Below, piece by piece: positions 1-64,000 of a DNA stretch of 64,000 bases; position 1 is the first letter of the stretch, and each line of letters begins with the position of its first letter. The notes beneath the pieces were generated by a model. That model was given only the letters and a program-made list of their open reading frames with translations. It was not told where the DNA came from and did no database searches. This DNA is from an uncultured virus (IMG/VR IMGVR_UViG_3300037296_000405) (Duplodnaviria; Heunggongvirae; Uroviricota; Caudoviricetes), in the IMG/VR virus record IMGVR_UViG_3300037296_000405; one strand, given 5' to 3'. Both the position numbers and the translations under genes were made by a program.

Positions 1-495
1 TTATATATAAAGGATAATGTCAAGAAAAGATATTATTGACTCTCTTAATTCATTATCTTTAATTTTAAAAATAGAAGGTTTTATCTTTAAGTAAAAATCA
101 GAATAATAACCAGTATTCCATACACTAGAATTATAATAATGGTTAATACTTATTAGATGAGATAAATTAGATTCTTTAATTATTTGATTTAGATTTGAAG
201 TTGAATGAAACATATTTGGTTCATCTGGTTTGAATAAAGATAGATTGATAGTACTTTTAGAACTTTCTTTTACCGAAAGTTTCATTAAAGCATTATTTGG
301 GAACTCTTGCATAAGAACTTTTTCAAACTCTGAGCTTTCCCAAGGTTGCCATAAATCTCTTAGAGTTTTTACCTTGTCTAGAGAATTAGATATTTCTCGA
401 GACAATTCTTCAGCAAATGGCTCTTTGTCTTTGCTTGATAGATACTTAGCCTCTTCCATATTTTTAATTATTTTCTTTAAATCATTTGTGTTCAC
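1..495 (-). CDS. hypothetical protein
   Basis: 164-aa ORF, GTG start, coupled to upstream ORF. Confidence 0.7.
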   Translation of the reverse strand: MNTNDLKKIIKNMEEAKYLSSKDKEPFAEELSREISNSLDKVKTLRDLWQPWESSEFEKVLMQEFPNNALMKLSVKESSKSTINLSLFKPDEPNMFHSTSNLNQIIKESNLSHLISINHYYNSSVWNTGYYSDFYLKIKPSIFKIKDNELRESIISFLDIILYI

Positions 496-501
496 GAATA
501 C

Positions 502-819
502 CTACTTAATTAATGTTAGTTTAGATTTTCTAAAATCTTTCTTTTTTTGTTTTCTTATTAATTGTTCATATTTTATAGTTTCTAAATCTGTGAAGTAAGA
601 TTTTAATCCTAAAGGAGTGTTAACTAGAGCTATTCCATCTAAGACAGAAATAGTGGTTTCTTTAGTTTCAGAATCATTAGGATTGTATTCAGACAATTCT
701 TGCATAGCCATCATATCCATAATAATATTAAAATCATCATTAGATAATGGAGTTAGTCCAGCCTCTATGTTTTCATCTTTACATTCTTCTTGCCATTGCT
801 CAAATTCTGAAGGTGTCAT
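502..819 (-). CDS. hypothetical protein
   Basis: 105 aa, AAGGA SD, TATAAT upstream. Confidence 0.75.
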   Translation of the reverse strand: MTPSEFEQWQEECKDENIEAGLTPLSNDDFNIIMDMMAMQELSEYNPNDSETKETTISVLDGIALVNTPLGLKSYFTDLETIKYEQLIRKQKKKDFRKSKLTLIK

Positions 820-895
820 ATTATTCCTTTTTGTTTATTTAAATTATTATAACATGATTAAATCTAATATAATACAACGCAATTTTCATGCCAAA

Positions 896-1093
896 CTAAT
901 TATTTTCGAGAATTTTAATAATTGATAGTATATCAGACATATTAAATTTATTATTCGACTTTCTTATTCTATTTTCGACGAGTTCATTAATTACATATAC
1001 TTTATTTCGAATTAAACTGTCTTTGTCTTCAATTGAAAATGATTTTATAAAGTGATTAAAGTGATTATTCGCTCTTTCTCTTTCATTTACCAT
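896..1093 (-). CDS. hypothetical protein
   Basis: 65 aa, AGGAG SD. Confidence 0.6.
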   Translation of the reverse strand: MVNERERANNHFNHFIKSFSIEDKDSLIRNKVYVINELVENRIRKSNNKFNMSDILSIIKILENN

Positions 1094-1101
1094 AAATACT
1101 C

Positions 1102-1392
1102 CTAAAAGTTTAATTGATATGAATATGTTACTTTTTGCTCAATGTAATTGATTTCAAATCTATTATTTTGGTCTAAATTAAAATCTATTCTTTGCTGAAT
1201 GCCTATGACAGCTAAAACAGATATTTCATCAGGAAGAATCTTTGTAATGTCTTTTCCAATATTCTCAACTTCTTTTTTAACATTCTTTCCTGCTTGAGTT
1301 TGAGCGAAAGCATTTATAACAGATTGTATTGGGTCTTTAGCAAATGCACAAGGAGATGCTATTAGTAAAACAATTAAAATTTTAAAAATCAT
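1102..1392 (-). CDS. hypothetical exported protein
   Basis: signal peptide ending AFA; TTGATC-17-TATAAT promoter. Confidence 0.7.
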   Translation of the reverse strand: MIFKILIVLLIASPCAFAKDPIQSVINAFAQTQAGKNVKKEVENIGKDITKILPDEISVLAVIGIQQRIDFNLDQNNRFEINYIEQKVTYSYQLNF

Positions 1393-1490
1393 AAATCCCC
1401 CTATCTAATTATAACATGAAATAAATAAGAGATCAATATTTTATTTATTTAATATCTTGTTTATTGGCATGTATATTGCTATAATAATAT

Positions 1491-2396
1491 ATGGAAAAAA
1501 TTAAGCCTTGGGAATATATTTATTATACAATAGGAAAAACAGAAATTATTGTTTCAGGACCTCCGAGAACTTCTCTCGGTAAAGAGATGCCTCAATCTCT
1601 AAAAGTTGATGCTATTCTAAGCCTCACAGAGGACTACATCCCCCCTTATTGGAAAGATGCTAAATATCAATGGAGTCCATGGGATGAGAGTTCAGAAGTA
1701 CCTAATAATTCCCTATTATCGAGTATGCTTATTTTACATGATTGGATAGATAAACAGAATTTAAATAGAATTGTTATTCACTGTCACGGAGGAACTCATA
1801 GAGCACCTACAATTTTAGGATTATACACACTCGCATATCATACAAAAGATTTTAGAAAAATTGCTAAGACAGCTAAAACCTATAACAATAATCCTACATA
1901 TAATTGGCAAAATCATCCTAATTTAAATTTCCACACATCTATTCGAAGTTTAGTTTTGGGAAAATTGTCAATGTTTCCTTATCTGAAAAAAAAGTTAAAA
2001 GGTATTGTTAATGGAGATTTTAATAGATTAGATTATTTAAATTCTGCAATTATAGATGAAGAAAATTTAAGTATTATTGAGAGAGAAGAATTAATTACAG
2101 AAAGGATAAGATTTAGTTTGTTAAGTGAGGCTAGCCAAAAACTTAATGATTATAAGTTAGTTAATAAAAATTTAACTCATGCAGATAATAAAGTAGATAC
2201 TTTTGTTTTGATGGAAAGCGATAATTACTTTCCTGAGAACTTTGTTTTTAACTTTAGAGAAAAGTGGGATAAGATTATTATAATTTCATCTAATTATAGT
2301 TTAATAGGAAAATATCTTCCTAAGCTTAAATTATTATATTCAAATGAAAAATTAAAGATTTATACATTGAAAAGGGATACAAAGAGTACCCCTTAG
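1491..2396 (+). CDS. protein-tyrosine/dual-specificity phosphatase family protein
   Basis: HCHGGTHR (HCx5R) motif; apparently leaderless. Confidence 0.75.
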   Translation: MEKIKPWEYIYYTIGKTEIIVSGPPRTSLGKEMPQSLKVDAILSLTEDYIPPYWKDAKYQWSPWDESSEVPNNSLLSSMLILHDWIDKQNLNRIVIHCHGGTHRAPTILGLYTLAYHTKDFRKIAKTAKTYNNNPTYNWQNHPNLNFHTSIRSLVLGKLSMFPYLKKKLKGIVNGDFNRLDYLNSAIIDEENLSIIEREELITERIRFSLLSEASQKLNDYKLVNKNLTHADNKVDTFVLMESDNYFPENFVFNFREKWDKIIIISSNYSLIGKYLPKLKLLYSNEKLKIYTLKRDTKSTP

Positions 2397-2402
2397 ATTT
2401 AA

Positions 2403-3002
2403 TTATTTCGCAAAACAATTTTGCCTATTTATATTTCTACAAGCTTCTTCAATAACAGGAATAGAATTTCTTGAGAATAGTTCAGTATCATAAGCGAGTT
2501 CCATATCAGAACTTGAAGAATAATTCCATTTGTCGGATACAGAATATCCTGAGTGCATAACGCTTAATTTCTGTAAATAAAATCCACTAGAATTACTTGA
2601 AAGTCTTTTAGAGAAAACTTTTTTATCATTGTGACCCCTATTTAAAGCACAGTGTCCAAGTTCATGATTTATTAATAATTGATGGTCAAGTTCTGTGTAG
2701 TAATAATATTCCCAAGCCTGTTTGTTTATTAAAATTTCTCTCCTACCATCTGACCAAGAGTAACAAACTCCAAGAGTTCCATTAGGAAGTTCATGAAAAT
2801 TAATAGGTATATCAGATACATTAATGTCTTTACCTAAAATATCTTTGTGTTTTTCTACAAAACTTTGAACAAATGAGTCGAAGAATGGGTCAGAAGATTC
2901 GTACTTTCTAGGGTCGGAATCATCCATCTGTTGAAAGTCTTTCATTAAGACCCCACAAGATGATGTTATTGTAGCTATTGTTAATAGAATAATAATTTTC
3001 AT
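2403..3002 (-). CDS. putative lipoprotein zinc metalloprotease
   Basis: lipobox-like TSSC; HELGHCALNRGH zincin motif. Confidence 0.75.
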   Translation of the reverse strand: MKIIILLTIATITSSCGVLMKDFQQMDDSDPRKYESSDPFFDSFVQSFVEKHKDILGKDINVSDIPINFHELPNGTLGVCYSWSDGRREILINKQAWEYYYYTELDHQLLINHELGHCALNRGHNDKKVFSKRLSSNSSGFYLQKLSVMHSGYSVSDKWNYSSSSDMELAYDTELFSRNSIPVIEEACRNINRQNCFAK

Positions 3003-3069
3003 AAAAATCTCCCTTAATTAATAATACAACAGTATAGATCAGATTACAAGGATTATTTTATAACGTAAG

Positions 3070-3246
3070 TTATTGAATTTTAATGGCTCTATCAAGAAAT
3101 ACAGTTGTTAATTTGCCTTTACTTTCACCTGTTCTTATTTCTCCAGACACAACATTTCCATTTCTAGTGGAAGGGTATAGTACAACTTCTTGTCCATCGA
3201 AGATATGGGTACTTTTAATTTGCATTAATTCTTTGTTGACTTTCAT
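3070..3246 (-). CDS. small hypothetical protein (58 aa, not in ORF track)
   Basis: MKVNKELMQ...RAIKIQ, AAGGA SD, in line with neighbours. Confidence 0.65.
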   Translation of the reverse strand: MKVNKELMQIKSTHIFDGQEVVLYPSTRNGNVVSGEIRTGESKGKLTTVFLDRAIKIQ

Positions 3247-3259
3247 TTTAAATCCTTAT

Positions 3260-4252
3260 TTAGCTATTAGTATTTATGTAATTATTATTTAAACTATACT
3301 TTAGTTGAAGTTTTTTATTATTTGGAAAAATATCTTTTTCAGAATAGTCTTTATTCAACCATTCGATAAAAGATTTATAAGAAAAGAAGCCAACCTTAGT
3401 GTACTTGAGACTTTCTTTGGTTTTAAATGAGTTAATACTTAAGACATACTTTACCTGTTTCATATTAAGATAAGGAAATCTCTCTAGTAAAAGAGTAACC
3501 GCAGATGTTATTATTGGAGTTGCTTGACTTGTTCCTGTCATTAAACAAGAGTACTTTGATGGTCCTTCACAAAAACTTGGAATCCTTGTACCGTAAGTTC
3601 CAATGAAAGTTGAACCAGAGTGGTTTGAGTCTGGATATATAGTATCTTTATCTACAAAATTTGCTACAGATATTATATTTAAAATATCTTTTTGTTTTGA
3701 GTAAGAAGCTGGGTAGAATACGTTTTTACTTTTATCAAGATTTTTAGAAGAGTTTCCCGCAGCGCAGACAAAGATAGCTCCATTGCGTTGACCTCTTTTT
3801 ATTGCGCGTAATTCTTTTGAGGAAGAGCCATCCCCACCCATTGATAAATTAATTACTCTTGAATTGTTATCTATGGCTTTATTCATTTGAAGAATAGTTT
3901 CTTTAACTTGTTCATCATCATAAATACTTTTATAAAAATTATAGTGAGATATGTTTTTACTGTTAGTCAATAAATATATTATTCCTTGAACATGAGCACC
4001 ATGACCACCACCCAAGAAAGATGCCTCTGCCCTCATGATTGAATGAGGCATAGATTCTATCATAGGTGCATTTTCATCTGTGTTTAGTCCAGAATCAATT
4101 ACAGCAATTTTAATGTCAATTTTCTTTTTTATCTTAAGATGAATATCTTGAGCTTTTATTTTATTTAAAAGTTCTTTTTTATAGCTATCTTCAGACTTAG
4201 CAAAAGACGATAATGTTATTACTAATAAGATGTGAATTATAATTATTTTCAT
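3260..4252 (-). CDS. secreted subtilisin-like serine protease (S8)
   Basis: IAVIDSG, HGAHVQG, AAGN, GTSQATP motifs; signal peptide. Confidence 0.9.
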   Translation of the reverse strand: MKIIIIHILLVITLSSFAKSEDSYKKELLNKIKAQDIHLKIKKKIDIKIAVIDSGLNTDENAPMIESMPHSIMRAEASFLGGGHGAHVQGIIYLLTNSKNISHYNFYKSIYDDEQVKETILQMNKAIDNNSRVINLSMGGDGSSSKELRAIKRGQRNGAIFVCAAGNSSKNLDKSKNVFYPASYSKQKDILNIISVANFVDKDTIYPDSNHSGSTFIGTYGTRIPSFCEGPSKYSCLMTGTSQATPIITSAVTLLLERFPYLNMKQVKYVLSINSFKTKESLKYTKVGFFSYKSFIEWLNKDYSEKDIFPNNKKLQLKYSLNNNYINTNS

Positions 4253-4287
4253 AATACCCCCTTTTAATTATTGTATTACAATAATGA

Positions 4288-4599
4288 TCATTTAGCAATA
4301 GTTTTTTTACATTCATTCCATATAGAATATGCTTTATCAGCTTTTGATATATCATACCACCAAGTTTTATTGATTATTACTGTAACTTTGTTTTTATTTA
4401 ATTTACAGTTTCCAAAAGAGGTGTCATTATGATAGAATCCAGATATTCCTCGGGAAGCTTTCTTGAAAGATACGTTCACTTTTTTATTTGATAATTCTTG
4501 TAGTTCTTTTGTTATGAGAGAAAATTCAGATTGCCCAAATGTTTGGTTTATTGAAAGTATTGCCATTGTCCATAGTATTAAAATTAGTAATGTTTTCAT
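4288..4599 (-). CDS. exported protein resembling a degenerate metalloprotease
   Basis: signal peptide; GxC...VIINKTWW resembles 2403..3002 but lacks HExxH. Confidence 0.55.
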   Translation of the reverse strand: MKTLLILILWTMAILSINQTFGQSEFSLITKELQELSNKKVNVSFKKASRGISGFYHNDTSFGNCKLNKNKVTVIINKTWWYDISKADKAYSIWNECKKTIAK

Positions 4600-4672
4600 T
4601 AAATCCCCTTCGATAATTCATTATACAGGATCTTTAATATAAAAGCAAGGTTTATTTATAATGTAAAAAAAG

Positions 4673-4695
4673 AAAAAAGCCCCAATTAAGGGGCT
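4673..4695 (-). terminator. Rho-independent terminator
   Basis: AGCCCC-6nt-GGGGCT followed by T-run on minus strand. Confidence 0.8.
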
Positions 4696-4739
4696 AATTT
4701 CGTACTGCTATTTTGTCGGGGGAGATTTGGTAGCAGTAC

Positions 4740-4907
4740 TTATTGTATATTATCTTTTAATTCTGGATTCAACTTGAAAGATTTTTCTTCTATCTCCGAA
4801 AATTCAAACTCTTTTTTCTTATTAATTAACCATTCACTGAATTCATCCATTTTTTTGTCAAGCCTGTCAAGTTCTCTATTGACTTCAGCTATTTCTTTTT
4901 TAATCAT
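4740..4907 (-). CDS. small coiled-coil hypothetical protein
   Basis: ATG at 4907 overlaps the stop of the upstream ORF. Confidence 0.6.
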   Translation of the reverse strand: MIKKEIAEVNRELDRLDKKMDEFSEWLINKKKEFEFSEIEEKSFKLNPELKDNIQ

Positions 4908-5088
4908 CTTTACTATTGAGTACTTTAATAGAAGACTCTCCAAATAAGCTAACAACAGAATTACTCATGTATTTATCTCTAAATTCTTTTTCGCTCATTC
5001 CCATTCTTTCTTTTTTTGCTTTAGCTTTTCCAAAATCTAGAATGTTAGACTCATTATCATCCTTTTTTAACTTAATAACTTTTGACAT
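4900..5088 (-). CDS. small hypothetical protein
   Basis: 62 aa, GGGAG SD, promoter upstream. Confidence 0.7.
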   Translation of the reverse strand: MSKVIKLKKDDNESNILDFGKAKAKKERMGMSEKEFRDKYMSNSVVSLFGESSIKVLNSKDD

Positions 5089-5138
5089 ATAATCTCCCTT
5101 TTTTATTAGTATACACTAAGTTTATAAAAAAACAAGCT

Positions 5139-5504
5139 TTATTTTACATAATTTAAATAATCTGCACAATAAACTTGAGAATGTAGTCCAAGAAGGTCAT
5201 GATACCTTATCAAACTTGTCCCATTATAATTAAATATAATTTTAGCTCCAGTTCTTAATGGAATATCCTCGAAGAAAAAAAGTTCATTTAGTGGTTCTTT
5301 AAATCTTCTTATTGTAAACAATCCATTAGAATATTTAATTACATGAATAAACGAAAGTGCTTTTATATATTTATTTTTTTTATATCTGAAACATTTTCCA
5401 ACATATCTATCTCCATCAACGATTTTGTTCTTTTTATTGTTTTCTTTATAAGAAGAACAAGATGAAGTAGATAGAATAACAATAAAAATAAAATACTTTA
5501 TCAT
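5139..5504 (-). CDS. putative lipoprotein
   Basis: hydrophobic N-terminus followed by SSC. Confidence 0.6.
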   Translation of the reverse strand: MIKYFIFIVILSTSSCSSYKENNKKNKIVDGDRYVGKCFRYKKNKYIKALSFIHVIKYSNGLFTIRRFKEPLNELFFFEDIPLRTGAKIIFNYNGTSLIRYHDLLGLHSQVYCADYLNYVK

Positions 5505-6084
5505 TTTTTAACCCTATCCAAAGTCTCATTTAGTATTTGAATTAAACGATTTTTAAATTCTGGTCTGTATTCTTCTTTTGAGAGAACTTTTTTTATTTCA
5601 TCTAAAATATTATGTTTAGCAATTGTTTTTTAATTTCTCTAATTTCTGATTCTAAAAGAGAAACACTCTCATGTAGTTCATTTAGTAGTTTACTTTTTTC
5701 ATTCCTGATTGAAGAGAAATCTCTACTAGACATTCTTGAGTATTGATATTCTAATGATTTTTCTTTTTCGTGAATAATCTGTTCCGAAACAAATTTTTCA
5801 ATTGAATCTAAATGAGGTTCAATTTTTTTTGCTAAGTAATAAATATCTTTGTTTAATTTATTTTTTTCGGTATCTAAACTTCCTTTTAAAGTGAGTTCAA
5901 GAACCTTTTCTTTTTTATCGAGAACAATACTGCATTTTTGAGAAATATCTTTTTTTAAAGTTTGTACAACTAATCCTATATTTTTTTTAATATAATTATA
6001 TTGATCTGGCAGTATGATATAACTCAATTTAATTGAATCTTTAATATATCTAATATTATGTATTCTCATTACTTTCCTTTTCAT
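5501..6084 (-). CDS. hypothetical protein, probably frameshifted at an A6 run
   Basis: track ORF ends at 5602; the alternative frame stays open to 5501 and overlaps the next ATG (ATGA). Confidence 0.55.
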
Positions 6085-6658
6085 CTTCTAGCTTAATTGT
6101 ATCACTATTAGAACTAATAAGCGTGTCTACATATTCAACAAAAGAAGAATTGTACATAAATTGATTTCTATTTTTTACATATGAGTATCTAATAAAAGGC
6201 TTATCAAATACAAATTTACAAATAGCAACCCATCTCTTCCAATACAAACTATCTTGTTTTGTACAATATAAAAATTCAATATCTGACAAATGAGAAATAA
6301 GTTGCCAGACTGTAGTTTTAGCTATAGATATTTCAACAGGAGTTAAAAACTCTTTTAATGATTTGTTATCACTATAATTACAATACAAATGCCTTTGACC
6401 TTTGTAAGTTAATTTGTCCCATAGTTCATCATATCTACGTCGGAGAGTGATATATGTTTGTTCATATTCCGCATTACTAAGTCTTTCTTGCTCTTTCCTA
6501 TTTGCTTGGGACTCTTTTTTCCATCTTAAGTAGATAATTATACCACTGGTAAGGCTAATGATAAGAGATAAAGAACCAAAAAGTATTGCAACTAAAGCCC
6601 CTGACCAATCTCCGTTATCTGGGTTAAATTTTAATGTGTTAGTTAAAAAATGTAACAT
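6056..6658 (-). CDS. single-pass membrane protein
   Basis: N-terminal hydrophobic helix; TTGATC-17-TATAAT promoter. Confidence 0.7.
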   Translation of the reverse strand: MLHFLTNTLKFNPDNGDWSGALVAILFGSLSLIISLTSGIIIYLRWKKESQANRKEQERLSNAEYEQTYITLRRRYDELWDKLTYKGQRHLYCNYSDNKSLKEFLTPVEISIAKTTVWQLISHLSDIEFLYCTKQDSLYWKRWVAICKFVFDKPFIRYSYVKNRNQFMYNSSFVEYVDTLISSNSDTIKLEDEKESNENT

Positions 6659-6699
6659 AAATCCCCCTTATATAAGATAATTATATCACAACGCAAGGA

Positions 6700-6882
6700 C
6701 TAGATCAATACCTTTTTTTTGGAAAAACAATCTTTTATATTAGCATATAATTCTACTTTTTTTATAAATACATCACCATTCTTAAGAATTACTTCTTTGT
6801 ATCTACCACTCTCCCAATAATAAACCGATAATCCATTTTTCCATAGATTTAAAGCTGAGCTGTAACTTATTATAACTTTCAT
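6700..6882 (-). CDS. hypothetical protein
   Basis: 60 aa, ATGA coupling. Confidence 0.6.
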   Translation of the reverse strand: MKVIISYSSALNLWKNGLSVYYWESGRYKEVILKNGDVFIKKVELYANIKDCFSKKKVLI

Positions 6883-7766
6883 TTGTAAGCATTCCTTTTT
6901 ATAGATATGGTTCCATTGTCTTTTAATTCTGCTTGACCAAAACCATGGATATGAATTGAGTTAGTCGAATCAAAAATTTTTGCTTTATTTGCCCAAATAT
7001 ATTTAGTTAAAGTACCTTTTTGTTTACTGGTTAGAATTCTTCCTTTAAAAAATAATGAGCTAGAAACTCGAATCCATCTCTTTTCGATTTCAGTAACATT
7101 AAATTCTTCTGAGAATAATTCTTGACTTAATTGTGTTAAAAAGCTTTGATGCCCTTCATAATTTACTTTAAAGAAAAATCCGTTTTCATCTATCCAACCA
7201 CATTCATTATTGATTTTACAATTATAATCTAATAGCTTTATTCTATTTTTATCAAAATCAGACAATTCAAATATTTTAGAATAATTTTCTAACTCGTTTT
7301 CCTTGTTAAAAAAATCTCTTTCATTTTTATTTTTAATGTAGATATTAGACTTACATTCTTGACATACTCCCAAAGGAATTTCTTCTCCCGCAATTAAATT
7401 ATTAGTATTTAAATTTTCTAAGTGTTCTTCTCTCCAAAGAGAGTTACATTCTGGACATTCTAAATCCAATCTATGAAATCTTTCTTTATTGTATTCTATA
7501 TTTTGTCGAGAAATATTTTTTTCTATTTGTTCTACTAGATTATCATTCTCACATTCTATTAATTCTAAGTTATTTAATCCAATAAATTCTTTAGTTCCCT
7601 TTAGAATATCTTTAAATAAAGGAACAAAGTCTTTCTTGTTAAAATCTTCATTAGGAACTAATGATTTAAGAATATTCCATGCGTGTGATATATTTGGGTC
7701 TAGAGCAGACTCTCTTATTCTCTTTGTGATATATTTGCCTTCAACTTTAAAATTTACTGTAGTCAT
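6879..7766 (-). CDS. hypothetical protein with zinc ribbon
   Basis: CPEC...CQEC. Confidence 0.7.
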   Translation of the reverse strand: MTTVNFKVEGKYITKRIRESALDPNISHAWNILKSLVPNEDFNKKDFVPLFKDILKGTKEFIGLNNLELIECENDNLVEQIEKNISRQNIEYNKERFHRLDLECPECNSLWREEHLENLNTNNLIAGEEIPLGVCQECKSNIYIKNKNERDFFNKENELENYSKIFELSDFDKNRIKLLDYNCKINNECGWIDENGFFFKVNYEGHQSFLTQLSQELFSEEFNVTEIEKRWIRVSSSLFFKGRILTSKQKGTLTKYIWANKAKIFDSTNSIHIHGFGQAELKDNGTISIKRNAYK

Positions 7767-7787
7767 AATAAAATCCTTTTAGCTTTA

Positions 7788-8423
7788 TTAGATTAAAGAT
7801 TTTTTCTTTTTTTTATCCAAAAGGTCTAGAGCTTTTTTTGATTCCATCATAACTCTAGCAATTTCACAGCAATAAGATATTTGATGTTTACAGTCGTCAA
7901 TCGCATAATGTTTAATCCCTATAAATGGAATAGTTTCTTTAGGGTTAATATCAAAAAATCTTTGACCGTATCCAATTAAAGACCTAACACAAGTAGGTTC
8001 CCTATAGCTCCATGCAGGTTCAATTCCAACAGCTAGATAAGCAGATTCTAACCATTTTATATCGCTTAATACTCCGTTACCATGGATTCTTATTTCATCA
8101 GCTTCATATTTATGTTTTAATGAGTTTATGTATTCATTGAAATTAACTAAACATTCTTTTAAATCAATTCCTTCTTGAATTGATTTTACTATAACCATTT
8201 CAATAGCTTCTTTTTCTTGAGTCATCCACCAAGATAAAGTATCTCCTTCAATATCTAAACCAAATTTAACACAGCTCATTGGCGTAATCATTTGATTAAA
8301 TTCATCTGGAAGAATTTCTCCAGTTTCTAGTTTGAATGGAACTGCCGCAATTTGAGTAATAGCAGGAGAGTTGTGTTTTCCTAAAGTTTCTAGGTCGGTC
8401 ATAATATCAATAATTTTAGTCAT
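7788..8423 (-). CDS. 3'-5' exo(ribo)nuclease, DEDDh (DUF5051-like)
   Basis: DIMTDLETLG, TLSWW, HYAIDDCKHQ. Confidence 0.85.
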   Translation of the reverse strand: MTKIIDIMTDLETLGKHNSPAITQIAAVPFKLETGEILPDEFNQMITPMSCVKFGLDIEGDTLSWWMTQEKEAIEMVIVKSIQEGIDLKECLVNFNEYINSLKHKYEADEIRIHGNGVLSDIKWLESAYLAVGIEPAWSYREPTCVRSLIGYGQRFFDINPKETIPFIGIKHYAIDDCKHQISYCCEIARVMMESKKALDLLDKKKKKSLI

Positions 8424-8509
8424 ATTTTCCTTTTTTATAATTATATCACTTAAAGGTCATAATTACAATAATTATTTCATATGTTTTTATTTATATTATA
8501 ATGAGATTA

Positions 8510-9079
8510 TTAGGCGATTTTTTGTTCTCTGATATAGTTTAAAGAACTATTTAAAAAAAGACTTTCACTATCGACTAGTGTTTTTAAAATAAAGAAAAAT
8601 TCTTTTTCACAAAAACCATATTTTCCTTTGGGAGAAACTAGATAAGTTTCAATCTGATATTCTTTTAAACATTCGTTATATCTTTCAAGTTGATTTGAAA
8701 TTTCACAATCTTTCCAATAACTTTCATCATGCTTAAGTTCTACAGGTAATAATAAGTCATATTCTGGTAAGGATATCATCATGTCAATTCTGTTTTTAAT
8801 ATTTCCAGCATTTCCAATAAGTACTTCTTCTTCAATTACAAACTGTATTTTTTTATCATTAAAAAAGTTTTCTAATTTTTCTTTAAAGCTTATTTGAAAA
8901 TTATTCTCTCTAAAATCGAAAGCCATTCCTTTAAATTTTGATTGAAATTCATTAAACAGTTTAGTATTATTTCTATAACACCATTTTCCTTCTTTTTGAC
9001 GACAAAACTTTCTCCAATTGCTATTGTATTTTTCATAAAAAGCTTTTAATAAATCTTCTTTACTGTAATATACTTTCAT
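8510..9079 (-). CDS. putative PD-(D/E)xK nuclease
   Basis: RIDMMI...PVELK...NQLERY. Confidence 0.6.
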   Translation of the reverse strand: MKVYYSKEDLLKAFYEKYNSNWRKFCRQKEGKWCYRNNTKLFNEFQSKFKGMAFDFRENNFQISFKEKLENFFNDKKIQFVIEEEVLIGNAGNIKNRIDMMISLPEYDLLLPVELKHDESYWKDCEISNQLERYNECLKEYQIETYLVSPKGKYGFCEKEFFFILKTLVDSESLFLNSSLNYIREQKIA

Positions 9080-9099
9080 ATCTTTTTTCCTATTAATAA

Positions 9100-10698
9100 T
9101 TAAGCGTTCAACATTTCTTTTTGAGCTAGTTTAGCTACTTTTAATTCATACTCACTTACAATTAGAATTAATTTTCTGTAAATCATAACCATTGCGTAAG
9201 TATCAAGTTTACAATAATCAAGTAAATTTTTCTTAACTTGATAAAACTCTTTTCCTTTATTTCCACTCTTAGTATGATATTTACCATCAATAAGATTTCT
9301 ATAAATTGCTTGAGCATCTGCCCCATTAGTTATTTCCATTCTGTCATAACTTAATTCTGGAACTAATACAGGAAGAACAACCTTTATAGAACTTCTACCT
9401 TCAAACTTGTGAGTGTAAAATGCTTTTTTAAATGGAACTTCTAAATCGACCATTCTATCATTTAAAGAAAGTAATCTTTTTTTGAATTTTGGATAGTCTT
9501 TAGCTAATTCTTTAATTCTTGATTGCTCAAAAGATTTGTTAAAAACAAGAATACTTCCTCTTTGACCAATACTTTCAAGTAGAAATTTAATCATTGCCAT
9601 TCTTGGGTCTGATTTATTATCTTGAATATATTCAAAGTGTTTTAGTTTCCCACTTTTAGATTCAATATGAAGACTAGCTTGAAAAGTAACAAATTGGTGT
9701 GGCTTCATTTTTTCATAATCAGGAATAGCTTTATTGTAAGCTTCAAAATCTAAGTGATGAATTGGAAACTTTACACTTTTGATAAATGCCTTTAAAAACT
9801 TTAAGTCAACATGGTCTTCGCCAGTCACAGCAACTTCTAGTTGGATTTGTTGTTTAGGCGAAAGTATCGCAGGTGTTTTTAATTCATTAAATAAATTCTC
9901 AAAATTATCAGGAATTTGTTGAATATATTTAATATTGTGTTTTCTAAAAGCTATTCTTTTTTTATTTGAAAGTCTTGATAATTTCTCAACACTATCTTCA
10001 TTGATATTTTTTTTACAGTGAGAAGAAAAAGGACAAGCCCAAGGGTTTTTACAATGAGAACCTAATACTTTTTGGGGTTCATTTTTATTGTTTAAAGATT
10101 TTACCATTTTTTCTAAAATCCCTTCAACTTTAGGCAAGTATTCTTTAACTATAATATCAGTTACGTCAACAACTTTAAAGAATTTCTTGATATCAAAATT
10201 TTTACCTTGAATGTAGTCAGCACTTGGTTTCATAAGCAAAAGTTTATTAAAAGGCTTATTACTTTTTTTCATAACATAAGCTTGAAAAGCTATATCCCAA
10301 AAATGAACTTCTTGCTGAGAAGTAGCACTCTTAACTTCTACAAGATTATATTTTCTGTCTTCTTTTTGAAGAATATCAGCTCTTAAATATAATTGTAAAC
10401 CATTTTCAGTTACATGATGTATAGCGTATTCATAAGCTATAGAATGTTTCTTAAATGCTTTTTTAGATTCTTCAAGGGCTTTTTTTCTGTCAATTTCATC
10501 AACCATAAATCCATTTTTAAATTTTGGATGAGTAAGAGCAATATCTCCAACCTTATGACCTTCTTGAATATTAAGAAGCATAGATTCTGTCATTTTGACT
10601 TTAAGCTTCTTTTTGAATTTATTAAGCCAAAGCATCTTATGACACCTCATAAATTGAACAAAGTCTGTTTTAGTAATAAGTAAGTTAGTATGTTTCAT
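9100..10698 (-). CDS. DUF2779-domain protein (PD-(D/E)xK nuclease plus RNase H-like domain)
   Basis: RADIL..VEVKS, DIAFQ, C..PWACPF..HC, LDFEA, SIKVVLP, YCKLDT. Confidence 0.8.
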   Translation of the reverse strand: MKHTNLLITKTDFVQFMRCHKMLWLNKFKKKLKVKMTESMLLNIQEGHKVGDIALTHPKFKNGFMVDEIDRKKALEESKKAFKKHSIAYEYAIHHVTENGLQLYLRADILQKEDRKYNLVEVKSATSQQEVHFWDIAFQAYVMKKSNKPFNKLLLMKPSADYIQGKNFDIKKFFKVVDVTDIIVKEYLPKVEGILEKMVKSLNNKNEPQKVLGSHCKNPWACPFSSHCKKNINEDSVEKLSRLSNKKRIAFRKHNIKYIQQIPDNFENLFNELKTPAILSPKQQIQLEVAVTGEDHVDLKFLKAFIKSVKFPIHHLDFEAYNKAIPDYEKMKPHQFVTFQASLHIESKSGKLKHFEYIQDNKSDPRMAMIKFLLESIGQRGSILVFNKSFEQSRIKELAKDYPKFKKRLLSLNDRMVDLEVPFKKAFYTHKFEGRSSIKVVLPVLVPELSYDRMEITNGADAQAIYRNLIDGKYHTKSGNKGKEFYQVKKNLLDYCKLDTYAMVMIYRKLILIVSEYELKVAKLAQKEMLNA

Positions 10699-10760
10699 AT
10701 AAATCTCCCACTACTATTATAACATAGGTGTTATCTAAGATCAAGCTTTTTTTTAGCTAT

Positions 10761-11558
10761 TTAATTTATTATTTTTTCAGACACAAATCTCTTTGTTTTC
10801 CAATTTAATGCATTAACTCGTTGATTTCCTGTATCGTCAACACAATAAACAAAAAACCCATTAGAATATAATTCTTTTTTACGATAACCATTATGTCCGT
10901 ATATTTGATGTTTATTTTTTTGAGTTGGATTTCCCCTGTTCCATAAAAAATTTGATGATAATATATTCTCTTTTGTTAGGTCGTTTAATCTAATAGGAGC
11001 ATGTGAGCAAACCCAATCATTACCTTCAACTATTCTTGGTAGACTCTTGATAAAGTTTATATGTTTTTTAAGTATATGTTTTTTAGATGATGAGATTATA
11101 TCAATTAGCCTTAAAAACTCTCGCTCGTTATCAATAAAATAATTAGATGTTTCTATATTGACTTTATCGTTTAGCCACTCTTCACTTGTATAAAAATTTT
11201 CTAATATAGAAATTATTCTATTTTTATATTTTAGTATAAGTTTTCTATTCTTTAATGGGGTATAAGAAATTAAGGTCTCTACTCCACCATTAGTTAAAAA
11301 GTTTGACCAAGAATGAGAAAATTCAGATTCTACAAATTCTATAAAAAGTTCTTCATGGTTTCCAAATAAACATATTATATTTTTATTTTCTATTAAGTAG
11401 TTTATTAATTGTTTACTTTGGCTTCCTCTATCTTGAAGATCTCCAACTAAAATATACTTATAATTAGGATATCTTTTAATAAGACGTAAAATTTCCTTAA
11501 GCCGACCTTCCGCATCTCCAATAAATAAAATATTTTCATCTAGTATTTTTTTAAGCAT
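10761..11558 (-). CDS. metallophosphoesterase (Ser/Thr phosphatase-like)
   Basis: GD..DRG, GNHE, GH motifs. Confidence 0.8.
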   Translation of the reverse strand: MLKKILDENILFIGDAEGRLKEILRLIKRYPNYKYILVGDLQDRGSQSKQLINYLIENKNIICLFGNHEELFIEFVESEFSHSWSNFLTNGGVETLISYTPLKNRKLILKYKNRIISILENFYTSEEWLNDKVNIETSNYFIDNEREFLRLIDIISSSKKHILKKHINFIKSLPRIVEGNDWVCSHAPIRLNDLTKENILSSNFLWNRGNPTQKNKHQIYGHNGYRKKELYSNGFFVYCVDDTGNQRVNALNWKTKRFVSEKIIN

Positions 11559-11606
11559 ATAGAATTAAATCCCATAAAAATATAATTAATGTTCATATAT
11601 TGGACA

Positions 11607-11858
11607 TTAAAAAAGTTGTTGGTTTATCTGTTTTTGAATGTTATTGCTAACACTTAATAATGAAACTGTCGTACATTTCAACTTATCAGAGTAAGAAGGA
11701 TTAACTTGTATTGAACATAAAATATGATTTTCAGAGGTATTAAATCTTTTTTGAGCTAATAAATATGAATGTTTAATAACGGTAAGTACGCCAACTACAA
11801 GACATATTTGCATAAAAAGTTTTTTAAATTTGTAAACTGTTGATTTAATAGACTTCAT
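11607..11858 (-). CDS. hypothetical membrane protein
   Basis: 83 aa, AAGGAG SD. Confidence 0.6.
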   Translation of the reverse strand: MKSIKSTVYKFKKLFMQICLVVGVLTVIKHSYLLAQKRFNTSENHILCSIQVNPSYSDKLKCTTVSLLSVSNNIQKQINQQLF

Positions 11859-11954
11859 AAAAAACTCCTTAGTTACCTTATTATATCATTTTAATGTAAA
11901 ATTTACAAGACATTTATGTATAGATTTATCTATTAATTGTGGTATAATAATTGC

Positions 11955-12518
11955 ATGAAGTATTTTATTTTTTTATTTATTTTTATATTAACGGGAGGAT
12001 ACTCTTCAGGTAGGTCAGAGAATTTTATTTCTAATAAGAATAAATTAGTTGTTCAGCAAATCAATCCATCATGGTGTTGGGCAGCCTCAATAGAAGCAGT
12101 TTATAATTACTTTGATTTAAATATAAATCAAGAATTTATTGTAAAAGATTTTTTTAATATAAAGAATCTTTTACCCCAAGATTATGTTTTAGACAACGCT
12201 AGGGTATCATCCAATTCAGATGTTTATTTAAAAGATAAGTACTTAGACAACTCACAAATATCAAGCAAAATAATAGCTATCAGTGATATAAAAAAAAATA
12301 TTGATGACAACAGACCAGTTATTGCAATGTTTTCAAATCATGTTGTTATTGTCGTTGGATATAAAATTATATCTAATTCAAAGATAAAATATCAAGTAAT
12401 GGACCCTTATTTTAAGTTTTTAAAAGAGAGCCCATTTTCTTGGAGAGATAGAAATACAATGTTATTCTCAGAAGGTAATCATCCCTCAACTTTCATTGCA
12501 ATATCATCTATTTATTAA
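11955..12518 (+). CDS. exported papain-like cysteine peptidase (C39/C70-like)
   Basis: QQ..WCWAAS, HVVIVVGY, MDP; leaderless ATG at 11955. Confidence 0.75.
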   Translation: MKYFIFLFIFILTGGYSSGRSENFISNKNKLVVQQINPSWCWAASIEAVYNYFDLNINQEFIVKDFFNIKNLLPQDYVLDNARVSSNSDVYLKDKYLDNSQISSKIIAISDIKKNIDDNRPVIAMFSNHVVIVVGYKIISNSKIKYQVMDPYFKFLKESPFSWRDRNTMLFSEGNHPSTFIAISSIY

Positions 12519-13135
12519 GCATATTGTAGAGAATAAGAATCTATTGTTTCTCTGTTTATTAGAGGGTTGTTGTCGTATGATTCATTAATTGCGTGATACC
12601 AAAAATTACTATATTTTCTTTTTATGAGGTAGTTTGAATCTTTTTCAAAAGATATTCTTTTTTTGTAATTACTTCTTGTTATTATCACTTTAACTGAATC
12701 TAATAATTCTAATAAATCATGTTTGTTTTCTTTAAACTTTTTCTCTTCATTACGTATTAGACGAATTACATCAGCAGGCTTTAATTTTGATGATTTCTTT
12801 AAAAAATCTTTCCATAATTTTTTATGTTTAGGATTATTTGGGTTTATTTTACCCTTTCTACGATTACATGGATCACATGCTGTAACCAAGTTATCAATCT
12901 TATGTTCTTGAACAACACATAAAGGTATATAATGGTCTATAGTTAAAACTTTTCTATCAAATGGTTTTGTACAATATTTACAACAGTCATTATCTCTAAT
13001 GAAGACCATCTCTCTTAAATCTTGTGGAATCCGTTTTCTTTTTCTTGAAATAGAGTATACATCTGAGTCTAGATAATCTAATTCTTTTGTAAATAAAAAT
13101 TTTACTCTTTGAATAAACGATGTTTTCAGTATCAT
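12515..13135 (-). CDS. HNH endonuclease
   Basis: RD..CKYC, TIDHYIP, NLVTACDPCNRRKG. Confidence 0.9.
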   Translation of the reverse strand: MILKTSFIQRVKFLFTKELDYLDSDVYSISRKRKRIPQDLREMVFIRDNDCCKYCTKPFDRKVLTIDHYIPLCVVQEHKIDNLVTACDPCNRRKGKINPNNPKHKKLWKDFLKKSSKLKPADVIRLIRNEEKKFKENKHDLLELLDSVKVIITRSNYKKRISFEKDSNYLIKRKYSNFWYHAINESYDNNPLINRETIDSYSLQYA

Positions 13136-13189
13136 AATAACTCCCCTTAAACATCATATCAGTCATTATTATATAAAGCAAGATCTTTT

Positions 13190-13327
13190 TTAATCTTTTG
13201 TAGCTCCCGAATTAATAAGGTTTTCTCTAGAAATTTCTTCTCGACCAAAAATCAGGGCTTTATCTTTTTCAATCCATAATATTTCTAAAAATAATCCATC
13301 AACAGATAACCATAATTCAAAAGGCAT
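13190..13327 (-). CDS. small hypothetical protein (45 aa, not in track)
   Basis: MPFELWLSVDG..., AAGGA SD, follows upstream stop. Confidence 0.55.
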   Translation of the reverse strand: MPFELWLSVDGLFLEILWIEKDKALIFGREEISRENLINSGATKD

Positions 13328-13328
13328 T

Positions 13329-13538
13329 TTATATCCTTTTACTTATATATGTCCAAGCAACAATTTTTCCAGAAATATCCCACTCAAATCGATTGCCTAT
13401 TAAATTAACATTTTTGTTTATTAACATTACATGATAAATACTTCGCATATGAGGAATACTCAATTCAATTAAAACACATCCATCATCGGGTAATTCTGAT
13501 AAATTTGTATTCCATTCAAAATCATTACTTTTTTCCAT
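13329..13538 (-). CDS. hypothetical protein
   Basis: 69 aa, AAGGA SD. Confidence 0.65.
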   Translation of the reverse strand: MEKSNDFEWNTNLSELPDDGCVLIELSIPHMRSIYHVMLINKNVNLIGNRFEWDISGKIVAWTYISKRI

Positions 13539-13944
13539 TAATTTCCTTGTTAATAAATCTAGAAATTATTCCATACAGGATTAAATATATTGAAATAGGA
13601 TTGAGTAAATATAGTATAATAAAGCCTTCTTTACTGAATGCTACTTCGTAGAAAAATAAGTTCACTAACATTTGAGTTAAATTAATTAATATTAGTCCAA
13701 AAACTAATCCGACTTTATTGTTCTGAGTGTTACATAAAGCTTTGTTAAAAAAATCACTTCTAATAAAATTGAAATCTTTTAACAATGTTAAAGTCAATAT
13801 ACTTGGAAATATTAATTGGGATACAAACAATACTACAGTGTTCCCAATGAACTTGTAATAGGTTAATATATAGTTGAAAGAAATAACTACCAATAATAGA
13901 ATAAAAACAATCTTTAATATATTTTTGATATTAGTTAGATTCAT
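13525..13944 (-). CDS. multi-pass membrane protein
   Basis: four hydrophobic segments. Confidence 0.7.
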   Translation of the reverse strand: MNLTNIKNILKIVFILLLVVISFNYILTYYKFIGNTVVLFVSQLIFPSILTLTLLKDFNFIRSDFFNKALCNTQNNKVGLVFGLILINLTQMLVNLFFYEVAFSKEGFIILYLLNPISIYLILYGIISRFINKEINGKK

Positions 13945-14305
13945 ACAAATCTTTCTTCATCCTCTCTAAACCTTTATCTAAAGAATATTCAATAGAATTT
14001 TGATTAATTTGATTTTCGATATTTGACATCTTTTTTAAATCTTGAAGCATTAGATTTAATGAAAAATCTCCCTGTGTAGTATCATCTTTTTGATTTAATC
14101 TAACTGAACATGATATTTTTTCTTTACCTATAACTTCAGCTAATGAGTTTTGATATTTACAAATTTCTTTATTATTAATTATTTCTTTGAATGAAAATGT
14201 TCTATTATTAAATTCATAAATATCTTTAGCGGATTCCCTATCGATATTTTTAGCATTAATTGTGAATGTCATAAGCAAAATAATTAAGATTACAATTTTT
14301 TTCAT
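13931..14305 (-). CDS. hypothetical exported protein
   Basis: signal peptide. Confidence 0.7.
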   Translation of the reverse strand: MKKIVILIILLMTFTINAKNIDRESAKDIYEFNNRTFSFKEIINNKEICKYQNSLAEVIGKEKISCSVRLNQKDDTTQGDFSLNLMLQDLKKMSNIENQINQNSIEYSLDKGLERMKKDLYESN

Positions 14306-14386
14306 AAATGCCCTTTTTAATTAATTATAACATATTTTTTTAAGAGAACAAGTCTTTTATTTAATTTATATGGTATAATGTTTATC

Positions 14387-14797
14387 ATGATACTTACTAC
14401 AATTATATTTTCACAATTAAATATTAAAGAGCCTAGTTTTAAAGAAACTTACTCCGATTTAATTAAAAGAGTAGAATCTCGTATTCATTTAAAATGCAAG
14501 AATCAAATAGTTAAAATTGACTATGTCTGGATGCCTAAAGAGATAGAAGGTAATCTTCTTAAAAATGAATATGCTAGATATAACTATAGCTATAGCAAAC
14601 CTTGGATAGAATTTAGTTCTATATTTAAAGAATTAACAATAAAAGATAAGGAATTAAATTTGTATCATGAGATTGGTCATGTATATGGATTGGGTCATTC
14701 AATGAAAGGAATAATGTCATCTCCGATAAAGGAAGTCACTCAAGATTGGAATAGTTATTTTTCAAGATTATGTTCATCAATTGTGCAAAAAAAATAG
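14387..14797 (+). CDS. matrixin-like zinc metalloprotease
   Basis: HEIGHVYGLGH plus Met-turn (GIM); start codon uncertain. Confidence 0.8.
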   Translation: MILTTIIFSQLNIKEPSFKETYSDLIKRVESRIHLKCKNQIVKIDYVWMPKEIEGNLLKNEYARYNYSYSKPWIEFSSIFKELTIKDKELNLYHEIGHVYGLGHSMKGIMSSPIKEVTQDWNSYFSRLCSSIVQKK

Positions 14798-15076
14798 CTT
14801 AATTTTATTAAAGTATAAATAGATAATATATATTATTATTATTCTATTATCTATATATTCTTTCCATTATTATATATATCTAAAAGGTATTATTTATATA
14901 TGTATATCTTACTTGTACGAATAAGGGGTATATTGTACGCGGACTTGCGTATAGTGTTAAAAAGAAACAATCTACTTGACTAAAATCATCGGTACGCAGA
15001 AGTGAAAATTGAAAAAAATAAATAGATTTATAAACATTTTTTATTTATAAACCTATTTTGTTTTATGTTGAAAATT

Positions 15077-15352
15077 TTAATCAGAAGAATCATATGTTGT
15101 TGAGAATTTGAAGACGTTATCGACAATATTTTTTGATGAAACTCCAGTCCAGCCCGGACAATGTTTTTCTGCCATAATTTTTTTAATTTGATTGAGTTCA
15201 TCGGAAGAAACTTCTCTGCCAAAAGCCACTTCTCTATAAAAATCTTTAATACACCTTCCACCAGATACAGGGTCGCTCCAACCAGTATCTTTAACTATTT
15301 TAATATTTAATTCCATAGCTTTTTCTAGTAAGTAATTAATTGCATCATTCAT
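15077..15352 (-). CDS. hypothetical phage protein
   Basis: 91 aa, AAGGAG SD. Confidence 0.7.
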   Translation of the reverse strand: MNDAINYLLEKAMELNIKIVKDTGWSDPVSGGRCIKDFYREVAFGREVSSDELNQIKKIMAEKHCPGWTGVSSKNIVDNVFKFSTTYDSSD

Positions 15353-15407
15353 AGAATCTCCTTAAGTGTTGTTTGTATTTATATTTTAACAGATGAGATA
15401 TTTTTAG

Positions 15408-15722
15408 TCAAGAGAATATTTCTTTTATTCCTTTTAAATATTCTATATGTTTTTTAGTTAGTAATCCTCTTACCTTTAACTCTTCGGAAACATTAAATAA
15501 TTCCGTTGTAACTACAACTGGATGATGGTGAAGATTCTCAATTAGCTCAAAGAACCAATCTTCTATTTCTTTATTAGATAGGTTTTTCCAATCTATCTTA
15601 CTTTCGTACTTAACTGTCTTTTTTATTTTACATGATGAGTCAAGTGATGAACCAATCATAAAAAGAACAGAAACACTTGATAGCGCTATTATAAGCACGA
15701 AAGATGCTTGTATAGCATTCAT
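15408..15722 (-). CDS. hypothetical membrane protein
   Basis: TAATG coupling; N-terminal TM helix. Confidence 0.65.
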   Translation of the reverse strand: MNAIQASFVLIIALSSVSVLFMIGSSLDSSCKIKKTVKYESKIDWKNLSNKEIEDWFFELIENLHHHPVVVTTELFNVSEELKVRGLLTKKHIEYLKGIKEIFS

Positions 15723-16663
15723 TAGTATTTCTTTTTTGCAGGAAGCTCTTTCCATGTAAGTTTAGCTTTAGGTTCGATTCTTAAAGCTTTCTCCTCAGAA
15801 CGTTTTTTAAACCCTTCTATTTGGTTTTGTTTAAGCGTAGTTACACAATATTTCTCTTCTGCCCACTTACCATCTTCGTTCTTAAACCATTTACCATTTT
15901 CATCTTTAAGTTTTTCAACTTTAAACCAACATCTGTTTCTTTTCCAGTACAGTTCATAGAAGTTTTTAGAAACATAACCAGAAACTCTCAACTCTATCAT
16001 AGGCATTAATAGCTCTTCTAAGCCGTCTACATTGATTATCAATTGAAGTAGTGCATCAACATCATTAATTGCTCTATGAGCCTCAAAATCAAACGCTAAA
16101 GACTCATCTATGAGGGCAAGTGCCGGACCTAGAATCTCTTGCTTTCTGTTTGGAAGACCTTTATCATACCAGTTAATTTCGTTGAGTGAACAAATCCATT
16201 CTGTTTTTGCTGAATATTCTTTTCTTTGACCAAGCATAGTTTTATCAAACTCGGCATTATGTGCGACAATAAAATCACATTCTTCTAGTAGTGAATTAGC
16301 TTCTTCCCAATTGATTGATTGACCAAGAACCATATCAGAAGTTATCCCTGTAAGTTCCTCAATTAGTGGAGTCATTTTGTCCATTGATGAAGGTTCTTGA
16401 AATTGGTCAAATGCTTCGAGTACTTTAACAATCTCAAAAGTTTCTTTGTTATATAAAAAAGGTCTAATTGCCAATTCTGTTATTTCATCTTCAAGAGGGC
16501 ATATTCCAGTTGTTTCAGTGTCGGCTGTACAGGCTTTTGATATAATATGTTTATTTTCTTCTAGCCACTCATCGCTATAAACTTTTTTTAATTTAATATC
16601 TTTTAAGATGTTTTTTCCAATAAAAGATGATACTACTTGTAATTGTTTTTTGCTAAATGACAT
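15722..16663 (-). CDS. DnaQ-like 3'-5' exonuclease
   Basis: DTETTG, AHNAEFD, HRAINDV. Confidence 0.9.
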   Translation of the reverse strand: MSFSKKQLQVVSSFIGKNILKDIKLKKVYSDEWLEENKHIISKACTADTETTGICPLEDEITELAIRPFLYNKETFEIVKVLEAFDQFQEPSSMDKMTPLIEELTGITSDMVLGQSINWEEANSLLEECDFIVAHNAEFDKTMLGQRKEYSAKTEWICSLNEINWYDKGLPNRKQEILGPALALIDESLAFDFEAHRAINDVDALLQLIINVDGLEELLMPMIELRVSGYVSKNFYELYWKRNRCWFKVEKLKDENGKWFKNEDGKWAEEKYCVTTLKQNQIEGFKKRSEEKALRIEPKAKLTWKELPAKKKY

Positions 16664-16817
16664 AAAGTCCCCCGTTAATTATTTGTTCTATTATATCATA
16701 AACAAACTTTGATTAAAAGGTATAATTTAATAAAATCTAATACTTAAACAAAAACAGTAAGTTAAGTGATCTTTAATTCTCTTTGATTATTATTTATTTG
16801 TGTGCTAATATATTGTT

Positions 16818-17024
16818 ATGAATGATGAAAGAATTAGGTATTTGTTTATTATAAAGAGTGAATCTGTTGTTTTGTTCGAGGGATACCTTCTTCATGATGA
16901 GGCATGGGTCTTATCTAATTCAATAGGATTTTGCTCAGTTTCTTTTAATCAATTAAAGCAAAAAAAAGAAACAGATAAAAATTATAAAGAAATATTATTA
17001 AAATATAATAAAAATAACATTTAG
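16818..17024 (+). CDS. hypothetical protein
   Basis: 68 aa, leaderless promoter. Confidence 0.6.
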   Translation: MNDERIRYLFIIKSESVVLFEGYLLHDEAWVLSNSIGFCSVSFNQLKQKKETDKNYKEILLKYNKNNI

Positions 17025-17029
17025 CATTT

Positions 17030-17431
17030 ATGCAAAAAAAAATACGAGTTAAATCATTAAAGTCATATGAAGATTGGGAAAGAGGTAATCTTTACATAAA
17101 AAATGAATTCTTTAAACATTCAAGTTATATTCCTAGAGATAATTTAAAGTTAGTTTATTCAGGTAATCAAGTTATAGGTGCTTTATCATTTGAAAAAGAA
17201 GCTTCAGATAAAATTTTTATTAAAGAATTAGTGATAAACGAGGATTTAAGAGGCAGAGGTCTAGGTCTAAAGACAGTTCCTAAGATTGTTAAATATTTTA
17301 AATACAAAGGTGTAAAAGAAATAAAACTTATTTGTGAAGAAAAACTAGTATCATTTTATAATAAAAACAATATTGAAATGGAGTTTGATAATGGTTTTTT
17401 TTATTCTACAATTATAACTAATAATTATTAA
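17030..17431 (+). CDS. GNAT acetyltransferase
   Basis: LRGRGLG motif A, SFY. Confidence 0.8.
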   Translation: MQKKIRVKSLKSYEDWERGNLYIKNEFFKHSSYIPRDNLKLVYSGNQVIGALSFEKEASDKIFIKELVINEDLRGRGLGLKTVPKIVKYFKYKGVKEIKLICEEKLVSFYNKNNIEMEFDNGFFYSTIITNNY

Positions 17432-17814
17432 TAATAGTGCTGAGCAAATCTTAAATAGATATCACCATAATAACTTTCAGGCTTATAAGCTCCACAAGTA
17501 TGAATTATAGCCATAAAATAGGCATCTCTGTCTTTTGATTTTTTCCACATTTCTTTATTGACGTAGACAACTCTTTTCTCTATATCTTTATTCATTTTAC
17601 AATAAGCTGCATGAGTTGGAGCATACAGTGTTTCGTCAAAAACTATTTTCATTTCATCGCCATTATTAAATTCTGGAGTAATGTCTGAATTATGGTTTTG
17701 TAAATAGTTTAATACATAAGGTTTGAATTCAGGGTGTACATTCTCTGAATTGTTTTTTTTCATTGCAGATGAGCATGAAATCGAAATTGATATTAATAAC
17801 ATTATTTTAATCAT
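17428..17814 (-). CDS. putative lipoprotein (degenerate metalloprotease-like)
   Basis: lipobox ISC; AYC...VYVNKEMW. Confidence 0.55.
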   Translation of the reverse strand: MIKIMLLISISISCSSAMKKNNSENVHPEFKPYVLNYLQNHNSDITPEFNNGDEMKIVFDETLYAPTHAAYCKMNKDIEKRVVYVNKEMWKKSKDRDAYFMAIIHTCGAYKPESYYGDIYLRFAQHYY

Positions 17815-18230
17815 TTATAATCCTTATTTATATATTTTATATAGTCTTCTCTGTATTGGTCAACTGGTTTACTAATATTATTGATAAAAGACAACGCTCT
17901 ATCCATATCTTTCTTTGGACTAGGTTTTAGTTTAAATCCATTATCTTTATAGTGATTTACTTGAAAATCAATTTTTATAAGATTATCCTGATTTGAACTT
18001 GATTGTATAGGAGTGTCAAAAAGACTAATAACATTTACGCTACTTACTTGATTTTTAATATTGATGCAAAATGCCTCGAATTCGACAATATCATTCAATT
18101 GAATAGGACTCATTAAAGACAAAATATTTGTGTCCTCTACAATAATAACTTGAGACCAACCAATTATCTTAATCATAGCAACAACTTTAATATCATGTTT
18201 CTTTTGAATTTCAATTATTTCTTCAAACAT
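17811..18230 (-). CDS. hypothetical protein
   Basis: AAGGA SD before MFEE. Confidence 0.65.
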   Translation of the reverse strand: MFEEIIEIQKKHDIKVVAMIKIIGWSQVIIVEDTNILSLMSPIQLNDIVEFEAFCINIKNQVSSVNVISLFDTPIQSSSNQDNLIKIDFQVNHYKDNGFKLKPSPKKDMDRALSFINNISKPVDQYREDYIKYINKDYK

Positions 18231-18396
18231 AAAAAACAGTCCTTTTTTTTTATTATACACTTATTAGGATAATAAATCCAGTGTTAATTATCATATTTGC
18301 TAAATACTGGATATTATTGATTATCGTAAAAATAAGTTTAATTAAATATTTTCCATTTATTACTTAAGCAATAATAACCTTAACAAAGGGAGTTTT

Positions 18397-18648
18397 ATGT
18401 TAGGTGATAATGAGAAAGAAATTATTGGTTTATCTTGGGCAGTAGAAGATACAGTTAAGAATTATAATATGGTTGTAACAACTAAAGAAATATTAGCGAA
18501 TTGTGACTCAGGTTGTGATGCGACAATATTTTTTGTAGATTTTCAATCAAAAAATATTAATTCTGTTTGTAAAGCTTCAGATATTGAACAAGACTTATCT
18601 AAAATTAATTCTGATTTAAACAAATGTAAGAATGATGAAGTTGCTTAG
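18397..18648 (+). CDS. hypothetical protein
   Basis: 83 aa, GGGGAG SD. Confidence 0.7.
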   Translation: MLGDNEKEIIGLSWAVEDTVKNYNMVVTTKEILANCDSGCDATIFFVDFQSKNINSVCKASDIEQDLSKINSDLNKCKNDEVA

Positions 18649-18649
18649 C

Positions 18650-18678
18650 AGAGAGGGGAAACCCTCTCTTTTTTTTTT
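18650..18678 (+). terminator. Rho-independent terminator
   Basis: AGAGAGGG-GAAA-CCCTCTCT plus T-run. Confidence 0.9.
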
Positions 18679-18700
18679 AATTAAATACATTTAATAACAT

Positions 18701-19723
18701 ATGAACGATAAAATACTAAATTACTTTATTAATCTAAATTGGTCGGATAAGGACATCTTCGTTTATTTAAAAATGAATGCTATTTGTTTCGTATTAAATA
18801 TAGCATCTTTATTGTTATTAATTACGGGTCTAATTTATTTATATTTTATTATAAGTATTGTAATTTTATTATTTCATTTTATTGTAATTTTTTCTTTTAA
18901 ATCTAGTAATTTTAAAACTTTATTTTTTTCTTTAATTCATTTAAGTGAAAAAGGAAAAATTGATAGAGAAATTATTTTAAGTGAGATGTTTAACCGAAGT
19001 CAAGCTAATATAAATAATATAAACAAAATAGATAAACTATCATTAATTAAAAAACATATAAGTCCTAATCAGTCAATCATTCGTTTTATTCATGAAAAAG
19101 ACGTTAGAGATAATTTTATAAGATGGAGTATGTATTCTCCTTTAGATAGATTAAACTTAGATTATAAAAAGCAAGTACTATCTCATGATAGAATGAAATG
19201 TGAAGAATATCAAAGTATATCAAAAGATGTTGTTGAGAGATATTTTTCACTGTATTCTCCTAAAGACATTGTAAGAATGTTTACTACTTACTATAACTTT
19301 GAAGACTATTTATATTGCATTGATTCTGGATTTAATGGAAATTTTCCTATCAAGAAAGACGTTAAATCATTGAGAAATTATCTTATGGATATAAATGAAA
19401 AAGATTATTGTTTAATCGAAAAAAACAAGTGGTTGTCTAATTTAGGCGCATCATATAGAGTTGTAAAAAACAAAAGGGATTTATTTGATTTAGCTGATAA
19501 GATGGAAAATTGTCTTAAGAGTTATGACGAAAAATTAAAAAGAAATAAAACTATAATAGTCTCGTATTCCTTTTTAAATAAAATTGATTATGTTGTTGAG
19601 ATAATTCCAGACAAAGGTTTGGTTAGAGAAATAAAAGGTTTTAAAAATATGACTCCTTTTAAATCTGAAGAACTTAAAATTAAAAAAGAGATTTTTATAG
19701 CATTTAAAAATAGGATTAATTAA
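18701..19723 (+). CDS. membrane-anchored PcfJ-like protein
   Basis: two N-terminal TM helices; C-terminal DL..LADKMENCLKSY...EIKGFKN. Confidence 0.7.
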   Translation: MNDKILNYFINLNWSDKDIFVYLKMNAICFVLNIASLLLLITGLIYLYFIISIVILLFHFIVIFSFKSSNFKTLFFSLIHLSEKGKIDREIILSEMFNRSQANINNINKIDKLSLIKKHISPNQSIIRFIHEKDVRDNFIRWSMYSPLDRLNLDYKKQVLSHDRMKCEEYQSISKDVVERYFSLYSPKDIVRMFTTYYNFEDYLYCIDSGFNGNFPIKKDVKSLRNYLMDINEKDYCLIEKNKWLSNLGASYRVVKNKRDLFDLADKMENCLKSYDEKLKRNKTIIVSYSFLNKIDYVVEIIPDKGLVREIKGFKNMTPFKSEELKIKKEIFIAFKNRIN

Positions 19724-19794
19724 ATTTATAGAATCTACCTTTTATTTGATTGTTATATTTGTTCGTGTTAAAATATATTTATTGGAGATTGATC

Positions 19795-20262
19795 TTGAAA
19801 TTATATGTAGTTAAGATGGAAAGGTATGGATGTAGTGAAAGCCATTCTTATATTATCGGGGTGTATACTAGCAGAGTAGTAGCGTCTATTAATGGAATTT
19901 TAAACAATTCTTTCAGGGGTGGTAAGTATGATCCTAGGATAATTGAAGTTGACTTTTATGGGGGAAAAAATGACTACATTACATTGATTACAACATGGAA
20001 ATCTCCAGAAACAGAATCAAGAAAGTCTATAGAGTTTAAAATATCCGAAGGCGGTTCATCTAAAGGTTTTTCGCCAGATAACTTGCTTCCAAGTTTCTCA
20101 TCTGTAGAGTTAATTAATATAAAAGAAAGCGAACATATATGTGATGAAGACTTGCTTGAATTACACTCCTCATACTTAATTAATAGATTAGATGATGAAT
20201 CATTAGCTTTCATTAGAGATGAATACGAAGTATACGAGAGAAAAAGAATAATGTTGTCCTAG
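19795..20262 (+). CDS. hypothetical phage protein
   Basis: GGAG SD then TTG; HSYIIGVY motif. Confidence 0.65.
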   Translation: MKLYVVKMERYGCSESHSYIIGVYTSRVVASINGILNNSFRGGKYDPRIIEVDFYGGKNDYITLITTWKSPETESRKSIEFKISEGGSSKGFSPDNLLPSFSSVELINIKESEHICDEDLLELHSSYLINRLDDESLAFIRDEYEVYERKRIMLS

Positions 20263-20528
20263 AAAGTATCTTTAAAAAAAATACTATTTTTATATATTTT
20301 CTTTATTTTTTTTAATAACTTTAATTCTTGTTCAATCATTTCAGAAGATATACTCTCAGTGTTAGTTTTGTTGATTTTATCAAATATATCAGTCAATAAT
20401 AGAGATGTTGCGGTAGACTCTTCTAATGTTAATTCCCTTATGATATCTTCATTTTTTGGATTTAAAATAGGCTCAACTTCGTTAAGTTGTTTGTTTAATA
20501 TTTCTAAGTATTCTTGTTTATTATCCAT
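20259..20528 (-). CDS. hypothetical protein
   Basis: 89 aa, leaderless. Confidence 0.65.
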   Translation of the reverse strand: MDNKQEYLEILNKQLNEVEPILNPKNEDIIRELTLEESTATSLLLTDIFDKINKTNTESISSEMIEQELKLLKKIKKIYKNSIFFKDTF

Positions 20529-20615
20529 AAATAATTATATCACATATTTTTTTATTTAAAAGAACTTTATTTAAAAGAACTTGCATATTATAACTATTTG
20601 ATTTATAGTATAATG

Positions 20616-21650
20616 ATGAATGTTTTAAAATACTTACAAACTAAAAAAAGAAATAGAATAGACTCTAAGTCTGGATGGAGTTTTATTGTTAATTGTCTAA
20701 AAAATAGTCAATATTCAATGGAAGAACAGAGTGGAACTACTTTTTTATTAATAGATGGAATACTTATCTCAATTATATTAAACAAAAGGGTAATCTTTCA
20801 AGGGTATTTTTTTGAGTACTACGGGTTGAAAGAAATAGATTTTATAGAAGAATATCTGTTTAGTAAGAAAACAACTAAAGGATACAACAAAGGTTCAAAC
20901 AATAATGGTCATAAATTTGAAAGAACAGTTGCTTACAGTCTTTCTCAACTAGGTTTTTCCGTTAAAGGTATAAAACCTAGTAATGAATTTCCTGAAATCA
21001 ACAAATCTCTAAACTTAGTATTAAATGAATTTCCTGTAGGTAAAATAGTTAAAGTTAAAGATAGTAAAAACAAAAAATCTATTAGCAGTGATTTTTTGGG
21101 CAATAATATTAATATAAGTTGTAAATATAATAATAAAGTGTTGAAGCATCCTACTTTGATGAAAGTTTTTTCTATATCGAAGTCAGAAAAAAGAATAGAT
21201 TTTGTAAATAAGTTTGAAATGTTTCAAACAGAGGTCAAATATACAAAAAGCGAAGCAAGAGCAGAATTCTCTAAAGATTCAGAGATGGCTAAAAAGTTGT
21301 CTAAAAAAATATTTCTAGAGTTAGAAGATTCTTTAAGAGTATCCGAAATATATGACTATCTTATTGGAAAAGAAAGACCTATTATCATTACAATGAATCC
21401 AAATAATACTATTGATATAAAAAATACAAAATCTTGGGGAAATCCTTCTTCATATAAATGGATTTTAAATAACGACCGAATATCGATTAAATTTAATAAC
21501 GGTGTACATTTGATTCATAGATTTAAATGTGCAATCAACTCTAAAACAAAGACAGAATTATATAAGGTATACAAGGAAGAGTGGCGACTACTAAGCTATC
21601 CAGAAAATTCTAATTTATTAATAGACAAGGAATCTTCTGAAATTAATTAA
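20616..21650 (+). CDS. putative HaeIII-like type II restriction endonuclease
   Basis: SNNNGHKFE, SD...ISCKYNNKVLKHP motifs. Confidence 0.5.
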   Translation: MNVLKYLQTKKRNRIDSKSGWSFIVNCLKNSQYSMEEQSGTTFLLIDGILISIILNKRVIFQGYFFEYYGLKEIDFIEEYLFSKKTTKGYNKGSNNNGHKFERTVAYSLSQLGFSVKGIKPSNEFPEINKSLNLVLNEFPVGKIVKVKDSKNKKSISSDFLGNNINISCKYNNKVLKHPTLMKVFSISKSEKRIDFVNKFEMFQTEVKYTKSEARAEFSKDSEMAKKLSKKIFLELEDSLRVSEIYDYLIGKERPIIITMNPNNTIDIKNTKSWGNPSSYKWILNNDRISIKFNNGVHLIHRFKCAINSKTKTELYKVYKEEWRLLSYPENSNLLIDKESSEIN

Positions 21651-21981
21651 AAATATTAATTATAAATTTATAAAATTTTTTATTAGATTTAGACAGTCTC
21701 TAAATAATGACAAAGATAGTTTTGTAAAGATACTGAACGTTTACTCCAAGTCTTTTTTAGGAGAAGCGTCATCTGAAGAAATTAAAGAAGCTAATAAAGA
21801 AGTTAAAAATATTTTAAAGAAAATGGGGGTAGGAGGGTTTTTACTTTTTGTTCCTTTTTCGTTTTTTGCTTTTCCTTTTATTTTAAAGATATCTCGTTAT
21901 TATGGGGTAGAACTTTTACCTAAAGAGTTTATTGAAAAAGTAAAGGAAGAAGGTATTAACTCTTTAGATACTGAAGACTAA
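21637..21981 (+). CDS. small membrane protein, LETM1-like, probable CTG start
   Basis: 114-codon open frame; AAGGA SD then CTG; EEIKEANKEVKNILKKMG...YGVELLP. Confidence 0.6.
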   Translation: MKLIKNINYKFIKFFIRFRQSLNNDKDSFVKILNVYSKSFLGEASSEEIKEANKEVKNILKKMGVGGFLLFVPFSFFAFPFILKISRYYGVELLPKEFIEKVKEEGINSLDTED

Positions 21982-22223
21982 ATAATAATATTATCACTTT
22001 CTTTTGCGTTTTGTAGTAAATTTATTATCATTGTCTTTAACTCTCTTTCTGAACAATCATCTAAAGTTTCTTGTATTTTCCAATTAGATAACACGAATGA
22101 TACTTTGTCACAATTGTTTTGAATAAATTTGTCTAAGAAAATTAAAAGATTTTTCTTATCCCAGTATTTAATAGAGGTTAATACTTCTGTTACTTTTTCT
22201 GGTCTAGATTCAAGAAGGTTCAT
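21978..22223 (-). CDS. hypothetical protein
   Basis: AAGGA SD before MNLL. Confidence 0.6.
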   Translation of the reverse strand: MNLLESRPEKVTEVLTSIKYWDKKNLLIFLDKFIQNNCDKVSFVLSNWKIQETLDDCSERELKTMIINLLQNAKESDNIII

Positions 22224-22344
22224 TTTTAATCCTTTTTTAATGATCATTATTGTATACATCATAACATATTAATTTGATAATGCAACTAAATATTTACTTG
22301 AAAATTAAGTACTTGTGTGATATTATTAATAAAAGGAGATTTTT

Positions 22345-22695
22345 GTGGAAAAAGATCAAGTAATTAATGTTTTAAAGAAAAATGGATTTTCAATTTATAC
22401 AGTGGAATCTAAATTAGATAAAGATTTGGAAGCTTTAGAAGGAGAGATGTCTCTTATTAAAATGCTAGAAAGACATTTCAGATTAAGTCCAAATACTATT
22501 TTAGAACATCCTATGTATGGTGTTATTGATTCTAATCATAGTTTATTAACAAAAATGTATAAGTCTTCGTTAGTCCAAAAAGAGAAAGAGCTACTAAAAG
22601 AAATTCGAGAATATAAAATGAAAGAAAAAAAGAGCACTATGCGAGATAAGTTGAGCTTAGTTGAAGAAGACTCTAATGTAGTTAATCTTTTTTAA
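22345..22695 (+). CDS. hypothetical protein
   Basis: AAGGAG SD, GTG start. Confidence 0.7.
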   Translation: MEKDQVINVLKKNGFSIYTVESKLDKDLEALEGEMSLIKMLERHFRLSPNTILEHPMYGVIDSNHSLLTKMYKSSLVQKEKELLKEIREYKMKEKKSTMRDKLSLVEEDSNVVNLF

Positions 22696-22699
22696 AATC

Positions 22700-22733
22700 A
22701 ATTAAGGAGTACCGAAATCAATACTCCTTAATT
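22700..22733. terminator. inverted repeat between convergent genes
   Basis: AATTAAGGAGTA-10nt-TACTCCTTAATT. Confidence 0.7.
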
Positions 22734-22740
22734 ATGTTCA

Positions 22741-23307
22741 TTATGTGGACATTATTTTATTAATGATTTTAGAACCTCTTTTGTTTATTTGCTTATATTT
22801 TATTTTAAAAGAAATTGATTCTATTCCACCAAAAAGATTAGCATTAGAGTTTATTTCACATAAACCTATTACCAGTAAGGTTATTGCTTGGCTCTTATCT
22901 CTACAGAAATTTTCTATATCTTTTGCTTTTAATAAATGAACATCCATATCTCTTTTTATTAATTGCGCGACAAGAGATTCATCAGGAAATACTTTACTGA
23001 AGATTTCAAATGATTTGGTCGAATGTTCTGGAAAGTGAACTCTTCCTTGTTTATCAATGACTTTACAAAAAGGTTTTCCACAATCATGATATATTGCATA
23101 CTTTTTTATATAAGAATAAGGTAGCAATAAATCTTTTATAAGTTCTTTGTTTTCATAAAACCATGGAGGTATTTTCCAGTTAAATTTTTTAGAATCGAAA
23201 AGGTCATCAAAATATTCTAGAACAGACTCTCCATGTTGTAATACAGTTTGTCTATCTTCTATTTGAAAACATTCTTTCATGTGTTTTAATAATTTTGTTT
23301 TTTTCAT
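22741..23307 (-). CDS. HD-domain phosphohydrolase
   Basis: QH, YHDCGKP, HFPEH. Confidence 0.8.
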   Translation of the reverse strand: MKKTKLLKHMKECFQIEDRQTVLQHGESVLEYFDDLFDSKKFNWKIPPWFYENKELIKDLLLPYSYIKKYAIYHDCGKPFCKVIDKQGRVHFPEHSTKSFEIFSKVFPDESLVAQLIKRDMDVHLLKAKDIENFCRDKSQAITLLVIGLCEINSNANLFGGIESISFKIKYKQINKRGSKIINKIMST

Positions 23308-23489
23308 CCGTCTACCTCAATCATGAATCCATTTTTTTTATGTTTGTATCCATTGTGTTCTGTGCATTCTTTTAAATCATATTCAATGTCAATGTCGAAT
23401 ACAGATTCACCATTCCAAAAATACACAGGGCAATTGTCAGGAGCATTTTCTATAAGTTTTTTTAATTCTTTAATATTTTTTATTTTCAT
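23304..23489 (-). CDS. hypothetical protein
   Basis: 61 aa, ATGA coupling. Confidence 0.65.
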   Translation of the reverse strand: MKIKNIKELKKLIENAPDNCPVYFWNGESVFDIDIEYDLKECTEHNGYKHKKNGFMIEVDG

Positions 23490-23827
23490 AATGAAACTCC
23501 TCGAAAATCTTTATCTCTCATTAATTGAAATTTCTTAAAAACTTCTCTAAAATCTTGAGTAATGGGTTCTACACAAATACTAGTGATAGTATTTTTATAG
23601 TAAGGTTCTATGAATTCCTTGAAACATAAATTTCTGTCAGATAGAAAAAGTTTAACTTTCTTTAATTCGTTCTCATTCTTTAATTTTATAAGAACAACTG
23701 AAGGGTGTTCTTCATCATTAGCAAAATGACGACCCATTTCAAATGCAGAGTGAATAGATTGTACGGCTATTTGAGATGGAGTTAAATCTTTTCTCGTAAA
23801 AACATATAACCATTTTTTATTCCTCAT
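23486..23827 (-). CDS. peptidyl-tRNA hydrolase, Pth2-like
   Basis: YVFTRKDL..SQIAVQSIHS, VVLIK, EP...TSICVEP. Confidence 0.75.
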   Translation of the reverse strand: MRNKKWLYVFTRKDLTPSQIAVQSIHSAFEMGRHFANDEEHPSVVLIKLKNENELKKVKLFLSDRNLCFKEFIEPYYKNTITSICVEPITQDFREVFKKFQLMRDKDFRGVSL

Positions 23828-24149
23828 TAGAAACCTCCTCTTTTTTTGTTAACTTAATTAATGTTAAGTACACAGAAGAGTATTCTTCTAGAAAATATAA
23901 TTCTTCTTCGACAGAGTAGCTTGTTTTAATAAGGGGTAGTTCTAATCCAAATATAAGACTTATATTTTGGACAGTTTTTTCATATAGAGGTGTATTTGAT
24001 TTTTGCTCAATAATAGATATATCTCTATTTCTATATTGATTATAAAAGACATTCCAGTGTCTAATTATAGCTTTGTTATTCCAAGTTGGTTCTTTCTTTG
24101 CAATTTTTTGCAATTCTTTATTTATGTGTTGAATTTCTTTAAATTTCAT
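23817..24149 (-). CDS. hypothetical protein, first gene of Pth2 operon
   Basis: RHWNVFY...RNR...IE; AAGGAG SD inside hairpin. Confidence 0.75.
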   Translation of the reverse strand: MKFKEIQHINKELQKIAKKEPTWNNKAIIRHWNVFYNQYRNRDISIIEQKSNTPLYEKTVQNISLIFGLELPLIKTSYSVEEELYFLEEYSSVYLTLIKLTKKEEVSNEE

Positions 24150-24155
24150 TTTGTT

Positions 24156-24212
24156 CTCCTTAAATTAATTTAAAATTGTATTAAACATTATTTTAAATTA
24201 ACAATTAAGGAG
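24156..24212 (-). promoter_or_regulatory. SD-sequestering hairpin (translational attenuator)
   Basis: CTCCTTAA/TTAAGGAG 8 bp plus TTAATTTAAAAT/ATTTTAAATTAA 12 bp. Confidence 0.8.
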
Positions 24213-24297
24213 GCTTTAAAACCTAAGGTTCAGGAGCTTTTGATTGTTTGGGAATATATATCTACCATGAAGTCATAGGTAGTAAATGGTTTTTCAT
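24205..24297 (-). CDS. leader peptide with two in-frame TAG: MKNHLLPMTSW*IYIPKQSKAPEP*VLKPP*
   Basis: ATG 6 nt after TTTACT-17-TATAAT; PP-TAA codons form the anti-SD arm. Confidence 0.7.
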
Positions 24298-24422
24298 TAT
24301 AAAATTATATATTTTTTTTTATAAAAAGTAAAATAATATTGAAAAAACAATAAATATTTACTCAATTAACTATAATTAAGACAACTTACGTTATTTTACT
24401 CTAAGAACTCCATTTAATTCAT

Positions 24423-25355
24423 ATGTTAAAATTATTAATTATATTGTATTCAACCGTAGCTCTTTCCTCTACTGATTTTAATAGTGGAGAAGAAATAAGA
24501 GCAGTAGATTTTAATACAAAATCTACTTATTTAAATAATTATGTACAAGAAAGATCAAGCGAAAATTTATCACTATTAGTTTTTTCTCAAGGAGATATTA
24601 TATCTGCGGATGCTATTAATTTATATTTTAATCAGTTTGGAATATACGATACTATTAATTCTTTAAAAGATTTTTCTAACGGAGATAGAATCTTGTCTAT
24701 TGATATTGAAGGAAACTTCCAAGAAGCTAAACGTATAGTTGAAGAAAAATTCTTTTTTAAATCATGTTTAGAAGTTTTAAACAATGGATATTCAGTAGGT
24801 AACGGTTTGTATACTGTTGATGTAGACGGTTTTTCAGGTTCTAAAAGTCCAATAACAGTTAACTGCGATATGACTAATGGCGGATGGACCGTTATTATAC
24901 CTAATACAGGAAGTTCTAGTGAAATATTAACTTATATGAGTCAGTTCTCTAATACATCATCATTACAAAGTACATTTTATTATAATTCTTCATATGGTGT
25001 TGGTTGGGGAACTAATAATGATACTTGGGTAAATTATTCAATAAATAATATTTCCTATACAGAAATAGAAATGACTTACTCTGGTTTTTATGAGAATCCA
25101 GCAGGTGGGTTAGGACAAATGGTCTTGTCTAATGGAAGTACTCTTGTTAGTTTAGCTGATTCATGGACGGATTATAGATTCGGTCAAACATTATATGTTA
25201 GACCAAGTAATGTGTTGTATCAATCAAGAACTAATGTTATTAACAGGACAAGTTATTTTAGTGAGAATTCTTCTCTCATAGATATATCGATGAAAGGGTA
25301 TACAAGCTCTTATGGCTATACTAGAAGATACATTAAGTATTTAAGAATTAAATAG
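24423..25355 (+). CDS. secreted fibrinogen-related-domain protein
   Basis: signal peptide; KSCLEVL..GNGLYTVD..VNCDMTNGGWT. Confidence 0.75.
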   Translation: MLKLLIILYSTVALSSTDFNSGEEIRAVDFNTKSTYLNNYVQERSSENLSLLVFSQGDIISADAINLYFNQFGIYDTINSLKDFSNGDRILSIDIEGNFQEAKRIVEEKFFFKSCLEVLNNGYSVGNGLYTVDVDGFSGSKSPITVNCDMTNGGWTVIIPNTGSSSEILTYMSQFSNTSSLQSTFYYNSSYGVGWGTNNDTWVNYSINNISYTEIEMTYSGFYENPAGGLGQMVLSNGSTLVSLADSWTDYRFGQTLYVRPSNVLYQSRTNVINRTSYFSENSSLIDISMKGYTSSYGYTRRYIKYLRIK

Positions 25356-26685
25356 ACAACACAAAATAATGTTTGTTTTTTGTGAACTTTTTAAACTGAG
25401 GTTCTTTCCAGTAAATAATTTCTTTTTTAATATGATTAAAAACATTCTTCGCTAAATCTGAATTTTTAATTCCATTGTTTCCATATTTAGAAAATTGATT
25501 AATATACCAAGAGTTATTATCAAGCTTTAATTCCATGTTAACAAACATCTCACCATCTTTTGTTAGAGCAAGAATAAGAGTTTCTGGTGACCCAGCCACA
25601 TCAGAATAACCTCTAATACAGTTATTCATAATAGCAGACCATTTTATTAAGTCATAATTACTTTTTGGATACTCTATATTATAATCTTCAAATAAGCAAG
25701 CTTGTTTATTTTTTACTAATGCTGGAAAATTTTTAGGAACATCAATTTTTTGCAAAGGATATCTAAGCTTATGATTCTCTGAACTAAGTATTGAGTGTAA
25801 TGACTGGAAGCTATTAAAATTTAAACTTGATAAGTTTAAATCAACTTTGTCTTTTATATCTAAGTACAAAGAAACAGATTGGAGTAGAGAGTTGACGGCA
25901 TTGGGTTTATTTAAAAAGTTCATTAATTTTTTATCTTTTCCTTTAAAATACTTGTTGATGAACGATTTACACTGAAGTAATCTTTCTTTAGGTAGTCTAC
26001 TCAAAATAGAAAAATTATTAAATTTGTTTTCATCTGATAGTATTTTAATAATATTTTGGATATCTAAGCTATCACTAAAAATAAGACCAATAGTATAGAA
26101 TTCAGGAAAGACGATGCCCTCTCTAAAGAAGTTTTTAAGAATAACCTTTTCAAGTTTTTTAGTATGGGTTCCAAATACATCTTGTATTATGTTTTCTAAT
26201 GACATTTTATCTTTGAAATATTGATTTAATGGATCAGAAACTAGGCATTTAAAAAAAACATCGTTATCTATTACATTGCCAAAATGAACAAAGTGAAATC
26301 CCTTATCTGTAATAGGGTATCCACCTGAGTTTAATAGAGTTACTAGTTCTTTTTTTTGTTCATCCCAATTTCTATTAGTTGAAGTAACCCAAAAGTTATA
26401 TAAACCTTCGAATTGTTCTTTATTATTAATTAAATTTAAACTAACTGCATTGGGTAATTTTTCACCTTTCAAGCATAAAGAATTATCTATAAATGAGAAT
26501 TCTGGAAAGATAAAGAAATCTTGAGGATAAAGTATCTCAGTTAAGCTATCAAAGTTTTGACTAGAAATAGCATCAGAAGCTTTTTTATATCTAAACTCTT
26601 CTTCTTCTGGAATAGAATGAGTTTCTCCATTAGTTGTGTCAACAATCATTAATACTGAAGGTGTTTTTGTAAATATATATCTCAA
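25348..26685 (-). CDS. rIIB-like N-terminus fused to PcfJ-like domain
   Basis: LYNFW...ELVTLL...YPITDKG; C-terminal PKS..DLIKWSAIMNNCIRGY. Confidence 0.6.
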   Translation of the reverse strand: MRYIFTKTPSVLMIVDTTNGETHSIPEEEEFRYKKASDAISSQNFDSLTEILYPQDFFIFPEFSFIDNSLCLKGEKLPNAVSLNLINNKEQFEGLYNFWVTSTNRNWDEQKKELVTLLNSGGYPITDKGFHFVHFGNVIDNDVFFKCLVSDPLNQYFKDKMSLENIIQDVFGTHTKKLEKVILKNFFREGIVFPEFYTIGLIFSDSLDIQNIIKILSDENKFNNFSILSRLPKERLLQCKSFINKYFKGKDKKLMNFLNKPNAVNSLLQSVSLYLDIKDKVDLNLSSLNFNSFQSLHSILSSENHKLRYPLQKIDVPKNFPALVKNKQACLFEDYNIEYPKSNYDLIKWSAIMNNCIRGYSDVAGSPETLILALTKDGEMFVNMELKLDNNSWYINQFSKYGNNGIKNSDLAKNVFNHIKKEIIYWKEPQFKKFTKNKHYFVLSI

Positions 26686-26802
26686 AATAATTCCCCTTAT
26701 TTAACAACTTGATTAATTATATCACTAATTAAGTAACAATTCAAGAAAAAGATCTTGATTTAATTTTTTTAGGATGTATAATAATAGAAAACAGGGGGAA
26801 TA

Positions 26803-29070
26803 ATGATTCTAGATAAGAAAGAAAATTTGGTATTAAATACAAATGATAATAGTACAGAGATTATAAAGTCAGAGATTCATGACTCATCTATCATTATTGA
26901 TTATCTTAGAAATAAAATGTACAATAATAAAATTCAAACTCCTGTTCAAGAATATATTTCTAATGCCATTGATGCAATGGTTAGTATCGATAGCGACAAG
27001 AGTATCAGAATCACTTTACCAACAGGAATAAAGCAAGAATTAAAAATAAGAGATTATGGACCGGGCTTATCAGAAGATGCTATGAAAAAGGTTTTTACTC
27101 AGTACGCAAATTCAAGTAAGACATCAAGTGATAAACAAGTAGGTGGATATGGATTAGGTTCAAAAAGTGCTTGGGCATATACTCCAGTTTTTTTTGTATC
27201 ATCTTTCTTTGAAGGGAAAAAATATATTTACATAGCAAGAATAGGTGATAACCAAGAAGGTGAATTTGTTAAGAGTGCTATTGTAGATACTCAAGAAGAA
27301 AACGGACTAGAAATTTCAATACCAGTAACAAAAACAGAAGACGTTCGCAAATTTGTTCAAGCGGTTTATAGAGCTTCGATGTTAAGAAAAAATAAGCCAG
27401 AAATAATCGGCGATTCATTAGGTTACGAAAAGTGTTATTTTGATATTGAAGATGTTTCTTTGGAAAAAGATAATTATAAAGTAATACCAAAGACTGCTGT
27501 ATTGGAATCAACTCTAGCTTTGGGTTGGTCTAGAGATAAAGTTGTTATTGTTGTATCTGGAATACCATATGCTTTACCAGACCTTGGGGGTAGAGAAAAT
27601 AAAGTTAACAAAATATCTAGTATGTTGAATAGATCTTATTTAGTTTTAGACTTTAAAACAGGTGAAGTTGATATTCAGCCAGATAGAGAAAGAATTTCTG
27701 AAAATGATAAGACCCTCGATAATATAAAAAATAAAATAGATGAAGTATATTTCTCTATAGTAATGGAAAGAATTAAGAAATTAAAAGGACAGAAAAACTT
27801 AAAAGATTATTTAGATTCATGGAATAGAGATGGAGAAGCGTTCTCAGAGAGAACTATTTATACAGGAAGTAAAAGTAAAAGTGTTTTAGTTCCTAATGTT
27901 TTTAAAGAAGGTAATTATAATTTTCTTTACAGTAATAGGCAATATAGATCAAACTCAAGAGAAATGATTGTAACGAATTTATATTCGATTAAAGGTAGAA
28001 TGTATAACAGAGCAACAGGTTTTTTTGAAAGAAATATTGTTGAATATGGAGTTGATAAAGGGAAATTGATATCTTCAAGTTGGATTGAGCGATACACTGG
28101 AAAAAAAATTGTAAGAATTGCTATAAGTGTACAAATAATACACGGAAAGGTTAATCTTTCGAATGATAACTTATATGCAGAAATTGACGAGGAGATTACT
28201 GAATATCAACTCAAAAGAAAATTAAAAAAATACTTATCTCAAAGAGAAGTGACTAAACCATTAGTTATTTTGCCAAAAGGTATATGCGATAGTTTAGGTA
28301 TTGAAACTCCTGCTTTAATTTCTATAAAAGATATGACATTGCCAGAAAAGCAGGCAAGGGAAGTTAGAACAGGCATATCTTGTTTTTATTATGATTGTTG
28401 TTATGATGGAGTTAAGAGAAGACCAGACAGTTTTGAATTAGAGGATGTTGATTTAGAAGATAAGTATGTTTATATGACTTTAGAAAGTAATAAGAACCCA
28501 AAATGGTTTAATGATATTACGAGTAGAGATCAAAACGAGCTAATTGCATACTTAAATAACAAAGGTTATAAGTTCAGAGCTATGGGTAAGAAATCAATTG
28601 ATTTAATAAAAGACCAACCAAATTTTATATCATTTGAAAATTATGTTCAAGAAAATTCTTCATTATTAGGTGAAGTATCTTTACTTTTTAATAGAGAGAC
28701 TCCAACAATGAAATTTTTAAAAAAATCTGGGAAAGAAGATTTTGAGTGGGAAGATTTAAATAATTTTATAAAAGTTTTTAAATTGCTTAAAAAATCATCA
28801 TTAACAATACCAAGATGTCTAATTATAGAAACAGCGGAAAATAAAGAAAAGTTAAATAATATTGAAGATTATATAATTAAAGTAAAAGAATTGCTTGAAA
28901 AAGAATTAAAATTAGTTTCTCACTCTTTTAATGATTATTTGACCAATGACGTTTTTAATGAATTAGTCGATTATTCTAATTTTAAAATTTCTAAATTAGT
29001 TGAATGTAATAGTTTAGTTGAATCTGATAAAGACTTTGAATCTATAGTTAGAGAGGTTTTAGATGCTTAA
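26803..29070 (+). CDS. rIIA-like GHKL (HATPase_c) ATPase, paralog 1
   Basis: EYISNAIDA, IRDYGPGLS, GGYGLGSKS, PDRE. Confidence 0.85.
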   Translation: MILDKKENLVLNTNDNSTEIIKSEIHDSSIIIDYLRNKMYNNKIQTPVQEYISNAIDAMVSIDSDKSIRITLPTGIKQELKIRDYGPGLSEDAMKKVFTQYANSSKTSSDKQVGGYGLGSKSAWAYTPVFFVSSFFEGKKYIYIARIGDNQEGEFVKSAIVDTQEENGLEISIPVTKTEDVRKFVQAVYRASMLRKNKPEIIGDSLGYEKCYFDIEDVSLEKDNYKVIPKTAVLESTLALGWSRDKVVIVVSGIPYALPDLGGRENKVNKISSMLNRSYLVLDFKTGEVDIQPDRERISENDKTLDNIKNKIDEVYFSIVMERIKKLKGQKNLKDYLDSWNRDGEAFSERTIYTGSKSKSVLVPNVFKEGNYNFLYSNRQYRSNSREMIVTNLYSIKGRMYNRATGFFERNIVEYGVDKGKLISSSWIERYTGKKIVRIAISVQIIHGKVNLSNDNLYAEIDEEITEYQLKRKLKKYLSQREVTKPLVILPKGICDSLGIETPALISIKDMTLPEKQAREVRTGISCFYYDCCYDGVKRRPDSFELEDVDLEDKYVYMTLESNKNPKWFNDITSRDQNELIAYLNNKGYKFRAMGKKSIDLIKDQPNFISFENYVQENSSLLGEVSLLFNRETPTMKFLKKSGKEDFEWEDLNNFIKVFKLLKKSSLTIPRCLIIETAENKEKLNNIEDYIIKVKELLEKELKLVSHSFNDYLTNDVFNELVDYSNFKISKLVECNSLVESDKDFESIVREVLDA

Positions 29071-29404
29071 ATCGATAAGAATTAAAGTCGATTGGATTAA
29101 GTCTAATAACGGTTATACCGTGAAGATTCCTAACGGATTAGTCATAGGATACACTTGTTTAAAAGTTAAAGAATCATACAATGAAAAAGAAAATACTCCT
29201 TTCAAATATGGTGTTAATTTTTGGATTATCAACGAAGGACATGATTATTCAAAAAAAGGAGATGTTTTGTTTACCCGTTCCCCTGAAGTTGCAAACTCGC
29301 CAGTTCTATTTATGTGTGGAGAAGATGTCGATATATACTGTGAAAATAACCATAAAATAGTTAATGGTCAAAATTTTTGCGGGGAATGTGGAGTAAAAGT
29401 TTAA
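29063..29404 (+). CDS. hypothetical protein with C-terminal zinc ribbon
   Basis: CENNH...FCGECG. Confidence 0.65.
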   Translation: MLKSIRIKVDWIKSNNGYTVKIPNGLVIGYTCLKVKESYNEKENTPFKYGVNFWIINEGHDYSKKGDVLFTRSPEVANSPVLFMCGEDVDIYCENNHKIVNGQNFCGECGVKV

Positions 29405-29476
29405 AATATTTATATTTAATTGAAAATCTATAAAATAGTTATTGATCAATTTGTTTTTTTACCTTATACTAATTTT

Positions 29477-30220
29477 ATGAATAAACTACAAACCCTTATA
29501 AAAGAAAAAAACGTGACGGAGAAACAAATTAGTTTCTTTTCTAATGATAGTTATCTACTAGATTTTTTGCTAACGTCTGACGATAAAGAAATAAAGATGT
29601 TAAAAGAACTAGAGCCTATATATCCTGTATTAAGACTTTTTTCTTTAAAAAAACTAAAGAAATTGATGAATAATTCAAGACATATATCTCGTGAATTTGT
29701 ATTTATAATTTCACCAAATATTAATGATTCTTTTATAAAATGGTTTAGGAAGTTAAAAAATAAAAAAAGATTTAATTCTATTGATGAAATAGTGGATTAT
29801 CTATTTCAGATAACTAGATATGAAGAATCAAGTTTAGAACCAAGTAATAATTATTATCCTTTAATTAAAAAACTAGATAATAAATTAATAAAGGGTATAC
29901 ATTTTTCAATACCAAAAACAAATATTGAATTGATTGAAATAGGAAAAAGATATAATTCTTGCATAGGAAGCTATTCTGGAAGAATACTTTCAGGACAAGA
30001 GTTAAAGGTTATATCATTTAAAGAGGGTAAGCCATTTTATAATATAGGATTTTGTCCGAAGAAAAAAAATATAGTTCAGATTAAAGGGCAGTCAAACTTA
30101 CTTCCAACTAAAGAAGAAAGAGATTTTATTCTTGAGGTTATGGCGACTATAGGGATATACGATAACAAAAAAGTGTCAATTAGAGAAGAAATAACATCTT
30201 ACAATGTATTAGCTCAGTAA
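29477..30220 (+). CDS. PcfJ-like protein
   Basis: PKTNIELIEIGKRYNSCIGSY, QIKGQSN; leaderless after TTGATC-17-TATACT. Confidence 0.7.
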   Translation: MNKLQTLIKEKNVTEKQISFFSNDSYLLDFLLTSDDKEIKMLKELEPIYPVLRLFSLKKLKKLMNNSRHISREFVFIISPNINDSFIKWFRKLKNKKRFNSIDEIVDYLFQITRYEESSLEPSNNYYPLIKKLDNKLIKGIHFSIPKTNIELIEIGKRYNSCIGSYSGRILSGQELKVISFKEGKPFYNIGFCPKKKNIVQIKGQSNLLPTKEERDFILEVMATIGIYDNKKVSIREEITSYNVLAQ

Positions 30221-30297
30221 GTTACTAATATCAGGTTAAATAAAAGATCTTTACATTTAGTTAATTGTATACTATAATAATATTAAGGGAGTTTTTA

Positions 30298-31506
30298 ATG
30301 CATATATGTTTTGAAGGAATTGATGGAACAGGGAAGACTACTTTATCTAAAGCTGTTAAAGAAAGGCTTGAAAGTGAAGGTAAGAGTGTTTTTCATACGT
30401 CTGAGCCGGGCAATCCAAATCAAAAATGTTCAATGAGTATTAGGGATTTAGTTTTGAATAAAGAATATGAAAAAGAAATTGATGACTTTGAAAGAGAACA
30501 CTTTTTAGCTCTTAATCGAAGAATACAATATAAGAAAAGTAAAGAAGAATTAGCTAAAGGAAAGATTGTTATTCAAGATAGAGGTTGGTTAAGCGGATTT
30601 TCTTATTCTCAAGCTAAAGGATTTTCTCATTCATTTATTGATGATTTAAACGAAAGGCTTACCCCTTCATATAAGAACATGTTTGATGTTATTATTTATT
30701 TAAACAATAACGAAGATATTTCTGAGACACTTAGAAAAGCTCAAGATGCCAAGCAAGAATTTTCAGAAGGTGATACTATAGAATCAAAAGGTGTAAATTT
30801 TCAGGAATCTGTTAGAGACAATTATGTAGACCTAGTTTCTAAGTATGAAAAGTCAGTATATATTATTAAAATAGATATCTATGAGAATAATAAAAGATTA
30901 ACAGTTGATGAATTAATCGTAAAAGTGATGAAGCACTTGTCTAAAAAAATATTTATGTTTGTGGGTAATTCAGGTTCGGGTAAATCAACTTTAGAGCTTG
31001 AATTAGTTAATCAGTATCCTCATTTATTTTCTAGAGTTGTATCATACACAACTAGACCAATTGATAAAGTAAATAGAAAAGAAATTGATGGCTTACATTA
31101 TAATTTTATTTCTTTAAAAGAATTTGAAAAAATGAAAAGTGCAGGAATGTTTATTCAATACACAGAATATGGAGGTAATTATTATGCTTCTGCATATGAA
31201 TCTTATGAAAATAAAACTCCTAACACTGTAGTCGTAATTGCTCCAGAGAAAGGAAAGAAATTAGCAGACGAATTAGAGCAAAAGGGCTACGAAGTTAAGT
31301 GGGTAGTATTTGATATTTCAGATAGTTTAATTAAGAGCAATCTGATTAAGGATGGTGAAGATATTAAAGTTATTGAGAAAAGGTTTTCTAGAGAAAATAA
31401 TAAATTAAAGTTCAAAGAAATGAAATTAAAAGCATCGTATTCTATAAAGGATCAAATGCTTAACAAGCAATTGCCTGAGGCATTTGTAGAATTCTTAAGG
31501 GAGTAG
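30298..31506 (+). CDS. tmk: thymidylate kinase-guanylate kinase fusion
   Basis: FEGIDGTGKTT, EPG, QDR; second P-loop GNSGSGKS, SYTTRP, EIDGLHYNF, YGGNYY. Confidence 0.85.
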   Translation: MHICFEGIDGTGKTTLSKAVKERLESEGKSVFHTSEPGNPNQKCSMSIRDLVLNKEYEKEIDDFEREHFLALNRRIQYKKSKEELAKGKIVIQDRGWLSGFSYSQAKGFSHSFIDDLNERLTPSYKNMFDVIIYLNNNEDISETLRKAQDAKQEFSEGDTIESKGVNFQESVRDNYVDLVSKYEKSVYIIKIDIYENNKRLTVDELIVKVMKHLSKKIFMFVGNSGSGKSTLELELVNQYPHLFSRVVSYTTRPIDKVNRKEIDGLHYNFISLKEFEKMKSAGMFIQYTEYGGNYYASAYESYENKTPNTVVVIAPEKGKKLADELEQKGYEVKWVVFDISDSLIKSNLIKDGEDIKVIEKRFSRENNKLKFKEMKLKASYSIKDQMLNKQLPEAFVEFLRE

Positions 31507-31508
31507 TT

Positions 31509-32291
31509 ATGCAAAAGACGTATCATTGTTTTGATTGGGATGATAATCTAATTTTTATGCCAACCAATATTGTAATTTTTAATAAGGAAAATGATACAGA
31601 AGAAGTTGTTTTATCAACAGAGAATTTTGCTTCACATAGGGGCGATATTGGAAAAGATAAAGAATTTCTTCTATTAAATAATAAGATATCAGAAAATGGA
31701 AAAGGTTCTGTTAGAAATTTTAAAGACTATATAATTATAGGAGATGGAGAACACCCTACTCTTAATTCTTTTAGGGAATTTAGAGATTGTAAAGAAGAGT
31801 TTTTTATTAAACATCTTAAAAAAGCAATTGATAATAAGAAGTTTGGTCCAGAATGGGAATTATTTTTAAAAGTAACTAAAAATTCAGGTGAAGCTAGGAA
31901 CGTATATATAGTTACGGCACGAGGACATTCCGCTCATACTATATATATGGGAATTAAGTATTTAAAAGAACTAGGTTTAATCGAAAATCATGTTCCTAGA
32001 AAAAATATTTATCCTGTTAGTCATGAAAAATTTAAAGGAAACTCCTCAAATCCTCAATCTACTAAATTGAAAATTTTAAAAACTGTTTTTAAAGAAGCTA
32101 ATGAACTAGCTAAAACAGACCAAGTTCATCATACGGTCTATTTTAGCGATGATGATTTAAAGACTATTAATCACTTAAAAGAGAAAGTCTCAAGATTAAG
32201 ATTAAGTTCAATTAACTATTGGAAAAACATTCATATTAGGTTAAGATATACTGGTAACAAGAAAATTAAAAAGGAGCTGATGATATTATGA
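31509..32291 (+). CDS. HAD-superfamily-like protein
   Basis: FDWDDNL, IVTARGH, FSDDD. Confidence 0.7.
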   Translation: MQKTYHCFDWDDNLIFMPTNIVIFNKENDTEEVVLSTENFASHRGDIGKDKEFLLLNNKISENGKGSVRNFKDYIIIGDGEHPTLNSFREFRDCKEEFFIKHLKKAIDNKKFGPEWELFLKVTKNSGEARNVYIVTARGHSAHTIYMGIKYLKELGLIENHVPRKNIYPVSHEKFKGNSSNPQSTKLKILKTVFKEANELAKTDQVHHTVYFSDDDLKTINHLKEKVSRLRLSSINYWKNIHIRLRYTGNKKIKKELMIL

Positions 32292-32827
32292 GCGAGGTTG
32301 TTCTTATTATAGGACCGTCAGGTTCAGGTAAATCTTTTTTACAAAAAAAATTGGTTTCGGAAGGTTATTTTGCAATAGTATCTTCGACAACTAGAAATCC
32401 TAGAGATGGAGAATTTTCTGGTGTAGATTATCACTTTAAAGAAGATAGAGAGGACTTTTTTTTAGATGAGTATATAGAACATGCCCAAGTAGGAAATGAA
32501 TTTTATGGAACTCCAGTTAAAGAGTTTTATAAAGCAAAAAAAATAGCCCATGTTGTTGAACCATATGGAGCAAAACAGATATTAGATAAATTTAAAGAAA
32601 GTAAAGACGTTACAATTAAAGTAGTTTTTATGGATATATCTAAAAATATTTGTTCTAAAAATTTAAAAGGAAATAAGGATAGTCTATCTGATAAAGACTT
32701 AGAAAGATTGAATAGAGATGTTAAAGACGATATTAGAGATAGATTAGTTGAAACAGGAATAATCCCTACATTAACTATAAAAGCTCTTGATTATGATATA
32801 AAAACATTATTATCTAGATTATCGTAG
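32288..32827 (+). CDS. gmk: guanylate kinase
   Basis: GPSGSGKS, STTRNPRDGE..GVDYHF, FYGT. Confidence 0.85.
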   Translation: MSEVVLIIGPSGSGKSFLQKKLVSEGYFAIVSSTTRNPRDGEFSGVDYHFKEDREDFFLDEYIEHAQVGNEFYGTPVKEFYKAKKIAHVVEPYGAKQILDKFKESKDVTIKVVFMDISKNICSKNLKGNKDSLSDKDLERLNRDVKDDIRDRLVETGIIPTLTIKALDYDIKTLLSRLS

Positions 32828-32878
32828 ATATTCACCTTTTACATAGACTAACAGATCAATTGATGATACAATAATATT

Positions 32879-33784
32879 ATGAATATATGTACTTGGAATA
32901 TGGAAAATTTTTACTTGTTTATGGATAGATACCAGAATCAAGATATTAATGACATGACAAATGAAGAATGGGAAGCTCTTTCAACGAGTACTCAAAGTAG
33001 AAATAAGCACTTACAGAAAATAATTGAATCAGCTAATGTAATTAACGATATTAATGCCGATGTATTTATTTTAACAGAAGTAGGTGGTGCCGATTCTTTA
33101 AATAACTTCAATAAATATTTTTTAAATAATCAATATGATGTTGTATTAAGAGAAGGTAATAGTTCTAGAGGTATAGAGATAGGATTTTTAATCAATAAGA
33201 AATTAAAAATGAAGTCTAAAATATACTCTAATAAAAAAATTCTTTTAGATAATGGTAAAAAATTCTCACGTAGCATTGCAGAACTACAATTGTCTAATAA
33301 AGAGGGCGTTCAACTAGTTCTACTAGGAGTTCATTTAAAAAGTAAACACCATCAAGAGAAAGATTTTGAAGGCATTGAACAAAGAACATTAGAATTATCT
33401 TCTTTAAAAAAACATGTTAATCTAGTAAAAGAAAAGTATAATGTTCCAGTAATAATTGGAGGAGATTTCAATTGCTCAAGAGCTGATTATGAATTTAATG
33501 ACTTCGCAGATAGTTTTTTTGAATTCCATGAGTTAAAAGGGAGTACTCCAGAAGAAGCCTGTACCTATGTTTACTTTAAAAATAATAAGGTATTATTTCA
33601 ATTAGATTATCTTTTTTGTACAGATAAAAATGTTATTAATTTAAAAGATTCTTATACGTACAGATTTAAGAATGAATATGGAGACAATCTCGGTATACCA
33701 GATACATTTAGTGAAAAGAAAATGATGCCATCAGACCATTTTCCTGTAGTATTAAATATTGACTTAACTGAAAAGGATAAATAA
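32879..33784 (+). CDS. endonuclease/exonuclease/phosphatase (EEP) family protein
   Basis: TWNMEN, LTEV, HLKS, GDFN, LDY, SDH. Confidence 0.9.
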   Translation: MNICTWNMENFYLFMDRYQNQDINDMTNEEWEALSTSTQSRNKHLQKIIESANVINDINADVFILTEVGGADSLNNFNKYFLNNQYDVVLREGNSSRGIEIGFLINKKLKMKSKIYSNKKILLDNGKKFSRSIAELQLSNKEGVQLVLLGVHLKSKHHQEKDFEGIEQRTLELSSLKKHVNLVKEKYNVPVIIGGDFNCSRADYEFNDFADSFFEFHELKGSTPEEACTYVYFKNNKVLFQLDYLFCTDKNVINLKDSYTYRFKNEYGDNLGIPDTFSEKKMMPSDHFPVVLNIDLTEKDK

Positions 33785-34047
33785 TGGATAGACAAGATTT
33801 TAGACTAGTTAGAGATAATAAAACAGACAAAATTTTAATACAAGAGAATAGCTTCGTAGATGGATTTTCACAACCCATTTTTAGTTGGGAATTTATGTGC
33901 CGTGAAGTAAAGATTAAAAAATTAGGTTTTATTCCATGGACAAAAAAAGTTCCACTTCATTTTATTAATCTAGAAAAAGCTCAAGTATATATTGACAATT
34001 TAATTAAGAAAGACAAAGATACTCAAAGATACACAATTATAAAATAG
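33784..34047 (+). CDS. hypothetical protein
   Basis: 87 aa, TAATG coupling. Confidence 0.7.
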   Translation: MDRQDFRLVRDNKTDKILIQENSFVDGFSQPIFSWEFMCREVKIKKLGFIPWTKKVPLHFINLEKAQVYIDNLIKKDKDTQRYTIIK

Positions 34048-34284
34048 TTAATCTTCGTCTTCACTATCATAGTCATAGTCTGATTCTAAACTATCTTCAA
34101 AAGAATCTAGAAGGTCTTCAAACTCATCTTCTTCTTCGTCTTCCTCATCTTCACCTAGTCGCATGAGAATTTCTTTTTCAATTTGAAATTGAGTATAAAC
34201 ATCGTCATCAGAACTTTCTTCCTTAATAGCACTTTCTAATAGTTCTAGTAATTCTTTACCTGACAATTTTTTTAATTTTTTCAT
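34048..34284 (-). CDS. small highly acidic protein
   Basis: D/E-rich C-terminal half. Confidence 0.7.
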   Translation of the reverse strand: MKKLKKLSGKELLELLESAIKEESSDDDVYTQFQIEKEILMRLGEDEEDEEEDEFEDLLDSFEDSLESDYDYDSEDED

Positions 34285-34425
34285 TTTAGCCCTTTATCCT
34301 ATTATACCTTATTGTGTATTCTATATTCAAATAAATAGATAAAAAAATATAAAAAATATGATCTTGATATTTTTTTCTTTAATAATATTAGTAATTCTGA
34401 TATAATATTATTAATTAGGAGAACT

Positions 34426-34956
34426 ATGCAAATATATAGATTGTCATTTGAAGATTTTTTAGATATTAGAATTTTAGAAGAAGCGGAACTAGATAAAAAT
34501 TCTGAAAGTAATCATTATACTTATGATAGTGCAGAATTCTATTCATCTCAATTATTTGATAATAAAGGTTCAGTATTTGGTGTTTATGATGGAGACAAGT
34601 TAGTAGCTATATCAGGGAACTTTCTACTTGGTTCAGATGATGAACATAGAGATTTTTTTAAAGATAGTTTGTTAAATAATAAAATAGAAAGCAATCCAGA
34701 TAATATTGTGTTTTTTAATAATACTTTAGTATCTAAAGCCTATAGAGGTAAAGGATTACAGAAGAAATTTAGAGAACATGCAATTAAATATTATAATAAA
34801 ATGGGAATTACTGAATTTATTTCAACAACTAGTTTAGATAACGAAGCTAGTGCTAAAAGCTTAATTAATTTAGGAATGAAAGAATTATCAAATTTACAAG
34901 GAACACCTTATTCGAAATCTACAAAACGCTTTTTTTATTTAAAAAGTATTTCATAG
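34426..34956 (+). CDS. GNAT acetyltransferase
   Basis: YRGKGLQ, NEAS..SL..LG. Confidence 0.8.
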   Translation: MQIYRLSFEDFLDIRILEEAELDKNSESNHYTYDSAEFYSSQLFDNKGSVFGVYDGDKLVAISGNFLLGSDDEHRDFFKDSLLNNKIESNPDNIVFFNNTLVSKAYRGKGLQKKFREHAIKYYNKMGITEFISTTSLDNEASAKSLINLGMKELSNLQGTPYSKSTKRFFYLKSIS

Positions 34957-35795
34957 TATTCAATTATCTCATCTTTTCTTTTAATGACATCAAGCCACCT
35001 TTGAGGGAGACTCTCTAAGCCGTAAAAAGCTCCTAATAGTGCGCCACTAATAGCACCGCAAGTGTCAGAATCATCTCCTCTATTTATTACATGTATAATC
35101 GCATCCTCTAGATTATCAAAATGAATCAAAGACCATAAAGAACATACTAGTGAGTCTAAGACATATCCAGAGGTCTTTAGCTCACTGTATTTAATGTTTG
35201 ATATATTGTTTATAGTATTGTATAAATCTAAATCTACTCCGTTGGCTAAATCAAGAGCTTCTTTTATAATTGATTCTTTAGAAGAGTCTTCAAAGGCAGA
35301 CTGTAGAGATTTTATAAATATCTTATCTGATAATTTACAAATAGTCTCTCCATGTGTAATCGAACATTGTTGACTAATTATAATGGGATTAAACTCTAAT
35401 AAAGATAATGGTGCACACCTCATAAGTGAACCGTTACTTTTTCTGTAAAAACCTTTTAATCCAGTAAAATCTAAGTTATTTGATTTTTGCAGTTCTAAAG
35501 CTTTTGATATAGTATTTCCAATATCAGAAGGCTCAGTATCCTTCCAATCAATATATTTTTGAATAATATCTTTATGATTATAATCTTTATTTTCGGACAA
35601 TGATTTTAGTAAGCATATCATCATGTCGGTATCATCAGTAGCTTTTCCAGCAGTCCAATTAAAAACACCTCCACCAATAATATCTTTTTGGAACTTATTT
35701 ATATCTCTTGTCGGAGATTTAAATTCTAATGTTGCGCCTAGAGAATCTCCACAGTGAAGCCCAAGAAGCATACCTAAGTGTTTATTTCTTTTCAT
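34935..35795 (-). CDS. ADP-ribosylglycohydrolase (DraG family)
   Basis: GDSLG, TDDT, SNGSLMR, TH, DSDT. Confidence 0.9.
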   Translation of the reverse strand: MKRNKHLGMLLGLHCGDSLGATLEFKSPTRDINKFQKDIIGGGVFNWTAGKATDDTDMMICLLKSLSENKDYNHKDIIQKYIDWKDTEPSDIGNTISKALELQKSNNLDFTGLKGFYRKSNGSLMRCAPLSLLEFNPIIISQQCSITHGETICKLSDKIFIKSLQSAFEDSSKESIIKEALDLANGVDLDLYNTINNISNIKYSELKTSGYVLDSLVCSLWSLIHFDNLEDAIIHVINRGDDSDTCGAISGALLGAFYGLESLPQRWLDVIKRKDEIIEYYEILFK

Positions 35796-35806
35796 AATAT
35801 TATCCT

Positions 35807-36493
35807 TTAAAAAAAGCTTTCGTTGATATTCATTTTTTTAAAATTTAGTTCATTAAGTTTGTAAACTAAACTTTTTCTACCTCTACCTTTTTGTTCATGT
35901 TTACTGGTAGAAACCTCTTCAATTATATTTAATTGCTCGGTTAATTTTTTTCTTAAATTACTTTTATCAATTTTATTAGAAGTTATTTTCTCAAAAGTAT
36001 CTACTAGCTCTTTTATTGTAAATTCATTTCCAACAAGCTCAAAACCAACTTTTGTGTATCTAATTTTATTAATTATTCTTTCGTTCGCATCTAAAACAAT
36101 ACTATTGTGATCGAAAGCTAGTCTAGGAATATCTTCAATAGGAAACCATTTTAATTCTTCCTTGTCTGAATTTATAATTTTTTTATTTAATTTATCGTAA
36201 TTTACAAGACCAATATATGCAACACTACAACTTGCTCCTCGAGGATCTCTTCCAATTCCACCATAAGTTTTCAATTGTTCTAAATATATTCCTGTAAGCC
36301 CTGTTTTTCTTAACATTAAATTTGAGGCAGCCTCATCTGGGTTTAGTGTATTCTCCCATATTCCACCAGCTAATGCCCATGTATCTTTATAAGGATCGTT
36401 TTTTCTTTTAGTAAGTAGAAGACATAACTTCTCTTTGTAAATACTAAAGAAGCATATATCAATATAGTTGTTCATTGTAAATGTTTTATTCAT
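35807..36493 (-). CDS. nrtR: NrtR family NUDIX-wHTH regulator
   Basis: WALAGG, LEQL.TY...RDPRG, LAFDH, FTI.EL, NLRKK, GR...VY. Confidence 0.85.
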   Translation of the reverse strand: MNKTFTMNNYIDICFFSIYKEKLCLLLTKRKNDPYKDTWALAGGIWENTLNPDEAASNLMLRKTGLTGIYLEQLKTYGGIGRDPRGASCSVAYIGLVNYDKLNKKIINSDKEELKWFPIEDIPRLAFDHNSIVLDANERIINKIRYTKVGFELVGNEFTIKELVDTFEKITSNKIDKSNLRKKLTEQLNIIEEVSTSKHEQKGRGRKSLVYKLNELNFKKMNINESFF

Positions 36494-36660
36494 ATATCCT
36501 TTTATAATTAAATTAAACTTTAATTATTATATCACTTTTAATATAGAATATCAATAAGAATGAATAATAAAGTACACAAATATCTGTTTTTATTAATATT
36601 AATTTAAGTATTTTTACTTTAATATTTAAATCTTTATTATTCTACATTTATATTATATAA

Positions 36661-36681
36661 TATAAGTATAAATTACTTTAT
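36661..36681. promoter_or_regulatory. candidate NrtR operator
   Basis: TATAA-GT-N7-AC-TTTAT imperfect palindrome between nrtR and pncA. Confidence 0.45.
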
Positions 36682-36700
36682 TAAATAAAAAGGATATTTT

Positions 36701-37261
36701 ATGAAAGCACTATTAGTTATTGACATTCAGAATGATTTTTGTGAAGGAGGTTCTTTGTCCGTTGAAGGAGCCAAAGAAATAATTCCTTATGTAAACAGTT
36801 TAATGAATAAATATTCTTTGGTTGTTGCTACCAAAGATTGGCATCCCCTAAATCATTCAAGTTTTTTGTCAAACAATCCAGAAACAGGAATTTGGCCGAA
36901 TCATTGTATTAAAGGTTCAGAAGGAGCTAAGTTACATAAAGAAATAGACTTGGAGTCAATTGATTTTATTTTTTCTAAAGGAGCTAATCCTTTAGTTGAT
37001 AGTTATAGTGGATTCTATGAAAACAATAAAACTACTTCTACAGGTTTAGGTGAGTTTTTAAAGTTAAAAGGAATAACTGAAGTTTTAATTGTTGGTTTAG
37101 CTCTAGATTATTGTGTTAAGGCAACAGCTTTGGATGCTCTTAAATTTGGTTTAAAAGTTAGTGTTGATTTAAAAGGGACAAGAGCTGTTAACAAAAATGA
37201 CGGAGACGATTCTCGTGCAATAGCTTTTTTAAAAGAAAATGGTGTTACTATTTTAAATTAA
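36701..37261 (+). CDS. pncA: nicotinamidase/pyrazinamidase
   Basis: VIDIQNDF, DWHP..H, WPNHC, KG...DSYSGF, GLALDYCV. Confidence 0.95.
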   Translation: MKALLVIDIQNDFCEGGSLSVEGAKEIIPYVNSLMNKYSLVVATKDWHPLNHSSFLSNNPETGIWPNHCIKGSEGAKLHKEIDLESIDFIFSKGANPLVDSYSGFYENNKTTSTGLGEFLKLKGITEVLIVGLALDYCVKATALDALKFGLKVSVDLKGTRAVNKNDGDDSRAIAFLKENGVTILN

Positions 37262-38275
37262 AAACTTATCTTTCGTATAATGGTGCCATTCTTCACTTAA
37301 AACACTACGTGAAGATACCCATTTAATATTAGCACCTAAATTAATTGCTTGAATGGCAATATCAAAAAACTCATTATCGATTAGCCACTTTAAAAGATTA
37401 GTATCTTTATATAATATATTTATTTGATATTTAATTAACAATGAAATAACTTCTTTATCATATTCCATTAAAATCAAATTCTTGATATAGTTTTTGTTTA
37501 ATTTGTCGGGTATTATTTTATGTTCTAAAAACATTTTAACTATATCAGGATTACCTTTACTTAAAGCAATATAAAATGCTTCAAAATAATTATACTTAGG
37601 GCTAGCTCCATATTTGAGTATTTTTTTTATTGCGTAAGTATTTTGGTATTTTGTGTAACTAATTAGATACCCATTTAAACTACTATTATATAAACCACTC
37701 TCTATGAGACAGTCAAATATTTTTTTATTGTTTTCATTAAATGATGGACAAACTCCTTGGTTTATAAAAAACATAGAGCATGTTATTTTTCTAGAAGTAA
37801 AGTATTCAACTAGGTCTAGTCGATTTTCAATACAGGATATATTAAGATATCCACTTAATAGTATCCAATCTTCATTCTTGCTAAGTTTATCCAAGCTTAA
37901 TTTTAGTTCCTCATCAAAGTGATTTTGTTTTGTAATTAATTTCTTGAATTGTTCAAGTTTATTTCCATATTCTTCTGAAGAATTTTTTAGTTCTTTTTCA
38001 TTTTTAAGTCTATGAACTATTGTTATTCTAGTTTTCCATTTAATTAAATTATTTGAAAATTGAATTATATTTGAATAGGCTTTATTACATATTGATTCAT
38101 TTTTAAAAGTTATTCTAGTGTAGTGTTCTTTTTGTTTATTTTCATCAGAAGATATTTTTGTAATCATATCTTTATTTTGTAATAAATACTGAGATATTTT
38201 CGATGTGTTTGTTGAATTATCAACAATATAATTAATTAATCCAAGAAATTCTAATTTATGTGTTATTTCACTCAT
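37253..38275 (-). CDS. ankyrin-repeat-like protein
   Basis: IALSKGNPDIVKMFLE, LKYGA, INLGAN. Confidence 0.6.
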   Translation of the reverse strand: MSEITHKLEFLGLINYIVDNSTNTSKISQYLLQNKDMITKISSDENKQKEHYTRITFKNESICNKAYSNIIQFSNNLIKWKTRITIVHRLKNEKELKNSSEEYGNKLEQFKKLITKQNHFDEELKLSLDKLSKNEDWILLSGYLNISCIENRLDLVEYFTSRKITCSMFFINQGVCPSFNENNKKIFDCLIESGLYNSSLNGYLISYTKYQNTYAIKKILKYGASPKYNYFEAFYIALSKGNPDIVKMFLEHKIIPDKLNKNYIKNLILMEYDKEVISLLIKYQINILYKDTNLLKWLIDNEFFDIAIQAINLGANIKWVSSRSVLSEEWHHYTKDKFLI

Positions 38276-38440
38276 ATTATCTCCTTATTATATAATATCA
38301 TAAAAAAAGTAACTTTGATAGTCTATTAATTATATTTTAATGGGAATATACGCACAAGTAAATAATTAAATAAAAGTATTGATCTTATAGTCAAAATAGT
38401 GTATAATGTATAAATAATAAAACTTTGGGGAGAGATTTTT

Positions 38441-40318
38441 ATGTTGAATTCTAAATTACTAAAATTATTAAACGAAAAAGCTATTGTTTGGGGAGATAAT
38501 AATCCCGCAAAAGCAATACTTAATCAGTTAAATAATGTATATCCTATGAATCCAATTTTAAGTGAACTTTTAAAAGGTAAAGAGTTAGAATTGAAAGATT
38601 CTGACTTAGATAAAGATGAGCAAGGTTTCTCTTTAGTTGATTATGCTTCTGTTATCGGAAATACAAAATTTGTAGAAAAGTATATTAAAGATGAATATTT
38701 GCCAGTGATAGGTGAGTATAATTTAGATTTAAGTAAACCTTTATTTAAAAATTTATCTTTTGATAAAAAAATAATAGTAAAAGGACAGAACTTTTTTCTT
38801 CATAGTAAATATGATTTTTTAGAATGTAAAAACTTTAATGAAGCTTTGAAAAAAATATTTCCAAATGCAGGTAAAAAGACGTTTAAAACAATTTCAAATT
38901 TCATAGAAAATGAAAATGGCAATATTGATTTTTCAGCATTTCATTTTGCACACTATTGTTCGGTTTATGTATCAGACGCAAACCATTTTAATGAAATTAT
39001 AGAAAATTCAATTAATTTAGATTCAGTAGAGTCTCTTCATCCATTACATTTTGTTCTTGAGAGAATGAATGAAAAAAGATTTATTAAGCTTGTTATAGAT
39101 GCAACAAGAGTAAATAAATTTGAATTAAGCTCAATGGTTATAGATATTATGAGAATGTATAAAGATATTCTAAAAGTATGCGAAGAAGAATATGAAATTG
39201 ACTTTAAATCAATTAACACAGTTAAGGAATTACATGATTCAGTGATGAAAGACCATGAATTGATTTCAAGGCATGGAGAAAACTTAATGTTGTTTTTAGA
39301 AAGGAAATTTCCATACCTAGAAGCGTTTAGTGAAAATGAATTTAGAGGTTGTCAAATAGTAATACCAAAAGATAAAGCTACTCTAGTCGAGTGGGGTCAA
39401 CAATTAGGAAATTGTATTGGTAGTTACGGTCAAGATGCGAGAGATGGTCAGACTATTATTTTTGCATTGTATGAGAAAGACAAAGTTAAGTACAATATTG
39501 AGATTTCTCCTTCTGATGGAAGAATAAAACAATTTGTTTCACATTCAAACAATATTGTTGATGAAAACATGAGAAATGAATTACAAGAATTAATTGCTAG
39601 ATATTGCGAAGGAAGAGTTGTTTCAAATGAAGATGGAGAAATTATAAATTTAAATGTAGATAGAAGATTTCTAGTTAGAGTCTTAAAGACTGATAGTCCA
39701 GTAAATGAAGAAAAAGTATTTTTAAATAAATTATTTCAATTAGAATTTTCAAGTAAAAAAACTTTTGATAATTTTATTGATGTTAAAAGAATAGGTTTTG
39801 GAGACAACATACCTAAAGGAATAATGTCTTTGATATTAGAAGATAAAACATCTAAAGGGGCTTTATGTAATAAAATAGCTTCTCTAGAAAGTTCAGCTTA
39901 CACTGGATTGTTAAAGCAGTTTAAAGGAACAGATTTTATAAATATGAGAGTGAAAGATTACAGGGAAGTTGTTGTAGAAATTAAAAATAATAAAAAGAAA
40001 GGTGTAAGGAATTTTTTTATTGGAGTTGATAAACTTTTGAAAGTTACAGGTAAAACTCCAAGTGCTATGCAAAGTCAAGATTATACAGAATTTAAAAAAC
40101 TTATTGATAAAGAATTAGATGATAAAACCAATATATTTTTAGTTATATCAGATGTTAAAAAAAATAAAAGATTAGTTTATAAAGATGATAAAATAATTGA
40201 ACCTTTAGTTAATCAAATATTTTTTACGCATAAAGATAAATCTATTGATACGAATTTTAAAGTAGATGTTATTAAAAATCTATCAGGTGAATCTAATTGT
40301 GTTTATTCTGTAAAATAA
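38441..40318 (+). CDS. PcfJ-like multidomain protein
   Basis: ELHD, PKD..LVEWGQQLGNCIGSY, NIEI, QF...N. Confidence 0.75.
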   Translation: MLNSKLLKLLNEKAIVWGDNNPAKAILNQLNNVYPMNPILSELLKGKELELKDSDLDKDEQGFSLVDYASVIGNTKFVEKYIKDEYLPVIGEYNLDLSKPLFKNLSFDKKIIVKGQNFFLHSKYDFLECKNFNEALKKIFPNAGKKTFKTISNFIENENGNIDFSAFHFAHYCSVYVSDANHFNEIIENSINLDSVESLHPLHFVLERMNEKRFIKLVIDATRVNKFELSSMVIDIMRMYKDILKVCEEEYEIDFKSINTVKELHDSVMKDHELISRHGENLMLFLERKFPYLEAFSENEFRGCQIVIPKDKATLVEWGQQLGNCIGSYGQDARDGQTIIFALYEKDKVKYNIEISPSDGRIKQFVSHSNNIVDENMRNELQELIARYCEGRVVSNEDGEIINLNVDRRFLVRVLKTDSPVNEEKVFLNKLFQLEFSSKKTFDNFIDVKRIGFGDNIPKGIMSLILEDKTSKGALCNKIASLESSAYTGLLKQFKGTDFINMRVKDYREVVVEIKNNKKKGVRNFFIGVDKLLKVTGKTPSAMQSQDYTEFKKLIDKELDDKTNIFLVISDVKKNKRLVYKDDKIIEPLVNQIFFTHKDKSIDTNFKVDVIKNLSGESNCVYSVK

Positions 40319-40376
40319 TGAAAATAATAGTTGTAAATAAAAGATTAGTTTGATAAAATAATAACAAGGAGAATTT

Positions 40377-40829
40377 ATGAAAAATCAATTTAAAGTAATG
40401 AACAATGGTAGTCAAGGTGGTAATGAAGTTCTTGTAAAAGAAAGAGTTGCTGACAAAACTGTTTTTGTTGAACAAGAAGATGAAGTTATTGTTGATGATA
40501 GAATGTATAAAATTCTTTTAATGAATAATGATGAAACATCGGAAATTGCGGTTAGAGATGTTTTAACTAATGTATTTGGTCACGAAGAAGATATGTGTAT
40601 GCAAATAATGATGGACGCTCATACAAATGGTTCGGCTATTGTTTGGATTGAGACAGAAAACAACTGTAGAACTAAGCTAACTGAAACAATGACTTATTGT
40701 GGTCAACTAAATGGTGAAACAATTGAAGGTTGTGATGTTGGAATGGATGATGGTCAAGGGGATAGACCACATCATTACGGAGAGTTAGAGTTCGTTCTTG
40801 AAGAATATGAAGAAGACCAAAATAATTAA
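40377..40829 (+). CDS. clpS: ClpS-like adaptor
   Basis: YKILLMNNDET, VL..VF, IMMDAH..GSAIV; directly upstream of clpA. Confidence 0.75.
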   Translation: MKNQFKVMNNGSQGGNEVLVKERVADKTVFVEQEDEVIVDDRMYKILLMNNDETSEIAVRDVLTNVFGHEEDMCMQIMMDAHTNGSAIVWIETENNCRTKLTETMTYCGQLNGETIEGCDVGMDDGQGDRPHHYGELEFVLEEYEEDQNN

Positions 40830-40891
40830 AAAAAGGTCTTGATCATTTAGAAAAAATAGTTTATAATAAATAAACAACACAGGGAGAGAAT

Positions 40892-43249
40892 ATGATTAAC
40901 CAAAAAATAGAAGAATTGAAAACAGTATTAGCTCAAGATGGTCCACAAAATGTTTACTTAGGTAAAGAAGTGACTCTTGAGAATTTAATTCATTTTTGTT
41001 CAGATGAAAATGATATGGCGACTATCTTAACTAAGTATGGAATCCAAGATTCTGACATTTTTAAGCAAGCCCTGTATAATGAGATTGTTACTAAAGCAAG
41101 AGCAAGAAGACCTCAACAACAAAATTTTAATCAAAATGCTAATCGTGGTGGGGCTGCGATGCAAGCACATTTTCAACAAAGATATAGAGCTAATGATTTT
41201 CAAGAACAAGCTCAAGAAGAAGTTTTTGAAGAAGTAAGGTTTTCAGAAGAGTTTGAAGAAGTTTATAAACAAGCTAGAATTATTGAGTTTAAAAAAACTC
41301 AAGAAGAAGAAACTCAAGAAATTCAAGATACTGATATTGAAAATGTTGACCCTAGTTATGACAGTCTTTTGAGAGGGGTTGCTGTATATAATCAAATTAC
41401 AGGAAAAGTACCTTCTATTGTAAGAAGTTTACAAACTCAAGGTTTCAATTGGCAAGATTTTTTAAGTAATAAAAATGTTCTTGAAGATTATTGTATTAAC
41501 TTAAATCAATTAGCTAAAGACGGTAAAATTGATAAAGTAATTGGAAGAGAAGACGAGATTCTAATGGCTGCCCAAGTATTAGGAAAAAAGAAAAAAGCAA
41601 ATCCTATTTTTCTTGGAAAAGCAGGGGTTGGTAAGACAGCAATTGCAGAAGGTCTTGCTTATAAGATTGAACGTGAACCTAATGAAGTTCCTCATACGCT
41701 TGCAAACGCAGTTATTTTCTCTTTAAATACGAATGACCTAGTTTCGGGTGCATCATTTAGAGGACAGTTTGAAGAACGTATTAAAGAGCTAATCAGTGAA
41801 CTTAAAAAAATCCAAGAAGAAGGCGAAGTTAACCCTATCTTGTTTATTGATGAAATTCATTCTATTGTTGGTACAGGTGGAAATGAAGGTAAAGGCGATA
41901 TGGCTAATATCATTAAGACTGCATTATCTAAAGGTGATATTAGATGTATGGGAGCAACAACAACCGCAGAGTATAATAAGCATATTAAAAATGACCATGC
42001 TCTTAGGAGAAGATTTCACCCGATTAGAGTTGAAGAACCAAGTCGAGCAGAAACAATTGAAATTTTAACAGGGGCAAAAAGCGTTTTTGAAGATAGACAC
42101 GATGTTGAATTTTCAGATGAGTCAATTGTAAGATGTGTTGATTTAGCTATTCTTCATATCAATGATACTGCTTTACCTGACAAAGCTATTGACCTTCTAG
42201 ATTTTTGTGGTTCAAAAGCTAGAATTGAGGGAGAAGAAGAAATCTTTGGAACTCACATGGAACAAGCATTAGCAAGATACAGAAAAATTCCTTTAGAAAG
42301 AATTATGCTTAAGTCAGAAGAAGCAAAAGAAGAAGTTCCACTTGCTCCAAAACTTAAAGAAAGAGTTTATGGTCAAGATAAAGCATTAGAGACTATCTGT
42401 GATGTTATTGAAACTTCTCAAGGTGGAATGGGCGAAGAGAATAAACCAATTGGTTCATTCCTTTTAACTGGACCAACTGGTGTAGGTAAAACTGAAACTG
42501 CAAAACAGTTAGCTGACTTAATGGGAGTACCACTTCAAAGAATTGATATGGCTGAGTACAAGGAGAAACATTCAGTTTCTAAATTAACTGGAACGACAGC
42601 AGGGTATGTTGGTTATGGTGAAACTCCACTACTAACAAAAATGCTAACGGAAACTCCTCACTGTGTATTGTTACTAGATGAAATGGAAAAAGCTCATCCA
42701 GATATTTTTGATATTTTTCTTTCAGCAATGGATAGTGGTATTATTAGAGATGGACAACAAGAAGAGTTAAGTTTTGAAAATGTTGTTATCATTATGACTT
42801 CAAATGCAGGGGGAAAAGTTTCTCAAACTCAATCATTAGGTTTGACAAAAAATACTTCGGTTGCTAAGTCAAAAGCCATGAAAGAAATAACTACTTATTT
42901 TTCTCCAGAATTTATTGGAAGATTAGATTCAATTATCGAATATAATTCTTTACCAGTGGAATGTATGGATAAGATTGTAGATAAAAAAATGCTAGAGGTA
43001 AATTCTAGAACAGGACTTGTGAGAAACGGTTTAGAAGTTGTACTAGATAAATCAGCTAAAGATTATTTAATCCAAGTAGGATATGATAAGACTTATGGAG
43101 CTAGACCACTAGAGAATAAAATTAAAGTTCTCGTTGTCAATATGCTTGCTAAAGAATTGAGGCATGGAAAGCTTAAAAATGTAAAAGATAAAAAAATTAA
43201 AATTATCTATAAGAATGACAAACTCTCCCTTGTCATTCCTAGAAAGTAA
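40892..43249 (+). CDS. clpA: ClpA-like Clp protease ATPase
   Basis: two AAA+ modules (GKAGVGKT/FIDEIH; GPTGVGKT/LLDEMEKAH), no M-domain, LGL loop. Confidence 0.9.
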   Translation: MINQKIEELKTVLAQDGPQNVYLGKEVTLENLIHFCSDENDMATILTKYGIQDSDIFKQALYNEIVTKARARRPQQQNFNQNANRGGAAMQAHFQQRYRANDFQEQAQEEVFEEVRFSEEFEEVYKQARIIEFKKTQEEETQEIQDTDIENVDPSYDSLLRGVAVYNQITGKVPSIVRSLQTQGFNWQDFLSNKNVLEDYCINLNQLAKDGKIDKVIGREDEILMAAQVLGKKKKANPIFLGKAGVGKTAIAEGLAYKIEREPNEVPHTLANAVIFSLNTNDLVSGASFRGQFEERIKELISELKKIQEEGEVNPILFIDEIHSIVGTGGNEGKGDMANIIKTALSKGDIRCMGATTTAEYNKHIKNDHALRRRFHPIRVEEPSRAETIEILTGAKSVFEDRHDVEFSDESIVRCVDLAILHINDTALPDKAIDLLDFCGSKARIEGEEEIFGTHMEQALARYRKIPLERIMLKSEEAKEEVPLAPKLKERVYGQDKALETICDVIETSQGGMGEENKPIGSFLLTGPTGVGKTETAKQLADLMGVPLQRIDMAEYKEKHSVSKLTGTTAGYVGYGETPLLTKMLTETPHCVLLLDEMEKAHPDIFDIFLSAMDSGIIRDGQQEELSFENVVIIMTSNAGGKVSQTQSLGLTKNTSVAKSKAMKEITTYFSPEFIGRLDSIIEYNSLPVECMDKIVDKKMLEVNSRTGLVRNGLEVVLDKSAKDYLIQVGYDKTYGARPLENKIKVLVVNMLAKELRHGKLKNVKDKKIKIIYKNDKLSLVIPRK

Positions 43250-43267
43250 ATTTTCTCCCCCCCTTAA

Positions 43268-43290
43268 GCCCCTAGAAATAGGGGTTTTTT
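43268..43290 (+). terminator. Rho-independent terminator
   Basis: GCCCCTA-GAAA-TAGGGGT plus T-run. Confidence 0.85.
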
Positions 43291-43376
43291 ATTTCTTAAA
43301 TATTAAAAAAAAGTGTTGCAATTAGATCAATCTTTTGTTATAATACCAATAGGGAATAATTTAAAAGGGAGATATT

Positions 43377-45509
43377 ATGAAGTTTAATGCTAGAGAGAGT
43401 AAAGAGAAGTCAAATTTTAAAAGTTCAAAAGTAATTAAAGCTAAAATTGGTAATACCGCAAAAATGCTTAAAATGTTTACTAAAGACCTTTATAAACATC
43501 CATTACAGACATCTATTCAAGAATATATTAATAATGCTAAAGATGCTCATACTATGGTTGGAAAAGATATGTCAACTATTGAGATTACAGCACCGACTGT
43601 AGCTAATCAAAATGTTATTATTAGAGATTATGGACCGGGCTTATCTCCCGATGATATTGTAGATATTTTTGCTAACATTGCAGTATCAAATAAAGATGAT
43701 AGTGATTTGTTTAATGGTGGTTTTGGTATTGGTTCTAAATCTTGGTTTGCCGTTAATACAGCTTTTATTGTAATCAGTGTTTATGAAAAACAAAAAACAT
43801 ACTATTCAGTTAAATTTGATGAAAAACAAGGTATTTTTATTGAAGTAGATTTTGAAGAAGAAACCGAAGATGCAAATGGTGTTGAAGTTCAATTGCCTTT
43901 AGCAAATTCTAATCAGATTGAAGATGCGAATATTGCAATTTTCAGAGCTGTAGAATTTTGGGAAACAAAGCCTGTTTTGATTAACTGTCAAAAAGAATTT
44001 TATGAAACTGTAGAAGAAAATGAAGACTACACTTTAATATCGTATAATCAAAGTGGTCAAGGAAATTCAATAACTGTAACATTAGGTAGAACACCTTACT
44101 CTATAAGAGAGCTACCTTGTTTTCATAGTATTCAAAGTCAATTAAGATATTATAACATTGCTATTCATTTTAAGGTTGGAGAAATGAATCTTGAAAATGT
44201 TCAAGAAGTCGGTCCAGATAGAGAATCATACGCTTTGGTTTGTAGTGATATTATTGAAAACAAAGTTAATAAAATTCACGCTAAACTAATTGGAAAAATA
44301 GAAAAAAAACTAAAAGATGCTTTAGATATAGAAGAGATAAATACTTTAATTTCTCATCCAGAATTATCTAATAAATATGTTAGAAGAAATAGAACTAATG
44401 ATAATGCTTTAACTAAAGAATTATTTAAAGGTTGTACATTAAAAATAAACTCTAATAGAAGTTCAAAACTGTCTTTAGATTATTTACCAATGACTTTAGC
44501 TGATAATCGACCAGATTATATTAATATTGAAGGTGTTGCTTCTCAAGCTGATAGTTACCTTGGTAATTGCATTAGAGTTCCATATATTTTATTATTAGAC
44601 GATGAAAAAGCAAAGAAAACAGATTTGAAAAGAGCTGTCTTGAATTTTACTGAGTCGAGTGCTAAACCTAGTAGGCATGGAAAAACATATAGCGGTGTAT
44701 ATATTCTAGAGGCAGTAAACTATTCAAAAAAACAAATTGAAATTTTATCTAAATATTTTACTGTAAAAAAATATAGCGAAGTTAAAGTCGTTAAAGTTAA
44801 AATTGCAAAAGATAAAATTGAAAAGAATAAAAATGAAGTAAATCTTATGAAAGTAAATTGGAAAAAAGTGTACTGTTCAAATGTTAAAGTTATGCTAAAA
44901 GATTTATCTAATAAAGATTATACTTATCTTACTAAAAAAGATTATGATGAATTATCTATTGAATGGGACTCATTATATAAGTATAATTCTCAATTGGAAA
45001 TCAAAGTTTTTATGGTAGCAACTTCTAGTGAGAGTCTATTTAAAAATTTAAAATACAAAAAATTTAATTTAGAAAATGCAAATAAAATGCTAGAAGAGAA
45101 AAGAGCAAAAGATAAAGAAGAGCTTAAACAAAAAGCTCTAGATTCTGGTTTAGTTGAAGAGTACACAAAAACAGACTTGATAGAGTATGTCAATAATAGA
45201 ATTATTAGTGGAAGGTATGGACGTTCTTGCAATAATGTTTTTAAAAATTTAGATATTGAAAATGAAGTCATTAAGGAAATGTTAAGTTTAGATGTGAGTA
45301 GAAGGAGATATAAACTTCAAAGTGAAATTAGACCTTTTAACTCAGTTTGGAAAGATATTGAAAAACCTCAAGATGTTACTTTGTTAAATAAGATAAAAGA
45401 TCTTGAAAGGAAATTTCCTTTGGCAATGAAAGCACTTTTTAACTTCAATAGTGATAGACTTAATGAAAAAAAAGAGATAGAATTTTTGTTTAATAATTTA
45501 GTAAAATAA
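43377..45509 (+). CDS. rIIA-like GHKL ATPase, paralog 2
   Basis: EYINNAKDA, IRDYGPGLS, GGFGIGSKS, PDRE. Confidence 0.85.
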   Translation: MKFNARESKEKSNFKSSKVIKAKIGNTAKMLKMFTKDLYKHPLQTSIQEYINNAKDAHTMVGKDMSTIEITAPTVANQNVIIRDYGPGLSPDDIVDIFANIAVSNKDDSDLFNGGFGIGSKSWFAVNTAFIVISVYEKQKTYYSVKFDEKQGIFIEVDFEEETEDANGVEVQLPLANSNQIEDANIAIFRAVEFWETKPVLINCQKEFYETVEENEDYTLISYNQSGQGNSITVTLGRTPYSIRELPCFHSIQSQLRYYNIAIHFKVGEMNLENVQEVGPDRESYALVCSDIIENKVNKIHAKLIGKIEKKLKDALDIEEINTLISHPELSNKYVRRNRTNDNALTKELFKGCTLKINSNRSSKLSLDYLPMTLADNRPDYINIEGVASQADSYLGNCIRVPYILLLDDEKAKKTDLKRAVLNFTESSAKPSRHGKTYSGVYILEAVNYSKKQIEILSKYFTVKKYSEVKVVKVKIAKDKIEKNKNEVNLMKVNWKKVYCSNVKVMLKDLSNKDYTYLTKKDYDELSIEWDSLYKYNSQLEIKVFMVATSSESLFKNLKYKKFNLENANKMLEEKRAKDKEELKQKALDSGLVEEYTKTDLIEYVNNRIISGRYGRSCNNVFKNLDIENEVIKEMLSLDVSRRRYKLQSEIRPFNSVWKDIEKPQDVTLLNKIKDLERKFPLAMKALFNFNSDRLNEKKEIEFLFNNLVK

Positions 45510-45514
45510 ATAAA

Positions 45515-45553
45515 AAGTTGGAATGAAAGATTAAAACGCTTTCATTCCAACTT
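45515..45553. terminator. 15-bp inverted repeat
   Basis: AAGTTGGAATGAAAG-9nt-CTTTCATTCCAACTT. Confidence 0.7.
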
Positions 45554-45584
45554 CTTTTATGATATTATTTAAAGGGGAGATATT

Positions 45585-47663
45585 ATGAAATTTAAAAATA
45601 GAGAGTCTAAAGAAATCACAAACATTAAAAGTAGTAAGGTGATTCAAGCTAAAATTGGGAATCCTGCAAAAATGCTTAGAATGTTCACTAAAGACTTATA
45701 TAAGCATCCTTTACAAACGGCTATTCAAGAGTACATAAACAATGCTAAAGACGCTCATATCATGGCTAAAAAGGACTGTAGTACCATTGAAATAACGGCT
45801 CCAACGATAGCTAATCAATGTGTTGTTATAAAAGACTTTGGACCGGGCTTATCCCCCGATGACATCGTCAATATCTTTGCGAATATAACAACATCAAATA
45901 AAGATGATAGTGATTTATTTAATGGTGGTTTTGGTATCGGTTCTAAATCTTGGTTTGCCGTTAATAATTCTTTTATGGTTGTTTCTCGATATAATAAAAC
46001 AAAAACTTATTACACTGTAAATTTTAATGATAAAAAAGGGATAACAATATCTATTGACCATGAAGAAAAAACCAATGAGAAAAACGGTGTTGAAGTTATT
46101 CTTCCACTTTCTAATAAAAATCAAATAAAAAATTCTCACAAAGCAATTGCTAGAGCTATAAATTTTTGGAGTGTAAGACCAAAAGTTTTAAATTTAGAAG
46201 TTAAATTAATAGAATTTAAAGAAAGAAATGAAGAGTATTCTATAATTTCTGTAGATAGTAAAGAAAGCGAGTTAATGGTTACTCTAGGAGAGACAATGTA
46301 CTCAATCAAAGAGTTACCTTGTTATAATAAATTAATTGAAAATGAGTATTGTTCTGGATTAAATGTTGTAATACATTTTAAAGTAGGTGAAATAGAAACT
46401 GAAAATTCTCAAGAAGTCGGTCCAGATAGAGAATCTTTTTCTCTTTCATGTAATGGAGATATTTATAATAGAGCAATTTCCTCGTATAAAAAAATAGTGA
46501 GTAACATTAAGAAAGAATTAAAAACTTTAGATAATGCTAAAGATATTCAAAAAATGTTATCAACTAAGTTTATTTTGAATAGTGGAATAATCTCATCAGG
46601 ATACAATCACAAGTTGAAGTGTGGATTAGTTGTCACTTTTAATAGTGGGCAACCTAGTTTGAAAGATTATACTGCTGATTATCAAAAATTAGATGGAAGT
46701 GTATGTCAATTAACTTATCATTTAGAATATGTTGGTTCTATTACGGATATTGTTGTAGAAGATAAAGAGTTAAATTCGAGAGACATGAGACTAGCTATAG
46801 ACACTTTTGCTATAAACAATTCAAGGCAACCTTTGAGTTACTTGAGAGGTTATCATTACTCAAAGAAAAATCATTATAATAATGGAGTTATTGTAGTAGA
46901 AAAAGATAGATTATCTAAAAAAGAATTAAAAGAGCTTAATAATTACTTTAATGTTAGGTATACATCTAAAATTGATTTTATTGCTCCAACTAAAATAAAA
47001 AAAGATATTGCCTTGGGTAGTATAAATTGTATTATGCGTACGGATAATAATAAGACTAATTCAAAGTTAAATAAAAAAGAAGTTAAAGATTTTATTATAC
47101 TTGCTCAACAAGATTATCATGATACTAAAAAAGTTACATGGGTTGATTTAAGGAAGCTTTCTAACGAAAAGAACAAACACTATATAATCGTATCTCAAAA
47201 AAATTATGATTTATTAAGTTCTCAAGAATTTGATTGTAGAAAGACGGTAAATATATATAAAGATGTTACAGCTTTCAAAAAAATGAAAAAAGAACAAGAT
47301 ATCGCTATTGTTAAAGAAAAAGGTTTGGATTTAATATATTCGGTAGAGACTTCTCTAAAATATATTCGAAATAATCATGAAGAGATATATTATCAAGACG
47401 ATGCTATGTCTTGGATTAAAGAACTGGTTAAGTTAATACCAAATAATAAAAATATAAAAAAGATATCTTCTATAGATTTTTCTAAATACGATGATATGTG
47501 TACAAAAAGAATGACCTTGAAGCAAATGAAGATAAAACCAAATAGAGACTTTCTAAATTTTATTAAAAAAATAAAGAAAGAAAGACCCTTTGCTTTTCAG
47601 AATATAGAAAAAAACTGTAAAAAGTATAAAAAAGAGCTTCTTTTAATGCTAAAAGGACTTTAA
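45585..47663 (+). CDS. rIIA-like GHKL ATPase, paralog 3
   Basis: same N-terminal motifs as paralog 2. Confidence 0.85.
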   Translation: MKFKNRESKEITNIKSSKVIQAKIGNPAKMLRMFTKDLYKHPLQTAIQEYINNAKDAHIMAKKDCSTIEITAPTIANQCVVIKDFGPGLSPDDIVNIFANITTSNKDDSDLFNGGFGIGSKSWFAVNNSFMVVSRYNKTKTYYTVNFNDKKGITISIDHEEKTNEKNGVEVILPLSNKNQIKNSHKAIARAINFWSVRPKVLNLEVKLIEFKERNEEYSIISVDSKESELMVTLGETMYSIKELPCYNKLIENEYCSGLNVVIHFKVGEIETENSQEVGPDRESFSLSCNGDIYNRAISSYKKIVSNIKKELKTLDNAKDIQKMLSTKFILNSGIISSGYNHKLKCGLVVTFNSGQPSLKDYTADYQKLDGSVCQLTYHLEYVGSITDIVVEDKELNSRDMRLAIDTFAINNSRQPLSYLRGYHYSKKNHYNNGVIVVEKDRLSKKELKELNNYFNVRYTSKIDFIAPTKIKKDIALGSINCIMRTDNNKTNSKLNKKEVKDFIILAQQDYHDTKKVTWVDLRKLSNEKNKHYIIVSQKNYDLLSSQEFDCRKTVNIYKDVTAFKKMKKEQDIAIVKEKGLDLIYSVETSLKYIRNNHEEIYYQDDAMSWIKELVKLIPNNKNIKKISSIDFSKYDDMCTKRMTLKQMKIKPNRDFLNFIKKIKKERPFAFQNIEKNCKKYKKELLLMLKGL

Positions 47664-47749
47664 TTATCTAAATTAATGAATTAAATACATAAAAAAAGAC
47701 TTGCAATTAGATCAGTATTTTGGTATAATGGGTATAGGGAGATTGTTTT

Positions 47750-48961
47750 ATGTCAAAAATGTTTAAATATAAGCAAGTTATAAGAGAAGACGGTGTAGAA
47801 GTAATTACTGTTATTCATAAAGGTATTCATACTTTTAACCCAACAAGCTTAGTCTTTCCATTTATTAAAGAATGTATTGAAGCTGATAAAGAATTATACC
47901 CTATTGACGATATAATTTCTCATAAAGTAATAACACCATGTAAAATGGAATTAAAAAACCATAGATTTACAATCTTAGGTGAGGAAATCGAAGATAGTCT
48001 CATCATGGAACATTCAGACAAATTAGAACTACTACAACATTTATTTTTAAATTTAAGAAATCATACTTATGATAAGAAAAAAACACTAGATATCTTTAAG
48101 TTAAATGCTTCATCTATTAAACCAATGACAGATGATGGTTTTGTATTTTTAGTAGAATCTAAGGGAGATTTTTCTAAAACACCAATTTTTTATGCCAATA
48201 ATTCTCATCAAACAATTGAAGAGTACAAAAAACTTAAATTAGGAAAGAAATTAAATCAAGTTCTTTTAAGTAAAATGCTAAATGTGAACGAAATAAATCC
48301 TTTTCCTTTCAATTTAATGAAAAACTTTTCTAAAACTTGGGATGAAAATCAATTAAGAGATTTACTTGCCGTTGATTTTGGTTACACTCAAGAAAGAAAC
48401 TATGAAAGACTTTATTCTTTTTATGAATTTTATTTCAATAGCCCGAAAAGATTTCTAAATATTGTTAATAAGCAAGAAATTCCTGCTAATTTATTGGATA
48501 AATTTGCAATTGTAAAAAAATATTTAGACCCAAGCATTAAGGTTAGTAATATTACAAAATTACATGAGTTTTTAAATAAGACATACGAAAACCATAAAAC
48601 AAAATTAGATTGGGAAAGATTAATTCAAAAACACCCAATTGTAGAAAAAATGAATGGAATTAAAATTTCTGGATTTACTTTGAAGTGTCCTAAAGATGCA
48701 GGGGAAATTACACTTTGGGGGAACTTAATGAGTAATTGTTTTGGTGGCAGAGTATCATCTTACCAACGTGGCGACGTTTGCTTATTCGGCTTGTTTGATA
48801 AAAGTGATAAGTTATCTTACGTTTTTGAAATTAGATATAATAAAGTTAAAACTTCTGGAAGGTACGGAGATTTTGAAGGAAAAAGAAGGGAAGCGCCACC
48901 TATAAAATTAAAAGAGAGTCTTACAAAAAGATTTTTAAAAGAATGTAATTTTATTTTATAG
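47750..48961 (+). CDS. rIIB-like N-terminus fused to PcfJ-like domain
   Basis: LFLNL...PMTDDGFVFL; PKDAGEITLWGNLMSNCFGG. Confidence 0.55.
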   Translation: MSKMFKYKQVIREDGVEVITVIHKGIHTFNPTSLVFPFIKECIEADKELYPIDDIISHKVITPCKMELKNHRFTILGEEIEDSLIMEHSDKLELLQHLFLNLRNHTYDKKKTLDIFKLNASSIKPMTDDGFVFLVESKGDFSKTPIFYANNSHQTIEEYKKLKLGKKLNQVLLSKMLNVNEINPFPFNLMKNFSKTWDENQLRDLLAVDFGYTQERNYERLYSFYEFYFNSPKRFLNIVNKQEIPANLLDKFAIVKKYLDPSIKVSNITKLHEFLNKTYENHKTKLDWERLIQKHPIVEKMNGIKISGFTLKCPKDAGEITLWGNLMSNCFGGRVSSYQRGDVCLFGLFDKSDKLSYVFEIRYNKVKTSGRYGDFEGKRREAPPIKLKESLTKRFLKECNFIL

Positions 48962-48979
48962 AAGGCAATGTTATTTATT

Positions 48980-50005
48980 TTATTCTTGTATAATCCATTC
49001 TATTTCGTCAAACTCGTCATACAAAGGCATTGATGAATTTTTTAGTAAGTACTCATAATAATCCCATGAAATTTTTTTATCTCTATTTGTACTTCTTGTT
49101 TTTAATATATTCAAGGGGGTAATTATTATGACGGCTTTGAACCAGTAGTTTAATGGAATATGTTTAACAGAAGCATATCTATCTCTATCAACAATATTTA
49201 CCATATCAATATAAATATTTTTATTCTTGGAAACTAATGATTCTTTTATTAGGTTAACTTCTTTAAGTAGAGTGTCTTTATCTTTTTTTGAAAGTTTTTT
49301 ATTAAGTGAAATATTTTTATTAATAGCAATATCGTCTCTTGAGATTATTAGCTCATTACTTATCTTGTTATTTTTTATCCAAGAAGTTTTTCCACTAGCA
49401 GGCAATCCAATTAAACAGGTAACTGTTTTTTGATTATCTTCTTTATCTTTAGGATTATTTAACATAGTATCTAATATTCCACTATAATAATCGTCAATAA
49501 AATCTAACCTTGGAGAAAGTTTTTCCATAACTCTTCCAAGACCATCTGCGTAAGTCATATCTAATAAATCAATAAAAAGCTCGGGATGTCCATGTTGTTG
49601 ACGAAGAACTATTGATTGAGATTCATCTTGCTCTAACTTTTTCAATATTGAAGTATGATATGATATCAATTTAAATATATATAATTGCTCTTCTTTTGAA
49701 AATCCATAATCTTTAGAAAGCTCTAAACTTATGTAAGCAGAATAAACCTCATGACCCTTAAAGCTTACTCTACCTTCGTTTTCTCGCCTGCAATATATCT
49801 TACCTATATCATGGCATAGTAGTGCAAATTGTATGATTTTAGGCAGATTTTTAGCCTTCTCAAGTACTAGTAGTGTATGACTCCAAACATCTCCCTCTAA
49901 GTGATAAGGGTTTAATGAAGATAAGTCAGTCGTATGATGAGAACATTTCATCATTAGTACAACTAATTCTTTATGTTTTTCTTGAATCCATCTAACTAAA
50001 GTCAT
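48980..50005 (-). CDS. HD domain plus P-loop kinase (polynucleotide kinase-like)
   Basis: YHLEGDVWSHT, HDIGK, GLPASGKT, SRDD. Confidence 0.85.
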   Translation of the reverse strand: MTLVRWIQEKHKELVVLMMKCSHHTTDLSSLNPYHLEGDVWSHTLLVLEKAKNLPKIIQFALLCHDIGKIYCRRENEGRVSFKGHEVYSAYISLELSKDYGFSKEEQLYIFKLISYHTSILKKLEQDESQSIVLRQQHGHPELFIDLLDMTYADGLGRVMEKLSPRLDFIDDYYSGILDTMLNNPKDKEDNQKTVTCLIGLPASGKTSWIKNNKISNELIISRDDIAINKNISLNKKLSKKDKDTLLKEVNLIKESLVSKNKNIYIDMVNIVDRDRYASVKHIPLNYWFKAVIIITPLNILKTRSTNRDKKISWDYYEYLLKNSSMPLYDEFDEIEWIIQE

Positions 50006-50050
50006 AATCCTATTATACTATAAATATTGTATAATTAAAGTTTTTAATGA

Positions 50051-50293
50051 TTATAGATTTACAACATAATCGCTAAGTAAATTCATTAGTTCAAATTTTA
50101 AAGAAGAACTATCAATTTCATCGAAGTCTATAGTTAGATCATCTTTAATCATTACAAAATTAACTTTTTTAATTAAGTAGTTTAATTTTTCAACTTGAAC
50201 AATTATTGTAAACTCTTCTTTTTCAATAAAAACTTTTTCAATTGTTAAATTAAGAACATTCTCTCTAACTTCGGTATGTTTTATTATTTTCAT
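50051..50293 (-). CDS. hypothetical protein
   Basis: 80 aa, GAGG SD. Confidence 0.65.
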   Translation of the reverse strand: MKIIKHTEVRENVLNLTIEKVFIEKEEFTIIVQVEKLNYLIKKVNFVMIKDDLTIDFDEIDSSSLKFELMNLLSDYVVNL

Positions 50294-50328
50294 ATAGCCT
50301 CATTTGATATCTTGTAAATGTAAAAAAA

Positions 50329-51090
50329 TTATTTTTTTGTTGATTTATCAAGAACTAACTCTTTGTAATATTGATTGTGTTTAGGAGCTTTATCGTAATC
50401 AGCTCCAACATTAATTACTTCACATCCATGATGAGTAGCAGAATATTCTTGGTGAGTATGTCCAAAAAAAAGATAATCAATATCTGGGCAAAGAATATCT
50501 ACATATCTAGGGTTTCCACTCATTTTCTCATAAGCTAAATCTTCACATATAACATTGAAGTGAGTTACTACTATCTTTGTTTTTTTTGAAGGATTTTCTT
50601 CTAAATCTTTAACAATGTAATCAACAGCATCACGCTCTTCTCTTTGAAGATATTGAAATGGAGTGAGTTCGCCCATACCAGACGTAGTCGGCATCATAGT
50701 TATGTCATTCGTTCCAGTTTCAGAAAATCTATACCATCCATCAAATCCATAAATGATTAAATTTTCATCTTCAAATTTATTTTGTTGAAGATAGTGTATA
50801 TCGTATTTTTTAAATAATTCTTTATGAAATAAATCAAGTTCAAAAACGGAATCAAAAGGTCTATCTGGATTCCAAAAACAATGATTACCTCTTACAAGCA
50901 ATACTTTTAGAAAAGGATCATTTTCTCTAATCATTTTTAGACATAATTCCATATCGGATTGTTCTGAAGAAACAATGTCCCCTGCAATAATTAACATATC
51001 AACTCTTAAGTCTTCCAGAAATTTTTTAAATTCATCTTTTTTTTCTGGATAATGACTAATGTGAATGTCTGTTATTATACCTATCTTCAT
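50329..51090 (-). CDS. metallophosphoesterase
   Basis: DIH, GD, GNH, TH, GHTH. Confidence 0.9.
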   Translation of the reverse strand: MKIGIITDIHISHYPEKKDEFKKFLEDLRVDMLIIAGDIVSSEQSDMELCLKMIRENDPFLKVLLVRGNHCFWNPDRPFDSVFELDLFHKELFKKYDIHYLQQNKFEDENLIIYGFDGWYRFSETGTNDITMMPTTSGMGELTPFQYLQREERDAVDYIVKDLEENPSKKTKIVVTHFNVICEDLAYEKMSGNPRYVDILCPDIDYLFFGHTHQEYSATHHGCEVINVGADYDKAPKHNQYYKELVLDKSTKK

Positions 51091-51128
51091 ATACTTATTA
51101 TAACACTATTGTAACTTTTTTGAAAGTT

Positions 51129-51501
51129 TTAAAGATTAAAAAAGTGTTTAACTTGAAAAAATGAATAAATAACTAGAGTTAGTGTTGAAAACACTTCTCC
51201 AGATTTGATAACATTCATATTTTGATCTAATTCACCTTTTACACACTTTGTAACTATAAAATTTGACAAGAACAATCTTATTACAACTAGAACTGTAATC
51301 CATATATGAGGGGGAGCATAGTCCAAGAATAACAGCCTCTATTATCCCAAAGTACAGAATGAATTTAATTTGACCTGATTTAGCAGAACTTAGTTCTTTT
51401 AGATTTTTAAAGTTGTTAGATACGAGAGATTTAACTGTTTCAAATAAACCAAATCCAGTATAAATCAAGAGTATAATTAATCCAATGTAATTCATTATCA
51501 T
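51129..51501 (-). pseudogene. membrane protein split by one extra base in a C5 run
   Basis: two overlapping ORFs join into one hydrophobic protein if one C at 51310-51314 is removed. Confidence 0.5.
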
Positions 51502-51509
51502 TTTTTTTC

Positions 51510-52991
51510 TTAGTCTATGTATATCGTATGGATACACTGTTTTTCATATATATCTTTTAAATTTATTTTATTTGTATGTTGAGTTACATCTTTAATATAT
51601 TGATGTTTACAAAGAAATGAAAAAACTTCATCGAATAATTTAAAAGAAGGTGATTCATTTTTATAACCTTTAAGTTGTTCAAAAACCCCGTTTTTAATAA
51701 CACCTAGAAATTTTTTACCATTATTGACAGTAATCAGATAATTAAATCTCTCTTTATAGTAATCTAAAGTTTCAAAGTTACCTGCACAATTACTTAATTC
51801 TAAACCTATATCAAATAAATGTTTCGTGTCTTCAATTTTTTGGATTTTAAAACTTTTGGAATTATTATTAAACCTTGATGAATTATATAAGGTGTTTAGA
51901 TTTAAAAGTTTTTCTTTAGGCGAATTTTTTGAAAGCTTTTTAGATAAGTTATTTAAGTAGTAGTATAATTTTTTTTCTCTCTTTACAGATAAAATTTCAT
52001 TGTTTTTGTAAAATTCATTCAAAACAATTATTGCATCAGGAATTAGATGAAAACAGATATTTGTTTTTTTAAGAATGTCTAGAGGTTCTTCTTTAAATAA
52101 AGAACAAAAATTAGTAATATTATTTCTGAGGTCAACTGATTTTAAACAGAAAGCTTCATTTATATTTAGGCTTATTTTTTTTAGGTATTCTATTTGAGTT
52201 TTTAATTGATTAATAGATTTTATTTTATGAGAATCAGACATGTCGAATATAGTTCTTAACATCTCAAAAAGATAAAAATTTAAAAATATGTATTTACCTT
52301 CTGAATCGTTAATTCCCATAAATAAATTACTTTGAATGAATTTTTCTAAATCTTTTTTAAATACAATATTTTTGTTATTAGTTAAAACATTATATAACTC
52401 TGTAAATGAATGTAGCTGTTCGTACTCTTCACTTATAAAATCTGGATTATCTTTTAGTGTAGGAATTAAATTTAATAGTGAGTTCATTCTAGAATAATTA
52501 CTTTTAGCATTTCCATTAGAAAAAACCCAATTATTCATATTGTTTTTAACATAATTAAATTGATTAATAAAAACATCTCTTTTATACTCTAATTGTTCTA
52601 ATATAAATAATTCTTTGTCTTTTTCTAAATGATATTCTTGTGAATTAATGATTGTATTATAAAAATTAGTTAAATTGCTTCCTATACGTGATTTTAATAA
52701 ATACACAATCTGATACAAAGGAAATTTATCTACTTTAACCAAAGGTGCAGATTCTGTTACAATATCTATTATTTTTTTTGTTGTTGAGGTTTCTGTTAAT
52801 TTAATATAATTCTTTAGTGAGTTAATATCTGAATAATGTAAGCTACAATGAAATGACAAAATCCCTTTAATAGATATAAATACATTCATTAATTTATCAT
52901 TTTTTATTTCTTTACTTTTTATAATATAAATACTAATAATACCATTGTTCGATCGGATAACTCTAATTTCTTTTTTAAAAATATTAAACAT
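51510..52991 (-). CDS. PcfJ-like protein
   Basis: HLFDIGLELSNCAG, QLKGYKN. Confidence 0.65.
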   Translation of the reverse strand: MFNIFKKEIRVIRSNNGIISIYIIKSKEIKNDKLMNVFISIKGILSFHCSLHYSDINSLKNYIKLTETSTTKKIIDIVTESAPLVKVDKFPLYQIVYLLKSRIGSNLTNFYNTIINSQEYHLEKDKELFILEQLEYKRDVFINQFNYVKNNMNNWVFSNGNAKSNYSRMNSLLNLIPTLKDNPDFISEEYEQLHSFTELYNVLTNNKNIVFKKDLEKFIQSNLFMGINDSEGKYIFLNFYLFEMLRTIFDMSDSHKIKSINQLKTQIEYLKKISLNINEAFCLKSVDLRNNITNFCSLFKEEPLDILKKTNICFHLIPDAIIVLNEFYKNNEILSVKREKKLYYYLNNLSKKLSKNSPKEKLLNLNTLYNSSRFNNNSKSFKIQKIEDTKHLFDIGLELSNCAGNFETLDYYKERFNYLITVNNGKKFLGVIKNGVFEQLKGYKNESPSFKLFDEVFSFLCKHQYIKDVTQHTNKINLKDIYEKQCIHTIYID

Positions 52992-53094
52992 AGGAATCCT
53001 CCCTAATTAATCTTATCATTTTTGGTTAATAAGATCAACTGTTTTTTATTGAATAAATTATAGATTAATGATAATATATTTTAAAGGAGTTACT

Positions 53095-53235
53095 TTGATA
53101 AAAAATATAATTAATAATGTATTAAGATTCATAGAGAATTCTAATTGTAGAATATATGGCTCATCTGTAGTTGACTTATCAGGTTCTCGAGTAAGAGTCA
53201 GAGATTTGTCTGACATTAACTATAAGAATACTTGA
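53095..53235 (+). CDS. small hypothetical protein (46 aa, not in track)
   Basis: TTGAAT-17-TAATAT promoter, AAGGAG SD, TTG start. Confidence 0.45.
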   Translation: MIKNIINNVLRFIENSNCRIYGSSVVDLSGSRVRVRDLSDINYKNT

Positions 53236-53275
53236 AATGAATGTAAATTTATTGGAATAGAAAATTGTTTAGTTT

Positions 53276-53659
53276 TTAAATACTGTAGTACAATGAGCAA
53301 TCTTTTTGGTCAGGTCTATGTATAGAGAGATATCCATATACAGTAAACATGACTTCTCCCCATTGCATTTCATGAGAAACACAATAAGATTTTATTAATT
53401 TAAAGATTTTTTTGTCTAAAGTTGGATTTAGTGATATTTTATTTTTAGGCTTATATTCTCTATATCTCATTCCATTAATCTTCATGAATTTACATTTGGG
53501 TTTTCCACCATGACAATATTCTTCTTGGCTTTTTGGGAATGAATTAAGATTACTAAAAAATATTTTAAGTATGTCTTCCCAATAGTAATTATTAGTGTCT
53601 ATTAGAAAATCTATTATAGATTCTAACTCAAAATTTAATTTTCCCAAAGGTATAATCAT
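53276..53659 (-). CDS. hypothetical protein
   Basis: 127 aa, leaderless. Confidence 0.7.
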   Translation of the reverse strand: MIIPLGKLNFELESIIDFLIDTNNYYWEDILKIFFSNLNSFPKSQEEYCHGGKPKCKFMKINGMRYREYKPKNKISLNPTLDKKIFKLIKSYCVSHEMQWGEVMFTVYGYLSIHRPDQKDCSLYYSI

Positions 53660-53731
53660 TATATATATTATACATTCATATTTTATTTATGTCTATTAAA
53701 AAAAGAATATGTAAGTTATTGTTTTTATTGA

Positions 53732-54466
53732 TTATACATCTATACTATAAATGTGATTCCATACAGATAAAGATACGTTAGGAAATTCACCTGACTGAAC
53801 TAAACCAGAGAGCAGTGCTTTCATTATATAGTATTGTGACCTTGTATTGTCATCTAAAATAGGACTGTTTCGGGAATTGTTATCATAGAAGTCTTTGATA
53901 TTCGATTCAAATAGTTCTAATATAATTTTATCTGCTTTAACTCTATTTTCTTTAATACGTATGTCAAAAGTTTTAGAAACAACATTAGTACTTATTTCCT
54001 CATAAGCTCCATAAAAGCACTTCCAGAAAGCGGACAACAAATCGTTATGCCCATTATCTGCACAATAAGTTATCCATTGCCAAAGACCCCAAGCAGACTT
54101 TTTTTCACAATGCTTTCTTAATGAAGTATGAAAGCATTCAACAAAACTAGAAGTCTTAATATCACAATTAATTTTTTTAATTGAGTATTTAACCGATACC
54201 TTCCAGTTTTTTCCTTGAAATTTTCTAGTAAAAGGCTTAGTGTTTTTATCTATTTTTAATTCTTTTAATATTTCTTCTTTGTTATAGTCATTTAATCGTT
54301 CGTTATTGCTGACTGAAGGCAAACCTTCCCAACTAGAGAACTGACTGTTAAGTTTTTCTATTCTCCCTGTAGAAATTACATTTGTTAAGTATCTATTTAG
54401 AGGAGAGTAAAATCCACTGTATTGAATTACTAGAGTGTGTTTAGTTAATTTTGTTAATTTATTCAT
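53732..54466 (-). CDS. hypothetical protein
   Basis: 244 aa, coupled to cca. Confidence 0.75.
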   Translation of the reverse strand: MNKLTKLTKHTLVIQYSGFYSPLNRYLTNVISTGRIEKLNSQFSSWEGLPSVSNNERLNDYNKEEILKELKIDKNTKPFTRKFQGKNWKVSVKYSIKKINCDIKTSSFVECFHTSLRKHCEKKSAWGLWQWITYCADNGHNDLLSAFWKCFYGAYEEISTNVVSKTFDIRIKENRVKADKIILELFESNIKDFYDNNSRNSPILDDNTRSQYYIMKALLSGLVQSGEFPNVSLSVWNHIYSIDV

Positions 54467-55574
54467 TTTTATTTTTCCTTAATTTATTAATTATAATATT
54501 TTTTACTTTAATCACTTCTTCTTTAATTCTTTTACTCTCTTTAAGGTAAGTAAAGTCATGATTTTTGATTGACTCGGAGCAAGATATTAATAGTTCTAAG
54601 TTAGTCGGTTTAGTGTGTTTTATTAAAAAATAAGTTTCTTTAATAATTTTTAAGCCTGAGTTCTCTGTAGACTCTTTATCTAGATTCAGAACAGATATAA
54701 ATCGGATAATTTCTTCATTCGTGATTTCATTATAGAGATTATCTATATTGTTTTTTAAAAAGCTAAAGAGTTTCTTTTTTGTTTTTCCAAAATTAAAGAG
54801 TTTTACTATAGAATCATCTCCATAATAAAACATTAAGAATTCAAACGATTCTAGGCTTCCTTTGAATTGTTTCATAGTTTCATGGAATGGTTTGTAATTA
54901 GCTTTTAATGAGGGAAATACTATATCAAAAGAATGAAGCTCTTTCATTGCATAGAAAAAAGTTTCGTAATTAGTAGATTCTTTGTGTAGTTTGTACAATT
55001 CTGTTTTAACTCTATTATTGTTTAGTGTAGAAAGTTCACCACTTAGCGCAATGTCTTTACAAGCATCCTTGAGTTCTTGAGATAATGAAAAGTTTAATTT
55101 AGATGAGAATCTTGCAGCCCTAAGAACCCTCAAAGGGTCTTCTTTAAAAGCCTTGGATGTGGGTCTTAAAATTTTATCTTGAATATCTTTTATTCCGTTA
55201 TAAGGATCAATAAATTCATTAGTAGTAGAATCATAAGCAATAGAGTTGACAGTTAAGTCTCTTCTCATTAAGTCATCTTTTAAAGAAATAGAATCATCAT
55301 ATTCAAAAGAGAATCCATGGTATCCTTCTCCAACTTTTTTTTCTTTTCTAGCTAAAGCATATTCTTCATTAGTTTTAGAGTGTATATAAACTGGAAAGTG
55401 TTTTCCTACATTTGATACATAAGAATTTCCATCGTTATCCACTTTAGTAAACATTGCAATCTCTAAATCTTTAAGTTTTGAAGGGGTAGCTCCAACAATA
55501 ACATAATCTCTATCTTCTGGAGTTTTATTTCTTAGAATGTCTCGTACTGCGCCACCGACTAGATATATTTTCAT
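54459..55574 (-). CDS. cca: tRNA nucleotidyltransferase (CCA-adding-like)
   Basis: YLVGGAVRD, DRD, EYALARKE, DLMRRDLTVN, EDPLRVLRAARF. Confidence 0.92.
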   Translation of the reverse strand: MKIYLVGGAVRDILRNKTPEDRDYVIVGATPSKLKDLEIAMFTKVDNDGNSYVSNVGKHFPVYIHSKTNEEYALARKEKKVGEGYHGFSFEYDDSISLKDDLMRRDLTVNSIAYDSTTNEFIDPYNGIKDIQDKILRPTSKAFKEDPLRVLRAARFSSKLNFSLSQELKDACKDIALSGELSTLNNNRVKTELYKLHKESTNYETFFYAMKELHSFDIVFPSLKANYKPFHETMKQFKGSLESFEFLMFYYGDDSIVKLFNFGKTKKKLFSFLKNNIDNLYNEITNEEIIRFISVLNLDKESTENSGLKIIKETYFLIKHTKPTNLELLISCSESIKNHDFTYLKESKRIKEEVIKVKNIIINKLRKNKNE

Positions 55575-55617
55575 ATATTCATTATATAGGTAATATTAAA
55601 TAATTGCAATGCATTTT

Positions 55618-56058
55618 TTATTCTTTAGAAGTTATACTAGGTTCGATTAGGTCGTCTAAAGATGTTATTAGTACATCTCCTTTTTCTGGGTGGGAAACTA
55701 ATTCAAATGAAAAAAACAACTCATACACAGATTTTAATTGCATGAAGTACAAGCTAGAGTCTTCGCAATCTTTATATAAATCTATTTTTTTCTTACCAAT
55801 AAGATGTTTACTAATTTTATCTCTTAGTTCTTGGTGGTAATATAAATACTCTTTTTCATCTTCCTTAAAGAATCGACTAAAAAATGTATGATTTCCGTAA
55901 GATGATTTTAGTTTTTTTGCGAAATCTAATTCTTTAATGATTTTTGTAAGTTCGCTTAGATCTATAGAGGTTTCTACTCCGTTAAGGTTGACAGTTAATT
56001 CTGTGTCAGATATATGTTTAATTTTATCAAATTTGGTGTGTTTAATTAGATATTTCAA
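55618..56058 (-). CDS. hypothetical protein
   Basis: AAGGA SD, TTG start. Confidence 0.65.
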   Translation of the reverse strand: MKYLIKHTKFDKIKHISDTELTVNLNGVETSIDLSELTKIIKELDFAKKLKSSYGNHTFFSRFFKEDEKEYLYYHQELRDKISKHLIGKKKIDLYKDCEDSSLYFMQLKSVYELFFSFELVSHPEKGDVLITSLDDLIEPSITSKE

Positions 56059-56080
56059 GAGTTCCTTTTTAGAGGATTAA

Positions 56081-56189
56081 TGGTGCCTAGAGACAGGTCG
56101 TCACTCCTACATACGCATGGGGTTCAATCCACCGCTCACGATACTTACCAAAAACTAAAAGTTAATGATAAGCTTTGAGCTATCTAGGC
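56081..56189 (-). tRNA. atypical tRNA-Phe-derived RNA (GAA), encoded CCA
   Basis: GCCTAGA/TCTAGGC-A-CCA acceptor stem, TAGCTCA..GAGC D-stem, GGATTGAA; D-loop insertion and non-canonical T-loop. Confidence 0.7.
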
Positions 56190-56195
56190 ATTAAT

Positions 56196-56224
56196 AGTTT
56201 ATCAAAATAACATCTTAAAGTCAA
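56196..56224 (-). promoter_or_regulatory. sigma70-type promoter of tRNA-like RNA
   Basis: TTGACT-17-TAAACT ending 6 nt before the acceptor stem. Confidence 0.7.
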
Positions 56225-56344
56225 TCTTTTTTTTCTTTTATTATAAAATTATTTAATTATTTAAGTAAATTTAATTAGATAGAGTGAATATTATTGACTA
56301 TATAATGAAGATATTGTAAAATAAGTGTTAACTAAAGGATAATT

Positions 56345-57046
56345 ATGAAAGACTGTAACCATACTATAGGTTTTATTTTCGGAGAAGAATACGATTCATC
56401 TGGAGGAGAAATATTATCATTATCTAGCCTTAGCTTATCTTACTTCGATAAATTAAATAGTGATGAAATAAATTCTTGTAAATTTTGTCCAGAATGTGGA
56501 ATAGAACTTAAGGATATTATTCTTCATGAAGTAGAGAGAATTAAATTAAATATTAAATTAAAATTAGAAGAAGATACTGAAAGAAAAGCTGTTTTATCTG
56601 AAAAGTTTAAATTAAGTAAATTAAAAATTATAAATTCGACCAGATTAAAAAATCTTTCTTTAACTGATTCATATTATGTTTCATATTATTCTCCAAAGAA
56701 AGATATAGACGCAGTGGTAACAGGAGATGTTGATTTTATATCAGGTGTTATATGTAGAGAATTAGATTCTTATAAAGGTGACAGAGATTTTAATATTTAT
56801 AGCATAATCAAATGTCCATCAAAAGAAGATTTTTTTAAAGCTTGTGTTAAAGAAGGATGGATTTTGGATGGTGAAGTTGTTCATAAATCTAACATGGAAA
56901 CCAAGACTGTTCTAGATTATTCAGAATCAGGTATTGTTTATGTTACTTTTATCGGAGAAGATGACGACGAAAAAGATTATAGTAGAGGTAGTTTTGTTTA
57001 TATTTTATCAAAATTCAATATTCCTTTTGAATGTAAAGAAGCGTAA
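56345..57046 (+). CDS. hypothetical protein with zinc ribbon
   Basis: CNH...KFCPECG. Confidence 0.75.
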   Translation: MKDCNHTIGFIFGEEYDSSGGEILSLSSLSLSYFDKLNSDEINSCKFCPECGIELKDIILHEVERIKLNIKLKLEEDTERKAVLSEKFKLSKLKIINSTRLKNLSLTDSYYVSYYSPKKDIDAVVTGDVDFISGVICRELDSYKGDRDFNIYSIIKCPSKEDFFKACVKEGWILDGEVVHKSNMETKTVLDYSESGIVYVTFIGEDDDEKDYSRGSFVYILSKFNIPFECKEA

Positions 57047-57048
57047 TT

Positions 57049-59133
57049 TTAGTCATCACTCAGCATTAGTATTAATTTATGTATCTCATCTTCTAGACTA
57101 GAATCATTTTTATATATAGCTAACATTAAAAGAGGATTATTCTCTATAAGTGATTTTATTCTTTCTAGACCTTCAGTTTCTTGCGGAAACATTTTTTCAA
57201 ATGAAGATTTTCTCCATAGACACAAATACTTCCTCTTTAAGTCTATAAGATTTCTATAAGGTAAGATTTTATTTGAAGGAATATTGGATATTATCTTGTC
57301 GTCAGAAAAGTATTTCTGAAAAATATTTAAAAATACATCATGCATCTTGGATGAATCTTGTTTATAAATATATTCTACAAGATTAAACCATTTTAATTTA
57401 TTTTTGGTAGATGTTCTCTCAGCTTCAGTATTTAGTCGTGTCAACTTCTCTTTATTTTCTTTTATCATAAGAGTTTTTTGTTTTCTATCAAACTTTTTTC
57501 TCTCGAGGTTAACATTTGCTACAGTTAATTCTTTGAATCCTCGTTTTAGCAGTATTTTCATTGTGTCAGTAGAAACTACATAATATTGTAATTGAAGTAC
57601 ATTAATACTGTATCTGAAGCTACCATAAGATGAAGACCTAGCTCTCCAATTATTAGATTCAATTATAGGAATTTTTTTGTCTAGCATGTCTACTTTAAAT
57701 TTTTTATTTGCTGAATATTTTTTTATCCTATTTGAAGATGTTGGTATTATTCCTCTTTCTAGTATATTAACAGAAGGATTGTTTTCTTTAAGTTTTTCAG
57801 ATAAACTTTTAGGAATTTTTATGTTATATTCACTGTAGTTTTTAATAGTGAAAAATTTTTTGTACGCAACTTCTTTTACAGAATCTATTCCATCTGAATA
57901 CTCAATAAAGCAAACTCTATTGTATTTTTTTTCTTTGTCTAAAATTTGTTGACTGATTGTTCTCTTATGTTTTTTTAAGTCATGGATATTAGGCATTTTA
58001 ATTAAAAGAGTTCTAGGGTCAATTTCTATAAATCCCGCTTTTGATTTCCTGCCGTGAGGAAGCCATGAATCTTTTAATTTTCTGTCTAGGGGAAGTAAAT
58101 TTCTTCTCATAAATAACATAGGTAAGCCATCTATCGTCGTAGAATAGCTTTCATGAGGATATTCATCTAGATTAACAATTTTTGATATTCGTTCTATATT
58201 TTTTTCTTCTTTAATAATTTTTTTCAAGATTGAAGGCATCTTCATAATAATTTTGTTAAATTTAGAAATAACATGTTCTTCCATTGTTAGGGCAAAATTC
58301 TCTCGGTCAGGTCCAACTTCTTGTGAATTTTTTAATTTTACTTCACCAACTTCAAATTTGATTTGGATTGAATAACTAGCACATCTATATCTTATGTGCC
58401 TAAGCTTTTCAAAGTCGTTAATTGAATATTGTGTCTCTCCTAAAGTTACAGAAATAGAAGGTTTTCCAGTGTATGCAATAATTTTAAAATCTTTACAATC
58501 ATAAACGCATGGTAGTTCACCTAATTCAAAGTTAATTAGTTTAGGTCTAACTTTCCAAAACTTTATTGCTCTTTTAATTGATTTTACAGAGTCCTCAATT
58601 TGATTAGAATTTGCTAAAGGTAATATTACTGTTACACTATTTTTTTCACTAGTTTCTTCTTCATCTTGTACATCGATATAGATATTGTCAGTGAAAGAAA
58701 TTTCATAAGATGTTTTAGTTCCGTTAAATGTTGAGACTACATAGAAGCTCGGGTTAATAGCAAACCAAGATTTAGAGCCAATACCAAAACCTCCATTGAA
58801 TTTATCCGAAGTATCTTTATTTGAAGCGGTAATTCTTGCAAATACATTTTCAATATCAGCGGGAGATAAGCCCAATCCAAAATCTTTAATAATAACATTT
58901 TGATTAGCCATGGTAGGTGCTGTTATTTCTATAGCACTACAGTCCTTTTTAGCCATGATATGAGCGTCTTTAGCATTGTTTATGTACTCTTGGATAGATG
59001 TTTGAAGAGGATGCTTATATAGGTCTTTAGTGAACATTCTTAACATTTTAACGGGATTATCAATTGAAGCTATAATTCTCTTTTTTTCTTTAAAATTACT
59101 CTTAGATTCAATAGAATTTTTATTTAGTTTCAT
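57049..59133 (-). CDS. rIIA-like GHKL ATPase, paralog 4
   Basis: same motifs; AAGGA SD before MKLNK. Confidence 0.85.
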   Translation of the reverse strand: MKLNKNSIESKSNFKEKKRIIASIDNPVKMLRMFTKDLYKHPLQTSIQEYINNAKDAHIMAKKDCSAIEITAPTMANQNVIIKDFGLGLSPADIENVFARITASNKDTSDKFNGGFGIGSKSWFAINPSFYVVSTFNGTKTSYEISFTDNIYIDVQDEEETSEKNSVTVILPLANSNQIEDSVKSIKRAIKFWKVRPKLINFELGELPCVYDCKDFKIIAYTGKPSISVTLGETQYSINDFEKLRHIRYRCASYSIQIKFEVGEVKLKNSQEVGPDRENFALTMEEHVISKFNKIIMKMPSILKKIIKEEKNIERISKIVNLDEYPHESYSTTIDGLPMLFMRRNLLPLDRKLKDSWLPHGRKSKAGFIEIDPRTLLIKMPNIHDLKKHKRTISQQILDKEKKYNRVCFIEYSDGIDSVKEVAYKKFFTIKNYSEYNIKIPKSLSEKLKENNPSVNILERGIIPTSSNRIKKYSANKKFKVDMLDKKIPIIESNNWRARSSSYGSFRYSINVLQLQYYVVSTDTMKILLKRGFKELTVANVNLERKKFDRKQKTLMIKENKEKLTRLNTEAERTSTKNKLKWFNLVEYIYKQDSSKMHDVFLNIFQKYFSDDKIISNIPSNKILPYRNLIDLKRKYLCLWRKSSFEKMFPQETEGLERIKSLIENNPLLMLAIYKNDSSLEDEIHKLILMLSDD

Positions 59134-59302
59134 ATTATCCTTATTTTTAGTATAATAATATAGTATCAAACTTGGTGGTATATATCAACTATTTTTAATT
59201 GAATACTTGTTTTTTAGTATGAAATGTGGGTTTAAGCTGTATTTAAATATTGACAAAAATAAATAGTTTTGATAAAATAATATTGATAAAAATAAGGATA
59301 TA

Positions 59303-60328
59303 ATGAACGATGCTATTTGTGAATTTAATTTAAAATATAAAGATAATCCTCAAATAGACCATGTTGTTGATTTCCTGTCTAAATCACCAAAGTATAAAAA
59401 TAAGAAAACCATTAACTTCTCGTACGAAGAAGCTTTATTTAAAGCTGATGAATGGACTAAAGAACTAAATAAAAAAAACAAAGATTTGAAATCATCCGGA
59501 GAAGTCGAAAATATTTTAACTTTTAACAAAGGTTATATCCTTGTTAGATTAATAGACCAAGAATCTAAAAATTGGGAAGGTCTTCATATGGGACATTGTG
59601 TGGCTTCATACAAAGACCATGAAGGTATTTATTCTTTAAGAGATAAAAGCAATCTTCCAAAATGTACCATTGAAATTACAAGAGGTTATGTAAATCAAAT
59701 AAAAGGAAAATCAAATGGGAAAATAGCTCCTGAATATATAGAATATGTATTGGAATCAATTAAATATTTTAATTACAAAATTAATGATCGTGATATAGAG
59801 AATGTTGGATACATCCCCCTATCAAAAGATATAGAGCATTCATTCACTAATTTAAAAATAATTACATTAAATAATAAACAATATTTTTATACAGGAAACC
59901 AATTAAAGTTATCAGTGAAACCAATTTTCAATAATGATATTTTTGTATTGATTATTAAAATAGGTCAATCTTTTGAATATATTGAAAAAGCACTTCTTGA
60001 CTCAAATGTAGACCCATCCTGTTTTGAAAACTATGCAATTAGAATATCATCGGGTTTAGGTAACGTAGAATTAGTTAAAATGTTAATCAGTAACCCAAGA
60101 GTAGACCCATCGGATTCAAAAAATCAAGCTATCCGAGGAGCTTCATATTATGGTCATACAGAAATTGTAAAGATTTTACTAAAAGACCCAAGAGTAGACC
60201 CATCGGATTTACGTAATCAAGCTATGCACTGTGCTTCAGCAAAGGGTCATGCAGAAATTGTAAAGATTTTACTAAAAGACCCAAGAGTAGATTCTAGAAC
60301 ATTGCTACCACTGTTTAAAACCATCTAA
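59303..60328 (+). CDS. PcfJ-like domain plus ankyrin repeats
   Basis: WEGLHMGHCVASY, YSLRD, QIKGKSN; GHxEIVKILLKDPRVDPS repeats. Confidence 0.8.
   Translation: MNDAICEFNLKYKDNPQIDHVVDFLSKSPKYKNKKTINFSYEEALFKADEWTKELNKKNKDLKSSGEVENILTFNKGYILVRLIDQESKNWEGLHMGHCVASYKDHEGIYSLRDKSNLPKCTIEITRGYVNQIKGKSNGKIAPEYIEYVLESIKYFNYKINDRDIENVGYIPLSKDIEHSFTNLKIITLNNKQYFYTGNQLKLSVKPIFNNDIFVLIIKIGQSFEYIEKALLDSNVDPSCFENYAIRISSGLGNVELVKMLISNPRVDPSDSKNQAIRGASYYGHTEIVKILLKDPRVDPSDLRNQAMHCASAKGHAEIVKILLKDPRVDSRTLLPLFKTI
60094..60292 (+). repeat. 93-nt-period tandem repeat encoding ankyrin units
   Basis: CCCAAGAGTAGA at 60094, 60187, 60280. Confidence 0.85.
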
Positions 60329-60346
60329 ATATTTATAAAGGTTAAT

Positions 60347-60676
60347 ATGATTCTAGATTACAATAATTATATTTTAATGTTACATAGACTAAGAAAATAT
60401 TCTGAGATAGATATATCTTTTTGTAGTATAAATTCTTTGGATGAAAATTTTCAAGATAAAAAGAATAGATTCATGGAAGTTAAGTCAAAATTTAGAAATC
60501 ATACTGTAATAGGAGAAACTTATTTTTCAACGAAAGATAACCCTATTATAGAGATGACAATTCTATGTTCTAAAGATAATTTTCATGAAGTGAAGTCAAT
60601 TATACTCGAATTGGATATAGATAAAATATCTATAGACGGTAAATGTTCATCTATAGATATTTTAAAAAAATTTTAG
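60347..60676 (+). CDS. hypothetical protein
   Basis: 109 aa, AAGG SD. Confidence 0.65.
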   Translation: MILDYNNYILMLHRLRKYSEIDISFCSINSLDENFQDKKNRFMEVKSKFRNHTVIGETYFSTKDNPIIEMTILCSKDNFHEVKSIILELDIDKISIDGKCSSIDILKKF

Positions 60677-61387
60677 TTATTCTTTTTTTTCTTCAAATAC
60701 ATCTTTAAGTGATTCAATATCTAAAGAATTTAAAAACTTATTTTTAAAATCCTCTAAAGCATCTAAAGATTCATAATCTCTATCTAGATAAGGTTTTAAT
60801 TCTGGATATTTTTTAGCAATACTTTCTTTAGAGTAGAGTTCCTCACCATTGTTTAATGCTAAAGTCTGTCCCATTTGGAAAGCCATCGATTTAACATAAT
60901 CTAAAAAAGAAACAGATTGCTTATTTAAGTCAGTTATTACTGAGATATCTATAGACTTTAATAATTCTGCTTTATCAAAGCCATCTCCAAGAAGAGCTTT
61001 TTTTATAACATTTCTAGAACCTGTTTTAGATAAGAAAGATAGCATAATTCTTAGACATCTTATAGTTTTGGTTTGGATGTCTCTTTTTACCTTTTTCTTA
61101 ATATCTAGTTTAAAATATTGTTTATGATTTTTGTAAGTTACTAAAAGTGAATTATTAACTTCATCAGGAGTACCTTTGTGAACCGAGTCTATAACGCCAT
61201 TTTTAATTGTTGCTAGATTTATATTTAAATCTTTATCAAAATCATAATTTTGAGACAAGTAGTTTACAGCTCTCAATGTAGTCATCTTATTGTCTTGGAT
61301 ACTTCCAATTTTATCTAGTATAACCATGACGTCAGTATCAAGACTACTTTTTGATCCGAAGATATAAAACTTTGTTTCTTTGTTCAT
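60677..61387 (-). CDS. nucleotidyltransferase-fold protein
   Basis: FGSKSSLDTDV (GS..D.D) motif. Confidence 0.65.
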   Translation of the reverse strand: MNKETKFYIFGSKSSLDTDVMVILDKIGSIQDNKMTTLRAVNYLSQNYDFDKDLNINLATIKNGVIDSVHKGTPDEVNNSLLVTYKNHKQYFKLDIKKKVKRDIQTKTIRCLRIMLSFLSKTGSRNVIKKALLGDGFDKAELLKSIDISVITDLNKQSVSFLDYVKSMAFQMGQTLALNNGEELYSKESIAKKYPELKPYLDRDYESLDALEDFKNKFLNSLDIESLKDVFEEKKE

Positions 61388-61395
61388 TTTTTCAC

Positions 61396-61944
61396 CTATA
61401 GATTGTTTATTAAATCATTAAGAAATATATTATTTCTAATGTGGAATCTTTTCCATTTCATATTATTATTACTTATTATTTTTTTTCTACTAGAATCTTT
61501 TTTTACAATTAAAACTTGATTGTCACAAAGAAAAATATCTTTGAAGTCACTATTTATATAATGTTTTTTAACTTTAAATCCTTCGTTTTTTAAAGTTTTC
61601 CATTCGTTATCAGAAAACCACTTTCTTAAATTACTATATGAATAACAAGCACTTAGAAATTCATCTTTATTATCTTGCCACAAATCAGATACGTAAGAGT
61701 CATCTCTACATAAACCTAATCTCTTACATGTTCCATCAATCCAATCTTCTCTTGATTCACTTTCTGTTCTGAAAGAATACCATGGTCCTAGCCCATCTTT
61801 TTCAAGTCGGTAAAAAGGTTTATTTAATATTCTTTTTTTTACTCGATTGTAAAGTTCTTTTTCTTCTTTCAATTTAGATTCTTTTCTTAAGTTAAACAAA
61901 GATTTAGCGACTTTTCTATAATGAAAAATAGTTATTTTTTTCAT
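61396..61944 (-). CDS. hypothetical phage protein
   Basis: YRLE..G.GPW, LRKWF..E...L...GF. Confidence 0.7.
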   Translation of the reverse strand: MKKITIFHYRKVAKSLFNLRKESKLKEEKELYNRVKKRILNKPFYRLEKDGLGPWYSFRTESESREDWIDGTCKRLGLCRDDSYVSDLWQDNKDEFLSACYSYSNLRKWFSDNEWKTLKNEGFKVKKHYINSDFKDIFLCDNQVLIVKKDSSRKKIISNNNMKWKRFHIRNNIFLNDLINNL

Positions 61945-62078
61945 AGACCATCCTCTATTAAATATAATTTAAATAATTGATCATTTAAAGAATAGACAAG
62001 ACGTATCATCATAATATTAGTATACCCTATTATTATATTAAAATCAAAGAATAAAATGCATAATTAAGTGATCAAATT

Positions 62079-63158
62079 TTATTTACTTAGTAAGTAATTA
62101 ATTTCATCAAACTCATCGTACATTGGAGGATAAAAGCTTTTAATCATTCTATCTATAACTTCTGGTTTAATAAACTTAGATTCCGTTTCTTTTCTTTTGA
62201 TGTTTCTAAGTTCTAAACTCTTTAAGTCACAAAGAATAACTTGAGCAGTTTTCTTGTACTTACTATTTAAAAGAGAAAGAGACTTTCTTCTTGATTTTCT
62301 GTTTAGAGATGTCAAGTCAAATATAATATTTTTCTCTTGTTTAACCATATCAGATACTCTTTCTCTAAATAGATTATTAGCTTTATCCGAGTCAACAAAA
62401 GCGAAAGCATCATTGTATGAACGACCTTCTCCAAGTTCTAAAATAATATCATCTCTTGATGCAACAACATAATTTTCATTTTCTTTTAAGAAATTTTTAA
62501 TCCAAGTACTTTTTCCAGACATAGGAAGTCCAATTAGAGAAATAGACTCTAGAGGATATTCTTTTTTCTCTGTTACTTCAATAGAAGATTCTTTCATCAT
62601 TTTTTGAGTGTATTCTTGTAGAGATTTCACTCCTTGTTCTCTAGGCGAAATAGTTTCGTCAGTATACCTTCCCATACCGTCACAAGTCGCTAGTTGAGTT
62701 AAATCCTGTAGAAGCTCATTACAGCCTCTATATTTCTCTACATAGTTTTTAAAACCCTTATCATCACACCTGTACAGATCGGTATGTAAGGCTATCATTT
62801 TAAATAATCTAATTATAGATTTTTCTGATAGGTTTAGTTTTTGCATATAGTGAATAGCCTTGAAGGCAGAATAGGCATCATGATTATAAAAAGATACTCT
62901 TTGTTTATCGTGGTTTACACCTCTAGTATCAAATTTACCAAAATCATGAAACAAACAACCAAGAGCAATGATATCGGGTACTTGCCTCATTTCTCCTTGT
63001 TGAATCACCATTAGAGTATGAGTAAGAACAGTGCCTTCTAAGTGGTAAGGATTGAGTATTCCTTTTTCTTCATCATAATGATGATTACAACTTCTCATCT
63101 CTTGGACGATTTCAGGACAGTCTTTAAAGAAAAATTTTATTAAATTATCGTAGTTCAT
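62079..63158 (-). CDS. HD domain plus P-loop kinase, paralog of 48980..50005
   Basis: NPYHLEG, HDFGK, GLPMSGKS, SRDD, PMYDEFDEI; leaderless. Confidence 0.85.
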   Translation of the reverse strand: MNYDNLIKFFFKDCPEIVQEMRSCNHHYDEEKGILNPYHLEGTVLTHTLMVIQQGEMRQVPDIIALGCLFHDFGKFDTRGVNHDKQRVSFYNHDAYSAFKAIHYMQKLNLSEKSIIRLFKMIALHTDLYRCDDKGFKNYVEKYRGCNELLQDLTQLATCDGMGRYTDETISPREQGVKSLQEYTQKMMKESSIEVTEKKEYPLESISLIGLPMSGKSTWIKNFLKENENYVVASRDDIILELGEGRSYNDAFAFVDSDKANNLFRERVSDMVKQEKNIIFDLTSLNRKSRRKSLSLLNSKYKKTAQVILCDLKSLELRNIKRKETESKFIKPEVIDRMIKSFYPPMYDEFDEINYLLSK

Positions 63159-63288
63159 AAATACATTATAGATCAATTAATCTTAAATAGCAATAAAAAA
63201 TATTATTATAAAATAAAAAAAGAACTTGATCTTAAATTGTATTCATTGTATAATTAGTTATTATACTAATAACATTAAGGTAGATTAT

Positions 63289-64000
63289 ATGAATACTAAA
63301 CAAAAAGATAAGAAACAGTTAATGAAATTAGCAATACATCATTTTTTTAACATTGGAACAACAAAAAATAAGTCAGATTTTTTAAATTTTTATAATAAAA
63401 CTAAGTTTAATCACTTTTTGACAGAAAAAGAAGTCGTTAGTACAGTTGATAAAATTTGGGATGTACCTCTTGAACGAAATGGTTATGGCTTACGTTATGG
63501 TTGTCCACAGGAACATTTCAAATTAATGTTAAATTTTGAAAGAGGCGAAGATGATGTCCAGAAGAGCATAGATATTAGATTTGAACATTTCTCGGACTTG
63601 CTTGCATATTTAATAGAATTTAATAATGATATGAAAAATTCTTTTTATAAAATTAAGGATACTAGATTGTTTTATAAAAAAAATAAAGATTATTCATCTT
63701 ACAAATGGTTATCTGATTATGATGAGTCAAAAGAAAAAGAATTTTCACGATTAATAGATGCTGTTTTACTACTAGAAGGTAAATGTTTTAAAAAACTAAA
63801 TAAAGAATTTAAGTTTTTAACTGGTGTTGATAGTTTAATCCATAGCTCAGAAGCACTATCTTGGTCTTTTGCAAAGCCATATAAAATCTTGTTTTTTTCA
63901 GTTATTATATTCTCATTTATTTTTATGAGTAATACATTAATTAGTTACTTATCTTTAGCTGTATCATTACTATTAATCGCTAGACTTCATAAAAAAGCTT
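63289..64000 (+). CDS. hypothetical protein, truncated by window end
   Basis: TTGATC-17-TATAAT promoter, AAGG SD, MNTKQKDKK... Confidence 0.6.
   Translation, partial: MNTKQKDKKQLMKLAIHHFFNIGTTKNKSDFLNFYNKTKFNHFLTEKEVVSTVDKIWDVPLERNGYGLRYGCPQEHFKLMLNFERGEDDVQKSIDIRFEHFSDLLAYLIEFNNDMKNSFYKIKDTRLFYKKNKDYSSYKWLSDYDESKEKEFSRLIDAVLLLEGKCFKKLNKEFKFLTGVDSLIHSSEALSWSFAKPYKILFFSVIIFSFIFMSNTLISYLSLAVSLLLIARLHKKA

Follow-up and report, generated by a model that had tools for sequence, protein, structure and literature searches.

We lean toward reading a 27% GC jumbo-phage contig (248,888 bp) as the carrier of a rebuilt rII system, with four rIIA genes, no classical rIIB in the visible part, and rIIA-adjacent hybrid proteins that join a domain like the central one of rIIB to a PcfJ-like domain and would dock on rIIA. 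Few genes are as famous in genetics as the rII genes, and here one of the two partners seems to be present only in part. Our analysis covers a 64-kb window, namely the whole stretch of this contig that was available to us, and the features discussed below are collected in Table 1.

The rIIA half of the system is straightforward. All four rIIA-like GHKL ATPases that an earlier note had proposed are full-length paralogs, each matching phrog_612 ("RIIA lysis inhibitor") over about residues 1–700 and HATPase_c_3 at 30.1–38.1 bits (Pfam cut-off 25). They possess an N-terminal GHKL (Bergerat) ATPase domain with the N-box, DxGxG, and GGxGxGSK motifs, in which E49, N53, D56, D84, G86, G88, G114, G115, G117, G119, S120, and K121 are invariant. 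Pairwise identities range from 27 to 57% (BLAST). Paralog 1 is the most divergent (27–31% identity to the other three), and paralog 3 shares 42% with paralog 2 and, over the N-terminal half, 57% with paralog 4. A tblastn comparison with 2,668 phage records returned annotated rIIA among the matches listed. Paralog 4 most likely starts at ATG 59133 rather than TTG 59169, as the phrog_612 match begins at residue 13 of the long open reading frame (ORF) and the ATG is equipped with a Shine-Dalgarno sequence and a -10 element.

Table 1. Coordinates of the rIIA paralogs, the hybrids, and the further PcfJ-like genes in the 64-kb window
Feature	Position	Strand	Remarks
Distant PcfJ-like paralog	18701..19723	+	340 aa; BLASTP vs 38441-40318 E 9.4e-6; phrog_16315 E 3.5e-4
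rIIB-central-domain::PcfJ hybrid A	25348..26685	-	445 aa from TTG; 433 aa from ATG 26649; divergent from rIIA1
rIIA paralog 1	26803..29070	+	755 aa; phrog_612 E 1.1e-65, residues 1-739; HATPase_c 31.1 bits
ORF in the usual rIIB position	29063..29404	+	113 aa; overlaps rIIA1 stop; not rIIB-like
Short PcfJ-like paralog	29420..30220	+	266 aa; PF14284 30.7 bits; phrog_16315 E 4.3e-13; A5 profile E 4.2e-14
PcfJ-like paralog	38441..40318	+	625 aa; PF14284 41.1 bits; different N- and C-terminal extensions
rIIA paralog 2	43377..45509	+	710 aa; phrog_612 E 1.9e-57; promoter with shared 14-mer at 43316
rIIA paralog 3	45585..47663	+	692 aa; phrog_612 E 2.2e-55; terminator-like hairpin upstream
rIIB-central-domain::PcfJ hybrid B	47750..48961	+	403 aa; own promoter at 47701
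Candidate seventh PcfJ-like paralog	51510..52991	-	493 aa; hhalign vs A5 core E 6e-4, 85 columns
rIIA paralog 4	57049..59133	-	694 aa from ATG; phrog_612 E 7.4e-45; ORF open back to TTG 59169
PcfJ (N-terminal)::ankyrin-repeat protein	59303..60328	+	PF14284 35.4 bits (51-147); Ank_2 61.4 bits (252-329)

A canonical rIIB, on the other hand, was not detected in any of the six frames of the window, in agreement with the earlier note, which had seen no standalone copy. When 371 six-frame open frames of at least 40 aa were searched with a HMMER profile built from 24 T4-type rIIB proteins, no hit emerged (best E 0.35; neither hybrid is among the best 30 matches listed), and none of the 53 window ORFs scanned matched an rIIB PHROG. 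Both hybrids also lack a match to the rIIB PHROGs (phrog_609, phrog_3803, and phrog_36818) even at E <= 10, and their precomputed Pfam entry is "-", where true rIIB proteins are assigned PF26926. The small ORF that follows rIIA1 gave hhalign E values of 0.15 against rIIB and 0.24 against the hybrid family, with no Pfam or PHROG match.

What adjoins rIIA instead is a pair of proteins of common architecture, consisting of an N-terminal domain (N-domain) of about 135–150 aa, a helical region, and a PcfJ-like core (in hybrid B residues 1–150, 152–301, and 309–399, respectively; AlphaFold2 (AF2) model of the full length with pLDDT 89.1). The two align with each other over 330 columns (hhalign E 1.5e-6), and the TTG start of hybrid A is preceded by a GGGGAA Shine-Dalgarno sequence. 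The same architecture is found in seven further metagenomic proteins, since 9 of 54 hits in an exhaustive search, hybrids A and B included, cover the N-terminal part. For the C-terminal half, the PcfJ assignment made earlier is well founded: the scores against Pfam PF14284 (19.6 bits for A and 19.9 bits for B) fall under the gathering cut-off of 25, but BLAST to the window paralogs, hhalign (E 8.6e-17 between the hybrid family and the window PcfJ paralogs), and Foldseek agree. In the latter, 18 of the 34 BFVD rows at E <= 0.001 for full-length hybrid B are named PcfJ-like (best E 4e-9). The hybrids likewise display the PcfJ fold, in which three strands and a helix come after the core motif W/G-x-x-M/L-x-N/H-C.

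The N-domain is the more demanding part of the argument. Its motifs (NFW...PITDxG and PMTDDG), which had first suggested rIIB, are indeed present in the translations, and shuffle-controlled profile–profile alignment together with a structure search relates the domain to one part of rIIB, the central domain. This part comprises about residues 70–205 of the 303-aa rIIB and lies between an N-terminal helix-turn-helix (HTH) and a C-terminal GLHVC domain. We used four profiles of the hybrid family (A3 to A6); the models derive from shallow alignments of 2–11 rows. With A4, residues 5–129 of hybrid A align to rIIB 78–207 (120 columns, E 2.5e-4), while A5 and A6 yield E values of 3e-3 and 1.1e-3; in these multi-sequence comparisons the register is constant, pairing hybrid residues ~5–136 with rIIB ~70–207. 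Adding an actinophage rIIB to the rIIB alignment resulted in E values of 1.3e-4 (A4) and 4.1e-4. The observed scores were reached by none of 106 block-shuffled rIIB alignments (A4: 38.3 versus a null mean of 24.5, sd 2.9, max 33.5; A5: 31.5 versus 17.2, sd 2.1, max 25.4), and the reversed alignment gave E 0.66 and 0.36.

Structure points the same way. The AF2 model of the N-domain alone (hybrid B residues 1–152, pLDDT 88.8) was compared with BFVD, and the best 20 rows (E 1.5e-4 to 4e-2 over ~140–155 columns) comprise 10 with rIIB-type names, 1 with another name, and 9 unnamed; no PcfJ-named row occurs among the 50 matches listed. Against 48,161 PDB chains, no solved fold matches (best Z 3.4), and the domain is therefore not a promiscuous fold.

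Could a small alpha/beta domain nevertheless have come to resemble rIIB by chance or convergence, the hybrids then being PcfJ paralogs with a lineage-specific N-domain? HMMER and PHROG signals are absent, the Foldseek TM-scores (0.26–0.46) stay under 0.5, and the hhalign probabilities are only 10–53%. Single-sequence hhalign is not discriminating either: in a comparison of 72 window ORFs with rIIB, hybrid A ranked third (E 0.015) and hybrid B sixth, out of register, and unrelated ORFs also attain uncalibrated E values of 1e-3 to 1e-2. The two-sequence profile A3 aligned out of register as well, and Big4 rIIB taken as a single sequence gave E 0.51 against A5. Against this stand the shuffle control, the agreement of two independent methods on both the family and the region within it, the share of rIIB among the named structural rows with nothing comparable from the PDB, and the position beside rIIA, which rIIB homology predicts. 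We thus regard coincidence as quite unlikely and consider a remote homology of the N-domain to the rIIB central domain to be supported.

The likeness is confined to that domain. The alignments start at rIIB ~70–78 and hybrid ~5–13, which therefore leaves no room for an HTH in the hybrids, and no HTH family was found in them at E <= 0.01; the rIIB reference itself has weak HTH-family Pfam matches, all under the cut-offs (best E 7.5e-4). At the other end, all hhalign alignments stop near rIIB 207, and the rIIB C-terminal domain with its invariant T-C-S-x-G-L-H-V-C is missing from the hybrids. It would be very improbable, in our judgment, that the hybrids are whole but strongly diverged rIIB orthologues, with the PcfJ-like core corresponding to the C-terminal domain of rIIB. 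The gene position would suit rIIB, and in both C-termini beta strands come after a conserved Cys motif ("GLHVC" for rIIB; "NC" or "HC" for PcfJ). However, in the full-length search two of the three top N-domain targets align over just 143–145 columns (ranks 43 and 50), the hybrids contain a helical insert of ~150 residues that rIIB does not have, and Microbacterium phage Big4 possesses a true rIIB in addition to a separate PcfJ-like protein. What the hybrids have apparently retained of rIIB is its middle part alone, linked to a PcfJ-type domain that is unrelated to it.

Location and predicted contact connect these proteins to rIIA. Hybrid A is separated from rIIA1 by 117 nt and hybrid B lies 86 nt downstream of rIIA3. 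That both adjoin an rIIA block has a permutation P of about 0.006, and that all three rIIA blocks adjoin a PcfJ-like gene has a P of 0.003. When rIIA3 was co-folded with the N-domain of hybrid B, the only pair modeled, the score was 0.69 versus 0.19 for the best of three controls, at least 95% of the contacts were common to the runs, and the partner pLDDT was at least 78; among solved complexes 116 of 157 attain the pass mark, as do 2 of 215 mismatched pairs. The predicted interface is the GHKL domain of rIIA3, to which the N-domain may accordingly be pictured as binding. A sequence search of the PDB returned no rIIA or rIIB complex and no solved structure of either protein, so that memory of a solved structure is an unlikely source of the pass.

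An unlikely alternative accepts the origin of the N-domain from rIIB and has it bind something other than rIIA (e.g., a membrane, a nucleic acid, or some host target), with the adjacency reflecting a paralog-rich early accessory island. This island is crowded with other accessory genes. Separate sigma-70-like promoters precede all of these genes, which hence do not form an operon, and a terminator-like hairpin lies between rIIA2 and rIIA3. PcfJ paralogs devoid of the domain also occur near rIIA (59303 adjoining, 29420 two genes downstream of rIIA1), and a co-fold is a prediction rather than a measured interaction. The wide margin over the controls nonetheless speaks for contact, as does the place of canonical rIIB directly after rIIA, and the two hybrids alone combine an rIIB-like domain with direct rIIA adjacency. 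The earlier note had pointed to a word shared by the promoters of rIIA2 and hybrid B, and the 14-mer TTGCAATTAGATCA does occur exactly twice in the window, at 43316 and 47701, but with TATAAT 17–18 nt further on it constitutes the -35 region of a sigma-70-like promoter, an ordinary element rather than a module-specific signal.

The PcfJ-like family reaches beyond these pairs. Six, perhaps seven, such genes are present in the window, most of them without an rIIB-like domain, and three proteins exceed the PF14284 cut-off (30.7, 35.4, and 41.1 bits). The earlier note had overlooked 18701–19723, 29420–30220, 38441–40318, and possibly 51510–52991. In the 625-aa paralog, the match to A5 (hhalign E 8.6e-17) spans residues 110–387, that is, the helical region and core only, and rIIB gave no match. 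The 340-aa protein, which does not adjoin rIIA, has no Pfam hit and aligns to the A5 core at E 1.4e-5. The seventh member is tentative: its "NC" and "Q..G" positions align with the A5 core, and neither a Pfam PcfJ hit nor an A5 HMM match was found. The PcfJ–ankyrin gene described as divergent from rIIA4 was borne out by both Pfam domains. The proposal of a multi-copy rIIA/rIIB-PcfJ module is partly supported: the hybrids adjoin rIIA and the co-fold favors binding, whereas PcfJ-like genes have multiplied beyond those paired with rIIA.

In the rebuilt system that we favor, the rIIB-type N-domain would dock onto the rIIA GHKL domain, placing a PcfJ-type effector under control of the rIIA ATPase or at the location of rIIA. 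Other PcfJ paralogs would use other adaptor domains (e.g., ankyrin repeats), and rIIA and PcfJ proteins together may act as early accessory proteins in phage–host conflict; we infer both the effector role of PcfJ and the counter-defence role of the set. A more ambitious version, possible yet doubtful, takes rIIA for an ATPase hub with the rIIB central domain as its portable dock; the effector would have been swapped for a PcfJ-type one, and multiplication to four hubs and six or seven effectors would meet several host abortive-infection systems at once. Classical rIIB would then consist of an HTH, a docking domain, and an effector domain, and some effectors would be aimed by ankyrin repeats. 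In this version the PcfJ-type domain may be enzymatic and depend on an essential cysteine, its fold weakly resembling the N-terminal half of GNAT acyltransferases.

These hybrids matter for several reasons. Retaining only the middle domain of rIIB, beside rIIA and with predicted GHKL binding, they mark that domain as the likely rIIA-contact module and offer it as a short, testable construct. They also provide the first link between the rII system and the PcfJ family, which is widespread in phages; in the searched literature, no paper mentioned "PcfJ" together with "rIIA" or with "rIIB". Moreover, rIIB can trigger bacterial CARD–gasdermin defence (10.1101/2023.05.28.542683), and for that reason swapping its other domains could, speculatively, also evade such sensing.

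The T4-type rIIA/rIIB pair counters RexAB exclusion (10.1101/2023.05.28.542683; PMC13716836). The window resembles such systems in its full-length GHKL ATPase rIIA and in the gene beside it, whose product has the rIIB central domain. It differs in the four rIIA copies, in the separate promoters (with one pair divergent), and in partners that have a helical region and PcfJ core in place of the HTH and "GLHVC" domain. With phage PcfJ-like proteins (PF14284, phrog_16315, phrog_3169; for example WH1 gp140, Bacillus phage Shbh1, and Big4 gene 240) the hybrids have precisely this helical region and core in common (Foldseek E 4e-9 to 1e-4; hhalign E 3e-12 to Big4 gene 240), and they depart from them in the rIIB-like N-domain, for which the structure search listed no PcfJ-named protein in its 50 rows. 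No relatives for a comparison of gene linkage were found in IMG/VR and JGI metagenomes. Bacillus phage vB_BceM_WH1 has the PcfJ-like gene (gp140) and lacks rIIA. A comparable set occurs in the accessory region of Big4, with rIIA-like gene 226, rIIB-like gene 227, NAD-salvage genes, and PcfJ-like gene 240; as in the window, rIIA, an rIIB-type domain, NAD-related, and PcfJ-like genes lie within about 12 kb. In Big4, however, rIIB is canonical (E 7.8e-29 versus T4-type rIIB) and the PcfJ-like gene stands apart, 7 kb from the rIIA–rIIB pair, whereas in the window the two are one polypeptide.

Hybrids A and B, the genes that adjoin rIIA paralogs 1 and 3, respectively, encode only distantly related proteins. 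In BLAST they align with each other through the C-terminal third alone (E 4e-5), and each has one close relative in a collection of 5.8 billion proteins (44% and 57% identity). When the profile of the hybrid A pair is compared with that of the hybrid B pair, the match extends over 330 columns (E 1.5e-6, probability 90%), showing that both hybrids have one architecture in common. When 1.84 billion representatives were searched exhaustively by profile, 54 proteins were retrieved at E <= 0.001; the match is confined to the C-terminal PcfJ part in 45 of them, and nine (both hybrids counted) cover the N-terminal part too. The coordinates of all features discussed are collected in the table.

Coordinates of the rIIA and PcfJ genes and of other features in the window
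Feature	Coordinates	Strand	Remark
rIIA paralog 1	26803..29070	+	
rIIA paralog 2	43377..45509	+	
rIIA paralog 3	45585..47663	+	
rIIA paralog 4	57049..59133	-	
Hybrid A	25348-26685	-	PcfJ-like
Hybrid B	47750-48961	+	PcfJ-like
PcfJ-like gene	18701-19723		
PcfJ-like gene	29420-30220		
PcfJ-like gene	38441-40318		
PcfJ-like gene	59303-60328		ankyrin fusion
Possible seventh PcfJ-like gene	51510-52991		
Copies of TTGCAATTAGATCA	43316; 47701		
Terminator-like hairpin	45521-45553		
ORF of 101 aa	51232-51537	-	rejected rIIB candidate
NAD/ADP-ribose cluster	34935-37261		
ClpS and ClpA/ClpB-type ATPase	40377-43249		
AAA_33 paralogs	48980-50005; 62079-63176		
Nucleotidyltransferase	54459-55574		PolyA_pol/CCA-adding type
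Fused kinase	30265-31506		413 aa
Stand-alone guanylate-kinase-like protein	32288-32827		
Ankyrin protein	37253-38275	-	340 aa
Upstream accessory genes	1491-2396; 3260-4252; 7788-8423; 9100-10698		

An AlphaFold model of the hybrid B protein, built from the 11-row hybrid family alignment (A5), is confident, with a pLDDT of 89.1 and a pTM of 0.63. Its N-domain (residues 1-150) mixes alpha and beta elements and leads into a helical region (152-301) and then a compact core (309-399). Searched against predicted viral structures, the full model gives 34 rows at E <= 0.001, of which 18 are named PcfJ-like and none rIIB, thus confirming the weak Pfam PcfJ scores of the hybrids (19.6 and 19.9 bits). 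Among cultured phages, tblastn gave nothing for hybrid B, and hybrid A was matched through the PcfJ core only. This core contains an invariant cysteine, C330 in the hybrid B protein, within the motif W/G-x-x-M/L-x-N/H-C. In a PDB-wide search with the full model, the core (residues 297-403) is similar to GNAT acetyltransferases in their N-terminal half, consistently over 40-plus entries (86-107 residues, rmsd 3.2-4.3), at Z 5.1-7.2, which is below the meaningful level. No fold can be named from so weak a likeness, and we regard both the GNAT match and the cysteine as leads only.

The earlier note had read the N termini of the hybrids as rIIB-like. What stands is a remote similarity to the central domain of rIIB, found by profile-profile comparison and structure search; rIIB sequence profiles see nothing. 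With rIIB of Klebsiella phage PKO111 as the reference, BLASTP of either hybrid is not significant (E about 1), and both best segments lie on rIIB residues 163-201. Against an alignment of 24 T4-type rIIB proteins, the profiles agree in register, placing hybrid residues ~5-136 on rIIB ~70-207, with E 2.5e-4 over 120 columns for the hybrid A pair (A4), 3e-3 for A5, and 1.1e-3 for the N-domain alignment (A6). With rIIB of actinophage Big4 added to the rIIB alignment, A4 and A6 reach E 1.3e-4 and 4.1e-4. Since pairwise hhalign E-values are poorly calibrated, controls were run. None of 106 shuffles of the rIIB alignment (in 10-column blocks) attained the observed hhalign scores, namely 38.3 for A4 (null mean 24.5, sd 2.9, maximum 33.5) and 31.5 for A5 (null mean 17.2, sd 2.1, maximum 25.4), and with the rIIB alignment reversed E rose to 0.66 and 0.36.

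Residues 1-152 of the hybrid B protein, modelled alone, reach a pLDDT of 88.8. The best 20 rows for this model in the viral structure library (BFVD) comprise ten with rIIB-type names, one other, and nine unnamed (E 1.5e-4 to 4e-2, about 140-155 columns aligned). The names counted as rIIB-type were 'RIIB', 'protector from prophage-induced early lysis', 'membrane integrity protector', 'lysis inhibitor', and 'RIIA-RIIB membrane-associated', the last three of which we take to be older names of rIIB. PcfJ-named rows are absent among the best 50 matches listed. None of 48,161 solved chains resembles the N-domain (best Z 3.4), which is thus not a common, many-matching fold.

On the other side, sequence-profile methods (PHROG, HMMER) see no rIIB relationship for the hybrids, and the precomputed Pfam column is empty for them, whereas PF26926 is present for true rIIB proteins. 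In a single-sequence comparison of 72 window ORFs with the rIIB alignment, hybrid A ranked 3rd and hybrid B 6th and out of register; the two-row hybrid B profile (A3) also aligned with rIIB out of register. Big4 rIIB as a single sequence did not match the hybrid family (E 0.51). TM-scores in the structure search are 0.26-0.46, and hhalign probabilities 10-53%. Searched in the ESM Atlas, residues 1-152 retrieved PcfJ clusters at 0.76, a value too low for a match to carry meaning, and no structural match at TM >= 0.5. Considering the blind profile methods, the low TM-scores, and the low hhalign probabilities, we grade homology of the N-domain to rIIB as probable, not proven. Every hybrid-rIIB alignment starts past the rIIB helix-turn-helix (HTH) and ends at ~residue 207, ahead of the invariant C-terminal stretch containing G-L-H-V-C, which argues that the hybrids retain the central domain of rIIB only. 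Two of the three targets that score best with the N-domain alone reappear at ranks 43 and 50 when the full-length model is searched, and there they align over just 143-145 columns. The hybrids are not part of the rIIB family as its profiles define it; domain recombination is the description that fits them best.

The four rIIA-like genes proposed earlier proved real and full length: phrog_612 matches all of them (E 1.1e-65 to 7.4e-45, ~700 residues covered in each), their GHKL domains exceed the Pfam cut-off, and the ATPase motifs are identical in all four. Pairwise identities are 27-57%, and, judged by sequence, they are old paralogs. The start of paralog 4 is most likely ATG 59133, which has both a -10 box and a ribosome-binding site, and not the upstream TTG. 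The promoters of paralog 2 and hybrid B do share a word, as had been claimed: TTGCAATTAGATCA occurs as exact copies upstream of both genes and at no third place in the window. Both copies are followed by TATAAT at promoter-like spacing, and the word is the -35 side of a sigma-70-like promoter. The remaining rIIA and PcfJ genes have promoters similar to, not identical with, this type. Between the tandem paralogs 2 and 3 lies a perfect terminator-like hairpin with a T-run, so these two are probably transcribed separately.

A standalone rIIB, reported as not visible by the earlier note, was likewise not found by PHROG or HMMER within the 64-kb window: none of the 53 ORFs scanned matches an rIIB PHROG, and an HMMER profile of the 24 T4-type proteins has no match among 371 six-frame open frames (best E 0.35). 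The ORF of 113 aa that follows rIIA paralog 1 in the 'rIIB position' was tested and does not resemble rIIB. A 101-aa ORF elsewhere gave a 26-column match (38% identity, hhalign E 0.0011) to the rIIB C-terminal 'LHVCSKSY...VKV'. This match is probably due to chance, given the small size and membrane-like look of the ORF and its overlap with the gene upstream.

A single pair was co-folded, namely rIIA paralog 3 (8-row alignment) with residues 1-152 of the adjacent hybrid B (A6). Its score was 0.69, with 0.19 as the best among three controls. Among solved complexes, 116 of 157 attain the mark it passed, as do 2 of 215 mismatched pairs; these counts are approximate given the custom alignments used. 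Agreement in contacts among the three runs is at least 95%, with a partner pLDDT of at least 78. The N-domain contributes its first beta strands and the following helices (residues 4-34, 58, 68-73, 82-89) to the predicted interface, and rIIA its GHKL domain (6-14, 71-79, 127-146, 158-181, 202-203). By sequence, the PDB holds rIIA only as generic GHKL domains, rIIB only as HTH, and no hybrid relative, making it unlikely that the co-fold recalls a solved structure. The N-domain is predicted by this model to bind the GHKL domain of rIIA paralog 3.

T4 rIIA and rIIB are both required for growth on RexAB-expressing hosts (PMC13716836; 10.1101/2023.05.28.542683); rIIA is a GHKL ATPase whose C-terminus varies, and rIIB a protein starting with an HTH (PMC7824862). 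Set beside the observed domain content, remote similarity, and adjacency and the modelled binding, the rIIB central domain would be the rIIA-contact module, which in this phage would tether a PcfJ-type effector to rIIA. The effector role of PcfJ and a service of the system in counter-defence are what we infer.

The earlier note saw three PcfJ genes; the window holds at least six. A possible seventh has an hhalign E of 6e-4 with motif positions aligned and no Pfam match. Among them, the rIIB-like domain is confined to hybrids A and B. The 38441 protein has the helical region and core in common with the hybrids, not the N-domain, and the 59303 protein has the PcfJ core at the front and ankyrin repeats behind. 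With such differing partners, the core looks like a common module joined to various adaptor domains. A second ankyrin protein of the island, with weak repeats (Ank_3 24.1 bits), is divergent from the 38441 gene. Along the 72 ORFs, each of the three rIIA blocks adjoins a PcfJ-like gene (P 0.003) and both hybrids adjoin an rIIA block (P 0.006), with PcfJ positions permuted among non-rIIA genes for both values; these outcomes are not independent events because paralogs can arise through joint duplication.

The window is about one quarter of the phage, as a protein database places the hybrid B protein on a 248,888-bp contig. GC is 27% across the whole window, no tRNA genes were found in it, and its gene content is what accessory regions of very large phages typically carry: besides the four rIIA, it encodes ClpS and a ClpA/B-type ATPase, NAD/ADP-ribose enzymes, RNA-repair-type enzymes, and nucleotide kinases. 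The NAD/ADP-ribose cluster, located among the rIIA and PcfJ genes, comprises an ADP-ribosylglycohydrolase (184.8 bits), a NUDIX protein with an NrtR winged helix, and an isochorismatase-family (nicotinamidase-like) protein. The ClpS adaptor (48.2 bits) is directly followed by a two-ring AAA+ ATPase (785 aa; phrog_4871 E 3.9e-197); a PcfJ-like gene and rIIA paralog 2 flank the two. Two paralogous proteins (31% identity) carry HD plus AAA_33 (polynucleotide-kinase-like) in one case and AAA_33 and KTI12 matches only in the other; together with the nearby nucleotidyltransferase they resemble a set for the repair of RNA or tRNA. A thymidylate kinase-guanylate kinase fusion is encoded two genes ahead of another guanylate-kinase-like protein, which stands alone. 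Upstream of the rIIA/PcfJ region, four more accessory genes encode, in tabulated order, a dual-specificity/tyrosine-phosphatase-like protein (weak match), a subtilase, an Rv2179c-like 3'-5' exoribonuclease, and a DUF2779 protein.

The literature searched returned no paper with 'PcfJ' together with 'rIIA' or 'rIIB'; four papers name PcfJ together with phage, none of them, as listed, dealing with PcfJ function, and the jumbo-phage survey PMC7824862 leaves PcfJ unmentioned. Scans of IMG/VR (A3, A4) and JGI metagenomes (A7) found no hybrid relatives. Scans with the rIIA alignment gave distant rIIA (30-37% identity) at three IMG/VR loci and on two short metagenome contigs. In the three loci, the rIIA neighbours include no PcfJ and no rIIB and are an AAA ATPase with a DUF2201 protein, a DNA ligase, and small ORFs without assignment; on one metagenome contig (L008), a 319-aa ORF without an assigned family lies upstream of rIIA.

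Two phages serve for comparison. Bacillus phage WH1 has a PcfJ-like protein, gp140, and no rIIA; the neighbours of gp140 are not rIIA. Microbacterium phage Big4 has a canonical rIIA-rIIB pair (rIIB versus T4 type, E 7.8e-29) and a separate PcfJ-like gene ~7 kb beyond it, past NAD-salvage genes, a layout similar to that of the window, where NAD-related genes lie amid the rIIA and PcfJ genes. The Big4 arrangement does not demonstrate, and yet is compatible with, a functional link between rIIA-rIIB and PcfJ that may have turned into a fusion in this phage.
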